Program-made: the position numbers and the translations under genes | NCBI GenBank assembly: GCA_001002135.1 | Contig: LCLP01000001.1 | Span: forward strand, 361,114-425,113 | Source: Candidatus Pacebacteria bacterium GW2011_GWA1_46_10 | Lineage (GTDB): Bacteria > Patescibacteriota > Microgenomatia > UBA1400 > PJMF01 | Direction of reading: 5' to 3' | Length of the DNA stretch: 64,000 nt | Notes under the pieces: generated by a model | Database searches by the model: none | The model's input: only the letters and a program-made list of their open reading frames with translations | What the model was told of the DNA's origin: nothing | Shown: piece after piece, positions 1 through 64,000 of the stretch | Numbering within the stretch: the stretch's first letter is position 1 | Layout of the letters: each line of letters starts with the position of its first letter

Positions 1-726
1 GCCATCCTGCAAAAACAGCGTTTGGACGAAGAGATCAGGCTTTTAAATGAGACCTATCGTGGTCAACTGACTGAATACCGCACGGCCGAGAAAGCCTTTC
101 AAATTGCTCGTGATCAGTACCAACAACTGCAAACTTTGGCCTCGATCAATGAAGTGACCGAGGCGGCGCGCCAAGTGATGAAGCTGCGTGGCCAAGTATT
201 GTTAACCTATTTCGAGCTATTAAGAGTCAGACTGATCGCGGCCGAGGGCATTGAGCTCTCGCTCAAAGAACCGCTCTTGCCGAAGATTGAACAGCGCAAA
301 AACTGGTTGCAGCAAGAGCAGCAGTTGATTGCTGCTGCCAATGATCGTGAACAATTTAATACCCTGGCTGATGCGTTCAGTGAGCAACTGCCGCCGCTGC
401 AAGCCACTTCGCAGGAAGCGATTACTTTGTTAACAGTCGGCAAACTGCAGGATGTCTTTGACCGTTTGGCTTTGATTGGGGAGGACCTGACTAAGACTGA
501 AGCCAGTAACAGTGCCCTGGTTGACAGCCGAGCGATGCGTGAAACCAAACGTGCGACCGAGGAAGTGAGAGTAAGTTTTCAGACTATTTGGGATGAACTA
601 CGGCGGAATATTCAGAATGATAACATCAGTAATTTTTATACTAATCTGAGTAAAACGTTGAATCCAGTCTACTCTAATCTGAATAAACTAGCGGCTTTTT
701 TAGCTGAGTTACTACGAATGTTATGA
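1..726 (+). CDS. hypothetical coiled-coil protein, 5' partial (reading frame open to the window edge)
   Basis: Frame 1 is open from nt 1 (AILQKQRLDEEIR...), so the track's TTG at 22 is not a credible start. Helical, Q/E/L-rich sequence with no recognisable catalytic motif. Stop TGA at 724-726 overlaps the ATG of the next ORF. Confidence 0.45.
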   Translation, partial: AILQKQRLDEEIRLLNETYRGQLTEYRTAEKAFQIARDQYQQLQTLASINEVTEAARQVMKLRGQVLLTYFELLRVRLIAAEGIELSLKEPLLPKIEQRKNWLQQEQQLIAAANDREQFNTLADAFSEQLPPLQATSQEAITLLTVGKLQDVFDRLALIGEDLTKTEASNSALVDSRAMRETKRATEEVRVSFQTIWDELRRNIQNDNISNFYTNLSKTLNPVYSNLNKLAAFLAELLRML

Positions 727-1103
727 CAGAAACTCGCTACAACCAAAATCAAACTCAATTTGGCTCCGATGCACCGATCATGGCGACACCGGTGGTGATT
801 GAACCACCGACAGCGTCAAAGGAGAAGCCCCCTTTTTGGCAGAAAATGCCTAAATGGCTGATTGGTTTGGTGATTGTTTTAATAGTTTTTATAGTGGGAG
901 TGTGGCTGGTAGCCTTGACTCAACGATCAGCACCCACTTCAGAGGAGGTAGTCAGTGAGACTGAAACTCCCGAGCGTCAGTTAACCCCTTTGGAAGAACG
1001 ACTGGAAACAGCCCGCGAACTGCTGCGACAGGCCAATCCCACCGTCCAAGAGTTGCCTTTTCCACCGGTTGATACCACCTTACGAATTGATAAAGCCCGC
1101 TGA
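723..1103 (+). CDS. hypothetical membrane-anchored protein (single TM helix)
   Basis: 126 aa. One hydrophobic segment (WLIGLVIVLIVFIVGVWLVAL) follows a Pro-rich N-terminus. The start is translationally coupled to the upstream ORF by an ATGA overlap. Confidence 0.4.
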   Translation: MTETRYNQNQTQFGSDAPIMATPVVIEPPTASKEKPPFWQKMPKWLIGLVIVLIVFIVGVWLVALTQRSAPTSEEVVSETETPERQLTPLEERLETARELLRQANPTVQELPFPPVDTTLRIDKAR

Positions 1104-1133
1104 GTACTCTTTGATAAAGGGTGATCTGCTAAA

Positions 1134-1694
1134 ATGGGATGCATGATAGCTAAAAGTGATTACGTGCCACAATTTCAGCAAGTCTTTGCTCACACCCAGC
1201 TCGAGCTTGGTACTTTGCGCACCGGCCGAGCGTCAGTCCAGCTGTTGGATGGGGTTTTAGTGGAGGCGTATGGGACTAAACTTCACCTGAATGAAGTGGC
1301 CACGGTCAGCGCACCGGATGCTACTTTACTGGTCGTTTCGCCGTGGGATAAAAGCCTCGTTTCAGCCGTGGAAAAAGCCATCCAGCTGGCAAATCTTAAT
1401 CTCAGCCCGGTGGTGGACGGCGAAGTGGTCAAGGTGCCAGTACCGTCACTGACTCAAGAGCGCCGCGAAGAAATGATCAAAGTCTTACATCAGAAAGCGG
1501 AGAGCGGTCGAGTGATGATGCGCTCGACGAGGAGTGATGTCAGGCGCCAGATAGAAGATCAAAAAGGTGAGGCCGGGGTGAGTGAGGATGATATTCAGGC
1601 AGCGTTTGAGGAGCTGGATCGGGTCAGTGCCGAGTGGATCGGCAAAATCGATGAGCTGGTGGCCCATAAGGAAGCGGAGCTAAAGACGCTCTAA
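1134..1694 (+). CDS. frr: ribosome recycling factor
   Basis: 186 aa collinear with RRF: TGRASVQLLDGVLVEAYG, LSPVVDGEVVKVPVPSLTQERREEMIK and a C-terminal helical region ending KEAELKTL. AAAGGG lies upstream of the start. Confidence 0.9.
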   Translation: MGCMIAKSDYVPQFQQVFAHTQLELGTLRTGRASVQLLDGVLVEAYGTKLHLNEVATVSAPDATLLVVSPWDKSLVSAVEKAIQLANLNLSPVVDGEVVKVPVPSLTQERREEMIKVLHQKAESGRVMMRSTRSDVRRQIEDQKGEAGVSEDDIQAAFEELDRVSAEWIGKIDELVAHKEAELKTL

Positions 1695-1700
1695 CTTTTC

Positions 1701-2825
1701 ATGGCAGTCATTATTTTTATCTTACTACTGTCCATTTTGGTCGTGATCCACGAACTGGGTCATTTTTTAGTGGCTCGTCGGCGAAAAGTGGGCGTGGAGG
1801 AGTTTGGTTTTGGCTATCCGCCAAGATTACTGAAGCTTTTTGACTGGCAAGGCACGGTTTTTACCCTGAACGCTATTCCTTTTGGCGGTTTTGTCAAACT
1901 GGAAGGGGAAGAGTATGTGCCGGATACATCGACCAAAAAACGGTCATCGTCAACGGCGTTTTACACCAAATCTGTCTTTGACCGCATCGCGGTGATTGTG
2001 GCCGGGCCGCTGGCTAATATTTTGTTTGGCATGGTGGCTTTCTCAGTGGTGTTTGGGTTGGTTGGCGTCCCGCGGCCGCTCAATGATCGTCCCCGTATCG
2101 GAGAGGTGTCGACCGGCTCGCCGGCGCAACAAGCAGGGATTCAATCTGATTTCGAGTTAGTCGGTTTTCGGCTGTTTGATGATTTTATTGCCACGCCAAA
2201 AATCGAGGATGTGGTGGAGTTTACCAAGCTCAATCAGGGACACACCGTCACGGCAGTTATGACTGGACCGTGTTCGGGTTTGGAGTGTCCCGAAACTCTT
2301 GAGGAAAAAGCAGTCTATATTCGTACCGAGGCCGAAACTCCGGCCGGCCAAGGCTCAATCGGTTTGGTCTTTGCGGACTTTGTTTTTGAGACCGGTCCTT
2401 GGTACTGGCGGGCTATCAGAGGAGTAGCCTACGGTGTCCAGGGAGCGCTTTCGCTGGGAGTGGTGATTGTGGTGGCCGTAGTGGATTTATTTAAGAATTT
2501 AATCATTGGTGGTCAGTTACCTTCAGACATCGCTGGTCCGATCGGCATTGTTCATCAGGCCAGTCAATACCAACTGTTGTCACGAGGAATCGCACCACTC
2601 TTGGAGTTTACTGGGATGTTGTCGATTAACTTAGGGATTATGAACGCTCTGCCCATTCCAGCCTTGGATGGTGGCCGAATACTCTTTATTTTGTTGGAGA
2701 AGATGATTGGCCGGAAGAAAATTCAAAACGTTGAGGGGTACGTACACTACGGTGGGTTTATACTTTTAGTGGGGTTACTTATTCTCATTTCCCTGCGCGA
2801 TGTAGCGCAGATTTTTCAAAGTTAA
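1701..2825 (+). CDS. rseP: RIP metalloprotease RseP-like (site-2 protease, peptidase M50)
   Basis: N-terminal TM helix with the HExxH zinc motif (HELGHFLVARR) typical of RseP. A central soluble, PDZ-like region is followed by C-terminal TM helices with an LDGG-like motif (LPIPALDGGRILF). Confidence 0.8.
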   Translation: MAVIIFILLLSILVVIHELGHFLVARRRKVGVEEFGFGYPPRLLKLFDWQGTVFTLNAIPFGGFVKLEGEEYVPDTSTKKRSSSTAFYTKSVFDRIAVIVAGPLANILFGMVAFSVVFGLVGVPRPLNDRPRIGEVSTGSPAQQAGIQSDFELVGFRLFDDFIATPKIEDVVEFTKLNQGHTVTAVMTGPCSGLECPETLEEKAVYIRTEAETPAGQGSIGLVFADFVFETGPWYWRAIRGVAYGVQGALSLGVVIVVAVVDLFKNLIIGGQLPSDIAGPIGIVHQASQYQLLSRGIAPLLEFTGMLSINLGIMNALPIPALDGGRILFILLEKMIGRKKIQNVEGYVHYGGFILLVGLLILISLRDVAQIFQS

Positions 2826-2827
2826 AG

Positions 2828-3046
2828 ATGTCAAAAAAACGCACCCGCGCCCAAAAAATAAAGGTGGCCACCCACCGACAACGACTGACTGACCGAGCTG
2901 AAAACTCGAGAAAAATAGAGCAGACATCTACCCCCACTCTCCCGACTGCTTTTATCCCGCAGGACTTGGTAAGAGCCCTGGTGGCTACCCTGATTGTGCT
3001 AGGTGTCTTGCTTGCCGTTTTTGTTTATACTAGGATGTCTTTTTAA
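2828..3046 (+). CDS. small basic protein with C-terminal TM helix, hypothetical
   Basis: 72 aa: a K/R-rich N-terminus followed by a hydrophobic C-terminus (LVATLIVLGVLLAVFVY). Confidence 0.3.
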   Translation: MSKKRTRAQKIKVATHRQRLTDRAENSRKIEQTSTPTLPTAFIPQDLVRALVATLIVLGVLLAVFVYTRMSF

Positions 3047-3070
3047 AGTGAAAGGAAAGCTCGATTACTC

Positions 3071-4249
3071 ATGCCAAAAAAACACCTCCTGATTGCCTTA
3101 GTGCTCTACGCCGTTTCGGCGGTGGCTTCTTTTAGCGCTTTTTCATACTTCGAAAGATCAAAAGTAGTTCTCCCTGGTGAAATCCAAAATGGCGAGACCT
3201 TGTTGGGGGCGTTGCTGACCATTGACCCTAATGCGCCGCGAGATCAGGAGTGTCCACTTAATGGCCGGTTATATACTCAAGTGGAGCGAGAAGCTTGGGA
3301 AAAACGGCGACCATTATTTGTAATGATCGAAAACCATCCTGATGCCAGACCGCAGTCGGGCTTGAGTCGCGCGGACGTGGTCTTTGAAGCAGTGGCAGAA
3401 GGTGGAGTGACTCGGTTTGGCGCTCTTTTTTATTGTGCGGCTCAAGTGCAAGACTTGACTTTGGCGCCAGTTCGCTCAGCCCGCAGTTATTTTGTTGACT
3501 GGGCCTCTGGCTTTAATTTCCCAATGTATGTTCACGTGGGTGGAGCGAACGTACCAGGTCCGACCGATGCGCTGGGCCAGATTAATCAATATGGCTGGGC
3601 GTTGGAAAATGATCTTAACCAGTTTTCGGTCGGGTATCCCACTTTTGTGAGAGATTACAACCGAGTGGATGGCAAAGATTTAGCTACCGAGCACACCATG
3701 GTCACGACGTCCGAGAAACTGTGGAAAGTGGCGCAGGAGCGTGGCTGGACAAACATGTCCCCAGACCAAGTGATCAATCGTCGAGTAGTCCCTGGGTCTG
3801 ATTGGAAAGCGGGTTTTGAGTCCTGGGCATTTGAAGAAAACCCCTCACCAGCTGGCAGTGTCACCAACGTCAAATATGATTTTTGGAGCGGCTATGGCGA
3901 CTACTCGGTGGAATGGAACTATGACACCGACAAAAATGCGTATTTGAGAAAAGTGGGTGGGCAATCCGATGTTGACTTGAATAATGACGAACAGATTGCG
4001 GCCAAGAACGTGGTGGTGCTTTTTACCACCGAGAAGGGCCCGATTAACGAGAAAAAACACATGATGTATGGCACCACCGGCACTGGGAAGGCACTGATTT
4101 TCAAACACGGTGAAGCGATCGAGGCCACCTGGAGTAAAAAGGCTCGTACTGATGAGCTCCGTTTCTTGGTGAACGGGAAAGATGTTGAAATGGCTCGTGG
4201 TCTGACATGGATTTCGGTGGTTGGTACGACCAATGAAGTAGCTTATTGA
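3071..4249 (+). CDS. DUF3048-family secreted/lipoprotein (YerB-like)
   Basis: Signal/TM segment (LLIALVLYAVSAVASFSA), then the family-typical block IENHPDARPQSGLSRADVVFEAVAEGGVTRF. Confidence 0.6.
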   Translation: MPKKHLLIALVLYAVSAVASFSAFSYFERSKVVLPGEIQNGETLLGALLTIDPNAPRDQECPLNGRLYTQVEREAWEKRRPLFVMIENHPDARPQSGLSRADVVFEAVAEGGVTRFGALFYCAAQVQDLTLAPVRSARSYFVDWASGFNFPMYVHVGGANVPGPTDALGQINQYGWALENDLNQFSVGYPTFVRDYNRVDGKDLATEHTMVTTSEKLWKVAQERGWTNMSPDQVINRRVVPGSDWKAGFESWAFEENPSPAGSVTNVKYDFWSGYGDYSVEWNYDTDKNAYLRKVGGQSDVDLNNDEQIAAKNVVVLFTTEKGPINEKKHMMYGTTGTGKALIFKHGEAIEATWSKKARTDELRFLVNGKDVEMARGLTWISVVGTTNEVAY

Positions 4250-4320
4250 GCCCTACCTGCGGCAGGCAGGCCTGTCTACCGACGGGTAAGACCTGTCTCC
4301 CGACAGGCAAGCCCTGTCCT
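4250..4320. repeat. GC-rich tandem imperfect repeats that form alternative hairpins between the DUF3048 gene and the next gene
   Basis: CCTGTCTACCGACGGGTAAGA / CCTGTCTCCCGACAGGCAAGC / CCTGTCC. These give perfect 6-bp stems CCTGTC-tccc-GACAGG and GACAGG-caagc-CCTGTC, plus a CCTGC-G-GCAGG palindrome. No T-tract follows. Confidence 0.45.
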
Positions 4321-4325
4321 CGTGC

Positions 4326-4331
4326 TATAAT
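4326..4331 (+). promoter_or_regulatory. candidate -10 hexamer (TATAAT) upstream of the 4353/4359 gene
   Basis: gtgcTATAATtgag lies 27 nt upstream of ATG 4359, with AAAGGG as a Shine-Dalgarno sequence. Confidence 0.3.
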
Positions 4332-4352
4332 TGAGTACATAAAGGGTTCATT

Positions 4353-4958
4353 TTGTTTATGGCAGACCTACGCGATCTGGTAATTTCACGAGTGAGAGTT
4401 AAGATGCTGGAGTTATTTTTCAATAACACTGAAGAAATGTATTATGTGCGCCAGATTACCCGGGAAATCAAGGAAGAAATTAATGCCGTGCGACGGGAAC
4501 TCGATCGGCTGCTGGGCGCCGGGGTCCTCAAGAGTGAGCAGCGCGGCAATCGGTTGTATTACTCGCTCAATAAACGCTACTTGTTTTACCAAGAACTCCA
4601 GCAAATAGTGGTCAAGAGTGCTGGTTTGGGTCAGAAAATTAGGCGTTTACGCCGGAAACTCGGGGATCTCACGTTTGTGATGTTTTCTGGTAAGTTTGTC
4701 CGGGGAGTCCCGCCTTCGCCAGACGAGGTGGAGGTGCTGATTGTCGGCGCGGTGGTTTTGCCGGAGCTGCAGGCTTTGATGAAAGAGGAAGAGAAACGCT
4801 TGGGCCGCGAGGTGAACTACGCAGTTTTCACGCCAGAAGAGTTTGATTTTCGTAAAACTCGACGAGACCCATTTATCATGGAGATTTTGTATAACACTCG
4901 GGTGATGGTGATCGGCAGTGAAGATGAGTTTGCTCATCGCCAAGTGCAAGGTCTATGA
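4353..4958 (+). CDS. winged-helix DNA-binding domain fused to a minimal nucleotidyltransferase (MNT-like) domain
   Basis: N-terminus resembles an HTH/wHTH (MYYVRQITREIKEEINAVRRELDRLLGAGVL). C-terminus has an MNT-type motif FSGKFVRGVPPSPDEVEVLIVG (GS-x-aRG...D-x-D/E). Track start 4353 is TTG; ATG at 4359 is more likely. Confidence 0.45.
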   Translation: MFMADLRDLVISRVRVKMLELFFNNTEEMYYVRQITREIKEEINAVRRELDRLLGAGVLKSEQRGNRLYYSLNKRYLFYQELQQIVVKSAGLGQKIRRLRRKLGDLTFVMFSGKFVRGVPPSPDEVEVLIVGAVVLPELQALMKEEEKRLGREVNYAVFTPEEFDFRKTRRDPFIMEILYNTRVMVIGSEDEFAHRQVQGL

Positions 4959-6361
4959 GTTGGTTTCAGTCGAGACTAGTCAGGCGCTTGGTTTTCATCG
5001 GTTTGCTCACTCTCTTTGCTACTTGGTTGGCGCTGCCAGCCAGTCTACCGGTGAAGTTTCGTTTGGGTTTATGGCAGGTTGATCGAGTGGTGCAGTTGCC
5101 TCGGTTGGCTTTTTCACTGTTTGGCAAGCCAGTCAGCAATACTCAGCCAATTAAACTTGGCTTGGATTTGCAAGGCGGGATGCAGGTTGTGCTGATGGCC
5201 GACATGACTGATATTGCCCCGGCGGATCAGGAAGATGCACTGCTGGCTGCTCAAGAAATTATTCGTCGCCGAGTCGATTTGTACGGTGTGAATGAACCAG
5301 TTGTTCAGACTTCGCGCGCTGGTGATGAATATCGGTTGATTGTGGAGTTGCCAGGTATTGCTAATCCGCAGGAAGCGCTAGCGTTGGTGGGTCGGACAGC
5401 AGAACTAGAATTTCGCTTAGAGGGGAAAATTGAGGAGCGGCTTGATCCTTCACAACCAGTGTATTTGATTAATGAACAACAGTTTCAGGCCACTGGTTTA
5501 ACTGGTCGGCAGTTGCGAAAAGCCAGTGTTCAATTTGACCAAAACACTGGTGAACCGCTGATTAGTTTGCAGTTTAACGATGAGGGGAGTCAGTTGTTTG
5601 CGCAGATTACGACTGATCACGTGGGCAAACGGTTGGGTATTTTTATTGACGGAGCGCCGGTTACCCTGCCACAGATTGCTGGGCCAATTCCCAACGGTCA
5701 GGCCGTGATTACCGGTGGTTTTACACTGGAGCAAGCCAAACAACTGGCTATTCAGCTCAATGCTGGGGCGTTGCCGGTGCCAATCTCGGTCTTGGAACAG
5801 CGGACAGTTGGAGCCAGTTTGGGAGAGGTCTCGATCCGGCAAAGTGTGTTTGCGGGGGTGGTTGGTTTGGCACTGGTAGCGCTGTTTATGGTGCTCAATT
5901 ATGGTTTTCATGGCGGGGTGGCTGGGGTGGCGTTGAGTATTTACGCTGTGCTGACGGTGGCCTTGTATAAAATGATGGGGGTGACCCTGACCTTGCCTGG
6001 CATTGCCGGACTGTTGTTGTCGGTCGGTATGGCAGTAGATGCGAATATCCTCATTTTTGAGCGGTTTAAAGAAGAGTTTCGCTTGGGGCATACCTATCGC
6101 AATGCCCTCGAGCTTGGTTTTGGGCGGGCTTGGGAAAGTATTAAAGATGCTAACTTGGCAACTATTTTAACGGCGCTGGTGTTGATCAATCCCCTTAATC
6201 TTGACTGGTTGGCACGAAGCGGTCTAGTGCGTGGGTTTGGTATCACGTTACTGATTGGGGTGTTACTGAGTTTGTTTACTGGAGTGGTGGTCAGCCGGAA
6301 TTTACTGCGCGCGGCCGCCCCATGGTTAGAAAAATTGTATATAAAGGGGAGAAAATCATGA
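4955..6361 (+). CDS. secD: protein translocase subunit SecD
   Basis: Hallmark GLDLQGGMQVVL motif, a large periplasmic domain, then six C-terminal TM helices. Confidence 0.85.
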   Translation: MSWFQSRLVRRLVFIGLLTLFATWLALPASLPVKFRLGLWQVDRVVQLPRLAFSLFGKPVSNTQPIKLGLDLQGGMQVVLMADMTDIAPADQEDALLAAQEIIRRRVDLYGVNEPVVQTSRAGDEYRLIVELPGIANPQEALALVGRTAELEFRLEGKIEERLDPSQPVYLINEQQFQATGLTGRQLRKASVQFDQNTGEPLISLQFNDEGSQLFAQITTDHVGKRLGIFIDGAPVTLPQIAGPIPNGQAVITGGFTLEQAKQLAIQLNAGALPVPISVLEQRTVGASLGEVSIRQSVFAGVVGLALVALFMVLNYGFHGGVAGVALSIYAVLTVALYKMMGVTLTLPGIAGLLLSVGMAVDANILIFERFKEEFRLGHTYRNALELGFGRAWESIKDANLATILTALVLINPLNLDWLARSGLVRGFGITLLIGVLLSLFTGVVVSRNLLRAAAPWLEKLYIKGRKS

Positions 6362-7215
6362 GATTTATGAGGTATCGCCCCTGGTTTTTCGCGCTGTCAC
6401 TGTTGGTGATTATTCCAGGTTTGGTTTCGCTCTTACGGTTTGGTTTCCGGCCAGCGATTGACTTTACGGGTGGTTCACTGCTGGTATTTCGGTTTGAGCA
6501 TGAGGTGACCAGTGATCAGTTGACCTCAGTTGAGTCAGCCAGGGAATTTACTGCTGTGCAAAATGCTGGTGAGCGAACTTGGCTCTTGCGCGGTAAACCG
6601 ATCAGTAACGAAGAGAAAGAACAGTTTGTCCAAGCGGTCAGTGAAGAAGTTGGCCAGGTTGAAGTGCAGCGGTTTGAGACAGTGGGGCCAACTTTGGGCA
6701 AAGAGTTGTTGACAAAAATGCTGACGGCGGGGTTGATCGTGACAGTGTTCATTTTACTTTATGTAGCGCGCCAATTTAAAAATTTCCAGTTTGGTTTGGC
6801 CGCCATCATTGCCATGTTCCACGACTCACTGGTTTTGTTGGGGAGTTTCAGTTTATTGGGTTATTTTTATGATGTGGAGATTGATGTGTTGTTTGTGACG
6901 GCCATGCTAACCACCCTTTCGTTTTCGGTCCATGACACCATTGTGGTTTTTGACCGCATTCGGGAGTTACAGCATAAGTATCCTAAATACTCTTTGATTG
7001 ATACGGCTGATCGAGCAATTTCCGAAACACTGGTGCGCTCACTGAATAACTCGTTAACCATCATCTTGATGTTGTTGGCGTTAGTTTTGATGGGTGGGGA
7101 GTCGATTCGGTGGTTTGCCGTAGCCTTACTGATCGGGGCCGTGACTGGCACGTATTCAAGTACTTTCACGGCGGTGCCATTATTGGTGGTCTTGGGGAGA
7201 AGCAAGAGTCACTAA
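6358..7215 (+). CDS. secF: protein translocase subunit SecF
   Basis: MRFMRYRP..., IDFTGGS motif and C-terminal TM bundle. ATG 6358 overlaps the secD stop (ATGA). AAAGGGGAG is a Shine-Dalgarno sequence. Track start 6322 is probably too early. Confidence 0.85.
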   Translation: MRFMRYRPWFFALSLLVIIPGLVSLLRFGFRPAIDFTGGSLLVFRFEHEVTSDQLTSVESAREFTAVQNAGERTWLLRGKPISNEEKEQFVQAVSEEVGQVEVQRFETVGPTLGKELLTKMLTAGLIVTVFILLYVARQFKNFQFGLAAIIAMFHDSLVLLGSFSLLGYFYDVEIDVLFVTAMLTTLSFSVHDTIVVFDRIRELQHKYPKYSLIDTADRAISETLVRSLNNSLTIILMLLALVLMGGESIRWFAVALLIGAVTGTYSSTFTAVPLLVVLGRSKSH

Positions 7216-8846
7216 ATTAGAGTCTTGGCTTTGGTCAACAATTTTTCTTTGGCGTTGAGCTCAGGGTCCTCCAAAACCATTTCAAATAATTGAGTAAGGA
7301 GATCACCGAGTTGCTTGCCGGGTTTTAAGTTCAGTGCTTTCATCAGGTCATGGCCGTCGATGGCCAAATCATGCACACTCAATGGTTGGTTGAGTTGTTC
7401 AATCATTCGCTGTTTCATTTCTTCCAGTCGCCAGCTAGTTTTGCGGGCACCGCTGCCGAGCCGATCGGCCTCCCGCAAGTCCAGGATGTCATCGATGTTT
7501 TCCAGCCCCACTTTACGCATAAAGCGACGAATGGCGGCATCAGTATTGTGCGGCTGGTAATAGAACATGTGGTAGCGGACCAGAGTAAAAATTCGGTCGG
7601 TGTCGTTTTTAGACAGTTTGAAACGTTGGGCAACTTTCACCGCCATTCTAGAGCCAACGATTTCATGGTTATAAAAGGTGATTTTGCCAGCCGTGATTTT
7701 TTGTGTACGTGGTTTGGCAATGTCGTGAAGTAAGGTGGCAAGGCGCACGATCGGATCAAGAGAAGGGCAGTGATCAACTGAGTCGAGGGTATGAGTCCAG
7801 ACATCGGTGTTATGATGACCGCCTTGTTCCACCCCCTTTCCTTCCAGTAGTTCCGGCAAGATATGGGCGAGCAACCCGGTTTCATCCATCAACTCAATCC
7901 CCCGCTTGGGGAGGGGACTGACGAGCATTTTGAAGAATTCGTCTTGAATGCGCTCCCAGCTAATATGGGCAATCAAAGGGGAGTGTTCTTTAATGGCTTG
8001 GAGTGTTAATGGATCAATCTCCATTACCAATTGCACCGTAAAGCGGAGAGCTCGCAGTAGACGCAGAGCATCTTCCTTAAACCTGACATTGGGGTCACCA
8101 ACGGCCTTGACGACTCGTTTGGCTAGATCTTGCACTCCTTTGTGTGGGTCGACCAAGGTATAGTCAGCGCTTTTTAGCGTCACGGTGGGCGGAATGACCT
8201 TGTGGGCAAAAATCTCTTCCAGATTATGCTGGGGGATTTTCAGCGCCATGGCATTAATGGTGAAGTCGCGCCGCATCAGGTCATCCTCGACTGTTTTACC
8301 CCAAGTGACGGTGGTTGGCCGCCGGTGGTCATCATACGCGCCGTCGGCCCGATAGGTAGTAATCTCAAATGGTTTTGGCTTGGGTAGTTCGATAGTTTGA
8401 TCAGGCGCCGCCAGCGAACTGTGGAGTTTTGATGCCCGAGAGAGATCAATCAGTTTGGGTTGATGCTCTTTGGCTAGGCATGATTGATATAAAGTGGTCA
8501 GCTTCTGCTCTGGTAGCTGGAAATGCTGTTTTTCTAGCAGTTGCCAGAGGTTTTCATGGGTGACGCCGACCGTGCCGAAAGTGTTTTCGTAAAAATTTTC
8601 CGGAAATAATTGTTGGATTTCTGCCGGTTTGGCATTAGTAGTGAAATCGTAGTCGATGGTGGCCAGCCTCTCACCACTGGTGTTGATGGCTGCTTGGATA
8701 ATAAGATCTCTGACTGCCCCACCCACCAGAAAAGCCTCGAAACCGGCTTGCTGGAGAGTGTGAAGAATAAATAAAACTTCAAACGGCAGCTGCAATTTCA
8801 TCAACTCATTATAGATGATCTTGGGGCTCGCAGGGAGATTTGCCAA
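7212..8846 (-). CDS. cca: CCA tRNA nucleotidyltransferase with C-terminal HD domain
   Basis: N-terminal polymerase-beta-like NTase with GGAVRDLI. C-terminal HD domain (LLHDIAKP). 544 aa. Confidence 0.75.
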   Translation of the reverse strand: MANLPASPKIIYNELMKLQLPFEVLFILHTLQQAGFEAFLVGGAVRDLIIQAAINTSGERLATIDYDFTTNAKPAEIQQLFPENFYENTFGTVGVTHENLWQLLEKQHFQLPEQKLTTLYQSCLAKEHQPKLIDLSRASKLHSSLAAPDQTIELPKPKPFEITTYRADGAYDDHRRPTTVTWGKTVEDDLMRRDFTINAMALKIPQHNLEEIFAHKVIPPTVTLKSADYTLVDPHKGVQDLAKRVVKAVGDPNVRFKEDALRLLRALRFTVQLVMEIDPLTLQAIKEHSPLIAHISWERIQDEFFKMLVSPLPKRGIELMDETGLLAHILPELLEGKGVEQGGHHNTDVWTHTLDSVDHCPSLDPIVRLATLLHDIAKPRTQKITAGKITFYNHEIVGSRMAVKVAQRFKLSKNDTDRIFTLVRYHMFYYQPHNTDAAIRRFMRKVGLENIDDILDLREADRLGSGARKTSWRLEEMKQRMIEQLNQPLSVHDLAIDGHDLMKALNLKPGKQLGDLLTQLFEMVLEDPELNAKEKLLTKAKTLI

Positions 8847-8891
8847 GAGAGCAAATTCTAGTGTAGGATATCCTTAAAGGAGGGTGTCACC

Positions 8892-9476
8892 ATGAAAAAA
8901 GTATTACCAATTCTCCTCAGTCTTTCCTTGGTTTTTTTAGCAGGTACCGCAGTGGGAGCTCAAACCACTGACCGGCCGGCGAGAACCCAGCCAATACGCC
9001 CTGAAGCCATAGAGGCGCTTGAAATCAGGCAGGAGGAGCGCCAAGCCCAACGCCAGCAATGGCTCGACCAACGGTGTGATGTTTTAGAAAATCACCTCTC
9101 GGTCCAAATTAATCGGTACCAAAATAATGCTGATAAGCACACCGCCCGCTATGAGCGGATGGTGGCGCGATTAAACGCTTTGGTGGCTCGGTTACAGGCG
9201 GATGGGGTGGACACCACCAAATTGGAAGCAGCCATCGGTGTTTTCACCGAAAAAGTGCAGTTGTTTGCTCACAATGCGGCTAGCTACGTCGAGTCACTCA
9301 AAGCCACCCAGGGCTTTGCCTGTGGTGAATCAGAAGGTGATTTCCGTAACGTTTTGGTTGAATCGCGCTCGCTTTTACAAATCTTGCGAGAGAACGTCCT
9401 GGAGATCAGGACTTATTGGCAAGAAACGCTGCGACCACTGATTACCCAGTTAGTATCAACAGACTCTGAGGAGTAA
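8892..9476 (+). CDS. secreted hypothetical protein (signal peptide)
   Basis: MKKVLPILLSLSLVFLAGTAVGA signal peptide, a helical Q/R-rich body and two Cys. Strong Shine-Dalgarno sequence AAAGGAGGG. Confidence 0.4.
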   Translation: MKKVLPILLSLSLVFLAGTAVGAQTTDRPARTQPIRPEAIEALEIRQEERQAQRQQWLDQRCDVLENHLSVQINRYQNNADKHTARYERMVARLNALVARLQADGVDTTKLEAAIGVFTEKVQLFAHNAASYVESLKATQGFACGESEGDFRNVLVESRSLLQILRENVLEIRTYWQETLRPLITQLVSTDSEE

Positions 9477-9480
9477 AAGT

Positions 9481-9741
9481 ATGATGAACAACAAAACATT
9501 TCTCTACCTAGGGGTGGTGGCGGTGGTGTTGGCCGCGATCTTTTATTATGCCAGATCAACCGTCACTCAGCCGGTGCCGGTGGAACAAACAAGCACTGAA
9601 GCGGCCCAGGAGATAGAACAAGCCCCCACGAATCAAGAGGCGGCTGACACGACGATTGAAAAAATCGACGAGGAGTTCTCGGCTACCAGTGAAACGGAAT
9701 TTAACACGGGGGATCTTTCTGATGAGGCGCTGGGACTCTAA
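9481..9741 (+). CDS. small membrane-anchored acidic protein, hypothetical
   Basis: N-terminal TM helix (LYLGVVAVVLAAIFYY) followed by an E/T/D-rich tail. Confidence 0.3.
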   Translation: MMNNKTFLYLGVVAVVLAAIFYYARSTVTQPVPVEQTSTEAAQEIEQAPTNQEAADTTIEKIDEEFSATSETEFNTGDLSDEALGL

Positions 9742-9774
9742 CAGTTGAGGTCAAGTTGTGTTTGAGATGATACA

Positions 9775-11418
9775 GTGGTGGGTATGCAGTGGCGCGTATT
9801 AAGTGAGCTAGTTCCTCGATCTTTTCAAGATGTCACCGAGCTTCTCTTGCAGAATCGGTCGATTTTGGATTCACAAGCGTTTCTCCACCCCAAAACACCC
9901 AGTGAAACCTCTTTGGAGGAAGTGGGGCTTGATATTCAAGCAGTCCGGCAGGCCAAAGAACGGCTCGTGAAGGCAATTAAAGACAAGCAGAAAATCTTGG
10001 TCTTTGGCGACTATGATGCTGACGGAGTTTGTGCTACGGCGATCATGTGGGAAACGCTCCACTCATTGGGTGCCAACGTCTGGCCATTTATTCCGCACCG
10101 CGAGCAACACGGCTATGGGTTGACTGTGGCGGCGATTGAGGAGCTGACTGCTCACGATGTACCACAGTTATTGATCACAGTGGACACTGGTATAGTGGCT
10201 CACGAAGCGGTCAAAATATTGAAGAAAAGGAGGGTGGAGGTCATCATCACTGACCACCACCAACCAGAGAAAAAACTGCCACCTGCCTTGGCGGTGGTGC
10301 ACACCACGCAAGTGTGTGGTTCAGCAGTGGCTTGGTTGCTGGCTCGAGAACTGAGTGAGGTTCAGGCAGGCAAGGCCCTTGATTTAGTGGCTTTGGCGAC
10401 GGTGGCTGATCTGATGCCGCTTAAGGGGGTGAACCGGAGTCTGGTATCTCACGGTTTGACGGCTTTAAATAAGACTGAGCGCTTGGGGTTGCAGGCGTTG
10501 ATGGCGGCCGCGGGTTTGGCTGGCAAAAAAATCGACGCTGGCATAGTTGGTTACGTCTTGGCACCGAGAATTAACGCTATGGGGAGACTAGCACACGGTC
10601 TAGATGCCTTGCGACTGTTGTGTACCAACAGTAAGCAGCGAGCCTTGGAGTTGGCCAGTCTGGTGGATGAGACCAATGCTGATCGGCAGCAGTTGACTGA
10701 AGACTTACTCCAGTTGGCTCGGCAGCAAGTGTTTGCCCAGAAGAAGGAATCATTATTGATCGCCTATTCGGCTGATTTTCATGAAGGAGTGATTGGTTTA
10801 ATCGCCGGAAAACTGGCGGAATGGTATGCCAAACCAGCCATCGTGATGAGTGCCCGCGGCCAGCTTGTCAAAGGTTCGGCTCGTTCAGTGCCAGGAGTCA
10901 ATATTACTGAGTTGCTTCGTTCTGCCAGAGAGTACTTACTGGAAGTCGGCGGTCATCCAATGGCGGCTGGGTTTGGTTTTGAGTCAAAAAACTTGGACGC
11001 GCTCATCAAGCATTTGTTTACCTACGCCAAAGAAAACATTGATGCTACTTTACTGCAAAAGACGCTCGACCTTGATTGCTGGTTGCCAGCCGAATTGATC
11101 ACAACCAAACTGATTAGTCATCTGCAACAGTTCGCCCCTTTTGGCCAAGCAAATCCCGAGCCCTTGTTCGCCTTGGCAGACTGGGAGATTCAGGCTGTTC
11201 AGCGGATTGGCAGTCAACAACAGCACTTGAAACTAAGACTCAAGGATACGAAGACCAAACTGGTTTTGCCGGCTTTGCTTTGGGGGAAGGGTGAATTGGC
11301 TGACACCATCCAAGCAGGGCAGCGCGTTCAGGCGGCGGGTGTTTTACAACTTAATCAATGGCAGGAGCAGACTACTCTACAACTGGTAGTGAGGGACTTA
11401 CAGCCGGCGGCAGAGTAA
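9775..11418 (+). CDS. recJ: single-stranded-DNA-specific exonuclease RecJ
   Basis: DHH family motifs: ILVFGDYDADGVCA (motif I), ITDHH (motif III), then a DHHA1-like region. 547 aa. Confidence 0.85.
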   Translation: MVGMQWRVLSELVPRSFQDVTELLLQNRSILDSQAFLHPKTPSETSLEEVGLDIQAVRQAKERLVKAIKDKQKILVFGDYDADGVCATAIMWETLHSLGANVWPFIPHREQHGYGLTVAAIEELTAHDVPQLLITVDTGIVAHEAVKILKKRRVEVIITDHHQPEKKLPPALAVVHTTQVCGSAVAWLLARELSEVQAGKALDLVALATVADLMPLKGVNRSLVSHGLTALNKTERLGLQALMAAAGLAGKKIDAGIVGYVLAPRINAMGRLAHGLDALRLLCTNSKQRALELASLVDETNADRQQLTEDLLQLARQQVFAQKKESLLIAYSADFHEGVIGLIAGKLAEWYAKPAIVMSARGQLVKGSARSVPGVNITELLRSAREYLLEVGGHPMAAGFGFESKNLDALIKHLFTYAKENIDATLLQKTLDLDCWLPAELITTKLISHLQQFAPFGQANPEPLFALADWEIQAVQRIGSQQQHLKLRLKDTKTKLVLPALLWGKGELADTIQAGQRVQAAGVLQLNQWQEQTTLQLVVRDLQPAAE

Positions 11419-11421
11419 CCG

Positions 11422-11456
11422 AAAAGGGCGCCGATTGGCGCCCTTTTTCTTTTTTA
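11422..11456. terminator. rho-independent terminator, probably bidirectional, between convergent recJ and the dsbA-like gene
   Basis: aaaaGGGCGCCgattGGCGCCCtttttctttttt: a 7-bp GC stem, 4-nt loop and T-tract. An A-tract upstream would serve the opposite strand. Confidence 0.7.
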
Positions 11457-11468
11457 ATTGGTTGGCGT

Positions 11469-12200
11469 TTATAAATATGAGTCAATGACACTTTTTACTT
11501 GCTCAAACGGCAGGGCACCGGAAATGAGCTCGTATTCACCGTCGGCTGTGACCAGGATGGTACCTGGGGTGCCGGTAATACCAGCGGCACTGCCGCCATT
11601 ATAGTCGTCGTTCACTAACTCGGTGGTTTCGCCGTTCTTCAGACAACTGTCAACCGCCGTGGCACTAACACCAACCTGACTGGCGTAACCCAGCAGTTTA
11701 TCTCTAGTTAAAGCTGAACCAGCGTCAACGGCCGCCTTTTCGAACAAGAGATCAGTAAAGGCCCAAAAGGTATCGTCGTCACTGAGTTTAGCCACACACT
11801 CGGATGCCTCGGCGCTGATCTGAGCTTGTGGGTGAATACCCCTGAGCGGAAAATGCCGGTAAACCCAAGCTACTTGGTCGCCATACTCCTCCAGGACTTG
11901 TTGCATGGTGGGATGGAAACGGTTACAAAATGGACACTCATAGTCGGAGTATTCCACCAATTTAATTGGTGCATTGGGGTTGCCACGAAGGTGATCTTCA
12001 GCCGTCACGGCCGGCATTTTTTCTGGAGTAGCTGGCGGTGGGGTTGGTACCCCGGCGGTAGGAGTACTAGTTGTCTTACCGGTAGTGTTGCCCAAACCGC
12101 TCTTGAGGAGTTTATTTTCACTCCACAATGAACCCAAGACAAAGCCGGCAATAAACGCCACAGCGGCCAGGAGAATCTTCATCAAAGTTTTGTTATCCAT
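11469..12200 (-). CDS. DsbA-like thiol:disulfide oxidoreductase (thioredoxin fold, membrane-anchored)
   Basis: CPFC active-site motif inside a thioredoxin fold, with an N-terminal TM/signal anchor. Start placed at MDNK (12200). The track's 12281 start would overlap the divergent prmC start at a CATG palindrome and leave no promoter space. Confidence 0.7.
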   Translation of the reverse strand: MDNKTLMKILLAAVAFIAGFVLGSLWSENKLLKSGLGNTTGKTTSTPTAGVPTPPPATPEKMPAVTAEDHLRGNPNAPIKLVEYSDYECPFCNRFHPTMQQVLEEYGDQVAWVYRHFPLRGIHPQAQISAEASECVAKLSDDDTFWAFTDLLFEKAAVDAGSALTRDKLLGYASQVGVSATAVDSCLKNGETTELVNDDYNGGSAAGITGTPGTILVTADGEYELISGALPFEQVKSVIDSYL

Positions 12201-12267
12201 GAGAGCCTTTCTAGTAGGGACAGTTTGAGTGAGCTTGTTAATGTGGCCAGAGTAACAATTTTTCGCG

Positions 12268-12273
12268 TAAAAT
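12268..12273 (+). promoter_or_regulatory. candidate -10 hexamer (TAAAAT) 6 nt upstream of the prmC ATG with no Shine-Dalgarno sequence, suggesting a leaderless mRNA
   Basis: cgTAAAATacaagcATG. Confidence 0.3.
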
Positions 12274-12279
12274 ACAAGC

Positions 12280-13047
12280 ATGTCAATCCGTCAACTGACT
12301 GCTTATGAAAAAAACCATCTTGTAAAATTTGGCAAGAATCTAGTAGAGATCGACCAGTATGGTGAAATGCCGGTGGAATATATCACCGGCAAAGCGGTCT
12401 TTCTGGGCCAAGTGTTGGCGGTTAGTCCAGCCACTCTGATTCCTAGGGTTGAGACAGAAGAACTGGTGGAAAGGATTCAGGCTGATATTTTGCAAGACCG
12501 TACGAATTGGGAAGGAAAAGAACTGACAGGGGTTGATGTTGGCACCGGCTCTGGGGTGATCGGCGTGACGATGGCACAATTTTTTGAACGCCAACAACTG
12601 CGGTATGACTTAACTATGAGTGATATTTCGTCAGCAGCGCTGGCAGTTGCCAAGGCTAATTTTAACGCCCTTTTACCCTCACCACGGTTCGGCCAAGTTG
12701 AGTTTATATTGAGTGATTTGTTGAAAAGTTTTCCCAGAAAGAAAAAACTTGATTTGATTTTTGCCAACGTGCCGTATATTCCTCGGGAGCGATTAGCTAC
12801 TCTCGATAGTTCGGTCAAGGATTTTGAGCCGTTGATAGCCTTGGATGGGGGCGAGGACGGCTTGCAGTACATTTCGCTGCTTCTAAAGCAGGCTGAAGTA
12901 GCGCTGAGACCTGGCGGGAAAGTCTATTTAGAGGTAGACGATACGCACACCAAGGAAAAATTCCGATCGTTTACCGACAGCTATGGTCTTCACTTACTAC
13001 CTGACCAATTTGGCAAGAATCGTTTTGGTAGCTTTACCCTCAAGTGA
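12280..13047 (+). CDS. prmC: PrmC/HemK-family protein-(glutamine-N5) methyltransferase
   Basis: SAM-binding DVGTGSGVIG motif and the catalytic NVPY (NPPY-type) motif. 255 aa. Confidence 0.7.
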   Translation: MSIRQLTAYEKNHLVKFGKNLVEIDQYGEMPVEYITGKAVFLGQVLAVSPATLIPRVETEELVERIQADILQDRTNWEGKELTGVDVGTGSGVIGVTMAQFFERQQLRYDLTMSDISSAALAVAKANFNALLPSPRFGQVEFILSDLLKSFPRKKKLDLIFANVPYIPRERLATLDSSVKDFEPLIALDGGEDGLQYISLLLKQAEVALRPGGKVYLEVDDTHTKEKFRSFTDSYGLHLLPDQFGKNRFGSFTLK

Positions 13048-13093
13048 ATTGAGATTTCTTGACAGTCACTGAGAAACAGTGCACCATAAAAGT

Positions 13094-13210
13094 ATGGTCA
13101 CGCTCCAATTTTTGTTTGGCAGGTTGATCACTTTTGTAATAGTGTTTGTGCTGGTGTTGGCGTTGTTCTCGGTGTATCTGTGGCTTACCAACTTGGGGTA
13201 TGAGTTTTAG
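13094..13210 (+). CDS. candidate 38-aa hydrophobic small membrane protein
   Basis: ATG...TAG encodes MVTLQFLFGRLITFVIVFVLVLALFSVYLWLTNLGYEF. A TTGACA hexamer lies about 25 nt upstream. Not in the ORF track (<60 aa). Overlaps the 3' end of the convergent nuclease gene by 4 nt. Confidence 0.25.
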   Translation: MVTLQFLFGRLITFVIVFVLVLALFSVYLWLTNLGYEF

Positions 13211-14073
13211 AGGATGACGCTTTCATCAGTGATATCAAAGTGGGGCAGGACGAAGATGTCTTGACGGTAAGTGGGGTTGGTACCGACAAATTCTGCTTGG
13301 CCGTTGACGATTTTTTCAAACGGTCGACAAATAGGACAGCCGGTTTCGCCATTGGGACAGCGGAAACGTTCCAGTTTGCGGGCTAGTTTAATTTCCTTCG
13401 CTACCTTGAACACAGTTTCATGTGATTGAGCCAAATTGGGGAGAGTCACATCAATGGGTTTGTCATCGGTTTCCAGATACCAATAGCTCATACCGTCAAC
13501 CTGGCGTTTTTGAGTATTGGTGACTAGCAGTAAGTAAATTGGTAACTGGAGGGAATCATTAGCTTCTTTTTTAGTACCGCTTTTGAAGTCCAAGATTCTG
13601 ATCTTGTCTGTATCAGGCAAGTATTCCAGCCAGTCCACTTTGCCACACAGAATAATTTCGTCCACCTCAGACAGCCAATAGTTTGGCAAGTCTTCTTTAA
13701 TCTTGATCGCCAGCCGACCAACCAGCCCTGGGTTTTTGATGATTTTCTGGAGCATCCGCTCACCACGCTGTTTGAACTCACGCTCAGTCTCGGTGTCAAA
13801 AAAGCCACCCTTTTTACCACTGACTTTTTGCCAAGCCTTGTCAAATTTTTGTAACAGATTGTCTTTGAAACGTTTCTCAACAGGCAGGGTCGATAGACTT
13901 TCAATTACTTCGTGGATAGCTTGGCCAAGTGACAGCGAGGGAGAGGCTAGTTGGACTTTGTTACCGGTATCGGGGTTACGGTAAATGTTTTTCAGGAAAT
14001 ACGCTCGAGGACACTTTTGAAAGTCGGAGATTGAACTGTAAGAGACCCAAGTGGCAGCGTATTTGTCAGGCAT
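13207..14073 (-). CDS. PD-(D/E)XK nuclease-family protein (Cas4/RecB-like) with a C-terminal Cys cluster
   Basis: N-terminal CPRAYFL, central ILDFKSGTKK (D...E-x-K-like core) and C-terminal CPNGETGCPIC. This pattern matches Cas4/DUF83-type nucleases with an Fe-S cluster. Confidence 0.5.
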   Translation of the reverse strand: MPDKYAATWVSYSSISDFQKCPRAYFLKNIYRNPDTGNKVQLASPSLSLGQAIHEVIESLSTLPVEKRFKDNLLQKFDKAWQKVSGKKGGFFDTETEREFKQRGERMLQKIIKNPGLVGRLAIKIKEDLPNYWLSEVDEIILCGKVDWLEYLPDTDKIRILDFKSGTKKEANDSLQLPIYLLLVTNTQKRQVDGMSYWYLETDDKPIDVTLPNLAQSHETVFKVAKEIKLARKLERFRCPNGETGCPICRPFEKIVNGQAEFVGTNPTYRQDIFVLPHFDITDESVIL

Positions 14074-14174
14074 GAGCTTACTCTAACACACTGAAGAGTG
14101 GAAAATGTAATGATCATTACGCACTAAATAACTTTTTATTCGATATACTTGCTGGCAAAGGAAGGAAAAACACG

Positions 14175-14657
14175 ATGTTTGATCCAAAAGCTCCCTCATT
14201 TTGGGTGTTACTTTTGATGGCTGTATTGGGTCTTGCCGGCCTGGTTTATTTTTTTAAGGTGGGCAACTCTTTGCAGGTTGCTCCTTCACCTGTCAGTAAC
14301 CGACAAATAGCTCAACAGTCAGGGACAACTCAAGCTGAAAATGCTCCTCAAACTGGTCGATACCAAGAGTATTCGCCGGCGGCTTTTGAGGCGGCAGCTG
14401 ACCAGCGGCGTGTACTGTTTTTCCATGCGCCATGGTGTCCGACTTGCCGCCCATTACACGCGCAACTGCTGGAAAATGAAAACCGGATACCGGAAGATGT
14501 AGTAATTTTTAAAACAGATTACGATAGCAGCACTGAGCTGAAAAGTCGGTATGGGGTGACCTATCAACACACTTTTGTGCAGGTAGATCGTATGGGTGAA
14601 AAAATCAAGATCTGGAACGGCGGCTTACTGGAAGATCTATTGGCCAATATTTTGTAA
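14175..14657 (+). CDS. membrane-anchored thioredoxin-like protein
   Basis: N-terminal TM helix then a thioredoxin fold with the WCPTC active site. Shine-Dalgarno sequence AAGGAAGG. Confidence 0.6.
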   Translation: MFDPKAPSFWVLLLMAVLGLAGLVYFFKVGNSLQVAPSPVSNRQIAQQSGTTQAENAPQTGRYQEYSPAAFEAAADQRRVLFFHAPWCPTCRPLHAQLLENENRIPEDVVIFKTDYDSSTELKSRYGVTYQHTFVQVDRMGEKIKIWNGGLLEDLLANIL

Positions 14658-15017
14658 TTAGCGCAGGGTGAAAACATTGGTAGAACCGTCAAGTTTGACA
14701 GTATAGCCATCCACTCGGCCTCGGAACGACTCACTGCCGATCTGGCCACTAAAGGTTGAGCTTGACTCAATGCGCAGGGAAAAATCATCAATGTAGCCGG
14801 TGGCCGTAATTTGTGGCCAGCTGCCGCTCGTTCCGGTGCCCCTAATTTGTCCAACCCCGGATTCGTAAAGATCAATAGTCGTGTCGGTAATGGTGCCGCT
14901 AAAGCTTTGGCGCTGTGGGGTGTTATTTTCTGGGTACTCAACATCTCCAGCTCGGAAATCGCGGCGAGCGAGCCTGCCGGCGACAAAAGCGATGGTGTAT
15001 TCGGCTTGAATGGTCAT
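14658..15017 (-). CDS. hypothetical beta-rich protein
   Basis: 119 aa, G/S/T-rich with no motif recognised. Abuts the convergent thioredoxin gene. Confidence 0.3.
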   Translation of the reverse strand: MTIQAEYTIAFVAGRLARRDFRAGDVEYPENNTPQRQSFSGTITDTTIDLYESGVGQIRGTGTSGSWPQITATGYIDDFSLRIESSSTFSGQIGSESFRGRVDGYTVKLDGSTNVFTLR

Positions 15018-15065
15018 AGGGAGTATTATACGCTATGGTGAGCGTCGGATGAGTTTTTAAGGGCA

Positions 15066-15476
15066 GTGGCAAAAGATCCTCAAGATCCCATCCAACAGGT
15101 GGCCAGAGAACATGCGTCTCAAGTGGGGAGAAAAGCTCGAAGTCTGAAACTAAACATCATGGCTTCTTACTTACTCACCCCAGCTTCTCTTGAAGAAGTT
15201 GGCCGTGCTTATGGTGGGGTTAGCAGGCAACGGGTTTTACAAATTACTCAAGAATCAATCCAAGCTTTGTGGGAAAAGTCGTCGCCTGAGCTAAAAAAAA
15301 GGTTTTCAACTCCTCCCGCCGCTTCAAAAGAAAAAGACCGACTTTATCTGAAGAGTATTGTTTCTGCTGCTATGACTGGCGACTTTAAAGAAATTAAGAA
15401 ACTTAGCCAATCATCCCAATCAAAATGGAGAAAGAAATTAAGAGAGAAGTTTGACATCGAGCTACCTATGTTTTAA
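15066..15476 (+). CDS. small HTH protein resembling sigma-70 region 4
   Basis: ASLEEVGRAYGGVSRQRVLQITQESIQAL resembles the sigma region-4 HTH. The track start is GTG; an internal ATG (MASYLL) is also possible. Confidence 0.4.
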   Translation: MAKDPQDPIQQVAREHASQVGRKARSLKLNIMASYLLTPASLEEVGRAYGGVSRQRVLQITQESIQALWEKSSPELKKRFSTPPAASKEKDRLYLKSIVSAAMTGDFKEIKKLSQSSQSKWRKKLREKFDIELPMF

Positions 15477-16094
15477 ACGCACTTCTCGTTGTGGGAACGG
15501 AATCTCGATTTGCTCTTTTTCAAACTCGGTGAGAATTTTTTCTTTTAACTCTGCCTCCACTCGCTCTACTCTTTCATATCTTTCCAAATCAATACCATAA
15601 ACATAGTACTCAGCCCGAAGATTGACTGACGAATCTGCAAATTCCACTACCATTAATTCAGGATATTGATGTGTATTAGATGAAACCTCAAAGTCATTTT
15701 CTAGCCATTGGACAAGCTGTTGAATGTAGATATCGAGCCTTAACTCGTCCTCTTCTTTCAAGCTTTTCATTTTTTTCAATAGCTGGTCCACCCGCTTTTT
15801 AAAGGAAGAAAATTTATTTGCATAACGATCGTTTAAACGTTCTAAGTTGTACTGCTCGATGGTTCGTAAATCGGCTAAGTACTTTGAGGCGTTATTGATG
15901 CCAAAAGAATCTAAAACTGGTTGAGGACGGTTCAACGAGGGGTCTTTTTTACTAATCTCAAAAAGTGAAAAGAAAGCTGCCTGTATGGTGGCAAACTCTG
16001 TTTCGATTCTGGTTGCCAACTCACTAATCGTTTGTTTTTCTTTGTTGTCAAGTTGTCTATCAGCTTTAAATTGACCCAAAACTCCTGCCATCAC
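15462..16094 (-). CDS. MscS-type C-terminal (alpha/beta) domain ORF; same frame as the upstream channel ORF, separated by one TGA
   Basis: C-terminus YPELMVVEFADSSVNLRAEYYV...IEIPFPQREV matches the MscS C-terminal domain. The reading frame is continuous with 16149..17417 except for TGA at 16149-16151. Confidence 0.5.
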   Translation of the reverse strand: MMAGVLGQFKADRQLDNKEKQTISELATRIETEFATIQAAFFSLFEISKKDPSLNRPQPVLDSFGINNASKYLADLRTIEQYNLERLNDRYANKFSSFKKRVDQLLKKMKSLKEEDELRLDIYIQQLVQWLENDFEVSSNTHQYPELMVVEFADSSVNLRAEYYVYGIDLERYERVERVEAELKEKILTEFEKEQIEIPFPQREVRLKHR

Positions 16095-16148
16095 AGTCAG
16101 CGTATAGATAAAGTCTCGATAGGTTTCTTCAAAGCGTTGTCGAATTTG

Positions 16149-17417
16149 TCAATACTCAACTCCCCAGCTAAGTATGGTTTTTTCTTCGTCAGCAATATTT
16201 TTTTTGAGCGCGGCTTTTATAGCGGGAATCTTTTCTGTGGGATCGCCGACTACGTAAGGATTGGCATTCATGATTTTTAGGACTACTGCTCGGCTTTTTT
16301 TCACATCAGTTCCATACGCTACCCCCAAGGGAAGACTCACTAGTAAGTCAGGTAATGGTCGAGAAAGATTAACAATGGTTTGGCTAGCCATTTCACTGTT
16401 GGGAATTGATACCACGGTATTTTCTTCCACTAAGTACAGCTCTGTGGCCCTGAGGCCAACTCGGCGCACTTCACAAATTCCCAGGTCTGGCAAGCGGATA
16501 ATTTCTCCGAATTTAAATGGTGTTTCAATAGTTAAAAATAGGCCACTAAAAATATTTGAAAGTGCCTCCTGCAAAGCAAAAGCAAGGATAAACGACGCTC
16601 CTCCGATCATTACGGACAACGCTGAAGTATTAATGCCTAAGAGTTGAAGAAAAAACAGGGTGGTGATGGCAAGAATTATTGGTGGAGCTAATCGCTCAAT
16701 AATAAGGACGAGGATTTGATCATAGCTTGATTCGGCTTGTTGAGCGGTATACCGAATTGAATAAACAAGAATTTCTTTTACAAACACTCGATTGAAAAAA
16801 TAAGCCCCAAATAATAGCCCCGTGAGCCTTAATGTTTGATCGGCCAAAGTAATTAATAGCGGTGAAGAAGAGTTTTCTTTGACAAGAAAACTTAACAGTA
16901 CGACAGAAACCCCTAGTGCGACTGGTTTCATTAACACTGTGGCCGCTACGACCACAAAATCGAATTTCGACCGTCGTGATAAAGACTTCAGTGAACCTGC
17001 TCGTTTGTAGCCGACTGAAAATACCCGTAGCAACCGCAGGCTTCGCAAAATTCGCAACGCCCGAAAAATACGAATCACTCTGATAGCGGGGAGTACAACA
17101 ATGACAACATCCAGCCAATTGTTAACTGTGTAATGCCATTTTTTGGGAGCTAACCAGATTCTAATCACAAACTCGATGAAAAATACTGCCCAAATAAACC
17201 AATCAAATATCTCCAGCGGTAACAACCATTGTTCAGGTACTGTGTAAAACCGAGGCAAAAGAATTCCCACCAGCATTAAAATAGCGAGAATCAACATTGG
17301 GATTTCAGATTTTTGTTCGAAACGTTCCAGTCGAGGAGTTTTTTCAGGTTTAGTAGTAATCATTCCCCACAACCCGAGTCTTTTAGTTTTATCGGTCATA
17401 TCGCTTTTTCTTTTCAA
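16149..17417 (-). CDS. ion-transport (voltage-sensor-like S1-S4) domain fused to an MscS mechanosensitive channel core
   Basis: Four N-terminal TM segments including the S4-like RVIRIFRALRILRSLRLLR, which has Arg at every third position seven times. These are followed by MscS TM3 and the beta domain (TIETPFKFGEIIRL...VVSIPNSEMASQTIVNLS). Confidence 0.55.
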   Translation of the reverse strand: MKRKSDMTDKTKRLGLWGMITTKPEKTPRLERFEQKSEIPMLILAILMLVGILLPRFYTVPEQWLLPLEIFDWFIWAVFFIEFVIRIWLAPKKWHYTVNNWLDVVIVVLPAIRVIRIFRALRILRSLRLLRVFSVGYKRAGSLKSLSRRSKFDFVVVAATVLMKPVALGVSVVLLSFLVKENSSSPLLITLADQTLRLTGLLFGAYFFNRVFVKEILVYSIRYTAQQAESSYDQILVLIIERLAPPIILAITTLFFLQLLGINTSALSVMIGGASFILAFALQEALSNIFSGLFLTIETPFKFGEIIRLPDLGICEVRRVGLRATELYLVEENTVVSIPNSEMASQTIVNLSRPLPDLLVSLPLGVAYGTDVKKSRAVVLKIMNANPYVVGDPTEKIPAIKAALKKNIADEEKTILSWGVEY

Positions 17418-17497
17418 TCAGTATATAAGAAAAAAAGCTTCCGTCAACGAAATTTTAATTCTTTCTTGGTGAAAATTAAATAAGACTGAGTGCTTTG

Positions 17498-17568
17498 ATC
17501 CCGGGCTAGGATTCGAACCTAGAACAACAAGTTCAGAGCCTGTAGTGATGCCATTTCACCACCCGGGA
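17498..17568 (-). tRNA. tRNA-Gln (anticodon CTG); CCA not encoded
   Basis: Cloverleaf read by eye on the minus strand: acceptor TCCCGGG/CCCGGGA, D-stem GTGA/TCAC, anticodon stem ACAGG/CTTGT with loop CT-CTG-AA, T-arm CTAGG-TTCGAAT-CCTAG, discriminator T. Confidence 0.75.
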
Positions 17569-17637
17569 TTTCATGATTTTTTCATCTTCCAGCAGTATGC
17601 TGGTAAGACAATTACATAGTATACCAGAGGAAACCAC

Positions 17638-18309
17638 GTGCAAAAGGTGCTTGTTTTGGAAGACGATCCACTCTTGGCCCAGACACTTAAGCAGGGTCTG
17701 ACGGCTAAACGTCTGGCAGTGACGGTGGTCAATGACTTGCGGGCATTTAGTCTGGCTGTCAATCGTGAGCAGTTTGCGGTCTGTGTGATGGATCGGTTGA
17801 TCGGTGATCGGGACTCAATCGAGCTGATTCCGGAAGTCAGAGAGTTGTTGCCCCAAGCCAGAATTTTACTACTGACTAAAAAGTCCGCGGTGCTTGATCG
17901 GATAGAAGGATTGGAGGCCGGGGCGGATGATTACTTGGCTAAACCTTTCTCGATGGCAGAACTGCGGTTGAGAATACGGTCACTCTTGTCACTCTACCGA
18001 GTGGAAAGTGAGACTCATGGTTTGTCGATAGGTAAACTGATGTTTTATCCTTTACAAGGTGTCCTACAGGGGCCGACCGGCAAGGTTTTTTTACCCAGGC
18101 GAGAAACCGAGATCTTACTGTGTTTGGTGCGGGCGGCTGGTACGGTGGTCTCCAAACGGTTTTTGGAGCGGACCTTGTGGCCGGAAACCTTTGAACCGAA
18201 TCCGAGCACCATTGACGTTTATGTTCGCCGGTTGCGCCAGAAACTTGGGTCATTTGGCGGAGTGTTGCGGACCAAACGCGGGTTTGGTTACTACCTGAAG
18301 TTACGCTAA
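17638..18309 (+). CDS. OmpR-family response regulator (receiver + winged-helix DNA-binding domain)
   Basis: VLEDD, VCVMD (phospho-Asp), LLLTKK and AKPF receiver motifs. C-terminal wHTH region (RRETEILLCLV...VYVRRLRQKL). GTG start with GAGGA Shine-Dalgarno sequence. Confidence 0.8.
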   Translation: MQKVLVLEDDPLLAQTLKQGLTAKRLAVTVVNDLRAFSLAVNREQFAVCVMDRLIGDRDSIELIPEVRELLPQARILLLTKKSAVLDRIEGLEAGADDYLAKPFSMAELRLRIRSLLSLYRVESETHGLSIGKLMFYPLQGVLQGPTGKVFLPRRETEILLCLVRAAGTVVSKRFLERTLWPETFEPNPSTIDVYVRRLRQKLGSFGGVLRTKRGFGYYLKLR

Positions 18310-18957
18310 TGGAAAGCGTAAAACGATGGTCGTACCTTGATTTGGCCTGGAATACAGCTGAAACTGGCCGGAGAACTCTTGTTCCAGTGACTTTTTGACA
18401 AAATAAAGACCCAAACCAGAGTGGTCCCTCTTGGTTGAGTACAAGGGAGTTACACTCAATCTGGTTGAAAGCCAATTCATGCCCTTCCCCCCATCGGTGA
18501 CCGAAATATTGATAGTTTGTGTCTGTTGTGCTGCAGTCAGAAAAACGAGCTTGTAATGTCGTTTGGGTTGGTAACTCTCGAAAGCATTATTGACCAGGCA
18601 AACGATCATTTCTTGAAAAACCAGTTTGTTACCGGTCAGTTGACAGTCGGCAGGCAGGACGACTCTGCTCACCAAATGACGCTTAAGTTGAGTACCTTCG
18701 TTGAGAGCAATCAATTCATGCAGTGCCTGACTGGGAGAAAAAGCGGTGGGATCGGCAGCGTCTGACAGTTTAAGGACAGACTGCAAATAGCGGGCATTTA
18801 ACAGCACGCGGTTCAGGTAGAGCTGAGAAACATCGGGAGCCGATTGATACAAATTTTCAGCCGCGATCTCAGTATTCAGCAAAATGTTGGTTAAGGGAGT
18901 GGCGAAACTGTGGCGGATGATTGGTGCAGTGGAGAATAAACGAGACTTCCCGGTCAT
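18301..18957 (-). CDS. sensor histidine kinase core (DHp + HATPase) without TM or sensor domain
   Basis: H-box IIRHSFATPLTNI, N-box LVNNAFESY, G-boxes DGGKGM and GLGLYFVKK. Only 218 aa with no hydrophobic segments. The 3' end overlaps the convergent response-regulator gene by 9 nt. Confidence 0.7.
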   Translation of the reverse strand: MTGKSRLFSTAPIIRHSFATPLTNILLNTEIAAENLYQSAPDVSQLYLNRVLLNARYLQSVLKLSDAADPTAFSPSQALHELIALNEGTQLKRHLVSRVVLPADCQLTGNKLVFQEMIVCLVNNAFESYQPKRHYKLVFLTAAQQTQTINISVTDGGKGMNWLSTRLSVTPLYSTKRDHSGLGLYFVKKSLEQEFSGQFQLYSRPNQGTTIVLRFPLA

Positions 18958-19008
18958 GAATGAGAAGATACGGCAAAATCCTGAAAAAATCCTGAAAAAT
19001 AACGCGTC

Positions 19009-20562
19009 TTACTCACTCTTCACTAAACTGGTGATATCCCAGACTTGCAAACACGGCGCCCCAGGGATACGGCAATACCAGGCGATGAGAAGAGAGTCCA
19101 AGTAATTTTCATTAAGCTTCATTTCTTCTCGGTGATCATTGACCACCAGCCAGACTTGTTCATAGTGCTGGGCTTTAGCGGTGAAACTGGCTGGAATAGC
19201 GACCACTGGTTGACCAATCCCCTCCACTAAAATGTTGGTCACATCTTGATTATGCAGATACATCAGCATCCCATCAGGCAGAGTGCCAAAAAACCCCTCG
19301 GTCGCCACCGCGATTGAATGAGCTTGTGATTTTTCGAGTAATAAGTCAGTGGCTTCTTTCACGCCAGTGCCTGATGACCACTCACGAACATATTGAGTCT
19401 GATCGATAGAGGTCAGGGGTAGGTAACTGGGATTTTGCCAAGAAATGAAGATAAACTCCAGAGCGGTGGAAAGCACAGCCGTAAGACCTAGCACAATGAA
19501 AGCGGAGCGCATGAAAAATGGGAACGGTTTTTTGATCAGTTTTTGGGTGTGGGCGAAAAACTGACCAAAAGTGAGTGAGGCCGAAACGGTCAGTGGGACA
19601 GCAGCCGGCAAGAAGTAACGTGGATAGATCGTTTTGCCTAGTAAAATAATCGGGGCCAGAAACCCGGCGGCCGACAATAATAAAAGGAGGTGTTTTCGTC
19701 GCCACCGGTCTTGAAAAAGACCACCCAGCGGCAACAGGAAAAACGGCCAGGTGAGATACAGCCCCAGCGCCGCGATCACTGCTCGACTGTTCACCATCAT
19801 CACGCGCCACAATCCCTGCTCCCTCAGTTCGCTTATGGAGTAAAGAAAATCGTTGCCGCGATTAAAAAGCTGACCAAAAGCCGGGTGGAGTTTGAGACTC
19901 AAAAAAACGCCAATGCCAATGAGCAGTGTCGCCGCACCCCAACTCAAAATTGTTGAAAGCGGGATCTTTTTGGTTCGCACCAGGAATGGAGCCAGTAGTA
20001 GGGTGGGTGTAAACAAGAGCGCAGGAATTTTAGTTAATAAGGCTAAACCGAAAAATAAGCCGGCGACGATAATTGATCGCCAAGCCAGTTTTTTGGCGTT
20101 GACGGTATTGAGAACATATAACCAAGACAATGATAAGAAGGCAGTCAACAAGCCATCCATCAATGCCATTCGGTGGTAAAAGTACCAAAATGGCAAAATC
20201 ATGGTGGCGGCCATGGCAATGCCCACAGCTAGGGTTTTGCCACCCAGTTTTTTGACGATTTGACCAGTCAGCCAGACCTGCCCAAAGCCGGCCGCCACCG
20301 AGATCAACCGGCCGGCTGCCAGCGGATCAGCTACCAGTTTGAGGGCGCCGACCGTTAACCAGACAAATAACGGCGTTTTACCGTCGTTGAGAGGAAAAAA
20401 GAGGTATTGTTGCCAGTCGTCGAGAATCAGTTGAGCCCAGCGAATGTAAATGGCTTCATCAGCAAATACCGGCAGTAGGGTGAGCGACGGCAAGTGAAGG
20501 AGGAGGTATCCTCCCAAGAGAGTCAGTAGGCCGATAGCGGAAAGTAGAGCGGTTTTTTTCAC
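19009..20562 (-). CDS. GT-C membrane glycosyltransferase, ArnT/PMT-like (GT39/GT83 family)
   Basis: Polytopic. First-loop motif FADEAIYIRWAQ is typical of polyprenol-phosphate-sugar-dependent GT-C enzymes. A GTG start at 20562 forms a GTGA overlap with the upstream stop; the track's 20649 start would overlap 91 nt. Confidence 0.6.
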   Translation of the reverse strand: MKKTALLSAIGLLTLLGGYLLLHLPSLTLLPVFADEAIYIRWAQLILDDWQQYLFFPLNDGKTPLFVWLTVGALKLVADPLAAGRLISVAAGFGQVWLTGQIVKKLGGKTLAVGIAMAATMILPFWYFYHRMALMDGLLTAFLSLSWLYVLNTVNAKKLAWRSIIVAGLFFGLALLTKIPALLFTPTLLLAPFLVRTKKIPLSTILSWGAATLLIGIGVFLSLKLHPAFGQLFNRGNDFLYSISELREQGLWRVMMVNSRAVIAALGLYLTWPFFLLPLGGLFQDRWRRKHLLLLLSAAGFLAPIILLGKTIYPRYFLPAAVPLTVSASLTFGQFFAHTQKLIKKPFPFFMRSAFIVLGLTAVLSTALEFIFISWQNPSYLPLTSIDQTQYVREWSSGTGVKEATDLLLEKSQAHSIAVATEGFFGTLPDGMLMYLHNQDVTNILVEGIGQPVVAIPASFTAKAQHYEQVWLVVNDHREEMKLNENYLDSLLIAWYCRIPGAPCLQVWDITSLVKSE

Positions 20563-21818
20563 TGCTCTCGATTGTAGCGCACTCTTTGGGTCAGAAACCA
20601 GAGCTGGCTCATCAGCCACAAACCAATCCCACCACCCCAAACGAGCCACTTTTGTTGGGTTAGTACCAACTGAGTGTACTCACCGACCCACAACCAAGGG
20701 ACGTAGCGGAGCATGGCGGTTAATGAAAAAGTAATGAGCCAGTGGCGCCACCATGGCTTTTTAATGAATGGCAGCCAGACCAGTGACCAGAGTAAATACC
20801 AGGGCAGAAACTGTTGTGAACGCAAAGTCAGCAAAGGGAGAAACAACAGGATTGATGACCACCAGCTTAAGCGCTCCCAGCTGAGAGAGTTTCTCAGTTT
20901 TGGTATCACCCGCCGCATCAACACTAAGAGCCAGACCGGGGTAATAACTAGAGTAGCGAATTTGATGAGAGTGGAAAAACCAAAAAGCAGGGAAGAGGCG
21001 AGTAGTTTTGGGGTAGTTTGTTTGGTTGGTTGGTCAAAGAGCAGCCACAGCGCTGCCAGGGCCGGCACCATCATCCAGAGATCGTTGTGCTGATTGGCGA
21101 TGACTTCGATAAAAAGGACAGGATTGAGGAAAACCAACCAGAAAGCGGGTAATGAGAGTGATTTTTTATTGATCGTCAGCGAGATTTTTTGCAGCACCCA
21201 AAATAGTAAAACAATACTTAAAACTGCCCAGCCGCGAAACAGCAACCAAGTCAGTAAGAACGTATTAAAACCAATGGCGTATGGAATCAGTGACAGCGCT
21301 GTCCAGCCATAGCCGTATGGGGCGGGGGTGTGGGTGTTATGCATAAACCGTGTCCAGTTATCGTGGGTGAAGTCGAGTGCCACCTGGACGTGAGGATTAG
21401 CTTGATAAACCAATACCATTTTGGCGTTGAAAATATAGTTAAAAACGTCATGAGAAAGCGCGTTGTAACTGAAAAACAACGGCGAGACGGCCAAAAGATA
21501 CGCAAACAAGAGCTTTTTGGAACTGAGCGACTGGGTGTGGGTAGTCAGTTTCAAACCAAAAAGGTATACAACAAAGAAACCGGTGATGAACAGGACATAA
21601 ACTTGAGTCAGCAGTTCACGCTGGTGAAGAAATGTTTGCCACATCCACTGTTGAAATCGCCAGTATGGCGGCCAACTAATTAAGACGAGATTGGGATCAG
21701 TCAAGGCATACGAAAAAATGGCGTAAAGTAACGAGAGTCCGAACAGAGCTCGCAAAAGCCAGCTGATTTTTTTTTCGCTTGACATATTCAATGGTATTTT
21801 CCCATCAGTCGAGCCCAA
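20559..21818 (-). CDS. polytopic membrane protein (about 12 TM, W/F/Y-rich), family not recognised; probably part of the glycosylation machinery
   Basis: 419 aa with many aromatic-rich TM helices. Sits inside the glycan operon. Family assignment uncertain. Confidence 0.4.
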   Translation of the reverse strand: MGSTDGKIPLNMSSEKKISWLLRALFGLSLLYAIFSYALTDPNLVLISWPPYWRFQQWMWQTFLHQRELLTQVYVLFITGFFVVYLFGLKLTTHTQSLSSKKLLFAYLLAVSPLFFSYNALSHDVFNYIFNAKMVLVYQANPHVQVALDFTHDNWTRFMHNTHTPAPYGYGWTALSLIPYAIGFNTFLLTWLLFRGWAVLSIVLLFWVLQKISLTINKKSLSLPAFWLVFLNPVLFIEVIANQHNDLWMMVPALAALWLLFDQPTKQTTPKLLASSLLFGFSTLIKFATLVITPVWLLVLMRRVIPKLRNSLSWERLSWWSSILLFLPLLTLRSQQFLPWYLLWSLVWLPFIKKPWWRHWLITFSLTAMLRYVPWLWVGEYTQLVLTQQKWLVWGGGIGLWLMSQLWFLTQRVRYNREQ

Positions 21819-22552
21819 CGGATGCGTAAAATATCAATAAACATTCTGACAGAATCTTTGAGTGGATTGACGCGGGTGGTGGCAAAATGGCGCCAGTGAA
21901 TCGGTACCTCTTTGTATGTAAAACCCAATTTTCTGGCTAGAAAAAGCAGTTCAACGTCAAAAGCACCGGTAAAAGCGTCCGGCTGACGGTTCTGGGGGCT
22001 GTAGATATACAGTTTGGGAAACAGCGTTTCGGTCGCTTGGGCTGAGAACATTTTAAAGCCGCACTGAGTGTCTTGCACTCCTCGCACGGCCATGATTTGG
22101 ACAAGTAAATTAAAACCTCTGCCCATCAGGTGACGGTAGAAGGGTTCTTTGTCTCGTTTGGCGCCGGCGATTTCTCGCGAACCAAATATAACCTGGTATT
22201 GATCAGTGTATGGTAATAGTTTCGTTACTTCTTGGATCGGTGTTGACTGATCAAAGTCGGTGTACAACCGCCACTGACCATGGGCGGCCAACATGCCGGC
22301 CGTGACGGCTGGCCCTTTGCCAGCGTGTGAGTTGGTTAAGACAGTTACCTCCGGGTGTTGTTTGGCAAATTGCTGCAGGCTTTCGACCGTCCCATCTGTA
22401 CTGCCGTCATCACTCAAAATCAGTTCCCAAGTGTATGGTTGTTGTTTGAGATACGAAATCAGTTCCTTCAGTACTCCTCGCTCAATATTATGCTGCTCGT
22501 TATAAGAAGGCACGATGACTGATAAAAAAGGGGAATGATCAGCGTCAGGCAT
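21788..22552 (-). CDS. glycosyltransferase family 2
   Basis: LSVIVPSYNEQHNIE...SDDGSTDGT GT-A fold N-terminus; DxD-type region. Confidence 0.75.
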   Translation of the reverse strand: MPDADHSPFLSVIVPSYNEQHNIERGVLKELISYLKQQPYTWELILSDDGSTDGTVESLQQFAKQHPEVTVLTNSHAGKGPAVTAGMLAAHGQWRLYTDFDQSTPIQEVTKLLPYTDQYQVIFGSREIAGAKRDKEPFYRHLMGRGFNLLVQIMAVRGVQDTQCGFKMFSAQATETLFPKLYIYSPQNRQPDAFTGAFDVELLFLARKLGFTYKEVPIHWRHFATTRVNPLKDSVRMFIDILRIRWARLMGKYH

Positions 22553-22557
22553 GGATT

Positions 22558-24144
22558 TTATTCTAGCGCTTGGTCAGTCTCTTGGGTAGTTCTACGCAGC
22601 ACTGTGATAGTTGGGCCGTTTTCGAGAGTAAAGACTTCGGCCGGCTGCTTATTGGGAAAGACCACGATTTCATAGATGGGAAGATCAATGACTTTGGGTG
22701 ATTGTTTTTCTTCGTCAATGATAAAAAGCGTGGTTACTTCATTGCGCTGCTCTGGTGGCACCGGTCGGGTGTGGCCGGTGGTCAGAAAATAGCGGTAGTT
22801 TTGACCGTCAAGATCTTTACTGCCGGACAGGAGCACTAAGTTGTATTTTTCACCTGATTCCACCCGTTTGAGGATTTCCTGACTGGTGTGTTCAATGTCT
22901 TTGATGGTCCAGCCTGTATCTTTAAAAATGAGTTGTGGCCAGTTAAACCGCAGAAAGTAGGCAGTAAAAATAATGAAGGCAACAGCAGCCAGCCACCGCG
23001 GTTTGAGTCGGCTAAAAACATACCCATACACCAGGGCGGTGATCGGGAATAAGTAGGCAATGTAGTGATCAAAGATGGAGTGTTGGTAAAAAGCCGTACC
23101 GACAATGCCAAAACCAAGGTAACTGAGTAAGACGAATTCTTTGGCCAGCGGTTGTTTTTGCTCATGTTTGTTGAGTATGGTTACACAGAAGAGAATGACG
23201 ACAGCCAGTAAAAGTGTTTGATTCAGCACCCGATTTTTACCGATCATGTATTCAAACAGAATGTGTAGGCCGCGTCCCTCGGTTTCTTGCAGTGTTTCAG
23301 TCAACTGTCTGGTGACGCTGGTCTCCCTCAGAGCGGTGAAATTTTCGTTTCCGGTGAACATGGCCTGAAAAGCTCGGAAGTTGACCCCTTGATGTTTAAG
23401 GTCAAATAACACCAGCGGCACGAGCGACAAGAGAAAAATGACCAAACCTATCAGACTGGGTAGCAGGATTGCCTTGAGTTTCCCGGTTGAAAAATGTGTT
23501 CTCAAGCTGATTAACCAAATCAGCCCTGCCGCTGGGAGGGCCAGTAGAGTGAGGTAGTGGAGTTGCAGCAGAATGCTGAAACACCCCGCCACCGCGACCC
23601 AGTATTTAGGGTGTTTTTGCCAGGCAAGGTAGGTGGTGTAGATCATCAGCAGTGAGACGAATGGGGCTGGATTAGGGTTCCAACTGTAGCGGGTGGCATG
23701 CACAATGGTGGCGGCAAAGGTGTAGAAAAAAGTGGCGATCAAGGCCCCGTTCTCGCCGATTAACTTTTTGCCGAGGCTGTACATCAGATAGACAGTGATC
23801 ACTCCTAGAGCAGCCACCGCGTAAGCTGGTCCGACAGGACTAGGATAAGTGAGCCAGAGAAAAGGGAGCATAAAATAGTAGTAGAGTGGTCCCAAGTAGA
23901 GGTTGCCGACACTGGTGACGGGACCGATGAAGACCAGGTCTTTTTGGCGGAAGATATCAGCCACAATGATGGCATCTCGACCTTGGTCACCCAAAAATAG
24001 GACGGTGTTGGTCAAGTTATAAAACCGCAGGTAGACCGCTGCCGCCAACAACAAACCGAGAATAATCAATTTCCCCTGGTTTATTCTCTTCATGGCGTTT
24101 CCGCGTTTACTTTTTCTTTCGCCAAATGAAAGTGGTGTAAGCAA
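22558..24144 (-). CDS. GT-C membrane glycosyltransferase, ArnT/PMT-like
   Basis: 528 aa with about 11 N-terminal TM helices and GDQGRDAIIVADI in the first loop, plus a C-terminal soluble domain. Confidence 0.55.
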   Translation of the reverse strand: MLTPLSFGERKSKRGNAMKRINQGKLIILGLLLAAAVYLRFYNLTNTVLFLGDQGRDAIIVADIFRQKDLVFIGPVTSVGNLYLGPLYYYFMLPFLWLTYPSPVGPAYAVAALGVITVYLMYSLGKKLIGENGALIATFFYTFAATIVHATRYSWNPNPAPFVSLLMIYTTYLAWQKHPKYWVAVAGCFSILLQLHYLTLLALPAAGLIWLISLRTHFSTGKLKAILLPSLIGLVIFLLSLVPLVLFDLKHQGVNFRAFQAMFTGNENFTALRETSVTRQLTETLQETEGRGLHILFEYMIGKNRVLNQTLLLAVVILFCVTILNKHEQKQPLAKEFVLLSYLGFGIVGTAFYQHSIFDHYIAYLFPITALVYGYVFSRLKPRWLAAVAFIIFTAYFLRFNWPQLIFKDTGWTIKDIEHTSQEILKRVESGEKYNLVLLSGSKDLDGQNYRYFLTTGHTRPVPPEQRNEVTTLFIIDEEKQSPKVIDLPIYEIVVFPNKQPAEVFTLENGPTITVLRRTTQETDQALE

Positions 24145-25282
24145 AAAAATTCCAAAACATGCCGATCAAGATTCCCACTACCGCGTACATCATACCGGTG
24201 TCGACTCCAATGGCAATTATTGGCAGGGTGAACAGCGGGAACAAACCAATGAATCGCTCACCGACAAAGGCGATCGACTGTTGGATTAAGATTGAGCCAG
24301 CCGAGGTGAGATTAAACTGAATAAATTTGCTGGGATATTGAATGGGCCTGAGCTTGCGGTCTGAGAATGTCCAGATATTGCTTAAAATGAAATTACTGAG
24401 GATCGCGCACTCAATGGCCAAAAAAAACGCCAGCTGAAACGGAGCGATCTGACGCCAGAGTTGAAGAGTGGTCAGTTGCACTAAAGCGCCGATGCCACCC
24501 ACCACCACGAACTTGAAAACTCGATTTTTAAAAAGATCACTGAGGCGTAATTTCATAATATAGATCAGGTTATTTTTAATGTATTCCGGTCCCATTTTAC
24601 TTTTGCCGTGGGTGCGGTCTTTAAAATGAAATGGCACCTCAACGACTTTAAAACCTTTTTGTAAAGCCGCGTGTAAAAAGCCTATTTGAAAAGTATAGCC
24701 GGAAAACCGCTCACTTGTCAGCTCTGAATGCACGGCCTGGTACACTTTTCGCGTGATCGCCCTAAAGCCACCAGTCCAATCTCTAATACTAAAGTTCAAC
24801 ATGGCGGTGGCGATAAACAGATTGCCCATCACGCTTAAAAATTTGCGATGAAGTCCCCAATCGCTCGGGATGCTGCCGCCGGGAATATAACGTGAGCCAA
24901 GCACCAGGTCATACCCTTGGTCAATTTTTTGCAGAAATAACGGAATTTTAGTGGGATCGTGTGAGAGGTCGGCGTCGAACTCGAAGATCACATCAGCTTT
25001 AAGTTGATCAAAAGCATAGTCCATACCCTTGAGATAGGCTCTGCCCAGACCGGCCTTGGTTTTGTTGAGTAGTAAGTGAAGGTTTTTGTAACGTTTCTGC
25101 AGTTGTTTAACCAGCTTATACGTTCTATCGGGTGAGGTATCGTCAACGATTAAAACCCCACAGCGCCAGTCACGAATAGTGTCAAGTACGCCAAATACTT
25201 GATATAAAAGTCGATCAATATTTTCCCGCTCGTTGTAGGTTGGAATAATGACAATGGCGCTTTTGGGAGAGGAGACTGCCAT
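24107..25282 (-). CDS. polyprenol-phosphate glycosyltransferase (GT2; Ppm1/DPM1/GtrB-like) fused to a C-terminal GtrA-like flippase domain
   Basis: N-terminus IVIIPTYNERENIDRL...VDDTSPDRT and DxD FDADLSHDP, typical of polyprenyl-P-sugar synthases. The C-terminal ~120 aa form four TM helices (GtrA-like). Confidence 0.7.
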   Translation of the reverse strand: MAVSSPKSAIVIIPTYNERENIDRLLYQVFGVLDTIRDWRCGVLIVDDTSPDRTYKLVKQLQKRYKNLHLLLNKTKAGLGRAYLKGMDYAFDQLKADVIFEFDADLSHDPTKIPLFLQKIDQGYDLVLGSRYIPGGSIPSDWGLHRKFLSVMGNLFIATAMLNFSIRDWTGGFRAITRKVYQAVHSELTSERFSGYTFQIGFLHAALQKGFKVVEVPFHFKDRTHGKSKMGPEYIKNNLIYIMKLRLSDLFKNRVFKFVVVGGIGALVQLTTLQLWRQIAPFQLAFFLAIECAILSNFILSNIWTFSDRKLRPIQYPSKFIQFNLTSAGSILIQQSIAFVGERFIGLFPLFTLPIIAIGVDTGMMYAVVGILIGMFWNFFAYTTFIWRKKK

Positions 25283-25295
25283 ATAAGCCTGTTAT

Positions 25296-26276
25296 TTATT
25301 GGCCGTTGCTTTCGCTTTCGTACTGCAACTCAGCCTCGACCATCAGTTTTACCAGGCCTTCAAAGTCAACCGAGGGTTTCCAGCCAAGTTTTTCGCGCGC
25401 CTTAGTGGCATCGCCGCGCAGCATGTCAACTTCGGCCGGGCGATCAAAAATAGGATTGTGTTTATAGACTTTTTTCCAGTCGGTCAGACCAGCCGCGCTG
25501 CAAGCCAATTGGAGGAATTCTTTGACTGAATGAGTTTCGCCGGTGGCGACTACAAAGTCTTCCGGCTGATTTTGTTGAAGCATTAACCACATGGCCTCAA
25601 CGTAATCCTTGGCATAGCCCCAGTCGCGCTTGGCTTCCAAGTTACCCAGTTCAACGTACTTTTGCTTCCCGAGTTTGATGCGTGCTACCCCGTTGGAGAT
25701 TTTACGAGTGACGAACTCCAGGCCACGGCGAGGCGATTCATGGTTAAACAAGATGCCTGAAACAGCAAAAAGATGGTATGACTCGCGGTAATTGACGGTA
25801 ATCCAGTGACCGTACACTTTTGCCACTCCGTAAGGGGAGCGGGGATAGAACGGGGTAGTTTCTTTTTGGGGGGTTTCTTGGACCTTGCCAAACATTTCGC
25901 TGGAACTAGCCTGATAGAACTTAGCTCCAGGACAGGCTAAACGCATCGCTTCCAACACGCGGGTGACACCCAAACCGGTGAATTCACCAGTCAAAACCGG
26001 TTGTTCCCAAGAAGCTTGGACAAATGACTGAGCAGCCAGATTGTAAATCTCATCTGGTTGAATCTCTTTAAGAGCAAAGGTCAGTGAGTTTTGATCCACC
26101 AAATCGCCGGATATCAGGGTAAGGTGGGGGTTGTGGACAATCTGTTTGATGCGATCAAAGTTTTGGGTGCTGGTACGGCGGGTTAAACCATAAACATGGT
26201 AGCCCTTGTCGAGTAAAAGCTCGGCTAAGTACGAACCGTCCTGACCAGTAATGCCGGTAATAAACGCCTTTTTCAT
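25296..26276 (-). CDS. gmd: GDP-mannose 4,6-dehydratase
   Basis: [35 protein letters not shown]...NFDRI is collinear with Gmd. Start ATG 26276 forms an ATGA overlap with the rmd stop; Shine-Dalgarno sequence GAAGGA. Confidence 0.9.
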
Positions 26277-27232
26277 GCCGTTCCTTCTAGTAGTTTTAAT
26301 CTCCACCAGTTTAATATTCGCTGGAGTGTTTCATCAAGCGGAATTGTCGGTTGCCACCCCAACGCTTTGATTTTGGTAATATCGGCCACACTACGCCCAA
26401 TATCACCTGGTCGTTGTTTCCGTTCTTCAGGACTGACTGAAAGACCGACTTTGGCGAAACTTTTCATTTTGTCCAACAGTTCCTGAATGGTGACATCTTG
26501 GCCGCTGCCGAGGTTGTAGACCTGCCCAGCCTGGCCCTTTGTCATTAACAAAATATAGCCTCGGACGATATCTTTCACATCACTAAAGTCACGGCTCACA
26601 GTCAGGTTTCCTACCCTGAGTTCCCGCTCTAATCCTTTCTCAATCTTGACGATTTGCTGAGCAAAATCACTAACCACAAAACCCGGTTCTTGCCGCTCAC
26701 CAATATGATTAAACGGTCGGACACGGACGATACCCAACTCATAGCGCACCGTATATGAGTAGGCCAGCATATCTTGGGCGACTTTGGAAACACCATACGG
26801 GTCGTGGGGGCCCAACTGACTGATTTCGGTTAATGGTTCGGTTGAACCGGCGTATTCTGAGGCGCTGCCGATGGAAAGCAGCCGGGCTTGGGGGGTATGC
26901 TCGCGCATGGCTTCCAAGACATTCATTTGGATCTCAACGTTGGTTTCGATCGCTTTGGTGGTATTTTCCAGACTCAAGCTGGGTGATGAGAAACTGGCCA
27001 GGTGGTAGATAGAGCGAGGTTTTAATTTGGCAAACAACTCAAAGGTAGCTCGTGAATGAGTTAAGTCAAGTTGATGGATGTTTGCTTCAGGTAAAATAGT
27101 GTCAACGAAACTGGGTTTTTTGACAAGGTTAGTGACGTGGATGTCTGCAGCAGGCACCCCTTTTTCCAGCAGTGCTTCAATTAAGTGTGAACCAGCAAAG
27201 CCCGTGCCGCCGGTAATGAGAATGGGTGACAT
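26273..27232 (-). CDS. rmd: GDP-4-dehydro-6-deoxy-D-mannose reductase (Rmd-like; makes GDP-D-rhamnose)
   Basis: [14 protein letters not shown]..., [35 protein letters not shown] match Rmd-type extended SDRs. Directly upstream of gmd. Confidence 0.65.
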
Positions 27233-27233
27233 A

Positions 27234-28529
27234 TCAACCTCGTCCCAGTCCTTGGTAGTGATACTTGGCTTGTTTTAAAACAGCAGGCTGAAATTGGTTG
27301 CGAGCGTCAATGAACCATTGCTTTTTGTTAAGTTTGGTGCGGGTAAAGTCAAAGCCGGTAATCTGTGGCCATTCGACCAGTGAAATAATCACATCAGCGT
27401 TCTTTACGGCTGAGGGAATATTTTTTTCCTGAGTGTGATTTGGTTCTAGTGCCTTAAGTTGGAAAAACGATTGCCAGGAAGCCATTGGATCAAAACTCTT
27501 CACCTTTGCTCCCTTGTTTAAGAGAAGAGGAATGACTTTGGTGGCCGGTGACTCGCGTAGATCATCGGTGTTGGGTTTGAAAGAGAGACCGAGGACGGCG
27601 ACTGTTTTGTCACTCCACCCACCAACTTTATTTTCTACAGCCTGCATTAATTTCGGAATCCGCTCTTCGTTCAGATCGTCGATTTTATTGAATAAATTAT
27701 TACTCTCGCCGATCGCACGTGAATAAGCGGCTAGTTCTTTGACGTCTTTGGGAAAGCACGACCCGCCGTAGCCAAACCCGGGGTACCAATAGTGCGGGCC
27801 GATGCGGCTGTCAAGACCGATGGCAGCAACGACGTCTTGGACATCAGCCCCGTTTTTTTCACACAGATCCGCGATTTGGTTAATAAAAGTGATGCGGGTA
27901 GCCAGGTACGCGTTGGCAGCATACTTTGCCATTTGGGCCGACTCCGGTTTGATTTTGACGATCGAGGTTTTGAATGGTTGGTGCAGTGTTTCCAACACGG
28001 TAAAAACATGTTGGTCATTGGCTCCAATGACGATCCGATCTGGTTGCAAAGTGTCGTCGACGGCCGAACCCTCTTTCAAAAATTCCGGCAGTGAGGCGGT
28101 GTAGAAATTGACTTTGGTGTGTTGGCCAATGAGTGTCTCAACCTGGTTAAGGGTGCCTGGTGGAACCGTCGACTTGACTGCCACGATGGCATCTTTTTTG
28201 AGGTGTGGCGCAAGCGATTTAATACTGGCAAACACAAACCGGAGGTCGGCCTGACCATCAGGGGCTGACGGTGTACCTACGGCAATCATGATTAGCTGGG
28301 CATTTTTAATCGCAGTTTCGTAATTGGTGGTGAAGTTGAGCTGATTGGCGGCCAGTTGCTGTTGGAGCAGTTCTTCCAGGCCAGGTTCATAGAACGGCAC
28401 TTTCGCTTTTTTGAGGCTGGCGATTTTCTGCTCATCAATGTCCAGACCGATAACTTGGTGACCAAAAGAAGCGTAGACCGCGGCGGTCACAACACCCACA
28501 AAACCTGTACCGATGACAGTGATATTCAT
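27234..28529 (-). CDS. ugd: nucleotide-sugar dehydrogenase (UDP-glucose 6-dehydrogenase family)
   Basis: MNITVIGTGFVGVV Rossmann N-terminus, a GGSCFPKD catalytic Cys motif, and a C-terminal UDP-binding domain. Confidence 0.8.
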   Translation of the reverse strand: MNITVIGTGFVGVVTAAVYASFGHQVIGLDIDEQKIASLKKAKVPFYEPGLEELLQQQLAANQLNFTTNYETAIKNAQLIMIAVGTPSAPDGQADLRFVFASIKSLAPHLKKDAIVAVKSTVPPGTLNQVETLIGQHTKVNFYTASLPEFLKEGSAVDDTLQPDRIVIGANDQHVFTVLETLHQPFKTSIVKIKPESAQMAKYAANAYLATRITFINQIADLCEKNGADVQDVVAAIGLDSRIGPHYWYPGFGYGGSCFPKDVKELAAYSRAIGESNNLFNKIDDLNEERIPKLMQAVENKVGGWSDKTVAVLGLSFKPNTDDLRESPATKVIPLLLNKGAKVKSFDPMASWQSFFQLKALEPNHTQEKNIPSAVKNADVIISLVEWPQITGFDFTRTKLNKKQWFIDARNQFQPAVLKQAKYHYQGLGRG

Positions 28530-28583
28530 AATTTCTCTGGTTTATTGAGTCAGTATATCACTGAGCTTCCAAAGTGAGCAGTA

Positions 28584-28589
28584 TATAAT
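28584..28589 (+). promoter_or_regulatory. candidate -10 hexamer (TATAAT) 7 nt upstream of the trmD ATG with no Shine-Dalgarno sequence (leaderless-type)
   Basis: agTATAATtgaagctATG. Confidence 0.3.
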
Positions 28590-28596
28590 TGAAGCT

Positions 28597-29274
28597 ATGC
28601 AGGTAATAATTTTTACGTTGTTTCCGCAGTTTTTTGATTCAGTCTTGAAAACTTCGATCTTAGGCCGGGCGGTGCGCAACCAGCATTTGACAGTGGCAGT
28701 GGTTAACATTCGCGATTTTACGACTGATAAGCATAAAACCACAGATGACCGGCCGTATGGTGGTGGACCGGGGATGGTGATGAAAGTGGAGCCGATTGAT
28801 CGGGCACTGAAAAATTTTAAGTTAACCAAGGGCACTCCAGGCGAGAGAATCATTCTCACTTCAGCCAAAGGAACAATGTTTACCCAAGCTATCGCCCGTG
28901 ATTGGCAATCACTCAAACGAATCGCTCTCATTTGTGGTCACTATGAGGGGGTTGATGAACGAGTAGTCCAACAGTTGATTGATGAAGAAATTCGGATTGG
29001 TGATTATGTGTTAACTGGTGGTGAGCCGGCCGCGGCCGTCATGATTGACGCGGTGGCTCGTCTGATACCTGGTGTGTTGGGCAATGAATCCAGCAATGTC
29101 GATGAATCGCACAGTCTACCGGGCAAAATGGGACACCCGCAGTACACTCGACCTGAAAACTACCAAGGGTGGAAAGTGCCACCGGCACTTTTGACTGGTC
29201 ACCACCAGCAAATTGGTGAATGGCGAGTGCAACAGCAGCAAAAACAAGACCGCTCATATGGCAGAAAAACGTGA
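28597..29274 (+). CDS. trmD: tRNA (guanine37-N1)-methyltransferase
   Basis: MQVIIFTLFPQFF..., RPYGGGPGMVM, ICGHYEGVDERV match TrmD. Confidence 0.9.
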   Translation: MQVIIFTLFPQFFDSVLKTSILGRAVRNQHLTVAVVNIRDFTTDKHKTTDDRPYGGGPGMVMKVEPIDRALKNFKLTKGTPGERIILTSAKGTMFTQAIARDWQSLKRIALICGHYEGVDERVVQQLIDEEIRIGDYVLTGGEPAAAVMIDAVARLIPGVLGNESSNVDESHSLPGKMGHPQYTRPENYQGWKVPPALLTGHHQQIGEWRVQQQQKQDRSYGRKT

Positions 29275-29605
29275 TGATAGAGAAAAAAATCAGCCAAGAA
29301 CCGCTGAAACGGTCTTGTCGGCTATTACCGATGCTTATCGAAGACAGCATCAACTGACAGAAATTTCTGAAGAAGTTGTTGAGGACGTTATCAAATCGAT
29401 CGCCAATCTTTATATGGAAGCAGCCATGATCGGCGTGCCACACAAAGAAGTTATGCGGGCTGCTCTCCGCGGCATGCCAAGAGGGGCGCAGCGGGCTTTT
29501 TTTCGAGAGCTAGAGGAAAAATATATTTATCAAGTAAATAGGCGGGTTAGCAACAGACTTACTCCGGAGGATCTGTTTGAACTGAAACAAGAATTTGTTC
29601 TTTGA
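29258..29605 (+). CDS. hypothetical protein
   Basis: About 115 aa, charged and helical. Overlaps the trmD 3' end. The track start 29213 lies inside trmD. Confidence 0.3.
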   Translation: MAEKRDDREKNQPRTAETVLSAITDAYRRQHQLTEISEEVVEDVIKSIANLYMEAAMIGVPHKEVMRAALRGMPRGAQRAFFRELEEKYIYQVNRRVSNRLTPEDLFELKQEFVL

Positions 29606-29612
29606 CGGCCAA

Positions 29613-30488
29613 TTAAATTTGTATTGCCGCAATCGCTTCATCGATCGTTTTTGGTGTGAAGTCTAAGACTTTATTGAGTTTGGCTGTACTCATGGCAGTA
29701 TTGCGCTGATACGGGCGCGCCGATTTAACTAAGTATGCTTCAAGGTCGCCCTTTTGGATCTCTCCGCCAAGCTTAAGAGTCCGATTGATGAGCTTGGCAA
29801 ACTCGTAATCAGTCCATTGTTCGCCGCTTGAAGCGTGATACAGACCAGCAAGCTGAGTCCGGACCACCAAGTCAAGTACCTTACTAAAATCATTGAGATA
29901 GGTGGGACCAAAGAAGTGGTTGGTAAATTGTGGGTATAGGGTGCCATCTTGAATGCCGGTGATAATGCGATGAACCGTGTCTTTTTTTTCAAAAGGATCG
30001 GAGCGGAATGGCATGTCGATGCGCAGAATGGTCCAAGGAGTGGTTGATTGTTTGACGATTTCTTCGGCTAAATATTTGGTTTTGCCATACCACTCAATTG
30101 GATTGGGGGTGTCTTCTTCGGTGTAGAGTGCTTTTTTCTCACCGTCAAAAACGTAGGCAGTGGAAACATAAACAACGTGTTTTTTGGTGGCTTCGGCCGC
30201 TTTGATAATATTTTCCGTACCGACCACATTGACCTGGTAAGCCACCCCGCGGGTGTCATCAGTTTGTTGCCAGGCACCGGTGACGTCGGTGTAGGCGGCT
30301 AAGTGAATAACGTGGGTGGCCGGTGAATTATCAAACCGTCCGAGGACTTGCTCGTATTGGGTAATGTCGGTTGGTTGTGTAAGATCACGCAGGTCGAGGT
30401 TATCAAACTCATAGCTGTCGGCAAAATCGAGCGCAAAACGAGAACCGACCAAGCCATTTAGGCCAGTGGTAAGAAGAGGAGTTTTCAT
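29613..30488 (-). CDS. rmlD: dTDP-4-dehydrorhamnose reductase-like SDR (RmlD family)
   Basis: VIHLAAYTDV, YVSTAYVFDG, YGKTKYLAEE, GLYHASSGE and WTDYEFA are collinear with RmlD. Confidence 0.6.
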   Translation of the reverse strand: MKTPLLTTGLNGLVGSRFALDFADSYEFDNLDLRDLTQPTDITQYEQVLGRFDNSPATHVIHLAAYTDVTGAWQQTDDTRGVAYQVNVVGTENIIKAAEATKKHVVYVSTAYVFDGEKKALYTEEDTPNPIEWYGKTKYLAEEIVKQSTTPWTILRIDMPFRSDPFEKKDTVHRIITGIQDGTLYPQFTNHFFGPTYLNDFSKVLDLVVRTQLAGLYHASSGEQWTDYEFAKLINRTLKLGGEIQKGDLEAYLVKSARPYQRNTAMSTAKLNKVLDFTPKTIDEAIAAIQI

Positions 30489-30498
30489 CCAGCCTTTC

Positions 30499-31284
30499 TT
30501 ACAGTGCTATTTCTTCGCCTACTAAGTTGAGTAGAGCCTGATTCACCCAACGATTGGCTAACCATGGCACAACGGTGGCAAAGCCCTGTGAGAGAGCGTT
30601 GGCGTCGAAACGGAGGTCGCCGGTCAATGGTCGAGGATCGGCGCCGATTTTTTGGTAGGTTTGTTTTTCGTGGTCAACCGCCAAAGTATAAGCGTAGTAC
30701 TTTTTGTAGGCACGCTTGGCTGGCGCACAGATACGTAGGGCGGCCGGTTTTTTGTCGGGAAGATTAAAATTGAGTAGTTCTCCTCCCCACAGATCATTGG
30801 TGAAAGCTAATTCAATTAGTTTTTTGAGTGTTTGAGTGGGGTAAGCTCGGAACTGAGACAGCGGCACGTCGCTGGCCGTTTTGTCCCACAATGATTCTGG
30901 GACACGCCAACTAAACACCAGCGCTCTCTGGGCGATGGCTTTATCCAAAGCTTGTTCGGCCGCCCCCATGGTGCCTGAAGCTGGGATTGAACCGACGTTG
31001 GAACCCATATTCATGCCTGAGAAAACGTAGTCAAAGTCACTGCCAAACAGTTCTCCAGCTAACTCAGTGGCATCTGCTGGCGTGCCGCTGACCCACACTC
31101 CCTCAATGCCATCAACCGCTGCCTTGTCCCACCGGCCTTTACCGGGAAAACTGCCGCCGGTGGAGCTTTGTTGCACTTCTGGGGCCGCAAAATACACTTC
31201 GTCAAATAAATCTTTGATCACGCTGATTAACATCCTAAACCCAAGCGCCTGATAACCGTCGTCGTTGGTCAATAAAACTTTCAT
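30499..31284 (-). CDS. surE: 5'/3'-nucleotidase SurE
   Basis: MKVLLTNDDGYQALG, AAPEVQQSSTG, VSGTPADA, FSGMNMGSNVG...SGTMGAA match SurE. Confidence 0.7.
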   Translation of the reverse strand: MKVLLTNDDGYQALGFRMLISVIKDLFDEVYFAAPEVQQSSTGGSFPGKGRWDKAAVDGIEGVWVSGTPADATELAGELFGSDFDYVFSGMNMGSNVGSIPASGTMGAAEQALDKAIAQRALVFSWRVPESLWDKTASDVPLSQFRAYPTQTLKKLIELAFTNDLWGGELLNFNLPDKKPAALRICAPAKRAYKKYYAYTLAVDHEKQTYQKIGADPRPLTGDLRFDANALSQGFATVVPWLANRWVNQALLNLVGEEIAL

Positions 31285-31302
31285 GAAGAAAACTTTCTCG
31301 CC

Positions 31303-32325
31303 TTAGGCATTATCTTGATAATGTTCGGTGAAATAGGCTTTATTATCGTGCTTGAGTTTTTGCCACCACTCTAAATTATCCTGATACCACTCAATAGTTT
31401 TTTGCAAACCTTCTTCCAGAGTGACACTCGGTGACCAGCCCAGTTCATCATGAATTTTGGTCCAATCAATGGCGTAGCGTCGGTCGTGCCCAGGACGGTC
31501 TTTGACGTGTTCAATGCGACTTTCGGGTTGACCCATCATTTTGAGAATCATTTTCGAAATTTCTAAGTTGGAAATATCTTTGGTCAAGCCGCCAACCAAG
31601 TAAGTCTGACCAACCTTGCCATCGGTCAGTACCCGGTCAATGGCGGTACAGTGATCGTAAACATACAGCCAGTCACGCACATATAGGCCATCACCATAGA
31701 CCGGAATTTTTTCGTTTTCAATCAAATTAGTAATGGTCAGCGCGATGAATTTTTCCGGGAACTGATAAGGGCCGTAGTTGTTGGAGCAGTTGGTAATAGT
31801 GTAAGGCAAGCCGAAAGTGGTACCGTAGGCGCGCACCAGGTGATCTGAGGCCGCTTTACTAGCTGAGTAGGGGCTGTGTGGGTTGTAGGGAGTGGTTAAG
31901 TCGAATTTGTTTGGTGTGTTGAGTGGCAGGGCCCCAAAAACTTCGTCGGTTGAGATATGGTGAAAACGTTTAATAGTGTGTTTGAGGGCTGCTTCCAACA
32001 GCACGTGGGTACCGATGACGTTGGTTTCCAAAAAAATCTCCGGGTTTTTGATGGAGCGATCAACGTGTGACTGCGCGGCAAAGTGCACCACTATGTCTAC
32101 ATCATCCATGATTTTATGAACCAACTCTTTGTCACGAATGTCACCATGAGTAAATGTGTAGTTTGGTGAGCTTTCAATTTTTGTCAGATTCTCTAAATTG
32201 CCGGCATAGGTCAAGGCATCAAGGTTGATGACTGTGTCATTGGGGTGTGTGTGGAGCCAATAGTGAATGAAATTGGCGCCGATAAAACCGGCTCCGCCGG
32301 TCACCAACAGTGTTTGTTTTGTCAT
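31303..32325 (-). CDS. rmlB: dTDP-glucose 4,6-dehydratase
   Basis: LVTGGAGFIGANFIHYWL...INLDALTYAGNLENL and a YSASKA catalytic motif. Confidence 0.9.
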   Translation of the reverse strand: MTKQTLLVTGGAGFIGANFIHYWLHTHPNDTVINLDALTYAGNLENLTKIESSPNYTFTHGDIRDKELVHKIMDDVDIVVHFAAQSHVDRSIKNPEIFLETNVIGTHVLLEAALKHTIKRFHHISTDEVFGALPLNTPNKFDLTTPYNPHSPYSASKAASDHLVRAYGTTFGLPYTITNCSNNYGPYQFPEKFIALTITNLIENEKIPVYGDGLYVRDWLYVYDHCTAIDRVLTDGKVGQTYLVGGLTKDISNLEISKMILKMMGQPESRIEHVKDRPGHDRRYAIDWTKIHDELGWSPSVTLEEGLQKTIEWYQDNLEWWQKLKHDNKAYFTEHYQDNA

Positions 32326-32496
32326 GTTTGGTCAAGCTTCATTTGTAATTGAGTGTTTTTTTGTCGTTCTACTTCTAAAGCAGAGCGGTAGTATCCCGCC
32401 AGCAAAGCAAGCACGACCACTCCCACCATTAAGAGGCGTATCACCACTACCGGTGGAATGGGTTGAGGAAGTTTGCCCAACATGTTTTAAAGTATA

Positions 32497-33651
32497 TCAA
32501 TTCTGGCTAAAAAAGGCTTGGTAAATCTGGTTGACGAACTTTGCTTGGTCCGGGATGATGTAAACCCACTGATTTTGGTAGCGGCGCGAAATAGGAGGGT
32601 TGTCGATGACGCCATTGACAGGATCATCATCGATGTCTGTCAGTTGGTGACTGTGAAAGGTGATTGGGTTTAGTGCTTGAAAAAGGGCTTTGGCCGTACT
32701 GACTAATTCAAAAAGTGGCAATACTTGGCCAAAGTTTTGCTCGTAAAAGCGAAACACCTCACCGGCTATTTTTGGTTGAGCGATTAGTAGTTTCGGGTTG
32801 GTTAATTGAGCAATCACAGCCTCAATCACTTGCTGTTGACGCGCGCCGCGGGCTAGGTCGTGACCCTGCTCATCTTCACTATGACGACTGCGAATATACT
32901 GGATGGCTCGCTCACCAGTGAGGAGCTGTTCTCCAGCCTGGAAAGTAACGGTTTCATACAGGATAGCGGGGTTACGTTCAGTGGTAATATCAACCCCGGC
33001 GCGCGGGTACTGAGTGTCGGTAAAACCTTGGGCGACTTTGATCTTTACCCCACCAATTAAATCAATCAACGTTTTCAGTTGATCAAGTGATAAAACTACG
33101 GTGTGATGGATAGGTAGATCAGTTATTTCAGTCAGCACTTCTTGAGGGAATCGTTCAGGCTTGTCTGGATACCGGTCAAGGCCGTACGTTAAAAGAGCAT
33201 TAATCTTGGTTTGGTAGGCTTCACTCCACAAGTCTCTGGGAAGGGGGAGGGTGTTAATCTTGCCATGCTGAAAATCAATTGAGACAAGCATCATGGTATC
33301 GGTCAACGGCGGCACGTCGCCGCGCTCAGTAGTAGAGTCGGTTCCCAATACCAGTAGATTTTTGGAGCCATTGTCGGCTACCGGTGCTGTTTGCCAGCCC
33401 AATTTGACTTGACTGATAAACTCACTTTGGCTGATGCCTGCCGCCGATAAAAACTGTCGGAAGCGGCCATAGCCCCACAAACCCAGGGTCAGAGCGGTAA
33501 TCAACAGCATCACTGCGGCAATGCCGATAGCCAAAAAACTGGTTTGCCAAAACAGCGTCCAAAGTGAGAGCTCAGACTGGAGAGAAGTTGAGGCAGTCGG
33601 TTTTTCGCTCTCCAGCAGTTTTTTCTTCGCGTTGACGTTGGACTGTTTCAT
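32497..33651 (-). CDS. LytR-CpsA-Psr (LCP) family glycopolymer phosphotransferase
   Basis: N-terminal TM anchor then the LCP core LLVLGTDSTTERGDVPPLTDTMMLVSID...NTLPLPRDLW. Confidence 0.8.
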   Translation of the reverse strand: MKQSNVNAKKKLLESEKPTASTSLQSELSLWTLFWQTSFLAIGIAAVMLLITALTLGLWGYGRFRQFLSAAGISQSEFISQVKLGWQTAPVADNGSKNLLVLGTDSTTERGDVPPLTDTMMLVSIDFQHGKINTLPLPRDLWSEAYQTKINALLTYGLDRYPDKPERFPQEVLTEITDLPIHHTVVLSLDQLKTLIDLIGGVKIKVAQGFTDTQYPRAGVDITTERNPAILYETVTFQAGEQLLTGERAIQYIRSRHSEDEQGHDLARGARQQQVIEAVIAQLTNPKLLIAQPKIAGEVFRFYEQNFGQVLPLFELVSTAKALFQALNPITFHSHQLTDIDDDPVNGVIDNPPISRRYQNQWVYIIPDQAKFVNQIYQAFFSQN

Positions 33652-33711
33652 GCTCTGCCCAGCATTGTAACAAAAACTGATCAGTGCTTGGGTTCTGAGC
33701 CTGAAATAAGC

Positions 33712-33717
33712 TACAAT
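33712..33717 (+). promoter_or_regulatory. candidate -10 hexamer (TACAAT, inside TACAATAGG) 6 nt upstream of GTG 33724
   Basis: gcTACAATAGGggtGTG. The same TACAATAGG nonamer precedes ATG 41293. Confidence 0.25.
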
Positions 33718-33723
33718 AGGGGT

Positions 33724-35502
33724 GTGCAGCGGTTAAAAAAACTGGTTCCACTGTATTTTTTGATGTTGATCTTTTTGGCCTCGTCGTGGTCGCTCTTGGT
33801 GCCGAAGTTTTTTCGAGTTCATGACTACACTCATGCCGGCCGGATTGTAGAGATGGCAAAGGCTTTAGGTGATGGTCACTTTCCCGTCAGATGGACCCAG
33901 AATTTTGGCTATGGGTATGGTATGCCGTTGTTTGAATTTTATGGTCCGCTGCCGTTTTATATTGGCGCGGTGCTGTTTTGGTTGGGGTTGAGTGCGGTGG
34001 GGAGTATTAAGATACTCTATTTGATTGCCAACGCCGGCACGGCTTGGGGTGGCTATTTGCTTGGTAAACGTTTTTATGGTCGCAGTGGCGGTTTAATCAC
34101 CGCAGCAGCTCTGACTCTGGCGCCGTACCGGGCTCTCAATTTGTTTGTGCGCGGTGCGCTGAATGAAACTTGGGCGATCATGTTTTTTCCTTGGATACTA
34201 CTGGGTGTGGTGCAGATTTTTCACCGCGAGAAACGTGGTTGGCTGTTGTTGACTCTTTCACTGACCGGCCTGTTTTTGTCGCATAATATTATGACGTTAC
34301 TTTTCCTACCTGTTTTGGTATTGTTTATACTGGGTGATTTAGGGCAACTTATTTATCGGCGAGTGCCGGAACTGTATCGCCGAACACAGTTTCGTTGGCG
34401 CAATTTTTCGCGGATGGTAGGTGAACTGATCGGCGGCGGCTTACTGGCAGTGGGGTTATCAGCCTTTTACTTGTTTCCCGCTTATTTGGAGAAGAACCTC
34501 ACCCAAGTGGAATCGGTGATTTTAAGTCCTTATTTTGATTATCGACTGCACTTTCTGTATATCCGGCAGTTTTTCAACCCCCGTTGGGGTTTTGGTGGCA
34601 GTGGCTGGAGCATTACAGATGATATCTCATTCTTTTTGGGGTGGGGGCAATGGTTGGCAATTGGATTGTTCGTAATTTTATTTCTTAGCAAGCTTTGGCG
34701 TCGGTTGCGTAGCAAACAGCTGACTTTATTTTCTAAGCGCGAGTGGAGCTTGTTGAGTTTAACCGGTGGGTTGCTGATCATGACGCTGTATTTATCGATA
34801 CTCAAATCCCAGTGGGCCTGGGACTTACTGCCCATTTTCAAGTTTGTGCAGTTCCCATGGCGTTGGTTAGGCATCAGTGTTGTTTTTTTGGCACTCGGCT
34901 TGGGAGGAATTACTTGGTTGGTGAAGAAACGATTAATACGAGGATATCTCTCAATGGTGGTGGTGGTGCTCACAGTATTGGGGGCGGTATGGTATTTCCG
35001 CCCAGAAAAATACTTAGCGGATAGTAATCAGTTTTACTATACTGATCCCTCCCTGATTCGACGCGAATTGAGCGGCATCCTGCATGATTATGTGCCGGTC
35101 GGTGTACCTATTCCACCCAGTGTGATTCCCGAAGAGCTGGTTATTAATGAAGTGCCGACCGCGAACGGGAGTTTTGAGGTGTTGGCTGATCGAACTCAAG
35201 AAAAATTGATTCGGACCAATTTTACGGCTGACACTTTATTAAGTTTAGCAGTGGCCGACTATCCAGGTTGGCGGGTAGAGATCGATAACCAGCGCTGGAG
35301 TCGTCAATTAGGCGAGAACGGCAATATCGAACTGTTAGTGCCGGCCGGAAAGCACGTAGTAACGCTGCGTTTTCTTAGTACGCCGATCCGTCAGTTTGCT
35401 GACTGGGCGAGTCTTGCTGCCGGGATTTTGCTCGTCTTTTTGCTGTTGCCAAAAAACCTCCCAGCCCTGAGTAAAGAGCAAAAAAGGAAAGCAAGCCAAT
35501 GA
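33724..35502 (+). CDS. large polytopic membrane protein with C-terminal extracytoplasmic domain (GT-C-like, uncharacterised family); paralog of 57813..59447
   Basis: N-terminal HAGRIVEMAKALGDGHFPVRWTQNFGYGYGMPLFEFYGPLPFY is shared with 57813..59447. At least 10 TM helices. GTG start 33724 inferred; the track's 33688 start is less likely. Confidence 0.45.
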   Translation: MQRLKKLVPLYFLMLIFLASSWSLLVPKFFRVHDYTHAGRIVEMAKALGDGHFPVRWTQNFGYGYGMPLFEFYGPLPFYIGAVLFWLGLSAVGSIKILYLIANAGTAWGGYLLGKRFYGRSGGLITAAALTLAPYRALNLFVRGALNETWAIMFFPWILLGVVQIFHREKRGWLLLTLSLTGLFLSHNIMTLLFLPVLVLFILGDLGQLIYRRVPELYRRTQFRWRNFSRMVGELIGGGLLAVGLSAFYLFPAYLEKNLTQVESVILSPYFDYRLHFLYIRQFFNPRWGFGGSGWSITDDISFFLGWGQWLAIGLFVILFLSKLWRRLRSKQLTLFSKREWSLLSLTGGLLIMTLYLSILKSQWAWDLLPIFKFVQFPWRWLGISVVFLALGLGGITWLVKKRLIRGYLSMVVVVLTVLGAVWYFRPEKYLADSNQFYYTDPSLIRRELSGILHDYVPVGVPIPPSVIPEELVINEVPTANGSFEVLADRTQEKLIRTNFTADTLLSLAVADYPGWRVEIDNQRWSRQLGENGNIELLVPAGKHVVTLRFLSTPIRQFADWASLAAGILLVFLLLPKNLPALSKEQKRKASQ

Positions 35503-37001
35503 TTCAGCCAACCGTGGTTGATACAACCGATGAAGTGGAGGAACTGTTGGGCGATGAGGCACAGATCCAAGAAATTAAGAAGCGGTCTTTGACCGGTGCC
35601 GTATCCTATTTTTTGCGGACGATTTTTCTCCAACTGATTGGTTTGGTAGCCGTCTTTTTACTGAGTGCGTTTTTTACGCCGGCAGACTTTGGTGTTTACG
35701 GGTTTGTGGTCCAGATTATTGGTTTATTGATTTTCTTTTCTGACATCGGCTTGGCGGCAGCCTTAGTACAAAAGAAAAATGAACCAAGCAAAACAGAGTA
35801 CCGGGTAGCGTTTACGGTTCAAAGCTTACTGAGTTTGGGAATTGTCGCAGTGGTCGGGTTATTGTTAGCCTCAGGGTGGGTGCAAAATAAGGTTGGTGAG
35901 GCGGGGACTTGGGTGCTGCTGAGTTTGGCTTTGTCGTTTCCTTTGGCTACTTTGAAAACAATCCCTTCTATTCGCCTGGAGCGAAAACTGCTTTTTAGTA
36001 AATTAGTTGTCCCTCAAGTTTTTGAACAGCTGGTTTTTTATGGTTTGTTGATTGGGTTGGCATGGCAGGGGATGGGAGTAATGGCTTACACTTATGCCGT
36101 GGTAGCTCGCTCAGTGATCGGGGTGATAGTGATGTGGTTGATTGAACCGTGGTTGGAAATTGGTTTTCGCTGGCACGGACCGACACTGCGCTCATTACTT
36201 GGGTTTGGGGTGAAGTTTCAATTCAATGATTTTTTGGCTCGCATCAAAGACCAGCTGTTTTTCTTAGGGCTGGGTGTTTTCTTGCCGCTCGACCAATTCG
36301 GGTATATCCAGTGGGCAAAGAATTGGTCGATGTATCCCTATAACCTGACAGTACAAAATGTTTTAGCCATTACCTTTCCAACCTATTCGCGGCTTCAAGC
36401 TCGAGTTGACCTCTTGCAAAAAGCCATCGAAAAATCACTGTTTTTTATTTCTTTGGCTATTTTCCCGATTTTGACTGGGATGAGCATTTTTATTTGGCCT
36501 TTAACTCAAGTTATTACTCAGTATCGTCAGTGGCAACCGGCGGTTTTAAGCTTTATTTTCTTCACCCTGAGTATCGGGTGGGCTGCATTATCAACGCCGT
36601 TAGTCAACACTTTAAATGCGATTGGTCAGATTAATAAAACTCTTAAATTAATGGGTTTGTGGACTGTTTTGACTTGGGTTCTCACCCCGCTCCTGCTTTG
36701 GCGGCTGGGGTACAATGGGGTGGCATTGGCGGCATTGGTGATTTCGTTTACCTCGGTTTTATCAGTTAAGCTAGTCAAACAGCACGTGCCGGTGCGAATA
36801 ATACCTCAAGTGAGTTTGGCGCTCACTGGCTCTTTAACGATGGCGCTGGTTGGGATCTTTGGCATGGCGTGGTGGTCAAGCAGTCTGAGGCTGTTACTCC
36901 TGGGTATGACAGCCAGTAGTGCCGCTTACTTGGCGGTCATTGGTTTGTTTGGCTGGCAGCGCTTAGTAGCCGAAATTCAAAGTCTCACTGGTCGATCATG
37001 A
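35499..37001 (+). CDS. Wzx-like oligosaccharide flippase (polysaccharide biosynthesis protein, MOP superfamily)
   Basis: 500 aa with about 14 TM helices and no soluble domain. Topology and composition fit PF01943-type flippases. Confidence 0.55.
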   Translation: MIQPTVVDTTDEVEELLGDEAQIQEIKKRSLTGAVSYFLRTIFLQLIGLVAVFLLSAFFTPADFGVYGFVVQIIGLLIFFSDIGLAAALVQKKNEPSKTEYRVAFTVQSLLSLGIVAVVGLLLASGWVQNKVGEAGTWVLLSLALSFPLATLKTIPSIRLERKLLFSKLVVPQVFEQLVFYGLLIGLAWQGMGVMAYTYAVVARSVIGVIVMWLIEPWLEIGFRWHGPTLRSLLGFGVKFQFNDFLARIKDQLFFLGLGVFLPLDQFGYIQWAKNWSMYPYNLTVQNVLAITFPTYSRLQARVDLLQKAIEKSLFFISLAIFPILTGMSIFIWPLTQVITQYRQWQPAVLSFIFFTLSIGWAALSTPLVNTLNAIGQINKTLKLMGLWTVLTWVLTPLLLWRLGYNGVALAALVISFTSVLSVKLVKQHVPVRIIPQVSLALTGSLTMALVGIFGMAWWSSSLRLLLLGMTASSAAYLAVIGLFGWQRLVAEIQSLTGRS

Positions 37002-38569
37002 AACTGCTTATTCGTTTTAGATGGAAGTATTTTGGCTTGATAGGAGTGTTGGGTTTACTGCTCGGAGGTTGGTTTTTTGGTCGGTTTATTGATGAGCAAG
37101 AAAACATGGTCGGCGGTTGGCTGATTGCCCAAGGTTGGGTGATCTACCGTGATTTTTTTCTCCACCACACCCCACTCCCGTACTTTATTTCTTCACTTTT
37201 ATTTATGATTGGCCAACCAATGGGCTGGTGGTGGCGAGCGGTGACACTACTGTATGTCTTGATGGTAGGTAGAGTTATTTGGTCCAATGCTGACCATCAA
37301 CTACAACCATCGATAATTTTAACTGGTTTACTGCTGGGTTTGGCGGCGCCGAGACTGAATCTCAATATGTACTTGGCTGATAGCTTTTTTGCAGTGTCAT
37401 TCTTAGGGAGTGTTATTTTGTTGTGGCAGTATTGGCAGTTTCGGCCAGCGCGCTTTCATTTCACCCTCAAATGGTTGTTGTTTTTCTGGTTTGTCAGTGG
37501 CTGGTCAACGATTGTAGCTGTGCCGCCTTTTTTAGTATTATTGGCGATTTTATTTGGGCTTGAGTACCGACGAAAAAAAAGTTGGCTTACACTGTGGCAG
37601 GCCAGCCGGAAACCACTTGGCTGGTTTCTTGGTTTGGTGAGTATTTTTCCGCTTTATTTCTGGTTGAGCGGGGCACTGAACGATTTTGTTTGGTCGACCG
37701 TAACGTATAACCAGCAATATTACTTCCCGCTCCGCTTGGCAGAAACCGCAGGCGAGCGGCAGTGGGGGGCTTTTTACTACTCGTATCTAAGGTTCGGCTC
37801 ACTGATTATTGAGCAGGGGAGACTTATTTTTCAAACGGCGCTCACTTTTTTACAAACTCTTGGTGGAATGATGTTGGCGGTTAGTTTGATCTTGATAGCT
37901 CAACTCACTCGGTTATTGCTGGTTTGGTTGACCACCCCAGTCACTACCTTGGCGGCTGATGCCTTGACTGTTTTGGCAGTGGGGTGGTGGGCAATAGCGC
38001 TCAGTTTACTTTGGCGTCAAAGGTGGCAACTGCTGTTGGTGATGTTTGTTTTGTCTGGATTGTTGTATATGAGAAATAACGAGGTTTTTCACCTCTCGGT
38101 TTTATTTCTGACCCTTTTTTGGTTGATTAGTTTTTGGTGGGTGAGTAGTTGGCAGCAACGACGGTTACCACGAGTGTTTTTTTGGAGTTTCGTTTTACTG
38201 GTTATTATCACTTACTTTGCACCAAGTTACCTTGAACACGTACGTCATCGTTTCCCGATTATTACTCCAGCCCAACGACAACAGGCTCAGCGAATTAAGA
38301 CCCTTTCTCAGCCTGGGGAAAAGTTGCAAGTAGTTGGTGGCGATTTGACGTACTATTGGCTCAGTAACCGACTGCCAGCAGGGGAGACTATCATTTATTA
38401 TCCTTGGTTCCAGCCGGTCGAGCGAATTCGTCAACCGTTGTTGACGACACTGACGGAACAAACAGCGCAGCTAGTAATTTTGGCAGAGCCGTTTGATCGG
38501 GAACTAGTAGAAATACTCGAAACAAATTATAGTAAGAAAGAGCAGGGGCTATATCAACCTTTAAAATAA
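36998..38569 (+). CDS. polytopic membrane protein, putative GT-C-like glycosyltransferase (family unassigned)
   Basis: 523 aa with many TM helices and a C-terminal soluble tail. Shares an ATGA overlap with the flippase gene. Confidence 0.4.
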   Translation: MKLLIRFRWKYFGLIGVLGLLLGGWFFGRFIDEQENMVGGWLIAQGWVIYRDFFLHHTPLPYFISSLLFMIGQPMGWWWRAVTLLYVLMVGRVIWSNADHQLQPSIILTGLLLGLAAPRLNLNMYLADSFFAVSFLGSVILLWQYWQFRPARFHFTLKWLLFFWFVSGWSTIVAVPPFLVLLAILFGLEYRRKKSWLTLWQASRKPLGWFLGLVSIFPLYFWLSGALNDFVWSTVTYNQQYYFPLRLAETAGERQWGAFYYSYLRFGSLIIEQGRLIFQTALTFLQTLGGMMLAVSLILIAQLTRLLLVWLTTPVTTLAADALTVLAVGWWAIALSLLWRQRWQLLLVMFVLSGLLYMRNNEVFHLSVLFLTLFWLISFWWVSSWQQRRLPRVFFWSFVLLVIITYFAPSYLEHVRHRFPIITPAQRQQAQRIKTLSQPGEKLQVVGGDLTYYWLSNRLPAGETIIYYPWFQPVERIRQPLLTTLTEQTAQLVILAEPFDRELVEILETNYSKKEQGLYQPLK

Positions 38570-39915
38570 TGAAACTGAAAGAAAAGATTTTACTCGTTCT
38601 GATTTTGGCGACAGCGTTTTTCCTGCGGGTGTGGCGTTATTATGATTTTCCGGTGGGTGGGGAGACCGCGGATGAAAGTGCATGGACGCTTTTAGGGGCA
38701 AGCCTGATTCAAGAACGGGTGCCGGCTTCATGGTCTTATTTTTTGCCCTACGAAAATTATCATTATGTGGAAGGGCTGTTTGATGCCCCGATTGTCCGGC
38801 CAGCACTTGACCATCCCCCACTCTTCTCGCTTGTACCGGGAACGGCCCATAGTTTAAAATCATTTTGGTTAGACTCCCCTTCTTTTAAAGTTATTCGCTT
38901 ACCGATGGTGCTACTGGGTACGCTTAATGTTTTGTTATTTTGGTTCGTGGTGAGGCAAATTTTCGCTCAGACAAAGTGGGTGGTCTTGGCTACTGCACTC
39001 TTTGCCACGATACCAACAATTGTTTTTGGCAGTCGGCTGGTAGTGGCCGAAAACTTGCTTATTACTTGGATTTTGTTGGCGATGCTGTTGGTTTTTCGCC
39101 GGCCGACCAAGCAACGAACTCTGTGGTTAGTACTAATCAGTATTGCCGCCGTGCTCACAAAGGTGGCAGGGTTGATCGTGCCTATTTCTTTATTGGTGTA
39201 TGGTTTGCTCACTCGACAAAAAATCGTTGCCCGGACTGGGGTAGTTGGCGGCTTACTTGGTATTGGTTTATTTGCTTTCTATGGGGTGGTGTATAACTGG
39301 CCGCTTTTTGTGGCAGTGGTGGCAATTCAGTCAACCAGAGCATTAGGCTTGGCCACCTTACAAAATCGGTTGTTTCTTAATCCAGTGCTAGTCAAACACA
39401 TTTTTTTCGACGGTTGGCAAGTAATGGGAATCATGGCTGCGGTGGCTTTGCTTTTGCATCGATCAAACGACAAAAAACTGCTGTTAGCTCATATTTTTAC
39501 AGTAGCGTCACTGTTGTTTATTGCTCTCAGCGTGGGTGAAAGTACTTTTCATGGTTGGTATGACTTTGTTTTGTGGCCAAGTTTAATAATCAGTTTAGCC
39601 GGTTTTCTCAAGATACTGTTCGAAACAAGCAATACACTGTTGTTCGGCATCTTCTGGCTAATGACGCTGCCGGTCATGCGCTTGGCGCTCGTTTTCACTG
39701 ACCAGTATGAGCACCTTGCTGGTTGGTTGGTAAGAGTAATGATTGGGTTAGGTTTTTTGCCGCTGTTGTGGCAGACGCTTGACCGACAAAAACTAGTGAG
39801 AATAACTCCTTGGTTGTTATTGATAGGTCTGCTGGGGTTCAACGTGGTGACGATTCTTACCGTCTCGCACGAAGCTTACTGGGTGCAGGCCGCTTTTTTT
39901 GAGTTGCCTTTATAA
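38569..39915 (+). CDS. PMT-like (GT39) protein O-mannosyltransferase-family membrane glycosyltransferase
   Basis: First loop GGETADESAW...LDHPPLFSLV. The DE and HPPL motifs are diagnostic of the PMT/PMT_2 family. About 11 TM helices. Confidence 0.6.
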   Translation: MKLKEKILLVLILATAFFLRVWRYYDFPVGGETADESAWTLLGASLIQERVPASWSYFLPYENYHYVEGLFDAPIVRPALDHPPLFSLVPGTAHSLKSFWLDSPSFKVIRLPMVLLGTLNVLLFWFVVRQIFAQTKWVVLATALFATIPTIVFGSRLVVAENLLITWILLAMLLVFRRPTKQRTLWLVLISIAAVLTKVAGLIVPISLLVYGLLTRQKIVARTGVVGGLLGIGLFAFYGVVYNWPLFVAVVAIQSTRALGLATLQNRLFLNPVLVKHIFFDGWQVMGIMAAVALLLHRSNDKKLLLAHIFTVASLLFIALSVGESTFHGWYDFVLWPSLIISLAGFLKILFETSNTLLFGIFWLMTLPVMRLALVFTDQYEHLAGWLVRVMIGLGFLPLLWQTLDRQKLVRITPWLLLIGLLGFNVVTILTVSHEAYWVQAAFFELPL

Positions 39916-41026
39916 AATGTTTTGATCCCCAGACGCTTAAAATGGCCCAAAATGGCAAAAGTGGAATAAGATACCGAGCATATGAAGCTGAACCAAAAGC
40001 GTAGTAGATCATCATCGCTTGAGCGTACCCGTAGAGGGTGAGAGCGTATTTATTTTGGCGAAAGAGAAAAACTCCGCTCAAAAGTTGCACGACAAACATC
40101 AGTGGCCAACTTAAAGACCAGCCGTAAGCAATTTCGGTCGCGACCGCTGCCCACCACCCCTTGAATTGACCAGTAAAAAGAGTTTGGAAGATCAGAAACT
40201 TTGGTTGGTTCCGACCCTCGATCCACCAGTGAAAACGGAACAGTTCAAACCGGATGAAGTCAAGGGGGTTGGGGTGATGGACAAAGTAAACCAGATAGGT
40301 TGCTAAATAGGTGAGTATGGCTGCCACTGAGCCAACCACAAAAGCCTTTATGTTTCGCTCGCTCAGACTCCACAGCAGCATAATCAGGAAGAATAAGCCA
40401 ACCGTCGGGAATAAATACTTGATACTACTGAGTAAGCCCAGCGTGATGCCCGCCCATAAGTATTTTTTTCGGTGGTTTGAGAACAAACAAGTAAAAAAGC
40501 CGAGAATAGCTACCAGCTGCGGGAAGTCCAAGAGCGGCTCGCTCACGTGATCATGTAGAATAGCCAAGTTGCCGACAATGACCACGGTGATCAGGGCAAA
40601 ATTTGTATCACGGATCACTCTCCAAGCTAAATAGTAAACCATCACTAAAGCAGCAGCGAACAAGACAAGATTGAGGAGAGCCGGATTGCCCGTCAGTAAG
40701 TAAGAGAAGCCAATCCAGTATTTGGCCAGCGGTGGGTGCTCAAAGTTGATGTTGGTGGGATCCTCACCCTTAATGTAGGTGTACCCGGCGTAGGTGTATA
40801 AAGTGGCGTCATCTATTTTGTTGCGCGCCGCTTCGCCGCGCACATACTGTGACCGGCTGTACTGACGACCCTCAAACTCAATCATGGTTGGTGAAAAGAA
40901 TTTTTGTGGATGCTTCAGGATTGGCACTGCTGTTAAAACCAAGACAAATAACCACAGTATTTTGGGAAATGATTTGAGAGCCTTTGACATGAGTGTAGTT
41001 TTGGCCTGTGAAGCACCAATTGTCAA
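39857..41026 (-). CDS. PMT-like (GT39/PMT_2) membrane glycosyltransferase
   Basis: DDATLYTYAGYTYIKGEDPTNINFEHPPLAKYWIGFSY is a classic PMT_2 loop-1 motif. Polytopic. Confidence 0.6.
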   Translation of the reverse strand: MTIGASQAKTTLMSKALKSFPKILWLFVLVLTAVPILKHPQKFFSPTMIEFEGRQYSRSQYVRGEAARNKIDDATLYTYAGYTYIKGEDPTNINFEHPPLAKYWIGFSYLLTGNPALLNLVLFAAALVMVYYLAWRVIRDTNFALITVVIVGNLAILHDHVSEPLLDFPQLVAILGFFTCLFSNHRKKYLWAGITLGLLSSIKYLFPTVGLFFLIMLLWSLSERNIKAFVVGSVAAILTYLATYLVYFVHHPNPLDFIRFELFRFHWWIEGRNQPKFLIFQTLFTGQFKGWWAAVATEIAYGWSLSWPLMFVVQLLSGVFLFRQNKYALTLYGYAQAMMIYYAFGSASYARYLIPLLPFWAILSVWGSKHFIKATQKKRPAPSKLRARR

Positions 41027-41280
41027 TAATTGGAAACTGAATCACAGGAAGATACCTCGTTTTTTTATTAAGGTGATCTTAAAGTGATTTACGGTATTGT
41101 ACTCTTTTGATATAGATTTATATATACAGAAAAATCAGATTGATTTTTTGAAAAATAATGGAAATATTTTAAAAATAGTTCAGCAAATTTACCACCAGAC
41201 GGTAAATGATTTGATTGGGCTTTTTTTGCTTTTCTGCTTGATCAAACTCGTTGTCAGTTTATCTCGGGGTGAAAAAACAG

Positions 41281-41286
41281 TACAAT
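41281..41286 (+). promoter_or_regulatory. candidate -10 hexamer (TACAAT, inside TACAATAGG) 6 nt upstream of ATG 41293; no Shine-Dalgarno sequence. Candidate promoter of the long plus-strand glycosyltransferase operon
   Basis: The AT-rich 225-bp divergent intergenic region 41027-41250 precedes cagTACAATAGGctcATG. Confidence 0.3.
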
Positions 41287-41292
41287 AGGCTC

Positions 41293-42201
41293 ATGGCACA
41301 CCATAAACTCTCAGTGGTGATTCACACCAAAAATGCCGCTGAGACGATTGAAAGAGCTTTGCGGTCAGTCGAGTTTGCCGATGAGAAAGTCATCATCGAC
41401 ATGCACAGCACTGATCAGACAGTGAAACTGGCCAAGCGGTTTACCAAACGCATTTACCTCCATCATGACGTCGGCTACGCTGATCCGGCCAGAAACTTTG
41501 GCCTGAAAAAAGCTCGGTTTGACTGGATTTTAGTGTTGGATGCCGATGAGAAGGTTTCACCTGAATTGCGGGCAGTAATTGAAGCTACTTTGGCCGAGCC
41601 CAAAGCAGATGTGTATTATTTGCCGCGCCAAAACTTTGTCTTTGGCCAATGGATTTTGCGGACCGGTTGGTGGCCAGACTATCAACCGCGTTTGTTTAAA
41701 AGGGGGACTGTTTCTTGGCAAATTGGGGTCCACCGGTTGCCTGATATCATAGGGTCTGTGGCGTATTTTCCGGCCGAAGAGCGATTTGCGTTAACTCATT
41801 ATAACTACACCACGGTCGCTCAGTTTATTGATCGATTGAACGCGTATACAACACTGCAAGCTCAGGAAAGACTGGCCGCTTCACCTCAAGATCATTTTTC
41901 CACCAGAGAGTTGCTGGAGATTTTTGGTGGCGAGTTTGCCAAACGCGCCCTGACTTTGGATGGTGTCCAAGATGGTTTTCATGGTGTGTCGCTGTCTTTA
42001 CTCCAAGCGATGTATGAGTCGGTGGTGTACCTTAAGCAGTGGGAAGAGAAAGGCTTTAGCCAAGCTGGGTCGGGGGATTTTGGCGCGGCTTTGACTCGAG
42101 TACAGCAAGTGTGGCGTTATTGGTGGGCCGATTACATGGTCCGGCAAACGGGAGGAATCAAACAGTGGTACTGGCGGGTGCGCCGGAAACTGATGGTGTG
42201 A
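41293..42201 (+). CDS. glycosyltransferase family 2
   Basis: KLSVVIHTKNAAETIERAL...LDADE GT-A fold. The track's 41251 start is TTG; ATG 41293 is preferred. Confidence 0.7.
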   Translation: MAHHKLSVVIHTKNAAETIERALRSVEFADEKVIIDMHSTDQTVKLAKRFTKRIYLHHDVGYADPARNFGLKKARFDWILVLDADEKVSPELRAVIEATLAEPKADVYYLPRQNFVFGQWILRTGWWPDYQPRLFKRGTVSWQIGVHRLPDIIGSVAYFPAEERFALTHYNYTTVAQFIDRLNAYTTLQAQERLAASPQDHFSTRELLEIFGGEFAKRALTLDGVQDGFHGVSLSLLQAMYESVVYLKQWEEKGFSQAGSGDFGAALTRVQQVWRYWWADYMVRQTGGIKQWYWRVRRKLMV

Positions 42202-42207
42202 TTATTT

Positions 42208-43941
42208 ATGGAGCATTTCATACAAAAATATCAGAGATGGATCTTGGGACTGATCATTATCTTGGCAGTCTTTGTTCGTTTTTATCAGCTTGGCCAGGTG
42301 CCCATTGAGTTGACTCGCGATGAGGCCTCGCTGGGGTTTACTGCTTTTTCCTTACTCGAAACCGGTCGTGAAGAGCATGGCACTTTCTGGCCGGTACAGA
42401 TTGAGTCTTTTGGCGATTGGAAATTGCCGCTGTATGTCTATACTTTGATTCCGTTTATCAAGCTTTTTGGGTTGACGATGTGGTCTGTCCGGCTGCCAAG
42501 CGCTTTGGCAGGAGTGAGTATCGTTGTGAGTAGTTTTTACCTTGTTTCACTGCTGACTCAAGACAAGAAGTATCGACTGTGGCTGAAACTTGGTGTACCA
42601 CTTCTCTTGGCTGTTTCGCCCTGGGCGGTTCATTTTGGCCACGTGGCGTATGAAGCGCACCTGTCCTTGGCTGTTTTCTTGTGGGGGCTAGTCGGCGTTT
42701 TAACCGTGATTCGGGATTTTGAGGCCCACCAACAACGGCGGCTGGGGCGTTTGATTAGTTCACTGTGTCTTTGGTCGCTGACTCTCTTGGGCTATCACGC
42801 TTACCAAGTATTTGTGCCGCTGTTGGTGGTGTTTGTTGGCTGGGTGTATTGGTCGACGTGGCGGCGGTTTTTCGGGGTAAAACGAAGGTTGCTGTTTGGC
42901 GTGGCCGCGCCTTTTGTGATAGTTGGGTTGTTACTATTGGGGAGTGGGGCGCAGGGAGCAAATCAAGTAAAGTTCAGCGGGCTTTCGATCTTTAGTTTAG
43001 AAGCTTACACCAAAGTGGTGGATAGTGCTCGAAAAGCTTTCAGTGATCCAAGCAACCCCTTTTTTGTTTTAGCGGCTAATAAAGTCGGTGCATTTTTTGA
43101 ACAAGTGCAAACAAATTTTTTCCGATTGATCTCACCAGAATTTTTGTTTTTACAGGGTGGAGCAAATCACGGCCACAATATTACAGGATTTGGAAATTTT
43201 TATCCTCTAATATTTTTCGGTCTGGTAGTTGGGATAGCTTCAATTATTATAGAACGTAAACAATGGTTGTATTTATTGGGCAGTTGGGTGGTAGCGGCCA
43301 GTGTGGCCCCGATGATTACTTTTGAGGCTAATCACACTACCCGTTTTTCGCCTGGATTTGTGGTGCTAGAAATTCTCTCGGTCTATGGTTGGGTTAAAAT
43401 AATCAAAACTGTCCGAAAAACACTTGGCAAAGTATGGCTGATGTTATTTTTATCGGCTCTTACTCTAGGCCTATCCTATAGTGTGTATCGTTTCTTGATT
43501 CATTATTATTTTGTTTTTCCGGTTCGAGATGCTCAATATTGGTTGTGGCAGATTAAACCGATTGTTTATTTTGTTAATGAGGTGAAAGCAGACTATGATG
43601 CAGTTTACATTCAAGATGAGAAATATTCGCCCTATACCTATTTTTTGTTTTACGAACCAGGCAATCCAGCTCAACTTTCACAGCGGATCGAGTATTACCC
43701 GGCAGATTTTGAGGGTTTTCGTCATGTGAGACGGCTCGATAACATCTATTTCCAAACCATTAATTGGGATGATCAATTGCTGTATGCTGACCAAAAAGTA
43801 TTGTTTGTAGTGGAAGAAAATAAAATGCCTGAACACCTTTCTTCACGATCGACTACAAAGCTCTTGATGACTTTAAAGCATGAATGGGTCCCAAAAGGTG
43901 TTGAAGTTTGGGAGTATCAGGGTTTATCTCTGGAAAAATAG
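42208..43941 (+). CDS. GT-C membrane glycosyltransferase, ArnT/PMT-like (paralog group A)
   Basis: Loop-1 LTRDEASLGFTAFSLLETGREEHGTFWPVQIESFGDWKLPLYVY..., about 12 TM helices, and a C-terminal soluble domain. Confidence 0.65.
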   Translation: MEHFIQKYQRWILGLIIILAVFVRFYQLGQVPIELTRDEASLGFTAFSLLETGREEHGTFWPVQIESFGDWKLPLYVYTLIPFIKLFGLTMWSVRLPSALAGVSIVVSSFYLVSLLTQDKKYRLWLKLGVPLLLAVSPWAVHFGHVAYEAHLSLAVFLWGLVGVLTVIRDFEAHQQRRLGRLISSLCLWSLTLLGYHAYQVFVPLLVVFVGWVYWSTWRRFFGVKRRLLFGVAAPFVIVGLLLLGSGAQGANQVKFSGLSIFSLEAYTKVVDSARKAFSDPSNPFFVLAANKVGAFFEQVQTNFFRLISPEFLFLQGGANHGHNITGFGNFYPLIFFGLVVGIASIIIERKQWLYLLGSWVVAASVAPMITFEANHTTRFSPGFVVLEILSVYGWVKIIKTVRKTLGKVWLMLFLSALTLGLSYSVYRFLIHYYFVFPVRDAQYWLWQIKPIVYFVNEVKADYDAVYIQDEKYSPYTYFLFYEPGNPAQLSQRIEYYPADFEGFRHVRRLDNIYFQTINWDDQLLYADQKVLFVVEENKMPEHLSSRSTTKLLMTLKHEWVPKGVEVWEYQGLSLEK

Positions 43942-43956
43942 TATAATAAAGCCGAC

Positions 43957-44874
43957 ATGGAACACTTAACGACTATCATTGTCAATTACAACACCCCCAA
44001 AGAAACTGAGTTAGCGATTCGCTCGGCGGTTAATGCCACGGCGGAAGATTTTACCCATCAAGTGATCGTGGTTGATAACGGTTCCAAGGAGCCGCTGCGA
44101 CTGCCTAAAGATTTACGGAAAGCCAAAGTAGAATTGATTAGAAGTGAGTCAAATCTTGGTTTTACTGGTGGTAACAACCTTGGGATGAGCCACGCGGTCA
44201 AACAATACCAAACTGACTATTTTTTACTTTTAAACTCTGATGCCATCGTGGAAAAACAGGCCATTCAAGCCCTTTACAATGCACTGAAAGCTGATCCTAA
44301 GACTGGCATTGCTGTATCAAAAATCTACTTTACTCCAGGTTTAGAGTTTCACCGAAAAAGTTATAAAAAGTCAGAGCGAGGAAAAGTGTTGTGGTTTGCT
44401 GGCGGCAGTATTGATTGGGCGAATATAGCCGCTTTTCATCGCGGAGTAGATGAGGTGGATCGGGGACAATATGATGAGCAAAAGAGCTGTGACTTTGCCA
44501 CGGGTTGCGCGCTCTTAGTCAAAAGAGTGGTGACTGAACACGTTGGGATCTTGGATAAACGCTTTTTTTTGTACGCTGAGGATGTTGACTTCAGTTTAAG
44601 AGTGAGAAAGGCTGGGTATAAAATTGTTTTTGTGCCTCGGTCAATAGTGTGGCACATGAATAGCGGTTCGGTGGCTGGCGGAGCTGGTTCCAAAACACAA
44701 CAATATTACCAAACTCGCAACCGCTTACTTTTGGCCGCCAAACACGGTAGCTGGCGCCAGCGTTTAACGGGTTTACGACTAGCCTTTCAAACACTTACTC
44801 GAGGGAATGACGCGGAACGGAAAGGGGTGGTTGATTTCTTTTTACTCCGTTATGGGAAACAGCCAATTGTATGA
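43957..44874 (+). CDS. glycosyltransferase family 2 (rhamnosyltransferase-like)
   Basis: TIIVNYNTPKETELAIRS...VVDNGS...LLLNSDAIVE. Confidence 0.75.
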   Translation: MEHLTTIIVNYNTPKETELAIRSAVNATAEDFTHQVIVVDNGSKEPLRLPKDLRKAKVELIRSESNLGFTGGNNLGMSHAVKQYQTDYFLLLNSDAIVEKQAIQALYNALKADPKTGIAVSKIYFTPGLEFHRKSYKKSERGKVLWFAGGSIDWANIAAFHRGVDEVDRGQYDEQKSCDFATGCALLVKRVVTEHVGILDKRFFLYAEDVDFSLRVRKAGYKIVFVPRSIVWHMNSGSVAGGAGSKTQQYYQTRNRLLLAAKHGSWRQRLTGLRLAFQTLTRGNDAERKGVVDFFLLRYGKQPIV

Positions 44875-45692
44875 AAGTCAACGTCACGGCCATTATTATT
44901 GCTCGCAATGAAGCAGCGATGATTACTGAGTGTCTTCGCACCTTGAGTTGGTGTCGCGAGGTTTTAGTCATTGATGACAGTTCCACTGATCAAACCGCCC
45001 AGCAGGCAGAAAACTTAGGGGCGCGTGTTGTAGAGTTTTCTCATCCCTCATTTGCTCGTAAACGTAATGAAGCGCTCAAACACGCTCAGGGGGACTGGCT
45101 ATTTTATATTGATGCAGACGAGCGAGTGACCCCCACTTTGGCTAAAGAAATTCTGGTTCATATCGAGACTGACGCTGCGCCGGTGCTACGACTGGCGCGG
45201 GAAAACTTTGCCTATGGCCATCTTTTCCAACACGGTGGGTGGCAAAGAGATTTTGTCACTCGGGTGTTTAAAAAAAACGCTTTACAAAGGTGGACGGGTG
45301 AGATTCATGAAAGTCCACAATTTATTGGAGCAGTAAAAACCCTTCGTTCGCCACTATTGCACCTTACGCACCGCAGTACTGAGGAAAACTTACGCAAATC
45401 TGCTGATTGGACTAAATTGGAAGCAGAGTTGTTGTACAAAGCGGGCGAAAAGCCAGTGACGTTTTTTACCCTGCTTCGCAAAGGAGGAATGGAATTTTTC
45501 CGTCGAGCTATTATTCAGCGGGGGTACCGTGACGGTTTGGCCGGTCTGATTGAGGCGTTGGCACAAGGCATCAACCGCGTTACTGTCTATATTCAAGTTT
45601 GGGAACTCCAACAAAAACCACCCTTGTCCGAGCGCTATCAAAAAAAAGATCAAGAGTTGAGGCAATGGTGGCGGAAAGAAAAAGGAATTTAA
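44871..45692 (+). CDS. glycosyltransferase family 2
   Basis: VTAIIIARNEAAMITECL...VIDDSSTDQT...YIDADE. Confidence 0.75.
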   Translation: MKVNVTAIIIARNEAAMITECLRTLSWCREVLVIDDSSTDQTAQQAENLGARVVEFSHPSFARKRNEALKHAQGDWLFYIDADERVTPTLAKEILVHIETDAAPVLRLARENFAYGHLFQHGGWQRDFVTRVFKKNALQRWTGEIHESPQFIGAVKTLRSPLLHLTHRSTEENLRKSADWTKLEAELLYKAGEKPVTFFTLLRKGGMEFFRRAIIQRGYRDGLAGLIEALAQGINRVTVYIQVWELQQKPPLSERYQKKDQELRQWWRKEKGI

Positions 45693-45696
45693 CGGT

Positions 45697-46818
45697 ATGC
45701 GTTTTTGTCTCTATTCGCCTTATTTCCCCAAACACTTTGGCGGCGGAGAAAAATATTTACTTGATGTTGCCCAAGTGCTGGCTCATTATGGGCAGGTAGA
45801 GCTGGCAGTGGCTGGCAGTGAACTTGATGAAGCGAAAGCGCGGCGTATCTTCAAGCAGTACGAACGTTTTATGGGTCAATCGCTTCATCAATTGCGCTTG
45901 GTGAACTCGCCGTTAGGCACCACCGCTTCGTTCTGGCGAAAGCTTCGGTGGACCAGACAATACGACTTGTTGTATTACCTGACCGATGGGAGTTTTTTTC
46001 TCAGTTGGGCTCGGCGTAACGTGATGCATATTCAGGTGCCACTGACTCGAGCCCCGCTTACCCCATGGGAAAGAGTGAAAAGACTTTCTTGGCATTTTAT
46101 TAATACCAACTCTATTTTTACGAAACAAACTGTGGAGAAATATTGGCATTTGCCGGTTAACGCAGTTCATTGGCCAATGGTTGATGTGGTGCAGTTTCAA
46201 CTGTTGTCAGAGCAACTCAAAAAAGAAAATATTATTCTGCACGTTGGTCGTTTTTTTCGGCAAATGCACAGTAAACGACAAGACGTTTTAGTGCGTTTTT
46301 TTGCCCACCTCCTTGAGCGCTATCCTCAGGAGAGTCGTGGGTGGAAACTAGTGCTGGTTGGCGCGGTTGAAGACAGAGAATTTGCCAAAGAAGTGAAAGC
46401 TGCGGCTCGCGGACTACCGGTGACGATAGTTCATAGTGTTTCGCGCTTAGAGCTTGATCGTTGGTACGCTCGAGCTAAGATTTATTGGCACGCGACTGGC
46501 TATGGGGCCTCCGAAGAGAAATATCCAGCGAAGATGGAACATTTTGGTATCAGTACGGTAGAAGCGATGGCCAGTGGAGCGGTGCCAGTGGTGATCGGCA
46601 AAGGCGGCCAGCCGGAAATACTCGGTAAGGAGTTAAAGGAGTTGTTGTGGCAAGATGAAAAAACGTGCCTTGAAAAGACAGTCGAACTTATGAACAATAC
46701 GGCTAAACTCGCTTTACTCGCTCAGAAAGCCCAAGTTCGCTCACAGCGTTTTGGGCCACAGGCGTTTGAAGACAACGTAGTAGCCATGTTAGGCAAATTA
46801 GGGCTTTTGGTGTCATAA
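45697..46818 (+). CDS. glycosyltransferase family 4 (GT-B fold)
   Basis: 373 aa. C-terminal GT1/GT4 signature region (EHFGISTVEAMASGAVPVV) with E-x7-E-like spacing. Confidence 0.7.
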   Translation: MRFCLYSPYFPKHFGGGEKYLLDVAQVLAHYGQVELAVAGSELDEAKARRIFKQYERFMGQSLHQLRLVNSPLGTTASFWRKLRWTRQYDLLYYLTDGSFFLSWARRNVMHIQVPLTRAPLTPWERVKRLSWHFINTNSIFTKQTVEKYWHLPVNAVHWPMVDVVQFQLLSEQLKKENIILHVGRFFRQMHSKRQDVLVRFFAHLLERYPQESRGWKLVLVGAVEDREFAKEVKAAARGLPVTIVHSVSRLELDRWYARAKIYWHATGYGASEEKYPAKMEHFGISTVEAMASGAVPVVIGKGGQPEILGKELKELLWQDEKTCLEKTVELMNNTAKLALLAQKAQVRSQRFGPQAFEDNVVAMLGKLGLLVS

Positions 46819-46821
46819 AGT

Positions 46822-47676
46822 ATGTCAACATCACTTTCACCTGTTTCCGCTGTCATTCCGACCTATAACGGCCGGCGGTTATTGGCAAAGCACCTGCCGG
46901 CAGTTTTTGCTTGTTTGAGCAATGGTGATGAATTAGTCATCGTGGAAGACGCTGGCCCAGATGATACAGTGCCTTGGACAACCAAGCAGTTTCGGTTACG
47001 AGCCGCTCGTGCACCCATTGCCGGCGTGAATGTCTCTCGTGGCAATTACACCAGTGGTCGCAAAAAAATAGCAGTGACCTTAGTCGTCAATCAACAAAAC
47101 CAACGGTTTGGGGAGACCTCGAATCGCGGAGTAAAAGTGGCCAAGCACCCGTTAATTTTTCTTATTAACAGTGATGTGGCCCCCAGAAAGACGGCCTTGA
47201 AGTATTTGGTGCCGTATTTTAAAGACCAGACTGTTTTTGCGGTTGGACTCTTGGAAAATGAACATGGCAAAAAAAGCGGGAAAAATAAATTGTGGTTTGA
47301 AAGAGGTATGTTTATTCATGCCAAGGCAGATAATTTTAAAGCCGGTCCTACGGCGTGGGTGAGTGGCGGCAGTGGTTTGTATAGTCAAGAAAAATGGTTG
47401 GAGATCGGCGGTTTTGACCGACTATTTTACCCGGCGTATTGGGAGGATATTGATCTCTCATTTCAAGCGCGCAAACGCGGTTGGCAAGTGCTTTTTGAGC
47501 CGAAAGCGGTGGTCGATCACAACCACGAAACGACGAATATTACTGTGTTTGGTCAGCGAAAAATGGAACAAATGAGTTGGCGCAATGCCAGTAAGTTTGT
47601 TTGGAAAAATGGAGATTTTTGGCAAAAGTTAGCCCACCTTTTATGGAAACCATACTGGTGGATTATCCGAAGTTAA
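46822..47676 (+). CDS. glycosyltransferase family 2
   Basis: VSAVIPTYNGRRLLAKHLPAV... and a DxD-type region (INSDV). Confidence 0.65.
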   Translation: MSTSLSPVSAVIPTYNGRRLLAKHLPAVFACLSNGDELVIVEDAGPDDTVPWTTKQFRLRAARAPIAGVNVSRGNYTSGRKKIAVTLVVNQQNQRFGETSNRGVKVAKHPLIFLINSDVAPRKTALKYLVPYFKDQTVFAVGLLENEHGKKSGKNKLWFERGMFIHAKADNFKAGPTAWVSGGSGLYSQEKWLEIGGFDRLFYPAYWEDIDLSFQARKRGWQVLFEPKAVVDHNHETTNITVFGQRKMEQMSWRNASKFVWKNGDFWQKLAHLLWKPYWWIIRS

Positions 47677-49278
47677 ATGAAAAAACCGTGGCTACGCTTT
47701 GAGTTGACCAACAAACAATATTGGTGGGGGATAGGAGGAGTATTGTTGTTAGCGGCGGTTTTGCGGTTTTACCAGCTAGGCCAAGTGCCCCATGGCATGA
47801 CGTGGGATGAGGCTGCCATTGGCTATAACGGTTTTGCGATTTTTACTACCCGGCGTGATGAATGGCTTACCCGACTGCCGGTGTCGTTTTGGTCTTTTGG
47901 TGACTATAAGGCACCTCTGGCGATTTATGTGAATGGTCTCTTTACCGCTGTGTTTGGCATGACTTTATGGGCAGTGCGAGTGCCGTTTGCCTTGAGCGGG
48001 GTGGGGGTAGTGCTGGGAATGATTTATTTGACGCGAGTTGTTTTTGAACAAACAACCGAGAAACCCGGACGGATTCGTTTTTTGTCATTAGTGGCTGGTT
48101 TATTAATAGCTCTTTCACCCTGGCACCTGCATTTTTCCCGGATTGGTTTTGAATCAGGGATGGCGTTGTTATTTTACATTTGGGGAGGCTATTTTTTCTT
48201 AAAGGCTTTAACGGTGGGGAAACAGTGGCGAGTCACTGTCGATTTTCTGCTGTCAGTGATGAGTTTTGTGGCCAGTGTTTATACCTATCACAGTGCCAAG
48301 ATAGCGGCACCACTGTTCGTGTTTTGGTTGGTGATTCGGTATCGTCGTCAAGCGTTTAAGTATTGGCAAAATTTTGGGCTAGTTACTGTAGCTGGTCTGT
48401 TAGCTTTGCGTCCATTGATTGCTGACTCCTTTTATGGCAAAGGGTTAGAGCGAGCGGGGACGCTGATTGTTTCGCAAGGATATTCAGTGGCGAAAACAAT
48501 CCAGATTTTCTTGGCTCAATTTGCCACACACTTTTCGGCGTCATTTCTCCTACTGGGTGAGACAACCACTCTGCGCCACGGTGACGGGCGATGGGGAGTA
48601 CTTTTACCAACCACGTTGGTGTTGGTGTTATTGGCAGCGGTGTTTGGTTGGCGGAAAAAACAACTCCTTCAACCCTTTTGGTTTGGTATATGGCTGGTTT
48701 TAATCGGGATTTTGCCGGCGGCGCTGGCCATTGAGGTGCCGCACAGCAACCGCGCTTTACTGGCTCTGCCGGGATTTTTACTGCTGGCGATAGTTGGTCT
48801 GCGGTGGTTAATCACCAATCGATGGGCAGATGAGTGGAAAAAAATGGTGATAGGAGGTTTGGTGTTACTGCATGGTTTGTTTTTTGTCAGTTACCTGTAT
48901 CACTATTACACCTTGTTTGCCGCTCAGAGTGCGGCTGATTTTCAAGATGGCTATTTGGCAGCGTTTCGGTTTGCTCTCCCCTATGAAAGGGGAGAGGAGG
49001 GCAAACGTGAGGTCGATAAAATTATTTTTACCAGCGATTATGGTCAACCGTATATTTACGCGCTTTTTGTGAGACAAACCAATCCTATTTGGTATCAAGG
49101 TGGATCACTGGCTAAATATGAATTTAAAGATGAGGTGACGATCGGGGATTTAGAACGAGAAAATACACTGGTGGTCGCCAGCAACCAGGATGATTTACTT
49201 GGTGCTGGAACCAAGGCGGATAAAGTTATTAATGGCAGTGATGGCTCGCCGCGGTTTAGAATCTACTTACCAAAATGA
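47677..49278 (+). CDS. GT-C membrane glycosyltransferase, ArnT/PMT-like (paralog group A)
   Basis: MTWDEAAIGYNGFAIFTTRRDEWLTRLPVSFWSFGDYKAPLAIYV.... ATGA overlap with the next paralog. Confidence 0.65.
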   Translation: MKKPWLRFELTNKQYWWGIGGVLLLAAVLRFYQLGQVPHGMTWDEAAIGYNGFAIFTTRRDEWLTRLPVSFWSFGDYKAPLAIYVNGLFTAVFGMTLWAVRVPFALSGVGVVLGMIYLTRVVFEQTTEKPGRIRFLSLVAGLLIALSPWHLHFSRIGFESGMALLFYIWGGYFFLKALTVGKQWRVTVDFLLSVMSFVASVYTYHSAKIAAPLFVFWLVIRYRRQAFKYWQNFGLVTVAGLLALRPLIADSFYGKGLERAGTLIVSQGYSVAKTIQIFLAQFATHFSASFLLLGETTTLRHGDGRWGVLLPTTLVLVLLAAVFGWRKKQLLQPFWFGIWLVLIGILPAALAIEVPHSNRALLALPGFLLLAIVGLRWLITNRWADEWKKMVIGGLVLLHGLFFVSYLYHYYTLFAAQSAADFQDGYLAAFRFALPYERGEEGKREVDKIIFTSDYGQPYIYALFVRQTNPIWYQGGSLAKYEFKDEVTIGDLERENTLVVASNQDDLLGAGTKADKVINGSDGSPRFRIYLPK

Positions 49279-50984
49279 AAAAAATTTCTTGGTGGTTGGT
49301 ACTCATTACTCTTATCGCGTTGGCGTTTTTGAGCCGCGTTTTTCGAGTTACTCAGTCCCCTCCCTCGCCATATTGGGAAGAAGTAGCGCTTGGTTATGAC
49401 GCGTATTCAATTTTACAGACGGGGAGTGATCATCATGGCAACTGGTGGCCGGTGATTGCGTTTGAATCATTTGGTGACTGGAAGCCAAGCGGGTTTTTTT
49501 ATACGCTTGTCCCGTTTATCAAAGTATTTGGGCTGACTGTTTTTGCGGTTAGGTTACTTTCAGTCGTATCGGGAGTGGGGATAGTTGTTGGCGTAGGGGT
49601 GTTGATGCGTCAATATACAGAGCGACTTTTCAAGGCGCCAGAGCGGCGAACCTTGATTTTACTGACTCTTTTCTTGGCCGCCGTATCGCCATGGTTAATT
49701 CAATTTGCTCGAGCAGCCTGGGAAGTAAACTTGGCGACGTTGTGGTTGGTTTGGGGGGTGGTTTTTGGGCAGCAAGCGGTCAGCGTAGTCCAAACTCAGA
49801 AACTGCGATTTCTCTGGTTTACTGCTAGCATTTTGTTGCTGTTTGCCGCGATGTACACGTATCACAGTGCTCGATTGCTGGCGCCAGCGGTGGGGGGAGT
49901 GATTGCTTGGCAGTTTTTTCAAAAAGATCTTAAAGCTCGACGAAAAAATATTTGGTTGGTTGGGTACATTTTACCGCTGTTTTTGACGGCTTTCTTGTTG
50001 AGGCCGTTTACCAGCGCACTGGGGACGCCTGCCTTGGGTCAGCGCTTGGCAGAGACGAGTGTCTTGAGTGACTTGTCGGTCATTGAGGAGAGTAATCATT
50101 TGAAAGAATTAGCTGGTTACTCGCCACTCTCGCGAGTCATTTACCATCGTTACGTCCTTTTTGGTGGACGAGTAGCCAGTCAGTTTTTCTCCCACTTTCG
50201 ACCCGACTTTTTATTCATCACTGGAGACGCTAATGGCCGTCACTCCACTCAGTATTTTGGGTTATTGTATCCTTTTGAAATAGTGTTTTTGACGATTGGT
50301 GGTTGGTGGTTGGTTGGCCAAATGAGAAAAGAACATCGACAACTAGTAGTTGTTTGGCTGGTGGCGGGTATTTTACCCTCAAGTTTCACGACCGGCGCGC
50401 CGCACGCCTTGCGAATTTTACCCACCGCGCCGTTGTTTTTGTTGGCGAGTGCTTTAGGTGTTTGGTTAACCAGTTATTGGTTGGCGCACCAAGCCAGTAT
50501 GTTATGGCCACCTGTGAGACGGCTCAAAATGATGTGGTTGGGCTGTTTTGTGTTGATCTATGCGGGCTTTTTTGTAGCTTTTTACCGGCATTTGTTGGTG
50601 GTTTACCCCAAACGCTTTGCCAATGAATGGCAGTACGGTTATCAGGCAATGGTGGAGGCAGTGGAACGGGCACGAACAGAAAACCCTGATTTACCAATTT
50701 TTATTACTCGTGAGCAAGGCAGGCCAGCCATGTATTACTGGTTTTACACTCAAACTGATCCGCGACTGGTTCAAGCAGCAGACGCCACAGTCAAACAAGA
50801 TCAAGGTGAATACTTAGAGTTTCAAAACCTGCATTTTGTACGCAGTTTAGACGAGGTGACTACTACTCCAGCTCTGGTGGCTGGTTCTCCAGGTGAGGTA
50901 GCTAAGTTTGACGGTCTTGAAGCGGTCACTACCATCGCTGATTTTGACGGTAAAGTAATCTGGCAGGTAGCACGAATCGATTAG
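49275..50984 (+). CDS. GT-C membrane glycosyltransferase, ArnT/PMT-like (paralog group A, tandem duplicate)
   Basis: PYWEEVALGYDAYSILQTGSDHHGNWWPVIAFESFGDWKPSGFFY.... Confidence 0.65.
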   Translation: MKKISWWLVLITLIALAFLSRVFRVTQSPPSPYWEEVALGYDAYSILQTGSDHHGNWWPVIAFESFGDWKPSGFFYTLVPFIKVFGLTVFAVRLLSVVSGVGIVVGVGVLMRQYTERLFKAPERRTLILLTLFLAAVSPWLIQFARAAWEVNLATLWLVWGVVFGQQAVSVVQTQKLRFLWFTASILLLFAAMYTYHSARLLAPAVGGVIAWQFFQKDLKARRKNIWLVGYILPLFLTAFLLRPFTSALGTPALGQRLAETSVLSDLSVIEESNHLKELAGYSPLSRVIYHRYVLFGGRVASQFFSHFRPDFLFITGDANGRHSTQYFGLLYPFEIVFLTIGGWWLVGQMRKEHRQLVVVWLVAGILPSSFTTGAPHALRILPTAPLFLLASALGVWLTSYWLAHQASMLWPPVRRLKMMWLGCFVLIYAGFFVAFYRHLLVVYPKRFANEWQYGYQAMVEAVERARTENPDLPIFITREQGRPAMYYWFYTQTDPRLVQAADATVKQDQGEYLEFQNLHFVRSLDEVTTTPALVAGSPGEVAKFDGLEAVTTIADFDGKVIWQVARID

Positions 50985-51001
50985 GTTGGCTATAATTTTA
51001 C

Positions 51002-52753
51002 TTGATGATTACAGAAGTTCTCACGCAAGCACTGAGCAGTGCCCTGGCTGATTATGGGGTAAAAAAGGCTGTCGTTAGTCTGGAGCATCCAGTGGAAGAA
51101 CAATTTGGTGACTGGAGCAGTAACGCGGCGCTCCAATACATCAAGCAGGTAACACAGTTTGCTCAACCCAAAGAGTTGGCGACTGCTTTAGTGGGAAAAC
51201 TTCAACAAACTTTAAAGACGAATCCTGCCATCGAATCAGTCAGCGTGGCTGGACCTGGATTTATCAACTTTACCTTAAGTCAATCATATTGGCTAAGCCA
51301 ACTGGAGCGGCTGGGAGCGGTCAAAGACGCTCGAGAACTTATCGCGCACAGTGGCGCGGGAAAAACAGCGATTATAGAGTACTCATCGCCAAACATTGCC
51401 AAACCATTTACAGTTGGTCACTTGCGCTCGACGATCATTGGCGATGCTATTGCCAATCTCTATGAAGCGTTGGGTTGGCAGGTACATCGAGATAACCACG
51501 TTGGTGACTGGGGGACTCAATTTGGCAAACTGTTGTATGCGCTCACTACCTGGGGAGATAGAGTAACCATCGCCAAATCAGCCCGACCAATCAAAGCACT
51601 GGTGGAGCTCTACGTTCAGTTTCATCAGGCAGCGGCGGAAAATCCAGCATTGGAAGATTACGGCCGGGAGTGGTTTAAAAGACTAGAGGATGGTGACAAA
51701 GAAGCGCGTGAATTATGGCAGTGGTGTGTTGATCTCTCTTGGCAGGAGTTTGATCGGATCTACCAGCAGTTGAATATCAAGTTTACCGAAAATAATGGGC
51801 GGGGATACGGTGAATCGTTTTTTGAGAACAGAATGGATCAAGTAATCGAGATTCTTGAAGAAAAACTCCCTCAAGAGCAGCTGGAAACTCATGGGGGATA
51901 TTATGGCGAGGGCGAGGATGGGGCCAAGCTGGTCTTTTTTAAAAATGAAGCACTCCCCTCTTTAATGATTCTTAAAAAGGATGGTGCCACACTGTATTCC
52001 ACCCGTGATTTGGCCACTGATTACTTTCGACTCCAACACTATGACTCCCCTACCCTCATCATTAATGAGGTGGGAGCAGAACAAACTTTATACTTCAAAC
52101 AGCTTTTTAGGGTAGAGGAAATGTTGGGGTGGTACCAATCGGGACAACGGGTGCATGTACGTCATGGTTTATATCGTTTTAAAGACAAAAAAATGTCTAC
52201 TCGGAAAGGGGAGGTGATTTGGTTGGAAGAAGTCATTCATGAAGCTCATAAGCGCGCACTAGTTTTGTCCAAAGGGAATGAAGCGAGTGCGGCGGCAGTG
52301 GCGATTGGGGCGTTGAAATGGAACGACTTGAAAAGTGAAGCGGCTAGAGACATTGTCTTTGATTGGCAAGCAATGCTGAGTATGAAAGGAAACTCCGGTC
52401 CTTACGTGCAGTACGCAGCGGTCAGAGCTCAAAGTGTATTGGCTAAGGCAGCTAAAACGAAGACTGCCTTGTCAAATACCTATCAATTTAATCCTCAAGA
52501 AATGGTCCTAATACGTCAGCTCGATCGTTTTGCTGAGACGGTTGAGCAAGCGGCAGGTGAGTACGCCCCGCATCATTTGGCAAGTTTTTTATTTGAACTG
52601 GCACAGCGTTTTAATGTTTTTTATAACCACCAGCCGATTCTTAAGGCTCAAGCAGAGAAACGGGTGGTACGCTTATCACTTACTCAAGCGACTGCTCGCA
52701 TATTAAGAGCTGGTTTGAAGTTGCTTGGAATCGACACACCAGAGGAAATGTAG
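51002..52753 (+). CDS. argS: arginine--tRNA ligase
   Basis: YSSPNIAKPFTVGHLRSTIIGDAIANL (HIGH-region equivalent), HVGDWGTQFGKL, and the KMSTRKG (KMSK-type) motif. 583 aa. Confidence 0.9.
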   Translation: MMITEVLTQALSSALADYGVKKAVVSLEHPVEEQFGDWSSNAALQYIKQVTQFAQPKELATALVGKLQQTLKTNPAIESVSVAGPGFINFTLSQSYWLSQLERLGAVKDARELIAHSGAGKTAIIEYSSPNIAKPFTVGHLRSTIIGDAIANLYEALGWQVHRDNHVGDWGTQFGKLLYALTTWGDRVTIAKSARPIKALVELYVQFHQAAAENPALEDYGREWFKRLEDGDKEARELWQWCVDLSWQEFDRIYQQLNIKFTENNGRGYGESFFENRMDQVIEILEEKLPQEQLETHGGYYGEGEDGAKLVFFKNEALPSLMILKKDGATLYSTRDLATDYFRLQHYDSPTLIINEVGAEQTLYFKQLFRVEEMLGWYQSGQRVHVRHGLYRFKDKKMSTRKGEVIWLEEVIHEAHKRALVLSKGNEASAAAVAIGALKWNDLKSEAARDIVFDWQAMLSMKGNSGPYVQYAAVRAQSVLAKAAKTKTALSNTYQFNPQEMVLIRQLDRFAETVEQAAGEYAPHHLASFLFELAQRFNVFYNHQPILKAQAEKRVVRLSLTQATARILRAGLKLLGIDTPEEM

Positions 52754-52777
52754 CGGTAATTCTGCTACGATGGTGGC

Positions 52778-54445
52778 ATGCCAAATTGGCGTTTTCTGTT
52801 AGCAGTGGGGCTTGTCTTTTTATTGGCAATTGCTTTGCGCTTCTATCTTTTGGGGAGAGTGCCGGTTTCTTTGTATTGGGATGAAACAGCGATTTTAGTT
52901 GATGCTCGTAGCATCGCCGCTACTGGTCAAGACATGCACGGCAACTCTTGGTTGCAGGCAATTCTTCCGTCGTATGGGGACTATAAACTGCCGGTGTTGA
53001 TTTGGTTGGCGAGTTTAAGTGTCAAGCTACTGGGCGCTACTGAGTTGGCTGTTCGTCTGCCGAGTGCCTTGAGTGGAATCTTGACCATGATTTTTGGAGG
53101 GTTGATTGCCGGGGAGTTGTTGGTTTCGACTAAAAAATTGAGGTGGTGGCTGTTTGTGCTCACTGCGGCGGTGATCGCGATCGCGCCCTGGAGTGTGTTA
53201 TTTTCTCGGACCGGTTTTGAGGGTCACGTGGGTCAGTTATTGTTGGCAGTAAGTATTTGGTGTGCCCTGAAGGCCAGAAAGCAATGGGGCTGGGGGATTT
53301 TAGCGGCGCTGATTGGCGGCCTGGCCACCTACACGTACTTTTCGATTCGTTTTGTGTGGCCGGTGGTGTTTTTCTTAGTGGTAACTCTTTTTACCGTCAA
53401 GAAAACTTGGCGCTCGTTTTTACTTCAGCTTGTTGTGCCGTTCTTACTCTACGCTGTGAGTCTGCGGCCGATGTATCAGTCGCCTTTGTATGAGGCAAGC
53501 AACCAGTTTCGTTTGAGTGCTACTTCTGTTTTGAATATGGCTGATTGGCCAATCGTCGCTAATGAATATAAACTGCCAGCCGGCAACACCCTGCTTGATA
53601 AAGCGATGTACCACCCATGGGTCTTGATTAGCCGAGAATTGGCGAAAAATTACGCCGACAACTTATCATTTGATTTTCTGTTTTTAACTGGTGATCCTAA
53701 TTTACGGCATGGGACGGGCCGCCACGGACTCTTTTTATGGCCGTTTTTCCTGCCTTTGGTGTATGGTTGGTACACCCTGTTTCCCAAGTTTTGGCGGCAG
53801 GGCGTATTACTGTTGGGTTGGTGGCTGGTGGCTTTACTGCCGGCCTCGGTGCCGGAAACGACTCCTCATGCCTTGCGCTCGCTTAATGCCTTAATGCCGC
53901 TTTCTCTCGTCATCGCCTGGGGCGTGTGGCAGTGGTGGCGGGTGACCTGGCAAGCTCGTCAACGCCAATGGTTGGAAAAAGGAATTTTTTTGGTTTGGAG
54001 TATGGCAGTCGGTTTAGCGCTTTTCGATTTTGTCACGTATTATTTTCAAGTGTACCCAGCCTTGTCAGCCAAAGAGTGGCAAGACGGATATAAAGCAGTG
54101 GCCCATGAAGCGTGGGTTAATCGAGCAGATATGGATGTAGTTTGGGTAGAGCCGTTTGACCCTCGTTTTTACTTGTGGTTGTTGGCATATGAAGTGCCGG
54201 TACAAGAGTATCGTCAAATCTCTTTTAATAATTACATGCCCGAAGCGATTGAAAACATTCGTTTTCGCTGGTTTGACTGGGGAAAACTGCCGACTTTAAG
54301 TGAAAAAACCATGCTGTTGGCTCGCAAAGACTTGATTGACTGGAATCTGGAGACTGCTGCCTATCCGCCGCGGTGGTATAAACCACTAGTTCGTGCTGAT
54401 AAAGTGGCAGAGTTTGCCGCGGTGTACTTTGAGAAAGTTGAGTGA
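52778..54445 (+). CDS. GT-C membrane glycosyltransferase, ArnT/PMT-like (paralog group A)
   Basis: LYWDETAILVDARSIAATGQDMHGNSWLQAILPSYGDYKLPVLIW.... Confidence 0.65.
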   Translation: MPNWRFLLAVGLVFLLAIALRFYLLGRVPVSLYWDETAILVDARSIAATGQDMHGNSWLQAILPSYGDYKLPVLIWLASLSVKLLGATELAVRLPSALSGILTMIFGGLIAGELLVSTKKLRWWLFVLTAAVIAIAPWSVLFSRTGFEGHVGQLLLAVSIWCALKARKQWGWGILAALIGGLATYTYFSIRFVWPVVFFLVVTLFTVKKTWRSFLLQLVVPFLLYAVSLRPMYQSPLYEASNQFRLSATSVLNMADWPIVANEYKLPAGNTLLDKAMYHPWVLISRELAKNYADNLSFDFLFLTGDPNLRHGTGRHGLFLWPFFLPLVYGWYTLFPKFWRQGVLLLGWWLVALLPASVPETTPHALRSLNALMPLSLVIAWGVWQWWRVTWQARQRQWLEKGIFLVWSMAVGLALFDFVTYYFQVYPALSAKEWQDGYKAVAHEAWVNRADMDVVWVEPFDPRFYLWLLAYEVPVQEYRQISFNNYMPEAIENIRFRWFDWGKLPTLSEKTMLLARKDLIDWNLETAAYPPRWYKPLVRADKVAEFAAVYFEKVE

Positions 54446-56004
54446 TGAAAAAACATTTTTGGCTGGCATTAATTTTGGCAGTGGCTTTGGTGATGCGTGT
54501 CTGGCGAGTTGGGAATTTGCCGGCGATCTTAAACCGTGATGAAGCAGCGGTAGCTTATAACGCGTATTTGCTGATGGAAACGGGGAAAGATGAATGGGGT
54601 CGTCGTTGGCCGTTAGCGCTAGAGTCGTTTGGCGACTATAAACTGTCAGGGTATTCGGTGGTTTTAGTCCCGTTTTTTCAGCTGTTTGGGCTTCATGATT
54701 GGGTGGTGCGTTTGCCATCGGTGATGGCCGGTACAGTCTTGGTTTATTTATTGTATTTATTGGGAAAGAAACTGAAGTTAGGTGAACAGTACGCGCTGTT
54801 ATTAGCTCTCTTGGCAGCGGTGGCACCAGTCTTTGTTTTTTACTCGCGAATGGCCTTTGAGGCCAATCTCGGCTTAACCTTTTTTGTTGGCGCACTGCTG
54901 GTGTTGTGGTGCTTAAAGGACCAGACAAAAAAATGGCAGTATCCGCTTTTATTCCTCTTGCTTTTGTCGGCGGTCTTGACGTATAACACGCCGCTTTTAT
55001 TGTTGCCGTTAGTCATGGTGTGGGTTGGTTTGACCTATGACTGGCGTCAATGGGGGAAGCTAGTCGCCACGGAAGGCATTTTGGGGGGAGTATTGCTGTT
55101 TGGGGTGCTCGCGCTTTGGCCAGTCACTGCTCAAAAGAGCGGTATTACCATTTTTACCGATGAGACGGTTTGGAGTCAGTGGACGATTTTTCGCGGGTCA
55201 TTGTCACTGTTCTGGCAACCACTGATCGGCAGCCGGTCTTTTTATTACCTGGTCATTATGCTGCAAAACTTTTTCAATTCTTTTTCTTTCAACTTTCTCA
55301 GTTTAAGGGGTGGGACGCATCCTTGGCATAGTTTGCCGACAACTGGTCACTTGGCAACTGTTACTTATTTACTGGGGTTGTTGGGTATTTTCAAGACGAG
55401 TGCTACTGTTTGGCTTGGTCGGCGAAAGCTTCGTGCGATCAAAAGCGAGCTTGGTCTGCTGTTTTTGCTGATTGCCTCACTGCTGCCGGCCATTATCACT
55501 GTTGACGCGCCGCACGCTACCAGAAGTCTCCTCTTTTTTGTCTTGTGGCATGTCTTGGCGGTATGGGGGGCGGTCTGGTTAATCAAGGTATTTTTTCAAA
55601 AGAATAGCAGTGCCGCGTGGCGATGGCTACTTTTTTTAGTGGTTGTTGAGGGGCTATTGCATGCCTATCAGTTATTTGGCTTGTACCCCAATCAACAGAC
55701 GGTTTTTCAACCTGGTTTTGATCAGGTAATTCAACGAGTTGAGCGAGAGCACGGGGCGGAGAACGTGGCGATCGTTGATCCGACCGGGTATTGGTATATT
55801 TTAACAGCTTGGTACTTGCAGCTTTCGCCGGCCGTGTATTTTGAAACTGCTGTCCGACAACTACCAGACCCGATTGGTTTTCGCTATGGCGAGCGTGTCG
55901 GCCGGTACCATTTTATTGCTCGGCCCGATGACCGCTCAAGTGGGGAGACAGTCTTGGTACAATGGTCTGACCAAGCGAGTGCTTGGCAAATCGAGGAGAA
56001 CTAA
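54442..56004 (+). CDS. GT-C membrane glycosyltransferase, ArnT/PMT-like (paralog group A, tandem duplicate)
   Basis: LNRDEAAVAYNAYLLMETGKDEWGRRWPLALESFGDYKLSGYSV.... ATGA overlap with the upstream paralog. Confidence 0.65.
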   Translation: MMKKHFWLALILAVALVMRVWRVGNLPAILNRDEAAVAYNAYLLMETGKDEWGRRWPLALESFGDYKLSGYSVVLVPFFQLFGLHDWVVRLPSVMAGTVLVYLLYLLGKKLKLGEQYALLLALLAAVAPVFVFYSRMAFEANLGLTFFVGALLVLWCLKDQTKKWQYPLLFLLLLSAVLTYNTPLLLLPLVMVWVGLTYDWRQWGKLVATEGILGGVLLFGVLALWPVTAQKSGITIFTDETVWSQWTIFRGSLSLFWQPLIGSRSFYYLVIMLQNFFNSFSFNFLSLRGGTHPWHSLPTTGHLATVTYLLGLLGIFKTSATVWLGRRKLRAIKSELGLLFLLIASLLPAIITVDAPHATRSLLFFVLWHVLAVWGAVWLIKVFFQKNSSAAWRWLLFLVVVEGLLHAYQLFGLYPNQQTVFQPGFDQVIQRVEREHGAENVAIVDPTGYWYILTAWYLQLSPAVYFETAVRQLPDPIGFRYGERVGRYHFIARPDDRSSGETVLVQWSDQASAWQIEEN

Positions 56005-56795
56005 TGATTTCGGTTGTGTTAGCCACCTATAACGAAGCAGCTAATTTGGCTCGCTGTTTGGTGTCGGTCGACTCCTTTGCCGATGAAATTATTGTGGTGG
56101 ATGGCAGTTCAACTGATGACACTCGCCGCATTGCTAAAAAATTTGGCGCCAAAGTAATCAAGACAACGAATAAATTAAACTTTCATATCAACAAACAAAT
56201 GGCGATGGACCGGGCAAAAGGCGAGTTGGTGTTGCAGATTGACGCTGATGAAGTGGTTGATGAGGAGCTGGCGCGGTTTATCCGATCGGTGGAGAAACAA
56301 CGCCGAAAGTCGTCGTTGGCGACGGCGGCTTGGTGGATCAGGCGAAAAAATCTTTTTCTTGGGCGCTGGTTGACGAAAGGAGGTCAGTATCCTGATCCAG
56401 TAATCAGACTCTATATCAATGGACGAGCCAAGTTACCCCAAGCTGATGTGCACGAGCAAATGGCAGTGGACGGGCCGCTTGGCTGGGCTAACGGTCACCT
56501 GCAACACTATGCCAACCCGACTTTTACCGATTACGTGCGCAAGTTTAATACCTATACTTCTTTTCGAGCACAGTTGTGGGCTAAGGAGGGCTGGCGATTA
56601 TCACTATGGCGGTCGGTCTACTACTTACTGTGGAAGCCAATCGAGATCTTTCTTTCCCTTTACGTGCGTCATAAAGGATTCTCTGATGGGTACCCAGGTT
56701 TTGTGTTTGCTCTAATGAGTGGTCTTCACTACCCAGTGGCTTACCTTAAATGGTGGGAAATAAAACAAGGAAAAAGGCGTGAAAGTACGTATTAA
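56004..56795 (+). CDS. glycosyltransferase family 2
   Basis: MISVVLATYNEAANLARCL...VVDGSSTDDT...IDADE. ATG 56004 forms a TAATG overlap with the upstream stop; Shine-Dalgarno sequence GAGGAG. Confidence 0.75.
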   Translation: MISVVLATYNEAANLARCLVSVDSFADEIIVVDGSSTDDTRRIAKKFGAKVIKTTNKLNFHINKQMAMDRAKGELVLQIDADEVVDEELARFIRSVEKQRRKSSLATAAWWIRRKNLFLGRWLTKGGQYPDPVIRLYINGRAKLPQADVHEQMAVDGPLGWANGHLQHYANPTFTDYVRKFNTYTSFRAQLWAKEGWRLSLWRSVYYLLWKPIEIFLSLYVRHKGFSDGYPGFVFALMSGLHYPVAYLKWWEIKQGKRRESTY

Positions 56796-57816
56796 CGTAA
56801 CACCGCTCTCCTCGGGCCACGCCATCAGGGGGGTGGGTATGTATACTCGTTTTCTCAGTGAGGCTTTGGAGCGCCAAAAAGGTATTGAGATCTTTCACTC
56901 CGGTTTGGAGAACCAACCAACTAAGGTGGACGTTGTTCACTATCCTTTTTTTGACCTTTTTTTTCCAACACTGCCAATTCTCAAAGGGACGAGCACCGCG
57001 GTCACGATTCACGACGTTATTCCGTTGTTGTTTGCTGATCACTATCCGGTAGGAAAAAAAGGTACTTTAGGTTTAGCCCACCAAAAACTCGCTCTCAAAA
57101 CTGTGGCAGCAGTGATTACCGATTCCGAAGTTTCCAAACGCGATATTATCACTCACCTTGGAGTGCCAGCGGAAAAAATACATGTGGTTTATTTAGCTGC
57201 TAACCCGTTTTTACACCAAATCAGCGGGAAAGCCTTGATCGCTGCTTCGCGCAAGCTTCATCTTCCTAAGCGCTATATCTTGTACGTTGGAGACATCAAC
57301 TACAACAAAAATCTGCCGCAACTCATTAAAGCACTGAAATTTTTGCCGCCTGAACTCAAATTGATCTGTGTTGGCAAGAATTTTACGCCGCAGCCGATTC
57401 CTGAGTGGCAAGCCATCGAGGCTCAAGTAGCTTTGAGCAATGTCGGCAAACAGATCGTGTTTATGCCCCAAGTTTTGAGCGATGATTATGAGGCGCTCTC
57501 GGCTGTTTACTCTGGGGCGGTCGCCTATGTTCAGCCATCGCTCTATGAAGGTTTTGGTTTACCGGTGCTGGAAGCCATGCGCTGCGGCACACCGGTGGTG
57601 GCGGCCCGAAACTCTTCTTTGCAGGAAATTGGTGATGAGGCAGTGCTTTTTACTGGCAATACAGCCGAAGAATTAGCTGGCAGTATTGAAGAATTATTAA
57701 GTTTTTCCAACCACCAGCGCGTCCAACTCATCAAAAAGGCTTCTCATTGGGAGCAACAATTTACTTGGGATAAGACGGCTCAGCAAACGATTGAAGTGTA
57801 TAAAAAAATGCTATGA
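56779..57816 (+). CDS. glycosyltransferase family 4 (GT-B fold)
   Basis: 345 aa. C-terminal EGFGLPVLEAMRCGTPVV GT4 signature. Confidence 0.7.
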   Translation: MKVRINVTPLSSGHAIRGVGMYTRFLSEALERQKGIEIFHSGLENQPTKVDVVHYPFFDLFFPTLPILKGTSTAVTIHDVIPLLFADHYPVGKKGTLGLAHQKLALKTVAAVITDSEVSKRDIITHLGVPAEKIHVVYLAANPFLHQISGKALIAASRKLHLPKRYILYVGDINYNKNLPQLIKALKFLPPELKLICVGKNFTPQPIPEWQAIEAQVALSNVGKQIVFMPQVLSDDYEALSAVYSGAVAYVQPSLYEGFGLPVLEAMRCGTPVVAARNSSLQEIGDEAVLFTGNTAEELAGSIEELLSFSNHQRVQLIKKASHWEQQFTWDKTAQQTIEVYKKML

Positions 57817-59447
57817 AAAAGAGGTTGTTCTTTATTATTGCTGTTTTGTTACCGCTACTAGCGCTGACTCGACCATACCTTCGAGCAGGTGTGCCATACA
57901 CTCATGACGGTGAAAACCATTTAGCTCGTTTTGCCAACTATAAAGTGGCGGTCAGAGAGGGCCAAGTTCCCCCTCGCTTTGCCCCGAATTTAATGAATCA
58001 TTACGGCTATCCAGTATTCAACTATAACTATCCACTGCTTAATATGCTGTCACTGCCACTCAGTATCATTGGCATCCACTACGAACTCACTTTTAAGTTT
58101 CTAATGATTGGTGGTTTAGTGCTTGGAGCTTGGGGGATTACTCGTTGGTTGGCGGTGAGTGGTTTTTCTCGCCGTGCCAAGTTATTTGCGGTTGGCACTT
58201 ATATGCTGGCGCCGTTTACCGTGAACCTTATTTTTGTGCGCGGTAATATTGGGGAGGTTTGGGCCTTGGCGCTTTTCCCGTGGCTACTGTGGTTTTCCAA
58301 GATGATTAAACAACGAACAAGAGTGAGTTGGTTGGTCAGTGTGTCACTGATTACAGCTTTTTTGCTGTCGCACAACGTCTCGGTACTTTTTGGTGGAGTG
58401 TTGTGGTTTCTTTATACTCTCAAAGAATTCGGCAAGCAGAAAGCATTATGGAAAGTCTGGTTGGGTCCGGTAGTAATCTCAGTGTTACTCAGTCTGTGGT
58501 TTTGGTTGCCGGCTGTGGCTGAAAAAGGGTTTATCGTGGTGGATGATGCCAACTTGAGTTCGCAGTTTGCCACCCATTTTGTTCAGCCGTTACAGCTTTT
58601 GGCCTCACCCCTGCGGTTTGGTTATTCGTTTGAAACAGCGGTTGACACCATTAGTTTTTCGGTTGGGGCAATTGGTTTTGCCAGTTTAGTACTGATGACG
58701 GTATGGTTACTGCGATTGCGCAAGACGGACCGCCGTCACCTTGATCGGTACCGATTATGGTTTTTTGTCATTGTTTGCTGGGGATTGCTCTTTTTGCAGA
58801 CTGACTTTTCGTACCAAGTGTGGCGCTTCCTGCCACTCGTGGCATTCATTCAGTTTCCATGGCGTCTGACATTATTTTTTGTGGTGTTAGTTTTACCGCT
58901 GGTAGCGACACTGTTTACTCACTTAAAAAAAGTCCGTTGGCTATTGTGGGCACTCTTTTTCGGGCAGCTGATGGTGTTGTGGCGCTTACAACCAATCGCT
59001 TTTTTGCATCAGACGCCAGAACAATATGATCTTTTTCCACAAAGCACGAGTACTCTCAACGAAAATTTGCCTAAAGGATTTACGTATTTACTGATTGGTG
59101 ATTGGCAACCGGCCCCAAGCGCACTGGTGGGTGAATTTACAGCCAACGTGGCTGATTGGACAGGGTCTCGTCGGTACTACCACCTCAATGTAACTCAAGA
59201 TGCCTTGGTGGTGGAACCAACGATGTATTTTCCGGGTTGGGAAACGACGATCAACGGGGAGTTGATAGAGTATGTTGATGTGAGTGAAGCTGAGGGACGA
59301 CTAGGTTACCGCTTGCCAGCAGGTGAGTATGAGGTCGAAACCCGTTTTACCCAAAATACTTGGCCAAGAATGGTGGGCAACAGTCTCAGTGTGCTGGCGG
59401 TAGCAATCTGGGGGTGGCTGGTATGGCGAGAAAAACAAGTCTCCTAA
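57813..59447 (+). CDS. large polytopic membrane protein with C-terminal domain (GT-C-like, uncharacterised family); paralog of 33724..35502
   Basis: YTHDGENHLARFANYKVAVREGQVPPRFAPNLMNHYGYPVFNYNYPLLNML shares the H-x(n)-R...GYG/YGYP-F-FY-PL pattern with the 33724 gene. At least 10 TM helices. Confidence 0.45.
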   Translation: MKKRLFFIIAVLLPLLALTRPYLRAGVPYTHDGENHLARFANYKVAVREGQVPPRFAPNLMNHYGYPVFNYNYPLLNMLSLPLSIIGIHYELTFKFLMIGGLVLGAWGITRWLAVSGFSRRAKLFAVGTYMLAPFTVNLIFVRGNIGEVWALALFPWLLWFSKMIKQRTRVSWLVSVSLITAFLLSHNVSVLFGGVLWFLYTLKEFGKQKALWKVWLGPVVISVLLSLWFWLPAVAEKGFIVVDDANLSSQFATHFVQPLQLLASPLRFGYSFETAVDTISFSVGAIGFASLVLMTVWLLRLRKTDRRHLDRYRLWFFVIVCWGLLFLQTDFSYQVWRFLPLVAFIQFPWRLTLFFVVLVLPLVATLFTHLKKVRWLLWALFFGQLMVLWRLQPIAFLHQTPEQYDLFPQSTSTLNENLPKGFTYLLIGDWQPAPSALVGEFTANVADWTGSRRYYHLNVTQDALVVEPTMYFPGWETTINGELIEYVDVSEAEGRLGYRLPAGEYEVETRFTQNTWPRMVGNSLSVLAVAIWGWLVWREKQVS

Positions 59448-60571
59448 ACACGCTGTTGATTACCGTCATAGTCTGGCGGTTAGCTTTGCTGGGGTTGGGC
59501 GCAGTGGGTGATCACTTTTTGCCGTATAACCCTTCTTTTCCTTACGCGCGAGAGTTGTTAGCGAAGCTGAACCTACCTCGTTGGCTCTATTCCTGGGGAA
59601 GTTTTGATGGTGTGCACTACCTAGGGATTGCCCAAAACGGTTATACAAACACGGCGTTTATTCAAGCTTTTTTTCCGGTTTTTCCCTTGCTGTTGCGAGT
59701 CTTTGCCAATCCTTTACTCTCAGGTTTGGTGCTCAATGTACTGCTCATTGTATGCTTGGCGTTAGTGTGGCATCAGTTAGTACTGCTGGATCAGACCCAA
59801 AAACAAGCTCGATGGTCGCTCCTGGCGCTGTTGCTGTTTCCGACCAGTTTCTTTTTTGGGGCACTCTATACTGAAACCTTGTTTTTACTACTCGTTATCG
59901 GCTCACTGCTGATGGCTCGTCGTAAACAGTGGCAGTGGGCCGGCAGTTTGGCCGCCGTCGCTTCAGGCACCCGTATTATTGGTATTTTTCTCTTACCAAC
60001 ATTACTGGTTGAGCTTTGGTGGCAGCGCAGGCCAAGCTCGGTTCAGCAGTTTTTGACCAAAAATACGCGCGAGTTCAAGTATATTGCTTTGTCGCTCTTG
60101 GGTTTGGCAGTGTATATGTTTTATCTCTGGCTCACCTTTGCTGATCCACTCTATTTTCTGCACGTGCAGAGTGAATTTGGCAGTGGCAGGCAGGAGTCAC
60201 TGATACTTTTTCCGCAAGTAATCTGGCGGTATGTGAAGATTCTCTGGACGGCACGGCCTTTTGATTGGAAATATTTTGCCTATGCGCAAGAGTTTATTTT
60301 GTCGCTAGGGGTGTTGAGCGGACTTTTGATCTGGTTTAAAAAAATTCGTCCTTCATATCTGATATTTTCACTGTTGGCGTTTTTCTTGCCGACGGTAACA
60401 GGTACCCTGACCAGTATGCCACGCTATGTGCTGATGTGTTTTCCGATTTTTCTTTTACTTGGCGAGCTTTTCGCCAAGAAACCGCTGTGGCGCGCTTTTC
60501 TCCTGACAGCCTCCGTAATTTTGCTTATAATCAACACCGTCCTGTTTATTCAGGGATATTGGGTAGCGTAA
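59423..60571 (+). CDS. PIG-V/Gpi18-like (GT76-type) mannosyltransferase-family membrane protein
   Basis: WGSFDGVHYLGIAQNGYTNTAFIQAFFPVFP resembles the W-D-x-x-H/W-F-L-x-IA-x-x-GY loop motif of PF04188 proteins. About 8 TM helices. ATG 59423 is preferred over the track's 59360. Confidence 0.45.
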   Translation: MARKTSLLNTLLITVIVWRLALLGLGAVGDHFLPYNPSFPYARELLAKLNLPRWLYSWGSFDGVHYLGIAQNGYTNTAFIQAFFPVFPLLLRVFANPLLSGLVLNVLLIVCLALVWHQLVLLDQTQKQARWSLLALLLFPTSFFFGALYTETLFLLLVIGSLLMARRKQWQWAGSLAAVASGTRIIGIFLLPTLLVELWWQRRPSSVQQFLTKNTREFKYIALSLLGLAVYMFYLWLTFADPLYFLHVQSEFGSGRQESLILFPQVIWRYVKILWTARPFDWKYFAYAQEFILSLGVLSGLLIWFKKIRPSYLIFSLLAFFLPTVTGTLTSMPRYVLMCFPIFLLLGELFAKKPLWRAFLLTASVILLIINTVLFIQGYWVA

Positions 60572-60575
60572 AAAT

Positions 60576-61496
60576 ATGAAAATTCTCGTCACTGGCGGTG
60601 CTGGCTTTATTGGTTCTCATGTGGCCGATGCGTACATCAAACTTGGTCATGAAGTGGTTATAGTGGACAATCTTTCCACCGGCAAGAAAGAGTTTGTCAA
60701 TCCGAAAGCAGAATTTGTTGAAGCCGACATTGCCGACCGAGAAACAATTCAAAGTATTGTCAGCGTGCAGCGACCGGAAGTGATTAATCATCACGCCGCG
60801 CATATTCAAGTGGGCCACTCGGTGGAAGATCCCCAGTTTGATGCTACAGCCAATATTTTGGGCACTTTGAACATCATGGAAGTTGCCCGGCAAATCCCGG
60901 TTAAAAAAGTCATTTTCGCTGCGACCGGGGGAGCGATGTATGGCAATAAGCCCACCCCATTTGATGAGTCGATGAAAGAGGAGCCACTCTCACCCTATGG
61001 TATTTCCAAGCGGGCGGCTGAACTCTATTTCAATTATTACTACGAATTGTACAAAATTCCCTATGTTTCCCTGCGTTACTCCAATGTTTATGGCCCGCGC
61101 CAAAATCCGCATGGGGAGTCGGGAGTAGTGGCTATTTTCGCTGAGGCAATTATGGCAGGGAAGACGCCCGTGATTAATGGTGATGGCACTCACACTAGAG
61201 ATTATGTCTATGTCAGTGACGTAGTGGGGGCTAACGTGCTGGCACTAACCACTGATTTTGTCGGCGAACTGAATATTGGTACCAAAACAGAAATTAGTAC
61301 GAATGAAGTGTTTGATAAAGTGACCACGGAGTTTGGCAAACACCTGGAGCGCCAATACGGCTCTCCCCGCCCGGGGGAGCAGGTAACCAGCTCTTTGGAT
61401 TACTCAAAGGCCAAGCAGAAACTTGGTTGGGAACCAAAAGTTACTTTTGATGAAGGGGTACAACTGGTTGCTAATTGGTATAAAAATCGGCGTTGA
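60576..61496 (+). CDS. NAD-dependent nucleotide-sugar epimerase (GalE/UDP-hexose 4-epimerase-like)
   Basis: MKILVTGGAGFIGSHV Rossmann motif, an SPYGISKRAAE (YxxxK) catalytic motif, and NVYGPRQ. Confidence 0.75.
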   Translation: MKILVTGGAGFIGSHVADAYIKLGHEVVIVDNLSTGKKEFVNPKAEFVEADIADRETIQSIVSVQRPEVINHHAAHIQVGHSVEDPQFDATANILGTLNIMEVARQIPVKKVIFAATGGAMYGNKPTPFDESMKEEPLSPYGISKRAAELYFNYYYELYKIPYVSLRYSNVYGPRQNPHGESGVVAIFAEAIMAGKTPVINGDGTHTRDYVYVSDVVGANVLALTTDFVGELNIGTKTEISTNEVFDKVTTEFGKHLERQYGSPRPGEQVTSSLDYSKAKQKLGWEPKVTFDEGVQLVANWYKNRR

Positions 61497-61523
61497 CCGA
61501 TTAATCCCGTATAATAGCCACTT

Positions 61524-62207
61524 ATGGCGGCCAAATCCATACTTTTCTCTAAGACCTGGATTGTCATTCCTGGTTTTAACGAAGCCAAGTATTTAGCCAC
61601 TGTCCTCAAGAAAACCCTCAAGCAAACGCCGCGGATTATTTATGTCGATGATGGTTCGCATGATCACTCGGCTCAAATCGCTCAAAAATATCTTGAACAC
61701 GTCATCATCCACGAAGTCAATCTTGGGAAAGGCGCGGCGCTCAAGACTGGCTGCGACTATGCTTTTAACTTCCTCAAGGCTCAAGCAGTCATTCTAATGG
61801 ACGCGGACGACCAGCATAATCCAGCCGAGATTCCACTGTTTGTCCAACAACTCAGGAAAGGCAGTCAAGTAGTATTGGGTGCCCGGTCGCTGTTTTCCAA
61901 AATGCCCTTAGTCCGTAAAATCGGTAATGCTTTCACCTCGGCGGTGATGCTAATCTTGTTTTGGCGTTATATTCCGGATATTTTGTCCGGCTATAAGGCT
62001 TTTACGAGGCGCGCGTACCGCAAACTTTACTGGGAGGCGACCGACTACAGTGTGGAACTGGAGATCGCTGCCAAAATCGCCATGAATCGGTTACAATTCT
62101 CCTTAGTGAGCATCAAAACGATTTATCACGATCTGGATCGAGGGATGAGTATTATTGATGCGATCAAAGTAGCACTAAAAATCGTGAGTCTCAGATTGGG
62201 ATTATGA
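61524..62207 (+). CDS. polyprenol-phosphate glycosyltransferase (GT2, GtrB/ArnC-like)
   Basis: IVIPGFNEAKYLATVLKKTL...YVDDGSHDHS...MDADDQHNP; a short (227 aa) GtrB-type GT2. Confidence 0.7.
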   Translation: MAAKSILFSKTWIVIPGFNEAKYLATVLKKTLKQTPRIIYVDDGSHDHSAQIAQKYLEHVIIHEVNLGKGAALKTGCDYAFNFLKAQAVILMDADDQHNPAEIPLFVQQLRKGSQVVLGARSLFSKMPLVRKIGNAFTSAVMLILFWRYIPDILSGYKAFTRRAYRKLYWEATDYSVELEIAAKIAMNRLQFSLVSIKTIYHDLDRGMSIIDAIKVALKIVSLRLGL

Positions 62208-62536
62208 GTATTTTTCAAATCATTGCCGTTTTTTTTGCGCTGCTGATGCTCTATATCACTCGCGTGCACACCTTGCGTCAGCGTTTCTCCATGACCGAAA
62301 CCTTTTTTTGGTACTCGTTGTGGTTAGTGTTCATAGTGGTGGCGGTTTTCCCGGATTTACTGCGCGGCATCAGTGACTTATTGCACTTCTCCCGCGTGTT
62401 TGACTTGTTGGTGGTAGGAGCGTTAATGGTGTTAACGGTGGTGGTGGTGCTTAATTATTTCCAGCAGCGAGCCAATGGTCGTAAGTGGGAAGAATTTATT
62501 CGTCAGCGCGCGATCGACCACACCAAAAAGAAGTAA
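62204..62536 (+). CDS. DUF2304-like small membrane protein (partner of the GT2 just upstream)
   Basis: 110 aa with three TM helices (MSIFQIIAVFFALLMLYITRV...). ATGA overlap with the preceding GT2. Confidence 0.45.
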   Translation: MSIFQIIAVFFALLMLYITRVHTLRQRFSMTETFFWYSLWLVFIVVAVFPDLLRGISDLLHFSRVFDLLVVGALMVLTVVVVLNYFQQRANGRKWEEFIRQRAIDHTKKK

Positions 62537-62540
62537 AGAG

Positions 62541-63344
62541 ATGGATTTTTTTATTGTCACGCCGTCTTTTAACCAACGGCGCTTTCTTCAGCAAACGATT
62601 GACAGTGTGTTGCGTCAAAAGGGCGATTTTACAGTAACCTATTGGGTCTTTGATGGCGGTTCGACCGATGATAGTCAAACTCTTTTAAAAAAATACAACA
62701 GGCGTTTGCGGTGGCAATCAAAAAAAGACAAGGGCCAAACAGCTGCCATTAACAAAGGTATCAAACAACTGAGGGTTTGGCTCAAAAAAACGAAAAAAAA
62801 TCCTGACGAAGTGATTTTTGCGTACCTTAATTCCGATGATTATTATTTGCCGGGTGTTTTTCAATTGGTCGCCAAGCTTTTTGCCCGCACCCACCAAACT
62901 TGGCTGGTTGGCGATTGTCTGATTGTCAATGAGCGCGGCCGAGTGATCCAATCGTGGGTGAGAAAATACAAGCAATTTTGGCGTTTTTGGCTCTCACCGT
63001 CACTGTTGGGCGTTTTAAACCCTATTCCTCAGCCTGGTGTTTTCATCAAAGCCTCCCAAATGCTTAAAATCGGCTTGTTTGATGAGAGCTTGAGGTATGT
63101 GATGGATTATGATTATTGGTTTCGGTTGTTCGCGCAGAGTGGCCGGCCAATAATCACCTCACGGGCTTTAGCGGCTTTTCGTATTCACTCGCAGTCAAAA
63201 GGCGGTAGTCAGTTTCGCCGTCAGTTTGCGGAACAACAGCAAGTGGCAAAAAAGTATCTAGCTAACTCTTTTTTATTAGGACTACAAGTCATTCATAATA
63301 TGCTCATAAACTTTTTATATCAAATGATGAAGACAAATTTATAA
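62541..63344 (+). CDS. glycosyltransferase family 2
   Basis: MDFFIVTPSFNQRRFLQQTIDSVL...FDGGSTDDS...NSDDYY. ATG 62541 with AAAGAG upstream; the track's 62475 start overlaps the upstream gene. Confidence 0.7.
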   Translation: MDFFIVTPSFNQRRFLQQTIDSVLRQKGDFTVTYWVFDGGSTDDSQTLLKKYNRRLRWQSKKDKGQTAAINKGIKQLRVWLKKTKKNPDEVIFAYLNSDDYYLPGVFQLVAKLFARTHQTWLVGDCLIVNERGRVIQSWVRKYKQFWRFWLSPSLLGVLNPIPQPGVFIKASQMLKIGLFDESLRYVMDYDYWFRLFAQSGRPIITSRALAAFRIHSQSKGGSQFRRQFAEQQQVAKKYLANSFLLGLQVIHNMLINFLYQMMKTNL

Positions 63345-63396
63345 TGCGAAGCATTGTAGGCACGTATAATGAGGTGATTTGATAGTGAGTAAAACA

Positions 63397-64000
63397 ATGA
63401 TCACTTTTTTTAAAAAATTTTTTCTGAGTCCAGTCATATGGATTTTGCTGGCGTCAGTGTTGTTTATGTCGCCGATGTTGTTATACCCAACCTTTAATTA
63501 TATTGATGATGGACAAACTTTACTGACCGGCAAAACTTTATTAGCGACAAATGATTGGTCGATTTGGCAGAAAAGTTTGTTTGAGTATGAAAACGGCCGT
63601 TTACGGCCAGCGTATCAATTGTACTTGCTGTTGATGTACCTTTTATTTGATGTTCGTCCGCTGGGGTATTGGTTGTCTCAGACTTTAGTCTTGGCTCTGA
63701 CTTTACTTGGTTTGCGGGCGCTGATTAAGCAACTTACCCAAGCAAAGGAGTGGGTGATTGGTCTTGCTTTGACCATATTTTTACTCTTGCCCGCGACCAT
63801 TGAAAATCTCTACCGGTTGGGTACAGCGGAGCCTCGCCAAACTCTCTTTCTGGTTTGGTTTTTGGTTTGGTTGAGTAAACTCAACCTGAAGCGCTTTAAC
63901 TGGCAAAGTCTAGCGCTGGGGAATATTCTTTTACTCTTGGCTTTGGCGACCAAGGAAACTTCTGTTTTGGTCTGGCCGATGATCGCGATTTTTTTTGTTT
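63397..64000 (+). CDS. GT-C-like polytopic membrane glycosyltransferase, 3' partial at the window edge
   Basis: MITFFKKFFLSPVIWILLASVLF...DDGQTLLTGKTLLATNDWSIWQ... An N-terminal TM helix plus a D-rich loop is followed by further TM helices. The ORF runs off the window. Confidence 0.4.
   Translation, partial: MITFFKKFFLSPVIWILLASVLFMSPMLLYPTFNYIDDGQTLLTGKTLLATNDWSIWQKSLFEYENGRLRPAYQLYLLLMYLLFDVRPLGYWLSQTLVLALTLLGLRALIKQLTQAKEWVIGLALTIFLLLPATIENLYRLGTAEPRQTLFLVWFLVWLSKLNLKRFNWQSLALGNILLLLALATKETSVLVWPMIAIFFV

Follow-up and report, generated by a model that had tools for sequence, protein, structure and literature searches.

Does a locus on the minus strand of a Candidatus Pacebacteria genome encode a voltage sensor joined to a mechanosensitive channel of the MscS type, and what is the meaning of the single TGA codon that interrupts its reading frame? 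The window analyzed here, meaning the whole stretch of 64,000 nt and not the VSD-MscS gene alone, was translated on the minus strand between positions 15462 and 17417, which gave 652 codons interrupted by one stop only and thereby confirmed the initial annotation, in which one in-frame TGA splits ORF 16149..17417 from ORF 15462..16094. The TTG start at 17417 gives way to an ATG at 17399, which is the likelier start because the database product has 416 aa and the last position of a promoter-like -10 element is 17420. The complete frame therefore spans 15462..17399 (minus strand), from ATG 17399 through the TGA at codon 417 to a TAG at 15462-15464, and its read-through length is 645 aa. A sigma-70-like promoter candidate at 17420..17447 (minus strand; TTGACG, 16 nt spacer, TATACT) lies between tRNA-Gln and the VSD-MscS gene and agrees with the consensus at 10 of 12 positions, as a consensus match only, and such sites were not more numerous across the region than expected from shuffled sequence.

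The N-terminal part is a canonical voltage sensor. Ion_trans (PF00520) matched with an E value of 2e-9 and 37.4 bits (cut-off 25) over profile positions 6-117, which correspond to S1-S4, and the two profile searches suggested in the initial annotation, PF00520 and PF00924, were thus both positive (the latter is described below). A pre-S1 cytoplasmic helix (RLERFEQKSE) and S1 occupy residues 23-51 (17247..17333, minus strand, as are all features below) and align with the pre-S1/S1 region of bacterial Kv channels, with F, E, and P invariant. S2 (residues 62-85; 17145..17216) carries the charge-transfer-center pattern D-x6-F-x2-E-x3-R followed by LAP, a pattern that is invariant in the fusion family and was aligned to the S2 of Kv channels and of NavRh, in the latter case residue for residue. 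S3 (residues 93-106; 17082..17123) contains an N-W-L-D motif, whose aspartate (D75 in A3 numbering) is invariant even when Kv relatives are included. S4 comprises residues 107-125 counted from ATG 17399 (17025..17081; RVIRIFRALRILRSLRLLR) and has the seven arginines, each three residues apart, that had been claimed for it; across the fusion family this helix has 5, 7, or 9 arginines through 6-residue indels that keep the register. It is followed by an S4-S5-like amphipathic linker (residues 126-145) and an S5-like fifth transmembrane helix (residues 146-173; together 16881..17024), both helical in the AlphaFold2 (AF2) model of the orthologue P0003 and both covered by the BLASTP alignment to the Kv channel P0251. 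S4 and the linker were modelled with low confidence (pLDDT about 50).

All the elements of a charge-transfer center, namely the S2 aromatic and acidic residues and the S3 acidic residue, were found. Within the fusion family the D, F, E, and R of S2 and the N..D of S3 are all invariant, and in the aligned Kv relatives the S2 aromatic, the S2 arginine, and the S3 aspartate are likewise invariant, with variation at the two S2 acidic positions in a few sequences. As a single sequence, the voltage-sensor region found no match in a set of 5.8 billion proteins; used as a profile against the same set, it matched Kv channels at E 2e-25. Its profile matches in the PDB were NavRh, KvAP, and NavMs. The region also has the fold of a voltage-sensor domain, and the structural matches include the voltage sensors of Ci-VSP, Hv1, and SLC9C1.

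Downstream of the sensor, the features that define the MscS superfamily, a pore-lining TM3 followed by a PF00924 beta domain, are present in that order, in support of the earlier proposal that an MscS pore helix and beta domain follow S4. TM1 (residues 190-215), TM2 (229-255), and the pore helix TM3a/b (260-291; GGASFILAFALQEALSNIFSG) lie at 16527..16832 and are supported by NCBIfam MscS models, invariant columns, and Foldseek matches to MscS, YnaI, and MSL. The beta domain (PF00924, MS_channel_2nd; 16359..16565) scored above the Pfam cut-off (E 1.1e-11), and NCBIfam models for MscS, MscK, and MscM matched residues 227-395. The C-terminal alpha/beta domain was recovered in two pieces of PF21082 (MS_channel_3rd): profile positions 2-39 at 16233..16337, in ORF1, and positions 20-88, including the C-terminal strand, at 15501..15725, in ORF2 and hence behind the TGA in the window gene. 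The two halves are collinear with the profile and each falls below its cut-off because an insert splits the domain. The initial annotation had read the C-terminus of ORF 15462..16094 as the MscS C-terminal domain, which agrees with the identity of this second match, albeit at a sub-threshold score.

The insert itself, of about 170 residues (15726..16232), is helical and contains the TGA. It had been described as a coiled-coil stretch between the two parts of the protein; its helical nature was borne out, whereas its location is inside the alpha/beta domain and not between the pore and the C-terminal domain. In the AF2 model of the orthologue P0003, the insert forms long helices, some with pLDDT of 85-96, and the model aligns to MscS across it; the same insert is also present in MscS relatives that have no voltage sensor. 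Eight transmembrane helices are seen in this model, and an N-in/C-in topology for the eight would be expected, by parity, given the topologies known for voltage sensors and MscS. Altogether, sequence, profile, and fold evidence support the reading of this protein as a VSD-MscS fusion, with the domains and helices in the order given above, and none of the outcomes named in the initial annotation as refuting was observed.

Relative to small prokaryotic six-transmembrane Kv channels (KvAP-like; PF00520 plus PF07885), the alignment shows 33-40% identity over pre-S1, S1-S4, the S4-S5 linker, and S5, and the charge-transfer-center residues and the arginine register of S4 are conserved, but the P-loop, the T[VI]GYG filter, and S6 are absent and an entire MscS channel stands in their place. 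Consistent with this, the protein had no PF07885 match and no GYG in its sequence, and the Kv alignment stops at S5, so that it does not qualify as a voltage-gated K+ channel; since the K+ pore is replaced by a whole MscS channel, seven subunits would be expected and not four. With E. coli MscS, YnaI, YbiO, MscK, and plant MSL1/MSL10 it has in common the pore helix (..ALQ..LSN..G), the beta domain, and, as its two sub-threshold matches suggest, the alpha/beta domain, and structures of MscS, YnaI, and MSL were its best structural matches. YnaI and MscK likewise have extra N-terminal helices before TM1, but those of the present protein form a canonical S1-S4 voltage sensor and an S5-like helix instead of generic paddle helices, and the alpha/beta domain, unlike that of the MscS paralogues, bears the insert of about 170 residues. 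Besides, the gate leucines L105 and L109 of E. coli MscS are replaced by phenylalanine, as judged by eye from the alignment.

Other proteins combine a borrowed sensor with an effector. Ci-VSP phosphatase, Hv1, and the sperm Na+/H+ exchanger SLC9C1 also place a portable voltage sensor on an effector that is not a tetrameric cation pore, whereas in the present protein the effector would be a mechanosensitive channel, presumably heptameric, and the proposed coupling would run through the S5-like helix to the tension-sensing paddle. The bCNG channels are MscS proteins fused to a cyclic-nucleotide-binding domain. They too join an MscS-superfamily core to a borrowed sensor domain (PMC6833973), but the bCNG sensor is cytoplasmic and C-terminal, while that of the present protein is a transmembrane N-terminal voltage sensor.

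The fusion had been called unusual, and the combination is indeed rare: the family is tiny, with two clusters at 50% identity in a set of 1.84 billion representatives, and the MscS representatives with N-terminal extensions of 180-250 aa that were checked for hidden voltage sensors yielded Ion_trans in none. Each of its intact homologues is encoded by one long gene (619-658 aa) and not by a pair of separate genes, an arrangement that would have spoken against the fusion. No description of a VSD-MscS fusion was found in the searchable open-access literature, nor were functional data found for any member of the family. The carrier of the gene described here is a groundwater candidate-phylum bacterium. 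In public databases this locus is represented by a shortened protein labeled "MscS family transporter" and by a read-through protein that is an artefact, and the voltage sensor was missed by annotators.

The TGA (16149..16151; codon 417, in the context tat TGA caa) occupies the position of a conserved tryptophan in the first helix of the insert. The homologous codon is TGG in all four orthologues checked at the DNA level (L001, L003, L005, and L006), which represent three subclades and include Ca. Wirthbacteria, and a sense codon at this site is what the initial annotation had proposed to look for; compared with its intact orthologues, the window gene thus carries a disabling change. TGG is the ancestral codon, and its presence in four intact orthologues implies a TGG-to-TGA nonsense mutation in a clonal Ca. 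Pacebacteria population, one of the explanations put forward at the outset. The TGA is real and fixed in this population: DNA bearing it was identical in eight independently assembled contigs (L002 and L165-L171; Logan, JGI, and ENA), with zero variation among them. The truncated product is, in addition, indexed in 44 sample blocks.

This identity of DNA across the TGA in eight independent assemblies excludes the sequencing error that had been offered as another explanation, and an error of sequencing or assembly hiding a true TGG is extremely improbable on other grounds as well. Seven of the eight contigs, obtained in different runs and with different assemblers, match the window across all 1938 nt, a single shared faulty read set is unlikely given that the run accessions differ, and the 416-aa product was deposited in three GenBank MAG records (KKU18551.1, KKU84348.1, and HCR81226.1). 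One database protein (P0002, from JGI), 100% identical with W at the stop position, was considered as a TGG allele and rejected, since the contig behind it shows no DNA difference from the window, TGA included, and its W was introduced by gene calling under code 4. TGA is recoded in some CPR lineages, and a genome-wide reading of TGA as tryptophan (or glycine) would accommodate the interruption; the chance of this is negligible, as genes called with code 11 tile the window densely and TGA is the stop of 21 of its 54 genes (long ORFs), with only short extensions beyond, which shows that the codon is not recoded.

Leaky or programmed read-through, in which a near-cognate tRNA-Trp would occasionally read UGA-C so that the stop acts as an expression throttle and little full-length channel is made, deserves closer weighing, unlikely as we consider it. 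The stop falls exactly on the conserved tryptophan codon, the TGA allele is fixed in all assemblies examined, and the base after the stop is C; TGA-C is reportedly the weakest termination signal in E. coli. Downstream of the TGA, 228 codons run on free of stops and frameshifts and keep the conserved C-terminal MscS motifs, and a relative-rate test for this part gave 31:16 (p 0.04) with one outgroup and 25:18 (not significant) with another, so that any acceleration is at most weak and depends on the outgroup. From these two observations it follows that the downstream part could still be under selection, that is, translated. Nevertheless, TGG to TGA is among the commonest nonsense routes, so the position proves nothing, none of the four DNA-checked orthologues has a TGA, and TGA-C serves as the ordinary stop of two other genes in the window. 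Positive evidence for the programmed read-through envisaged in the initial annotation was likewise absent: no stimulatory RNA structure was detected 3' of the TGA (fold z = -1.36), no Rfam element was found at the locus, and the homologues have Trp (TGG) rather than Cys or Sec, contrary to what selenocysteine insertion or another programmed UGA recoding would predict. It is very unlikely, in turn, that the gene is functionally split into a 416-aa N-fragment and a C-fragment of roughly 209 aa that are made separately and reassemble. Reassembly might be expected from the position of the break, in a surface insert where no core domain is hit; both ORFs are predicted by gene callers, which start the 209-aa ORF at the GTG-ATG at 16089..16094 (GTG 16094, ATG 16091). 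No possible restart codon comes earlier, and these two lie 18-19 codons past the TGA. A direct reading of the sequence upstream of these codons showed no Shine-Dalgarno-like element, though, the orthologues are all single polypeptides, and ORF2 on its own has only sub-threshold domain matches.

The explanation we consider probable is that one ancestral VSD-MscS gene suffered a change of its conserved tryptophan codon from TGG to TGA, a real and fixed nonsense mutation, and that the gene was most likely inactivated recently. The ancestral locus would have been one gene for an eight-helix subunit. Its N-terminal portion would derive from a small bacterial Kv channel, which contributed the voltage sensor (S1-S4), the S4-S5 linker, and an S5-like helix; instead of leading into a K+ pore, this portion was joined to the N-terminus of an entire MscS channel, comprising TM1-TM3, the beta domain, and an alpha/beta domain that carries the helical insert. 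Since translation in this genome ordinarily ends at TGA, the predicted main product is the 416-residue protein, which lacks the larger part of its cytoplasmic alpha/beta domain and has most likely lost its function. Intact subunits may form a heptamer in the manner of MscS, with its seven voltage sensors at the periphery. S4 movement would then reach the tension-sensing TM1-TM2 paddle by way of the amphipathic linker and the S5-like helix, and membrane potential could thereby shift the tension threshold of the large non-selective pore or gate it directly. Decidedly unlikely, in our judgment, is the bolder version in which seven Kv-type sensors on a heptameric MscS pore constitute a new class of voltage-gated channel and a leaky UGA-C, read now and then by tRNA-Trp, throttles the dosage of a potentially dangerous large-pore channel whose gene is not dead.

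For the Pacebacteria genome, the lesson of the fixed nonsense mutation is an ordinary one, a gene split by a stop codon. For the family, the implications are broader. Voltage sensors are portable modules, known to date from tetrameric cation pores, from a phosphatase, from the proton pathway of Hv1, and from a single transporter, and intact orthologues of the present gene exist, making direct expression possible. A natural graft of such a sensor onto a heptameric mechanosensitive pore, with the S4-S5 linker and S5 kept, would be a new test case for how the movement of S4 becomes work on an unrelated gate and for the long-debated voltage modulation of MscS.

The channel gene lies in a minus-strand frame that runs from 17417 to 15462 and comprises 652 codons, and its translation confirmed the one internal stop that had been read from the sequence, a TGA at 16149-16151 (minus strand, context tat-TGA-caa). 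The ORF listing separates the frame into an upstream ORF (16149..17417, minus strand, 422 aa from TTG) and a downstream ORF (15462..16094, minus strand, 210 aa). The start was taken as the ATG at 17399, from which residues are numbered, because this is the first codon of the deposited 416-aa product and a promoter-like element (TTGACG-16-TATACT on the minus strand, recognized by pattern resemblance) ends at 17420.

The upstream ORF contains three Pfam domains, namely Ion_trans, the MscS beta domain and the first part of the MscS C-terminal domain. Both families named in the initial annotation for an HMM check were thus found in it, PF00924 with E 1e-11 and PF00520 with E 2e-9 (37.4 bits against a cut-off of 25), the latter only over profile positions 6-117, which correspond to S1-S4. 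When the N-terminal 153 residues of the six family members were searched as a profile, the top PDB entries were NavRh, the KvAP sensor and NavMs (E 4e-4 to 5e-3), and this same voltage-sensor domain (VSD) profile, searched against 5.8 billion proteins, matched bacterial channels of 250-280 aa carrying PF00520 and PF07885 (E down to 2e-25), with PF00924 in 0 of the 120 listed matches. In pairwise comparison, the N-terminus shares 36% identity over 159 residues (E 7e-23) with P0251, a channel with a TVGYGD filter, and the match begins at the cytoplasmic pre-S1 helix (RLxRFE), takes in S1-S4 and the S4-S5 linker, and reaches into S5. Every family member has the S2 pattern D-x6-F-x2-E-x3-R, the S3 pattern N-W-x-D and the same S4 arginine register; the Kv relatives aligned with them likewise show no variation in the S2 aromatic and arginine, the S3 aspartate or the S4 register, and the two S2 acidic positions differ in a few sequences. 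The number of S4 arginines is 5, 7 or 9 according to subclade (three in the family alignment; window residues 107-125, locus L006 and proteins P0004-P0007), with 6-residue indels that keep the R-x-x register. The voltage sensor is a genuine one of Kv-channel origin, and the initial S4/ion-transport assignment is borne out by the PF00520 match, the PDB profile matches and the Kv alignment. Sequence, Pfam and Kv alignment revealed no P-loop, GYG motif or S6 in the product. With a Kv-like match that continues into S5 and without these elements, the gene represents a complete MscS onto which a Kv S1-S5 module has been grafted. All sequence and fold criteria mark its product as VSD-bearing, the lack of a filter excludes it from the Kv channels, and its pore and beta domain place it in the MscS superfamily.

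Regarding the C-terminal part, PF21082 is split over both ORFs, the upstream one covering the first 39 positions and the downstream one positions 20-88, and therefore the alpha/beta domain is broken up by roughly 170 inserted residues, with the TGA close to the start of this insertion. The length previously given for the segment between the two parts was correct, but its location was not, as the Pfam split places it inside the C-terminal domain. The NCBIfam models for MscS, MscK and MscM were concordant with the Pfam assignment. The AlphaFold model of the intact orthologue P0003 (mean pLDDT 74) shows eight long membrane-length helices, corresponding to S1-S4, one extra helix and MscS TM1-TM3, followed by the beta domain and an alpha/beta domain with a bundle of long helices, several at pLDDT 85-96; in Foldseek it falls among MscS, YnaI, MSL1, MSL10 and MscK structures, and some alignments cross the insert. 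Exactly one extra helix is required because the voltage sensor ends on the cytoplasmic side and MscS TM1 starts outside, and a parity argument from known topologies suggests an N-in, C-in channel consistent with the 4+1+3 helix count. In an alignment judged by eye, the E. coli gate leucines L105 and L109 correspond to phenylalanines, which lie within an invariant SF.LAFA.Q motif.

Each full-length relative consists of one ORF (619-658 aa) and has tryptophan where the window has the stop. The homologue comparison proposed in the initial annotation was carried out on DNA and gave TGG in four loci from three subclades, namely L001 (encoding P0003), L003 (P0007), L005 (P0006) and L006 (Candidatus Wirthbacteria CG2_30_54_11); therefore, TGG is the ancestral state and the window bears a G-to-A transition, in line with the nonsense mutation that had been among the explanations offered. 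A sequencing error, also offered, is contradicted by seven further contigs from different runs (Logan, JGI and ENA assemblies) that match the window at every one of the 1938 nt, TGA included. Moreover, the exact 416-aa product was deposited from the Candidatus Pacebacteria MAGs GW2011_GWB1_47_8 and GWA1_46_10 and a third MAG record, and the index of the assembly collection lists it in 44 blocks. Given these recurrent deposits and matching contigs, the TGA is real and fixed in a clonal population. A JGI protein of 385 aa with 100% identity and W at the stop position (P0002) was rejected as a TGG allele, as its own contig is DNA-identical to the window including the TGA; the DNA of its gene record does not translate to the listed protein. 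The contig (L002, JGI Ga0209642_10175801) is short, corresponding to window 15383-16619, and the W arose artefactually when its genes were called under genetic code 4. Public databases hence contain both a truncated and an artefactually repaired version of the channel gene.

A code change was rejected because code 11 yields a window tiled with genes and TGA ends 21 of 54 long ORFs, whose open extensions are short, and selenocysteine was rejected on the grounds that homologues have tryptophan, that the folding of 86 nt at and beyond the stop does not surpass that of shuffled sequences (z = -1.36) and that Rfam matches the adjoining tRNA only. Error and recoding, even considered jointly, are highly improbable, and the stop codon is an ordinary nonsense mutation. 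Translation of the 228 codons past the stop disclosed no second lesion, and conserved C-terminal MscS residues are kept downstream of it. In a relative-rate comparison with the sister P0003, lineage-specific changes (window:P0003) upstream of the stop were 39:27 with P0007 as outgroup and 39:33 with Wirthbacteria, and downstream of it 25:18 (not significant) and 31:16 (p 0.04, uncorrected), at most a hint of downstream relaxation. This result fits a recent mutation and equally allows continued translation, by read-through or by restart past the stop, and the sampled contigs are all identical, leaving zero within-population variation. We consider recent inactivation the probable outcome, leaving a shortened product, probably unstable, from which over half of the alpha/beta domain is missing. 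Functional leakiness through near-cognate tryptophan read-through of UGA-C, which would agree with such continued translation, seems unlikely, and assembly from split subunits after restart at a GTG/ATG 18-19 codons past the TGA is more doubtful still, as no ribosome-binding site is visible upstream of these codons.

The channel gene is immediately preceded, on its own strand, by a tRNA-Gln (anticodon CTG, 17497-17568, minus strand), the sole tRNA and sole Rfam match in the 64-kb window. Beyond it, Pfam identified an OmpR-type response regulator (Response_reg and Trans_reg_C; 17638-18309, plus strand) and a 218-aa protein with HATPase_c only (18301-18957, minus strand), in which domain searches detected neither HisKA nor a membrane part. 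These two genes are convergent with a 9-nt overlap, and a Trans_reg_C protein likewise adjoins the channel gene in the orthologue locus L001. On the other side, an ORF of 136 aa (15066-15476, plus strand) overlaps the last 15 nt of the channel gene on the opposite strand and another of 119 aa (14658-15017, minus strand) follows nearby; neither gave a Pfam match and both are gene-called in all related contigs. Next come a secreted or membrane thioredoxin-like protein (14175-14657) and an adjoining 288-aa PD-(D/E)XK nuclease with a weaker Cas4-like match (13207-14073, minus strand). From about 19000 to 62000 there is a long gene run, predominantly on one strand, with deposited names (six genes looked up) such as 'Polysaccharide biosynthesis protein', 'Nucleotide sugar dehydrogenase' and several 'hypothetical', and one further ORF with a PMT_2 glycosyltransferase-like match. 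Several adjoining genes of the run are in the same frame with one stop between them (e.g., 41242-42201 and 42202-43941), an arrangement more suggestive of closely packed operons than of recoding.

The full-length family profile, searched against 1.84 billion representatives at 50% identity, matched 31,791 MscS proteins, only two of which (the P0005 and P0001 clusters) matched its VSD part, the remaining matches beginning at or after the linker. Ion_trans was absent from nine of the ten representatives checked (seven with long N-terminal extensions), the exception being the family member P0005. Among 185,579 species genomes the only full-length relative was the Wirthbacteria MAG, and a VSD-region HMM run over all ORFs of 164 loci recovered known members only. 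A sizeable MscS subfamily that has no VSD, with many members in Anaerolineales, further Chloroflexota and cyanobacteria including Microcoleus (P0008-P0011, P0068-P0077; loci L007-L012, L088-L135), also carries the helical insert, and 186 proteins matched the family profile at E<=1e-30 in the representative search. Besides, two short poreless ORFs with close sequence kinship to the Kv-type sensor, P0255 (130 aa) and P0274 (121 aa, from an Acidimicrobiia MAG), consist of pre-S1 and S1-S4 only and may be either independent voltage-sensor proteins or Kv genes that have been truncated.

On the model of MscS paralogues with additional peripheral helices, the seven sensors would be placed around the TM1-TM2 paddles, and S4 movement would be transmitted to the paddle by two elements, the amphipathic linker kept at the inner leaflet and the S5-like helix, such that membrane potential would determine the tension threshold or would open the pore by itself. 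The GenBank product name is 'Transporter, MscS family', and no description of a VSD-MscS fusion was found in the open-access full-text literature, where the review PMC6833973 covers voltage modulation of ordinary MscS only. Among the nearest concepts are Ci-VSP, Hv1 and SLC9C1, which likewise join a VSD to a non-canonical effector, and bCNG, in which MscS is joined to a borrowed sensor. The stop codon is nothing unusual, and the novelty of the channel gene resides in its architecture, a new combination of known kinds.

Follow-up and report, generated by a model that had tools for sequence, protein, structure and literature searches.

A tiny, groundwater-derived, uncultured CPR bacterium of the Pacebacteria carries a glycan gene cluster of more than 45 kb with at least 13 membrane glycosyltransferases. 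In the analysed window (the whole stretch of 64,000 nucleotides), it occupies positions 19009-64000, and 14 polytopic GT-C or GT-C-like genes, where the initial annotation had proposed at least 11, make up 46% of these 45 kb. Nine GT2 and two GT4 genes are also present; the earlier count was exact for GT4 and slightly high for GT2 (about 10). The region also encodes a Wzx flippase and an LCP protein (both proposed earlier and recognized by Pfam), a GtrA domain, a GacJ-like DUF2304 protein and six sugar-nucleotide enzymes (Gmd, RmlB, an Ugd-like dehydrogenase, an RmlD-like reductase and two further SDR proteins). Only the housekeeping genes trmD, surE and argS interrupt the locus, in agreement with the earlier statement that nearly all of its genes are glycan-related, and the ORFs lie where they had been placed. 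Packing is operon-like throughout, with neighbouring genes overlapping or separated by a few bases. The left edge at about 19.0 kb is a real boundary where glycan genes are concerned, and glycan genes of the same kinds continue for at least 9 kb beyond the window end.

Table 1. Features of the locus, named in the text by their first coordinate; a model's cut-off follows its score in brackets.
Coordinates	Strand	Assignment	Evidence
18301-18957	-	Soluble histidine-kinase core	HisKA and HATPase_c (Pfam)
19009-20649	-	GT-C, PMT_2 type	PF13231 39.7 bits (26.1); loop-1 ADEAIY
20559-21818	-	Conserved polytopic membrane protein	At least 6 hydrophobic segments
21788-22552	-	GT2	PF00535 84.5 bits
22558-24144	-	GT-C, PMT_2 type	PF13231 31.0 bits (26.1); loop-1 GDQGRD (D53, D57)
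24107-25282	-	GT2 fused to GtrA-type membrane domain	PF00535 93.9 bits; PF04138 59.5 bits
25296-26306	-	GDP-mannose 4,6-dehydratase Gmd	TIGR01472 442 bits (415)
26273-27232	-	SDR epimerase or reductase	Pfam Epimerase, GDP_Man_Dehyd; overlaps gmd by 34 nt
27234-28529	-	Nucleotide-sugar 6-dehydrogenase, UDP-glucose dehydrogenase-like	TIGR03026 426 bits (189.8); TuaD 429 bits, below equivalog cut-off
29613-30488	-	RmlD-like 4-ketoreductase	PF04321 151.9 bits; TIGR01214 139.9 bits (224)
31303-32325	-	dTDP-glucose 4,6-dehydratase RmlB	TIGR01181 475.7 bits (365.1)
32497-33651	-	LytR-CpsA-Psr (LCP) family protein	PF03816 97.3 bits (24.6)
33688-35502	+	GT-C-like, YfhO/PTPS_related type, family B	Loop-1 VHDYTH; YfhO 26.6, PTPS_related 21.6 bits, both sub-cut-off
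35499-37001	+	Wzx/MOP-type flippase	PF13440 141.6 bits; 11 hydrophobic segments
36998-38569	+	GT-C, family without Pfam model	Loop-1 FIDEQEN (D32, E33); structure model
38569-39915	+	GT-C, PMT_2 type	PF13231 36.5 bits (26.1); loop-1 ADES; 13 hydrophobic segments
39857-41026	-	Short GT-C, PMT_2-like	PMT_2 16 bits only; invariant D73
41251-42201	+	GT2, soluble; first gene of module 2	PF00535 59.8 bits
42208-43941	+	Family-A GT-C, paralogue 1	Loop-1 RDEA; paralogy
43957-44874	+	GT2	Pfam
44871-45692	+	GT2	Pfam
45697-46818	+	GT4	Pfam
46822-47676	+	GT2	Pfam
47677-49278	+	Family-A GT-C, paralogue 2	Loop-1 WDEA; paralogy
49275-50984	+	Family-A GT-C, paralogue 3	Loop-1 YWEEVALGYDA
51002-52753	+	Arginyl-tRNA synthetase argS, embedded in operon	Pfam
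52778-54445	+	Family-A GT-C, paralogue 4	Loop-1 WDET; PF13231 30.9 bits (26.1); paralogy
54442-56004	+	Family-A GT-C, paralogue 5	Loop-1 RDEA; PF13231 37.9 bits; paralogy
55983-56795	+	GT2, cytoplasmic	Pfam
56779-57816	+	GT4, cytoplasmic	Pfam
57813-59447	+	GT-C, PTPS_related/YfhO type, family B	PF10131 43.1 bits (26.4); loop-1 THDGENH
59360-60571	+	PIG-V-like GT-C candidate	Motif FDGVHYLGIAQNGY
60576-61496	+	GalE-like nucleotide-sugar 4-epimerase	Pfam Epimerase 204 bits; TIGR01179 190.6 bits (262)
61524-62207	+	GT2, PpgS/GacI-like	NCBIfam PpgS 94.8, AglJ 84.4 bits, both below cut-offs
62204-62536	+	DUF2304 small membrane protein, GacJ/Rv3632-like	PF10066 57 bits (25.5); 3 TM segments
62475-63344	+	GT2	PF00535 52.4 bits
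63397-64000	+	GT-C-like polytopic protein, N-terminal part	Loop-1 IDDGQ

Support for the GT-C assignment differs in strength from protein to protein. Six proteins pass the Pfam gathering cut-offs of 26.1 bits for PMT_2 (PF13231) and 26.4 bits for PTPS_related (PF10131), which we take to be a member of Pfam's GT-C clan: 19009, 22558, 38569, 52778 and 54442 as PMT_2 and 57813 as PTPS_related. AlphaFold models of 49275 (pLDDT 93.5) and 36998 (pLDDT 96.4) matched GT-C structures only, and the remaining members are tied in by paralogy, profile comparison or homologues. According to the analysis in the hhalign program, profile links of 92–99% join 19009, 22558, 39857, 36998 and the family-A profiles, while Wzx, used as a negative control, reached at most 1%. 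Acidic residues of the extracytoplasmic loop 1 are invariant in every GT-C family; the proposed GT-C character was upheld by HMM search, structure prediction for two of the proteins and loop-1 residues. Three membrane-protein families of the locus match no Pfam model, two of them being GT-C by fold.

Two paralogous families are clear: family A, with five genes (42208, 47677, 49275, 52778, 54442) that are 25–31% identical to one another, and family B, comprising 33688 and 57813 (27% identity; family hhalign 99.8%). The other GT-Cs form separate families related at the profile or fold level only, so that the initial description of the enzymes as paralogous applies to families A and B. In family A, 42208 has no Pfam match, shows 25–29% identity with the other members over its full length and matches A1 at 100% in hhalign; 47677 scores 21.8 bits with PMT_2, under the 26.1 cut-off. 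The 49275 protein, also with no Pfam match, contains an alpha/beta C-terminal domain of approximately 100 residues and has more than 1000 homologues; E36, D68, K70, R93, H323, H377 and R380 are invariant. Foldseek analysis of its model gave ArnT as the best match (5ezm/5f15, E 4e-9, TM 0.51–0.59), followed down to rank 25 by other GT-C enzymes and PIG-U, a GT-C-like GPI transamidase subunit. The family-A profile found no sequence-level match to ArnT or PMT in the PDB; therefore, the earlier designation "ArnT/PMT-type" holds at the fold level only.

As for the other polytopic proteins, the 19009 and 22558 families match family A at 99.0% and 99.1%, respectively (hhalign), with D64/E65 of 19009 invariant across 43 homologues and D53 of 22558 across 46. 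As its ORF overlaps 20559 by 91 nt, 19009 probably starts downstream of the GTG given for it. The 38569 protein lacks a large C-terminal domain. The 39857 protein is probably 377 aa long, with its start 12 codons into the annotated ORF; it matches the 19009 family at 97.6%, and about 10 of its 59 homologues contain PF13231 or PF02366 (PMT_2/PMT). The 36998 gene, located within a variable insert, adjoins Wzx and was the obvious Wzy candidate, an assignment that was rejected as the structure model is that of a GT-C. The 59360 gene is probably to be called at 59423-60571 (382 aa). Its PIG-V-likeness, suggested initially, finds support in the L018 orthologue, which passes PF04188 (23.4 bits, cut-off 22.4; 15.8 in L015); 59360 itself is PIG-V-like by motif only, with faint ALG10 and AZOBR_p60025 matches and 82% in hhalign with the 19009 family.

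Two further proteins are not securely GT-C. The complete 63397 protein is 520 aa long (from L031 10923-12485), has no Pfam match and only weakly resembles family A (70%, hhalign); its paralogue, 36% identical, lies 4 kb downstream, beyond the window. The 20559 protein, absent from the initial annotation, has no match in Pfam, NCBIfam or PDB and 108 metagenome relatives, and its orthologues always lie between those of 21788 and 19009. Residues D124, H244-N245-D246 and R333 are invariant, position 153 is always acidic, and the top hhalign match (53%) is to the 36998 family; 20559 is a candidate GT-C or polymerase/ligase.

Pacebacteria-like Patescibacteria share the locus as a conserved trait of their lineage, and it comprises at least two modules that are conserved independently of each other. 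Module 1 is a cassette of eight genes (19009-28529) whose order is preserved in at least 45 metagenome contigs, with identities as low as 34%; Gmd is its most conserved gene (70–87%). A histidine kinase without TM or sensor domain (18301) is the final gene of this minus-strand operon and a possible regulator; in 23 of 62 metagenome loci, its orthologue comes after that of 19009. The block 41251-62207 (module 2, with argS inside it) keeps its gene order, each gene having a one-to-one orthologue, in at least four related genomes (L003, L004, L015 and L018), and in part also in L001, L002, L012 and L019; the position of argS is conserved in L001-L004, L012, L015, L018 and L019. Orthologues of this block are 47–79% identical versus only 25–31% for paralogues. 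Its most conserved genes are the four at 43957-47676: in the close relatives L001, L003, L004, L015 and L018, the three GT2 show 66–79% and the GT4 56–60% identity, and all show 44–55% in L012 and L019. Orthologues of 55983 and 56779 are 62–69% identical, and those of 41251 occur in L001, L012, L015 and L019. Each GT-C paralogue has its own one-to-one orthologue (47–60% identity) at the matching position in related genomes, which points to fixed, dedicated steps and not to the combinatorial glycosylation suggested initially.

Donor lipids may be supplied by three GT2 proteins. For 21788, the best and third-best NCBIfam models were PgfS and ArnC (lipid-phosphate sugar synthases), all below equivalog cut-offs; for 24107, the best were PgfS, ArnC, AglJ, dolichyl-P-hexose transferase and PpgS, all below cut-offs. 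Judging by these family matches, 21788 is a candidate polyprenyl-phosphate-sugar synthase, 24107 a candidate synthase with flippase, and 61524 a candidate polyprenyl-phosphate-HexNAc (or hexose) synthase, of which the adjoining DUF2304 protein 62204 is the presumed activator. GacJ is a DUF2304 protein, and PpgS is stimulated by Rv3632 (bioRxiv 10.1101/180810). Just past the window, a GT2 with two C-terminal TM segments is a fourth synthase candidate by its GtrB/ArnC architecture. Given the candidate synthases and the GtrA domain, extracytoplasmic transfer from polyprenol-phosphate donors, as initially proposed, is a sensible mechanism.

We see an even chance of the following route: a glycan is made on a lipid carrier in the cytoplasm and flipped by Wzx, dedicated GT-Cs that draw on polyprenyl-phosphate sugars extend and decorate it outside, and the LCP protein attaches it to peptidoglycan. 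Activated sugars would come from Gmd with the SDR protein 26273 (likely a GDP-4-keto-6-deoxymannose reductase or epimerase, with no NCBIfam model at its cut-off), the Ugd-like dehydrogenase, RmlB with the RmlD-like reductase and the GalE-like epimerase, giving 6-deoxyhexoses and probably a uronic acid. On the cytoplasmic side, soluble GT2/GT4 enzymes (41251, 43957, 44871, 45697, 46822, 55983, 56779, 62475) would assemble an oligosaccharide carried by polyprenyl diphosphate, the four at 43957-47676 being its presumed builders. The priming phosphoglycosyl transferase would be encoded outside the window, which yielded no gene for this enzyme, for a Wzy polymerase or for a chain-length regulator. 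Wzx 35499 would carry the oligosaccharide intermediate to the outer face. By resemblance to the ArnC, PgfS, PpgS and GacI families, 21788, 24107 and 61524 may load single sugars onto polyprenyl monophosphate, with the GtrA domain of 24107 flipping these donors and the GacJ-like protein aiding 61524. At the outer face, at least 13 GT-Cs would use the lipid-phosphate sugars, each lengthening the glycan or adding a branch at a site of its own; the fold of these enzymes, their membrane topology and the conserved acidic residues were observed. LCP 32497, which has a single N-terminal TM segment (hydropathy), is the candidate ligase that would join the finished polymer to peptidoglycan. The closest working analogies are mycobacterial arabinogalactan/LAM assembly, where the glycan is largely assembled outside the membrane, as suggested here, and the GacI/J/K/L side-chain system of streptococcal rhamnose polysaccharides.

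Wall attachment is hinted at, but not proven, by the presence of an LCP gene close to glycan genes. A protein acceptor is possible: PMT-like GT-Cs of Actinobacteria and TfpW of Pseudomonas glycosylate proteins. However, a wall-linked glycopolymer is likelier, since an LCP ligase and Wzx are present. In line with the initial remark, the window shows no acceptor gene, nor does it contain a Ser/Thr-rich ORF anywhere. The modules, being conserved separately, could also serve different products and merely lie side by side, but in L052 module 1 immediately adjoins Wzx and the beginning of module 2. On the proposed reading, the locus would be the main cell-envelope glycan factory; the comparative data favour a fixed assembly line over a set of interchangeable decorators. 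Literature searches yielded nothing on this pathway, consistent with its initial description as uncharacterised; the locus suggests that surface glycan is assembled here largely outside the membrane.

In the window, which is densely coding and has a G+C content of about 47%, 38 genes are located between position 19009 and the window end (genes are designated here by their start in the window). According to the Pfam and NCBIfam scans, nine of them encode GT2 glycosyltransferases (21788, 24107, 41251, 43957, 44871, 46822, 55983, 61524, and 62475) and two encode GT4 enzymes (45697 and 56779). Besides the Wzx flippase, 15 polytopic membrane proteins were found, and the GT-C or GT-C-like genes, 14 in number, occupy 46% of the 45 kb. 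Other features are collected in the table; the SurE gene is positioned between the genes of RmlB and the RmlD-like reductase. The ORF starts of 19009, 39857, 59360, and 55983 are uncertain. Genes upstream of 18.3 kb are ordinary (frr, M50 protease, secDF, CCA-adding enzyme, recJ, thioredoxins, MscS-like channel, and response regulator); therefore, the left boundary of the glycan locus at about 19.0 kb, proposed in the initial annotation, is correct.

Features of the glycan locus and of the adjacent upstream region
Feature	Position	Strand	Evidence and remarks
Unannotated ORF	22-726
Unannotated ORF	8892-9476
Unannotated ORF	15462-16094		Weak match to MscS C-terminal domain; next to MscS-type channel
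MscS-type channel	16149-17417	-	N-terminal Ion_trans (voltage-gated-like) domain
tRNA-Gln(CTG)	17497-17568	-	Sole tRNA of the window; just upstream of response regulator
OmpR-type response regulator	17638-18309	+
Histidine-kinase core	18301-18957	-	218 residues; no sensor or membrane domain
GtrA membrane domain in GT2 fusion	24107 (residues 257-387)		PF04138 GtrA_DPMS_TM 59.5 bits, cut-off 26.1
Gmd	25296-26306	-	442 bits, equivalog cut-off 415 (NCBIfam)
SDR enzyme	26273
Ugd-like dehydrogenase	27234
trmD	28597-29274	+	Housekeeping
RmlD-like reductase	29613
SurE-family nucleotidase	30499-31284	-	Housekeeping
RmlB	31303		476 bits, cut-off 365
LCP protein	32497		PF03816 97.3 bits, cut-off 24.6; N-terminal membrane anchor, single TM segment (residues 40-58)
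Wzx/MOP flippase	35499-37001		PF13440 141.6 bits
argS	51002-52753	+	Housekeeping
SDR enzyme	60576
DUF2304 protein	62204-62536		110 residues, three TM; 57 bits; 4-nt overlap with stop codon of 61524

GC skew is positive in all 2-kb bins of the window (1-64000), regardless of the coding strand; therefore, the window lies on one replichore and includes neither origin nor terminus. The 9.3 kb inspected past the window end (contig L031) contain the remainder of 63397, an epimerase, a methyltransferase, a GT2 of GtrB/ArnC type that ends in two TM segments and lies just beyond the window (L031 13450-14391), a paralogue of 63397 (36% identical), and four polytopic proteins without annotation, arranged as two tandem pairs; the paralogue and the pairs are located at L031 15064-20870 (window end +3.5 to +9.3 kb). 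The first pair (364 and 339 aa) gives a faint Wzy_C_2 match (E 0.077), and the second pair (455 and 450+ aa) has the common motif WDxLAxYDFRAR. These pairs and the 63397 paralogue may be additional GT-Cs, or else supply the polymerase or ligase that is missing.

The evidence for the GT-C identity of the membrane proteins is graded and includes Pfam cut-offs, paralogy, profile links, and fold models, the last being available for 2 of the 14 candidates (49275 and 36998, AlphaFold2). Each of the 15 polytopic proteins contains 5-13 hydrophobic segments, as counted by a crude Kyte-Doolittle hydropathy scan. With the PMT_2 profile (PF13231), one of those proposed in the initial annotation for confirming the fold, 19009, 22558, 38569, 52778, and 54442 reach the Pfam gathering cut-off (26.1 bits), 47677 (21.8 bits) and 39857 (16.1 bits) are below it, and 42208 and 49275 give no match. 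Five of the proteins (42208, 47677, 49275, 52778, and 54442; family A) have mutual identities of 25-31% over the full length, and the members under the PMT_2 cut-off are full-length paralogues of those above it. Another family (B) is formed by 33688 and 57813 (27% identity, hhalign 99.8%), and 57813 is above the Pfam cut-off for PTPS_related.

Analysis in the hhalign program, performed without secondary-structure scoring and with small alignments for some families, revealed links of 92-99% among 19009, 22558, 39857, 36998, and family A, with the Wzx control at 1% or less. For 39857, PMT_2 or PMT is present in approximately 10 of 59 homologues, and the profile link to the 19009 family is 97.6%. 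The protein 63397 (520 aa in full) has a weak link to family A (70%). No hhalign link was found between the YfhO/PTPS-type proteins (33688 and 57813) and the PMT_2-type families, so the GT-C assignment of these two proteins is taken from their Pfam family.

The AlphaFold2 model of 49275 (pLDDT 93.5, pTM 0.93) shows the highest similarity with the structure of ArnT (E 4e-9, TM 0.51-0.59, 13-14% identity), followed by AglB/STT3, ALG12/9/3, Pmt4, Emb, AftD, and ALG6, and no non-GT-C fold was noted within the first 25 ranks. Both models are all-helical membrane bundles with 3D similarity to solved GT-C enzymes. At the level of sequence, a profile of 40 family-A members finds no match in the PDB, and ArnT is not retrieved even at E <= 1. 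More than 1000 family-A homologues were detected in Pacebacteria, Woesebacteria, and other Patescibacteria, most of them unnamed or labelled "GT39" or "ArnT-like". These data show that the sequence libraries (Pfam, NCBIfam, and PDB) miss much of the GT-C diversity that fold comparison recovers.

Acidic residues are conserved in the loop after TM1 in the GT-C families: DE or EE is invariant in family A, 19009, 38569, and 36998, D..D in 22558, and HD in family B. The conserved positions are E35/E36, D42, D52, and D68 in family A, D32/E33 in the 36998 family, D64/E65 in the 19009 family, D53/D57 in the 22558 family, D73 in the 39857 family, D32/E34 in 57813, and D83 in 59360. In the models of 49275 and 36998, the first extracytoplasmic helix begins with this motif. 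Thus, the view of the initial annotation that the membrane proteins are GT-C enzymes is supported by the fold of the two modelled proteins and by the loop-1 acids, features whose absence it had named as grounds for rejection. The protein 59360 bears a PIG-V-type motif, FDGVHYLGIAQNGY, and has no significant PDB sequence match; with PF04188 (cut-off 22.4 bits), its L018 orthologue scores 23.4 and its L015 orthologue 15.8, and neither 59360 nor its L003 and L004 orthologues give a match.

The 36998 protein has the same sequence as UY13_C0002G0279, which is encoded in the groundwater CPR genome of Candidatus Pacebacteria bacterium GW2011_GWB1_47_8. Among 5.8 billion proteins, it has three close homologues and 744 distant ones. 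The position of its gene directly after Wzx raised the candidate function of a Wzy polymerase, which was rejected: the model matches GT-C structures only, and a DE motif is invariant after TM1. The 20559 protein has 108 metagenome relatives with invariant D124 and H244-N245-D246 and an always acidic position 153. It gives no NCBIfam or PDB match, none of 44 members matches Pfam, and the best hhalign value is 53%. D124 follows the third hydrophobic segment, and its equivalence to the loop-1 acid is uncertain; 20559 is possibly a polymerase. The families of 36998 and 20559 have no curated model at all, and family A is partly covered by PMT_2.

Gene order divides much of the locus into two conserved modules. 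The plus-strand block 41251-62207 (module 2) has the order GT2, GT-C, GT2, GT2, GT4, GT2, GT-C, GT-C, argS, GT-C, GT-C, GT2, GT4, GT-C, PIG-V-like, epimerase, GT2, and is wholly collinear in L003, L004, L015, and L018 and partly in L001, L002, L012, and L019 among the contigs of related genomes and metagenomes. Its orthologues correspond one to one (56-79% identity for cytoplasmic glycosyltransferases and 47-60% for GT-Cs); thus, the paralogues are ancient, and each has been retained for its own job. Glycosylation by this locus, described in the initial annotation as combinatorial, is better described as sequential and dedicated, given the one-to-one orthologues and the fixed gene order. In L001, the genes 36998, 38569, and 39857 are absent and Wzx directly abuts the 41251 orthologue, so the region 36998-41026 looks like a variable GT-C insert within an otherwise conserved locus.

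The place of argS between family-A GT-C genes is shared by at least eight related genomes; with an essential gene among its members, the operon may be expressed constitutively. The best relatives of the window ArgRS (58-65% identity) come from Patescibacteria MAGs. Nine contigs (L002, L003, L006, L008-L010, L016, L017, and L019) have the public titles "uncultured Pseudomonadales" or "Gammaproteobacteria" despite a Patescibacteria-type ArgRS and the same glycan locus, and appear to be mislabelled.

The minus-strand cassette (module 1), read from 28529 down to 19009, consists of ugd, SDR, gmd, GT2/GtrA, GT-C, GT2, 20559, and GT-C. The order of these eight genes is preserved in no fewer than 45 independent metagenome contigs, where identity falls as low as 34%, and a soluble histidine kinase often follows. 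The kinase ends the minus-strand glycan operon of the window, its orthologue follows that of 19009 in 23 of 62 metagenome loci, and its gene converges on that of the response regulator with a 9-nt overlap, which raises the possibility of a regulator specific to the cassette. The best-conserved cassette gene by far is gmd (70-87% identity versus 34-74% for its neighbours), which shares 34 nt with the SDR gene that follows. It is strictly linked to the GT2-GtrA fusion, a hint that a 6-deoxyhexose may serve as a lipid-linked donor. An alternative assignment of 25296/26273 as UDP-xylose or Ara4N-type genes (UDP-GlcA decarboxylase, arn-like operon) was rejected, since 25296 passes the Gmd equivalog cut-off.

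What the analysis shows directly are protein folds, sequence motifs, matches to known families, and the order and conservation of the genes; from these we infer a pathway in which a lipid-linked glycan is flipped by Wzx, extended outside by dedicated GT-Cs, and attached to peptidoglycan by the LCP protein. GT2 enzymes resembling PgfS, ArnC, AglJ, and PpgS would load single sugars onto polyprenyl phosphate; these four are the best or near-best NCBIfam models for 24107, 21788, and 61524, which pass Pfam GT2 and score far below all the equivalog cut-offs. The GtrA domain fused to 24107 would flip the lipid-phosphate sugars. The GT2 61524 and the three-TM DUF2304 protein encoded beside it mirror GacI/GacJ and PpgS/Rv3632, pairs in which synthase activity is stimulated by the small partner (bioRxiv 10.1101/180810). 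Transfer of the sugars on the outer side would fall to the GT-Cs, by the logic known for the Gtr, YfhO, GacL, GT136, and mycobacterial systems (PMC11127046). The predicted use of lipid-phosphate donors outside the membrane is supported by context, namely by the candidate synthases 21788, 24107, and 61524 and the GtrA domain. Eight soluble glycosyltransferases, Wzx, and LCP would serve to build a polymer on a diphosphate carrier, flip it, and ligate it to peptidoglycan. Given 3-4 candidate donor synthases and at least 13 conserved GT-Cs, these enzymes probably construct much of the polymer outside the membrane, beyond one side chain, and the assembly of arabinogalactan and LAM is the best precedent.

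As for the sugars, Gmd and the overlapping SDR suggest a GDP-6-deoxyhexose, RmlB and the RmlD-like reductase a dTDP-6-deoxyhexose, and the Ugd-like enzyme a uronic acid. RmlA and RmlC were not found within the window. Likewise, the window contains no Pfam match to Wzy, O-antigen ligase, or WecA/MraY-type or WbaP-type proteins; neither a priming transferase nor Wzy was found in it.

The closest analogy is the synthesis of arabinogalactan and LM/LAM in mycobacteria and other Corynebacteriales (EmbA/B/C, AftA-D, PimE, and MptA-C), where many fixed-step GT-Cs build a wall polymer outside from few polyprenyl-phosphate donors (decaprenyl-P-Araf, polyprenyl-P-Man, and polyprenyl-P-GalNAc via PpgS-Rv3632) and an LCP ligase attaches it to peptidoglycan, the role predicted here for the LCP gene. 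A PpgS-like GT2 beside a DUF2304 partner and the presence of EmbC, AftA, AftB, AftD, and PimE among the structural matches are further likenesses. In contrast to mycobacteria, the GT-Cs of the locus are unrelated to Emb and Aft at the level of sequence, the organism belongs to another phylum and has a tiny genome, and the GT-C genes, scattered over the chromosome in mycobacteria, lie in one locus. No DPA pathway genes and no match to a UbiA-type phosphoribosyltransferase or DprE1/2 were found in the window.

The locus shares a candidate GT2 synthase, a GtrA/Wzx flippase, and GT-C enzymes with the three-component systems (GtrA/GtrB/Gtr*, CsbB/GtcA/YfhO, the streptococcal group A carbohydrate system GacI/GacJ/GacK/GacL, and GT136 pentofuranose systems), as well as a GacJ-type DUF2304 helper, rml-type 6-deoxyhexose genes, and an LCP ligase. 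However, each of those systems adds one side-chain sugar with one GT-C and is often accessory or serotype-variable, whereas at least 13 GT-Cs are kept here as one-to-one orthologues with 3-4 synthases visible. In the stretch 27234-22558, PMT_2-type GT-Cs are preceded by a nucleotide-sugar dehydrogenase, an SDR, and an ArnC-like GT2, an arrangement that resembles the arn operon and the rgt operon of the Rhizobium galacturonosyl system (RgtA-D/RgtE). The upstream enzymes (Gmd, an SDR, and a Ugd-like dehydrogenase) are not those of the Arn pathway; the window contains no ArnA, aminotransferase, formyltransferase, lipid A, or LPS genes, and no ArnT NCBIfam model matches. The label "ArnT/PMT-type" of the initial annotation therefore holds in that, among solved structures, ArnT (GT83) comes nearest to family A, and fails in that by sequence the proteins belong to none of ArnT, Emb/Aft, or eukaryotic PMT. 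With protein O-mannosyltransferases (GT39; PMT1/2/4 and actinobacterial Pmt) they share PMT_2/PMT matches in part of the proteins, a DE-type motif after TM1, and structural matches to Pmt4 and Pmt1/2. Unlike PMTs, they show no MIR domain match and many paralogues instead of one enzyme, and ArnT is the better structural neighbour.

An alternative product is a glycoprotein. PMT_2/ArnT-like GT-Cs could move polyprenyl-phosphate sugars onto Ser/Thr of secreted proteins encoded elsewhere, such as type IV pilins, S-layer, or other surface proteins, the paralogues corresponding to different acceptors or to successive sugars of an O-glycan. The nearest named Pfam families are indeed protein O-mannosyltransferases, 24107 and 21788 score best in NCBIfam with PgfS of a streptococcal protein-glycosylation system, and TfpW, a GT-C that arabinosylates pilin, provides a precedent. 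However, family A is structurally nearest to an enzyme with a lipid acceptor, and Wzx, LCP, and eight soluble glycosyltransferases would be superfluous for simple O-mannosylation. To our knowledge, known bacterial PMT systems use a single GT-C, not more than 13. In agreement with the initial annotation, no acceptor gene is obvious: the window contains no pilin-like ORF and no ORF with a 30-residue stretch of at least 50% Ser/Thr, and its three unannotated ORFs look like coiled-coil or secreted helical proteins. In Saccharibacteria, pilin glycosylation has been predicted and is untested (PMC11623550). On this balance, protein O-glycosylation seems unlikely.

We regard as quite improbable the possibility that the GT-Cs extend or branch a glycolipid of the cytoplasmic membrane, similar to LM/LAM or glycosylated LTA, with LCP serving another polymer. 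It would agree with the YfhO/PTPS_related type of 33688 and 57813, a kind that glycosylates lipoteichoic acid in Firmicutes, and with mycobacterial LM/LAM being made by many GT-Cs, for example PimE, but the window has no LtaS-like, PimA/B-like, or phosphatidylinositol-related gene, and the LCP gene is located inside the locus. CPR bacteria have no de novo lipid synthesis, which is neutral in this respect. The modular structure, in turn, could indicate several independent glycan systems clustered in a small, gene-dense genome without a single product: the three-component decoration cassette 19009-28529, the 6-deoxyhexose/LCP group, the variable GT-C insert, and module 2. Modules 1 and 2 are conserved independently, in different contig sets, the insert is missing in L001, and trmD, surE, and argS lie between or within the modules. 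Nevertheless, in contig L052 Wzx and the beginning of module 2 lie directly next to the cassette, with only 40-66% protein identity to the window outside gmd, so this juxtaposition recurs in a distant lineage. The 3-4 candidate donor synthases for at least 13 GT-Cs imply shared donors, and there is one Wzx and one LCP in the locus. Independent systems are therefore likewise rather hard to credit, and a single polymer extended outside and attached by LCP is the preferred explanation.

What is new here is the scale, the fixed organisation of many GT-Cs, the lineage, and several of the enzyme families; the mechanism itself is of a known class. The initial annotation considered the pathway uncharacterised, and this agrees with the literature on CPR, Patescibacteria, Microgenomates, and Pacebacteria combined with GT-C, GT39, or PMT, where no such locus was found; the negative is weak because most subscription journals were outside the coverage. 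Glycosylation in CPR/Patescibacteria has been termed "unexplored" (PMC11623550). These bacteria represent a large share of bacterial diversity and live attached to other cells, and their surface glycans are experimentally almost unstudied. The genome of the organism is presumably about 1 Mb (the longest contig seen is 574 kb); with nearly half of the locus DNA devoted to GT-Cs and the essential argS embedded, this suggests a central role of the product in the cell rather than that of a dispensable decoration. In a bolder form, which is possible though rather unlikely, the main envelope glycopolymer of Pacebacteria-type CPR would be built almost wholly outside by at least 14 dedicated GT-Cs along a mycobacteria-like line, with at least three uncurated families (family A in part, 36998, and 20559) and with one donor maybe being a polyprenyl-phosphate 6-deoxyhexose from the gmd-SDR-GT2/GtrA cassette. 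We know of no precedent for such a lipid-linked sugar.

With this locus, a defined set of genes becomes available for heterologous reconstitution, as do two high-confidence models for GT-C families without a curated description. The parallel to mycobacterial wall assembly, in which GT-Cs are drug targets, is testable. If the reading of an outside-built polymer is true, it would mean a new envelope architecture in a major and poorly known branch of bacteria and would bear on the contact between episymbiont and host.

Follow-up and report, generated by a model that had tools for sequence, protein, structure and literature searches.

The window, the whole 64-kb stretch of DNA that was analyzed, contains a co-directional block of genes on the minus strand in the order Ugd, Rmd, Gmd, synthase, GT-C, GT2, MptA/B-like GT-C, and GT-C. 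The synthase is encoded by a single unbroken open reading frame (ORF) of 391 aa that fills positions 24107..25282 exactly and is flanked by 13-nt gaps on both sides. Promoter-like and terminator-like sites showed no excess over the shuffled-sequence expectation, which, with the 13-nt gaps, speaks for a tight operon. Two further GT-C genes, at 38569 and 39857, lie outside the block.

27234..28529, minus strand: UDP-glucose 6-dehydrogenase-type nucleotide-sugar dehydrogenase (Ugd), first in the co-directional block (Pfam, TIGR03026)
26273..27232, minus strand: GDP-4-keto-6-deoxy-D-mannose reductase (Rmd-type; PDB matches)
25296..26276, minus strand: GDP-mannose 4,6-dehydratase (Gmd), 326 aa, with 13 nt between its end and the start of the synthase (TIGR01472, PF16363)
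24107..25282, minus strand: putative synthase of polyprenyl-phosphate hexose (probably mannose), fused to a GtrA/DPMS-type transmembrane (TM) domain, 391 aa (ORF, Pfam, PfDPMS homology)
24737..25252, minus strand: GT2 (GT-A fold) catalytic domain of the synthase, residues 11-182, with DAD103-105, H108, SRY130-132, R146, and S150 (Pfam, PfDPMS mapping)
24122..24514, minus strand: GtrA/DPMS-type four-helix membrane domain of the synthase, residues 257-387 (PF04138, AlphaFold2 helices, invariant columns)
22558..24093, minus strand: GT-C glycosyltransferase (PMT_2), 511 aa, starting 13 nt past the synthase stop
21788..22552, minus strand: GT2 without a membrane domain, 254 aa (PF00535, E 1.1e-23; syntenic)
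20559..21785, minus strand: polytopic GT-C, 408 aa, putative MptA_B family (precomputed PF26314; syntenic in 33 of 52 genomes)
19009..20649, minus strand: GT-C (PMT_2) with loop-1 DE64-65, last of the block (PF13231, E 7.4e-10; syntenic in 29 of 52 genomes)
38569..39915, plus strand: GT-C of the PMT/PMT_2 clan, 448 aa, ending a YfhO-like/Wzx/membrane-protein operon (PMT_2, E 7e-9)
39857..41026, minus strand: short polytopic protein, ~370 aa, distant PMT/ArnT-clan member (family profile only)

The fusion of a DPM1/GtrB-type GT2 to a GtrA-like domain, proposed by the sequence-only reading, was borne out by Pfam, with PF00535 (Glycos_transf_2) on residues 11-182 (E 1.4e-26) and PF04138 (GtrA_DPMS_TM) on residues 257-387 (E 4.8e-16, 59.5 bits, model positions 1-117 of 117), both far exceeding the cut-offs (26.1 bits, curated, for PF04138). 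The AlphaFold2 model of the synthase (pLDDT 87.6) agreed with the proposed topology, containing four C-terminal TM helices (residues 254-276, 282-305, a kinked 313-344, and 362-386), a beta-hairpin (349-361) between TM3 and TM4, and amphipathic interface helices at 232-252 and 144-161. The nearest solved relative over the full length was the dolichyl-phosphate mannose synthase of Pyrococcus furiosus (PfDPMS; PDB 5MLZ, 5MM0, 5MM1, and 9EP0), likewise one polypeptide, with a GT2 domain, a GtrA-like domain of four helices at the C terminus, and interface helices; the two aligned end to end by sequence (5mlz, E 4.2e-42 across residues 9-367) and by fold (best Foldseek matches 5mlz, 9ep0, and 5mm1, ~2e-23). 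ArnC and GtrB were also matched by fold, but far less well than PfDPMS (1e-13 and 1e-10, respectively), and the top NCBIfam match, PgfS, fell far under its cut-off. Together, these matches place the protein among the polyprenyl-phosphate sugar synthases of the DPM1/Ppm1/GtrB class, with four GtrA-like helices fused to the catalytic part. Unlike PfDPMS, the synthase is bacterial, originates from a non-thermal groundwater lineage, carries the extra beta-hairpin between TM3 and TM4, and presumably uses undecaprenyl phosphate rather than dolichyl phosphate as its lipid acceptor.

The synthase was 100% identical to a deposited protein, [quoted passage not shown] which agrees with the CPR lineage proposed earlier; however, the accompanying suggestion that CPR would be an unexpected place for such an enzyme did not hold. 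More than 6,500 homologs were recovered at E<=1e-10, and the best 120 of these all share the fused architecture at 63-94% identity, with every named source belonging to Patescibacteria; the fused synthase is thus not unexpected in CPR and is an ordinary, widely conserved enzyme, usual for the lineage.

Residues of the synthase were mapped to PfDPMS using phmmer and MAFFT alignments, and invariance was judged over 42 homologs. The metal/diphosphate DXD motif (D103-A-D105) and the residues H108, SRY130-132, R146, and S150 were invariant throughout. The guanine/ribose contacts of PfDPMS (Y10, D39, G68, and L69) and its lock residues (E12, R202, and K208) are kept, and the acceptor-phosphate residues R117, R131, and S135 correspond to the invariant R131, R146, and S150 (PMC5526996). 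Also kept are Asp89 and His94, which contact mannose O2 and O3, respectively, in PfDPMS (for His94, PMC5526996); GtrB has Asp at the His94 position. Motif 1, however, reads DADLSHDP in the synthase as opposed to the PfDPMS-type DADxQHPP (Q93 to S107, P95 to D109), with DADFQHPP present in some other Patescibacteria homologs, and K178 of PfDPMS, which touches mannose O4/O6, is not kept, its counterpart being Q199 (MAFFT) or T197 (phmmer). The TM-pocket positions are kept (N277, as N297) or replaced conservatively (N248 by Q269, R341 by N378), and the proposed gating residue F338 is replaced by M375, although the TM4 alignment is less certain, with phmmer and MAFFT differing; R341 is an Asn in non-Thermococcales type-III enzymes too (PMC12992685). 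The synthase falls outside the strict definition of type-III DPMS, for which the motif is 89-DADxQHPP-96 with x = L/F/Y (Gandini et al. 2026, PMC12992685), departing from it at DADxQHPP, K178 (KIL), N248, and F338, and agrees with it in the GT2 and four-helix GtrA-like fusion, SRY (R117), R131, S135, and N277.

The three genes upstream of the synthase encode nucleotide-sugar enzymes. Gmd matched the TIGR01472 equivalog at 442 bits (cut-off 415) and PF16363 at 2e-134, the Rmd-type reductase matched PDB 2pk3 (3.7e-53) and 6x3b (1.5e-37), and Ugd contained three UDPG_MGDP_dh Pfam domains and scored 426 bits against TIGR03026. Against Fcl, the reductase scored only 77 bits, versus a cut-off of 500. 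Gmd and Rmd convert GDP-mannose to GDP-D-rhamnose. The GDP-mannose pathway genes claimed earlier are therefore represented by genes that consume GDP-mannose; neither ManB nor ManC was found in the 64-kb window. The presence of Gmd beside the synthase indicates that the cell has GDP-mannose available.

Downstream of the synthase, the GT-C at 22558..24093 is most likely the user of the lipid-linked sugar. Its best Foldseek match was ArnT (TM 0.58), aligned from end to end with the soluble C-terminal domain included, but with GDQGRD replacing the loop-1 DE of ArnT; similarity of fold does not by itself point to a particular acceptor. The following GT2, at 21788, matched PgfS, ArnC, AglJ, and dolichyl-phosphate hexose transferase in NCBIfam, all below threshold, and was 26% identical to the synthase (E 9e-15); it may be another polyprenyl-phosphate hexose synthase or else a glycosyltransferase acting on a lipid intermediate. 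The GT-C at 20559 was assigned to MptA_B by a precomputed PF26314 match on an identical protein, carrying no mark of weakness, though local Pfam and NCBIfam searches returned none and no relative was found in the PDB. Members of the MptA_B family are polyprenyl-phosphate-mannose-dependent mannan elongases of Actinobacteria. The true start of the last gene of the block, the GT-C at 19009, probably lies downstream of 20649. The window abounds in GT-C enzymes of a type that takes its sugar from such lipid-linked donors. The flanking region encodes an LCP ligase, Wzx (at 35499), RmlB/D, a YfhO-like (YfhO/PTPS-related) protein, GT2 and GT4 enzymes, and unassigned polytopic proteins.

Conservation of the block was assessed in 52 genomes with a full-length synthase homolog. 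The order synthase, GT-C, GT2, MptA_B-like GT-C, and GT-C was kept in 29-33 of these, down to 41% synthase identity, and the block order was seen in about 30 Microgenomates genomes at the species level; the fused synthase adjoined a downstream GT-C in 32 of the 52. In 30 of the 52, the gene immediately upstream of the synthase was Gmd- or Rmd-like, with Ugd just before it, and Gottesmanbacteria-type loci kept one Gmd/Rmd-like SDR in this position. The genes at 38569 and 39857, which the sequence-only reading had taken as partners of the synthase, are 13-15 kb away in other transcription units; the co-directional genes immediately downstream are likelier partners.

From these data, the synthase most likely charges a membrane lipid carrier with a sugar, probably mannose, that the neighboring cell-surface glycosyltransferases would use, and it is rather probable that it forms the donor-making, and probably donor-flipping, part of a three-component extracytoplasmic glycosylation system feeding envelope-glycan GT-Cs. 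Judging from homology and the conserved active-site residues, the GT2 domain would act at the cytoplasmic face, moving a hexose from its nucleotide-sugar donor to polyprenyl phosphate, with GDP-mannose as the most likely donor and undecaprenyl phosphate presumably as the lipid, such that the module would probably use undecaprenyl-phosphate-mannose. The GtrA/DPMS-type domain would hold the lipid and may aid passage of the sugar-phosphate headgroup across the membrane, as proposed for PfDPMS. Outside, the co-transcribed GT-Cs (the adjacent ArnT/PMT-fold enzyme, the MptA/B-family enzyme, and the third, PMT_2 enzyme) would extend or decorate a cell-envelope glycan, assembled by the surrounding locus through Wzx, GT2/GT4 enzymes, and the genes for dTDP-rhamnose and GDP-D-rhamnose, and anchored by the LCP ligase.

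This arrangement fits the framework of three-component extracytoplasmic glycosylation (PMC11127046) in that a fused synthase/GtrA domain is followed, 13 nt downstream, by a GT-C. It resembles GtrA/GtrB/GtrC of Shigella and Salmonella O-antigen glucosylation, and CsbB-GtcA-YfhO and GacI-GacJ-GacL of Gram-positives, in that a synthase, a GtrA-family component, and a GT-C are encoded together, with an envelope glycan modified outside the membrane in those systems and probably here; however, here the synthase and GtrA component form one polypeptide, several GT-Cs would share the donor, and the catalytic domain resembles DPM1 more than GtrB. As with actinobacterial Ppm1, a GT2 at the cytoplasmic face would make polyprenyl-phosphate-mannose for extracytoplasmic GT-Cs (Pmt, MptA, MptB, and PimE in Actinobacteria). 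The synthase shares the DAD[LF]SH.P and GY.FQ motif pair with short DPM1/Ppm1-like bacterial enzymes, including actinobacterial homologs at ~40% identity, and one of its operon partners is assigned to MptA_B. Ppm1 lacks a GtrA-like domain, being soluble or fused to or paired with the Lnt-like Ppm2. Lipid A modification with aminoarabinose by ArnC/ArnT(/ArnE-F) also pairs a GT2 lipid-sugar synthase with a PMT_2-family GT-C, and in Legionella isolates relatives of the fused synthase lie in an analogous ArnC/ArnT/ArnD-like trio with a GT-C and a deacetylase, although the synthase here is only distantly related to ArnC and its adjacent GT-C lacks the DE of ArnT. To our knowledge, CPR bacteria have no lipid A, and the acceptor must therefore differ from that of ArnT.

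Of the competing explanations, the one that survives best concerns the four-helix domain, which could serve only as a membrane anchor and lipid-binding platform, with translocation unassisted or carried out by a separate protein. This is possible, if doubtful. Catalysis by PfDPMS survives deletion or swapping of its TM domain, for which flipping is a crystallographic proposal only (PMC12992685), and translocation of polyprenyl-phosphate-sugars is a proposed role of the GtrA family, without direct demonstration for any member (PMC11127046, PMC12992685). The replacement of the gating Phe338 by Met375 points the same way, and the locus encodes other candidate transporters in Wzx and the unassigned polytopic proteins. 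On the other hand, many polar residues inside the TM helices are invariant (Q269, E291, N297, N302, Q322, N324, Q334, and N378), and the domain is conserved similarly to the catalytic domain (mean identity 70% versus 68%), beyond the needs of a plain anchor. It also matched, over the full model length, the GtrA family, which is genetically tied to lipid-linked sugar export (PMC7389260), and the window ORFs that were scanned included no separate gene of that family.

Less likely is the route suggested initially, protein O-mannosylation, in which the synthase would supply polyprenyl-phosphate-mannose to a Pmt-like GT-C (38569, 39857, or another PMT_2 enzyme) acting on Ser/Thr-rich secreted or membrane proteins, as for Ppm1/Pmt in Actinobacteria. 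Both DE and HPPL, claimed for the two distant genes, are present in 38569, where DE35-36 and HPPL82-85 (D81-H-P-P84) were invariant in 39 homologs; in 39857, HPPL is present within EHPPLAKY96-103, but DD72-73 stands in place of DE, its first Asp (73 in the family alignment) being invariant in the family. Matches to PF02366 (PMT) were found for 28 of the 39 members of the 38569 family (E<=0.01), and to PMT/PMT_2 for 8 of 40 relatives of 39857 (E<=0.01), which itself had no Pfam match. The 39857 family profile was nearer to yeast Pmt2 (8.4e-4) than to ArnT (0.053), with EHPPLGKY aligned to HPPLGKM of Pmt2 and to an “EKPP” of ArnT; the 38569 family profile matched no PDB sequence. Both proteins are true members of the PMT/ArnT clan of GT-Cs, sharing HPPL and a conserved Asp in loop 1. 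In NCBIfam, the top match of the synthase, though far below cut-off, belongs to a streptococcal protein-glycosylation system (PgfS), a Thr/Pro-rich linker occurs in an exported, DsbA-like protein of the window, and in Actinobacteria one PPM pool feeds both Pmt and lipomannan enzymes (PMC5882110, PMC3485146). Nonetheless, no GT-C in the window reached the PF02366 gathering cut-off of 22.7 bits (best, 54442 at 20.6 bits; 38569 at 17.5 bits; no match for the others), and PMT_4TMC (PF16192) was absent from all window GT-Cs and from the families of 38569 and 39857, unlike the Pmt of Actinobacteria. The loop-1 DE cannot separate PMT from ArnT because DE/DxD, like HPPL, is common to most GT-Cs, ArnT included, and is not PMT-specific (PMC12331936). 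Furthermore, 38569 belongs to a Wzx/YfhO-like operon 13 kb from the synthase, the syntenic partners of the synthase include an MptA_B-like enzyme of glycan elongation and a GT-C that lacks DE, and a search of the window revealed no convincing Ser/Thr-rich acceptor. Some GT-C enzymes of the locus could glycosylate proteins, but the gene content (LCP, Wzx, RmlB/D, Gmd/Rmd, Ugd, YfhO-like, and MptA/B-like) favors a cell-wall glycopolymer at least as strongly.

It is more doubtful still that the donor is a sugar other than mannose, namely D-rhamnose from the GDP-D-rhamnose of Gmd-Rmd or a Ugd-derived sugar, in which case the GT-Cs would receive a lipid-linked 6-deoxyhexose or uronic acid. The identity of the sugar is not readable from sequence, and the donor-site changes at Q93 and K178 count against mannose; GDP-D-rhamnose and UDP-glucuronate, predicted products of the immediate upstream genes, are alternative candidates, and the conserved upstream position of Gmd/Rmd-like genes, including the single SDR of Gottesmanbacteria-type loci, is consistent with them. 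Related GT2s also load varied sugars (ArnC, GtrB, PpgS, and GacI). However, the synthase lies much nearer to PfDPMS, whose use of mannose is proven, than to either ArnC or GtrB and keeps Asp89, His94, and the guanine-binding residues. Its motif variants are also found in short DPM1/Ppm1-like enzymes, which are widespread and show no link to Gmd/Rmd, and the link between synthase and GT-C outlasts that to Gmd in some loci (L036, L039, and L041).

A more specific and rather improbable scenario is that the synthase uses GDP-D-rhamnose and flips polyprenyl-phosphate-D-rhamnose with its GtrA-like domain, and that the three GT-Cs polymerize a D-rhamnan-type wall polymer. We know of no described polyprenyl-phosphate-rhamnose synthase. 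If this scenario were true, polyprenyl-phosphate-D-rhamnose would represent a lipid-linked 6-deoxyhexose donor of an undescribed kind, and a D-rhamnan-type wall polymer would be conserved across the Microgenomates.

The open reading frame at 24107-25282 (minus strand) encodes an uninterrupted protein of 391 aa, the synthase, in which Pfam placed Glycos_transf_2 (PF00535) at residues 11-182 (E = 1.4e-26) and the "GtrA/DPMS, transmembrane domain" (PF04138) at residues 257-387 (E = 4.8e-16, 117 of 117 model positions). An AlphaFold2 model built on an alignment of 42 homologues (mean pLDDT 87.6) contained a GT-A catalytic domain, an amphipathic interface helix (residues 232-252), and four membrane helices (254-276, 282-305, 313-344, and 362-386), confirming the Ppm1/GtrB-like N-terminus and four GtrA-like helices proposed by the sequence-only reading. 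Between TM3 and TM4, facing outward, the model placed a short β-hairpin (residues 349-361, within an insertion at 345-361, window 24202-24252, pLDDT about 85-93) with conserved P354, D361, and T362; about 13 residues just past it (361-373) remained unpaired in a MAFFT alignment with the Pyrococcus furiosus dolichyl-phosphate mannose synthase (PfDPMS).

The protein was 100% identical to the deposited [quoted passage not shown], which occurs on contigs as long as 574 kb; this bears out the CPR lineage suspected earlier. The fusion cannot be a chance feature, since more than 6,500 homologues were recovered at E<=1e-10. All of the best 120 of these (63-94% identity) carried both PF00535 and PF04138, their source names were all Patescibacteria, Pacebacteria, or Microgenomates, and many bore the JGI label "dolichol-phosphate mannosyltransferase"; the lineage is thus not the unexpected place for such a protein that it had been taken for. 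Mean identity was 70% in the membrane domain versus 68% in the catalytic domain, and the membrane helices hold many invariant polar residues, which argues for a role beyond anchoring.

The best solved relative was PfDPMS (5MLZ), with residues 9-367 aligned, including the membrane domain (E = 4.2e-42), compared with 1e-13 for ArnC and 1e-10 for GtrB in the same sequence search of the PDB. Foldseek with the synthase model returned three PfDPMS entries at the top (about 2e-23, 387 aligned columns), then ArnC and GtrB; the TM4 segment alone, searched against the PDB with the aim of aligning Phe338 and Arg341, gave no match. Residue roles known for PfDPMS (PMC5526996) were mapped through phmmer and MAFFT alignments, and the synthase kept those for guanosine binding (Y10, D39, G68, L69), the acceptor-loop lock (E12, R202, K208), and lipid phosphate binding (S116-R117-Y118, R131, S135), along with D89-A-D91, F177, and His94, which in PfDPMS touches mannose O3 and is Asp at the same position in GtrB. 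Donor-site changes were Q93 to Ser107 and K178 to Gln199 (MAFFT) or Thr197 (phmmer). With these residues the signature reads DAD[LF]SH.P with GY.FQ, and it recurs in short bacterial homologues (230-270 aa) that consist of the catalytic domain only, are widespread (Actinobacteria, Bacteroidota, Acidobacteriota, and others), and have about 40% identity to the synthase. By this pattern of motifs and homology, the catalytic domain is a generic DPM1/Ppm1-type one, joined to a membrane domain of the PfDPMS ("type III") kind. Eukaryotic DPM1 has DADLSHHP and GYVFQ. One of the short homologues, from Microbacterium (L070), was considered as a Ppm1 orthologue; this was not established, its neighbor being a GH8-sortase protein and not Lnt/Ppm2.

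Type III DPMS have been defined by DADxQHPP; SRY, R131, S135, and K178; and N248, N277, and F338, and described as limited to archaea, all of them hyperthermophiles, with Asn at the R341 position in every such enzyme outside the Thermococcales (Gandini et al., 2026, PMC12992685). The synthase failed this definition in its strict form, having DADLSHDP, no K178, Q269 for N248, and M375 for F338; it kept the architecture and N277 (N297), and its Asn378 occupies the R341 position. Separately, the fused synthases of four patescibacterial loci (L035, L039, L041, and L053; Shapirobacteria-type) had DADFQHPP, K178, N248, N277, and Asn341, deviating only at F338 (Leu/Ile) and SRY (SRK); judged by sequence, this is an almost complete "archaeal" type III motif set in bacteria.

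The synthase gene occupies position four in a compact run of eight genes read in one direction, as follows.

Genes of the block containing the synthase
27234-28529, minus: Ugd
26273-27232, minus: Rmd-type reductase (2pk3, 3.7e-53)
25296-26276, minus: Gmd (equivalog, 442 bits)
24107-25282, minus: synthase (PF00535 + PF04138)
22558-24093, minus: 511-aa PMT_2 GT-C, starting 13 nt past the synthase stop
21788-22552, minus: 254-aa GT2
20559-21785, minus: 408-aa polytopic protein with a precomputed MptA_B-family (PF26314) match
19009-20649, minus: PMT_2 GT-C, last of the block

Promoter-like and terminator-like sites between 18 and 33.8 kb did not exceed the number in shuffled sequence, which is compatible with an operon and otherwise uninformative. 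Synteny was assessed in 80 loci, one genome per species, by comparing every ORF with the window proteins, and counts refer to the 52 loci with a full-length fused homologue. A GT-C resembling 22558 lay directly downstream of the synthase homologue in 32 of the 52, the combination of GT-C, GT2, and MptA/B-like gene was present in 33, and 29 additionally had the last, 19009-like GT-C; a Gmd- or Rmd-like gene was directly upstream in 30/52. This arrangement was kept down to 41% synthase identity in Pace-, Woese-, Gottesman-, Collier-, and Beckwithbacteria-type genomes, with an LCP ligase, RmlB, RmlD, and a divergent TrmD also syntenic upstream. The complete Microgenomates-type operon was also seen (synthase identity 41-63%) in loci L009, L013-L015, L018, L026, L028, L033, L036, and L038, labeled "uncultured Pseudomonadales" or "uncultured Gammaproteobacteria" (MAG TPA_asm); these labels are probably wrong.

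The adjacent GT-C (22558) lacks the loop-1 DE and has an invariant G35-D-Q-G-R-D40 instead. Neither its single sequence nor a 44-sequence profile gave a usable match in the PDB; its model (pLDDT 85.8) showed a GT-C_A fold with a C-terminal soluble domain, for which Foldseek ranked ArnT first (7e-7, TM 0.58, full length) and Pmt entries 22nd to 32nd. The two fold-search methods disagree on this protein, so fold comparison does not distinguish a protein, lipid, or glycan acceptor. The MptA/B-like protein (20559) had no usable match when its sequence was searched against the PDB.

The sequence-only reading had instead joined the synthase with two other genes, 38569 and 39857, to which it ascribed DE and HPPL motifs, in a route of protein O-mannosylation. 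The first, a 448-aa PMT_2 protein encoded after a YfhO-like gene, Wzx, and a membrane protein, has D35-E36 and D81-H-P-P84, both invariant in 39 homologues; PF02366 (PMT) matched 28 of the 39 at E<=0.01, 38569 itself scored 17.5 bits, below the cut-off of 22.7, PMT_4TMC was absent from all of them, and neither single-sequence nor profile searches of the PDB with 38569 gave a usable match. The second has no Pfam match of its own and no usable single-sequence match in the PDB; it carries HPPL, and DD in place of the DE ascribed to it. In its family (about 370 aa) the first Asp of the DD pair 72-73 (position 73 in alignment A5) is invariant and EHPPLGKY nearly so, and the family profile matched yeast Pmt2 (8.4e-4) and ArnT (0.053) weakly. 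On these motifs and profiles, both are assigned as real members of the PMT/ArnT clan. The loop-1 Asp, which had been offered as a test of PMT against ArnT-type enzymes, is present; according to the MtPMT study it is found in most GT-C enzymes and so does not separate the two (PMC12331936). Both genes are 13-15 kb away from the synthase and belong to separate transcription units.

A scan of all window ORFs for Ser/Thr-rich acceptors yielded only the Thr/Pro-rich linker of a DsbA-like protein and spurious ORFs, with no strongly Ser/Thr-rich exported protein. The linker, …TTGKTTSTPTAGVPTPPPAT…, lies just past the N-terminal hydrophobic segment of this thioredoxin-fold protein (11469-12281, minus); among the sequences of the window, it alone is plausible as an acceptor of the O-glycosylation type. 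The supposed GDP-mannose pathway genes, Gmd and Rmd, consume GDP-mannose and make GDP-D-rhamnose, and their presence implies a cellular supply of GDP-mannose. Protein O-mannosylation could still be carried out by one of the locus's many GT-C; in Actinobacteria, one donor pool feeds both Pmt and lipomannan enzymes (PMC5882110, PMC3485146). The earlier observation of the fusion is confirmed, and its interpretation partly supported.

The reading favored here is of an envelope-glycan operon headed by the synthase. The three-component logic of such glycosylation is textbook knowledge. All parts of that scheme (PMC11127046), namely lipid-sugar synthase, GtrA-type component, and GT-C, are present at this locus, with the first two fused in one polypeptide. 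PfDPMS remains catalytic without its TM domain, for which product flipping was proposed from a crystal with inverted Dol-P-Man (PMC12992685); by analogy, the TM domain of the synthase would likely assist flipping of its product. The lipid carrier would be undecaprenyl phosphate, the sugar is somewhat more probably mannose than another, and the three downstream GT-C would use the product to build on a wall glycopolymer. Among these, 20559 is a putative relative of the actinobacterial mannan elongases, by its precomputed PF26314 match; local Pfam and NCBIfam scans gave no hit.

The synthase is an uncharacterised member of a known enzyme type, its fusion being catalogued in Pfam and structurally solved in an archaeon. 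Public databases have contained this very protein for years, and refining its deposited name, "glycosyltransferase", to DPM1/Ppm1-type lipid-sugar synthase fused to a GtrA/DPMS domain is routine. It is mildly new that Microgenomates conserve this operon of eight genes and that a large family of bacterial enzymes shares the "type III" DPMS build, and no paper was found on either; literature searches on O-mannosylation, mannosyltransferases, or GtrA in CPR/Patescibacteria likewise found none on the synthase system.

Outside the CPR, cultured Legionellaceae (Legionella and Fluoribacter; L047, L048, L052, and L055-L057) encode a GT2-GtrA fused synthase, 35-38% identical to the one studied here, followed by a PMT_2 GT-C of about 500 aa (2.3e-37); a polysaccharide deacetylase is third in L057, and L048 has an ORF of similar length (287 aa) in the same place. 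This trio resembles the ArnC/ArnT/ArnD arrangement, a likeness that suggests a system modifying lipid A or the envelope, and the presence of fused synthase and GT-C in Legionella isolates shows that the two form a general bacterial module. In two other loci (L054 and L058; Patescibacteria/Paceibacter), a DPM1-like GT2 is fused to a processive-type GT2 (Glyco_tranf_2_3/Glyco_trans_2_3; about 700 aa) instead of a GtrA-like domain. Additionally, homologues from Candidatus Woesearchaeota (DPANN; L059 and L061), with DAD[FL]SHNP and GYAFQ, were 40-45% identical to the CPR catalytic domain; this similarity hints at exchange or common ancestry of CPR and DPANN envelope-glycosylation genes.

The rest of the window encodes Wzx, two YfhO/PTPS-related proteins, about ten GT2/GT4 genes, and further PMT_2 genes, and at least nine Pfam-supported GT-C genes lie within 45 kb; the window is a cell-envelope glycopolymer region. 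GT-C density between 19009 and 60571 is very high for a CPR genome, the Pfam-supported set comprising six PMT_2 genes (19009, 22558, 38569, 47677, 52778, and 54442), the MptA_B-like 20559, and the YfhO/PTPS-related 33688 and 57813; up to five more polytopic proteins lack a Pfam match (36998, 39857, 42208, 49275, and 59360), several with a loop-1 DE, and the housekeeping genes TrmD and ArgRS are embedded among them. Farther along, a 227-aa GT2 (61524-62207) overlaps by 4 nt a 110-aa DUF2304 membrane protein (62204-62536; PF10066, 2.6e-15), followed by another GT2 (62475-63344). The overlapping pair resembles GacI/GacJ of streptococci, which synthesize undecaprenyl-phosphate-GlcNAc, and may constitute a second system for lipid-sugar donors at this locus.

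Since the bacterial family shares the type III architecture and the polar-pocket Asn, and some Patescibacteria nearly the full motif set, mesophilic bacterial fused enzymes could serve to test the proposed self-flipping mechanism. Within genomes of about 1 Mb, Microgenomates/CPR set aside a strikingly large syntenic block for glycosylation from lipid-linked donors, and this GT-C-rich block bears on how surfaces are built in largely uncultivated, probably host-associated cells.
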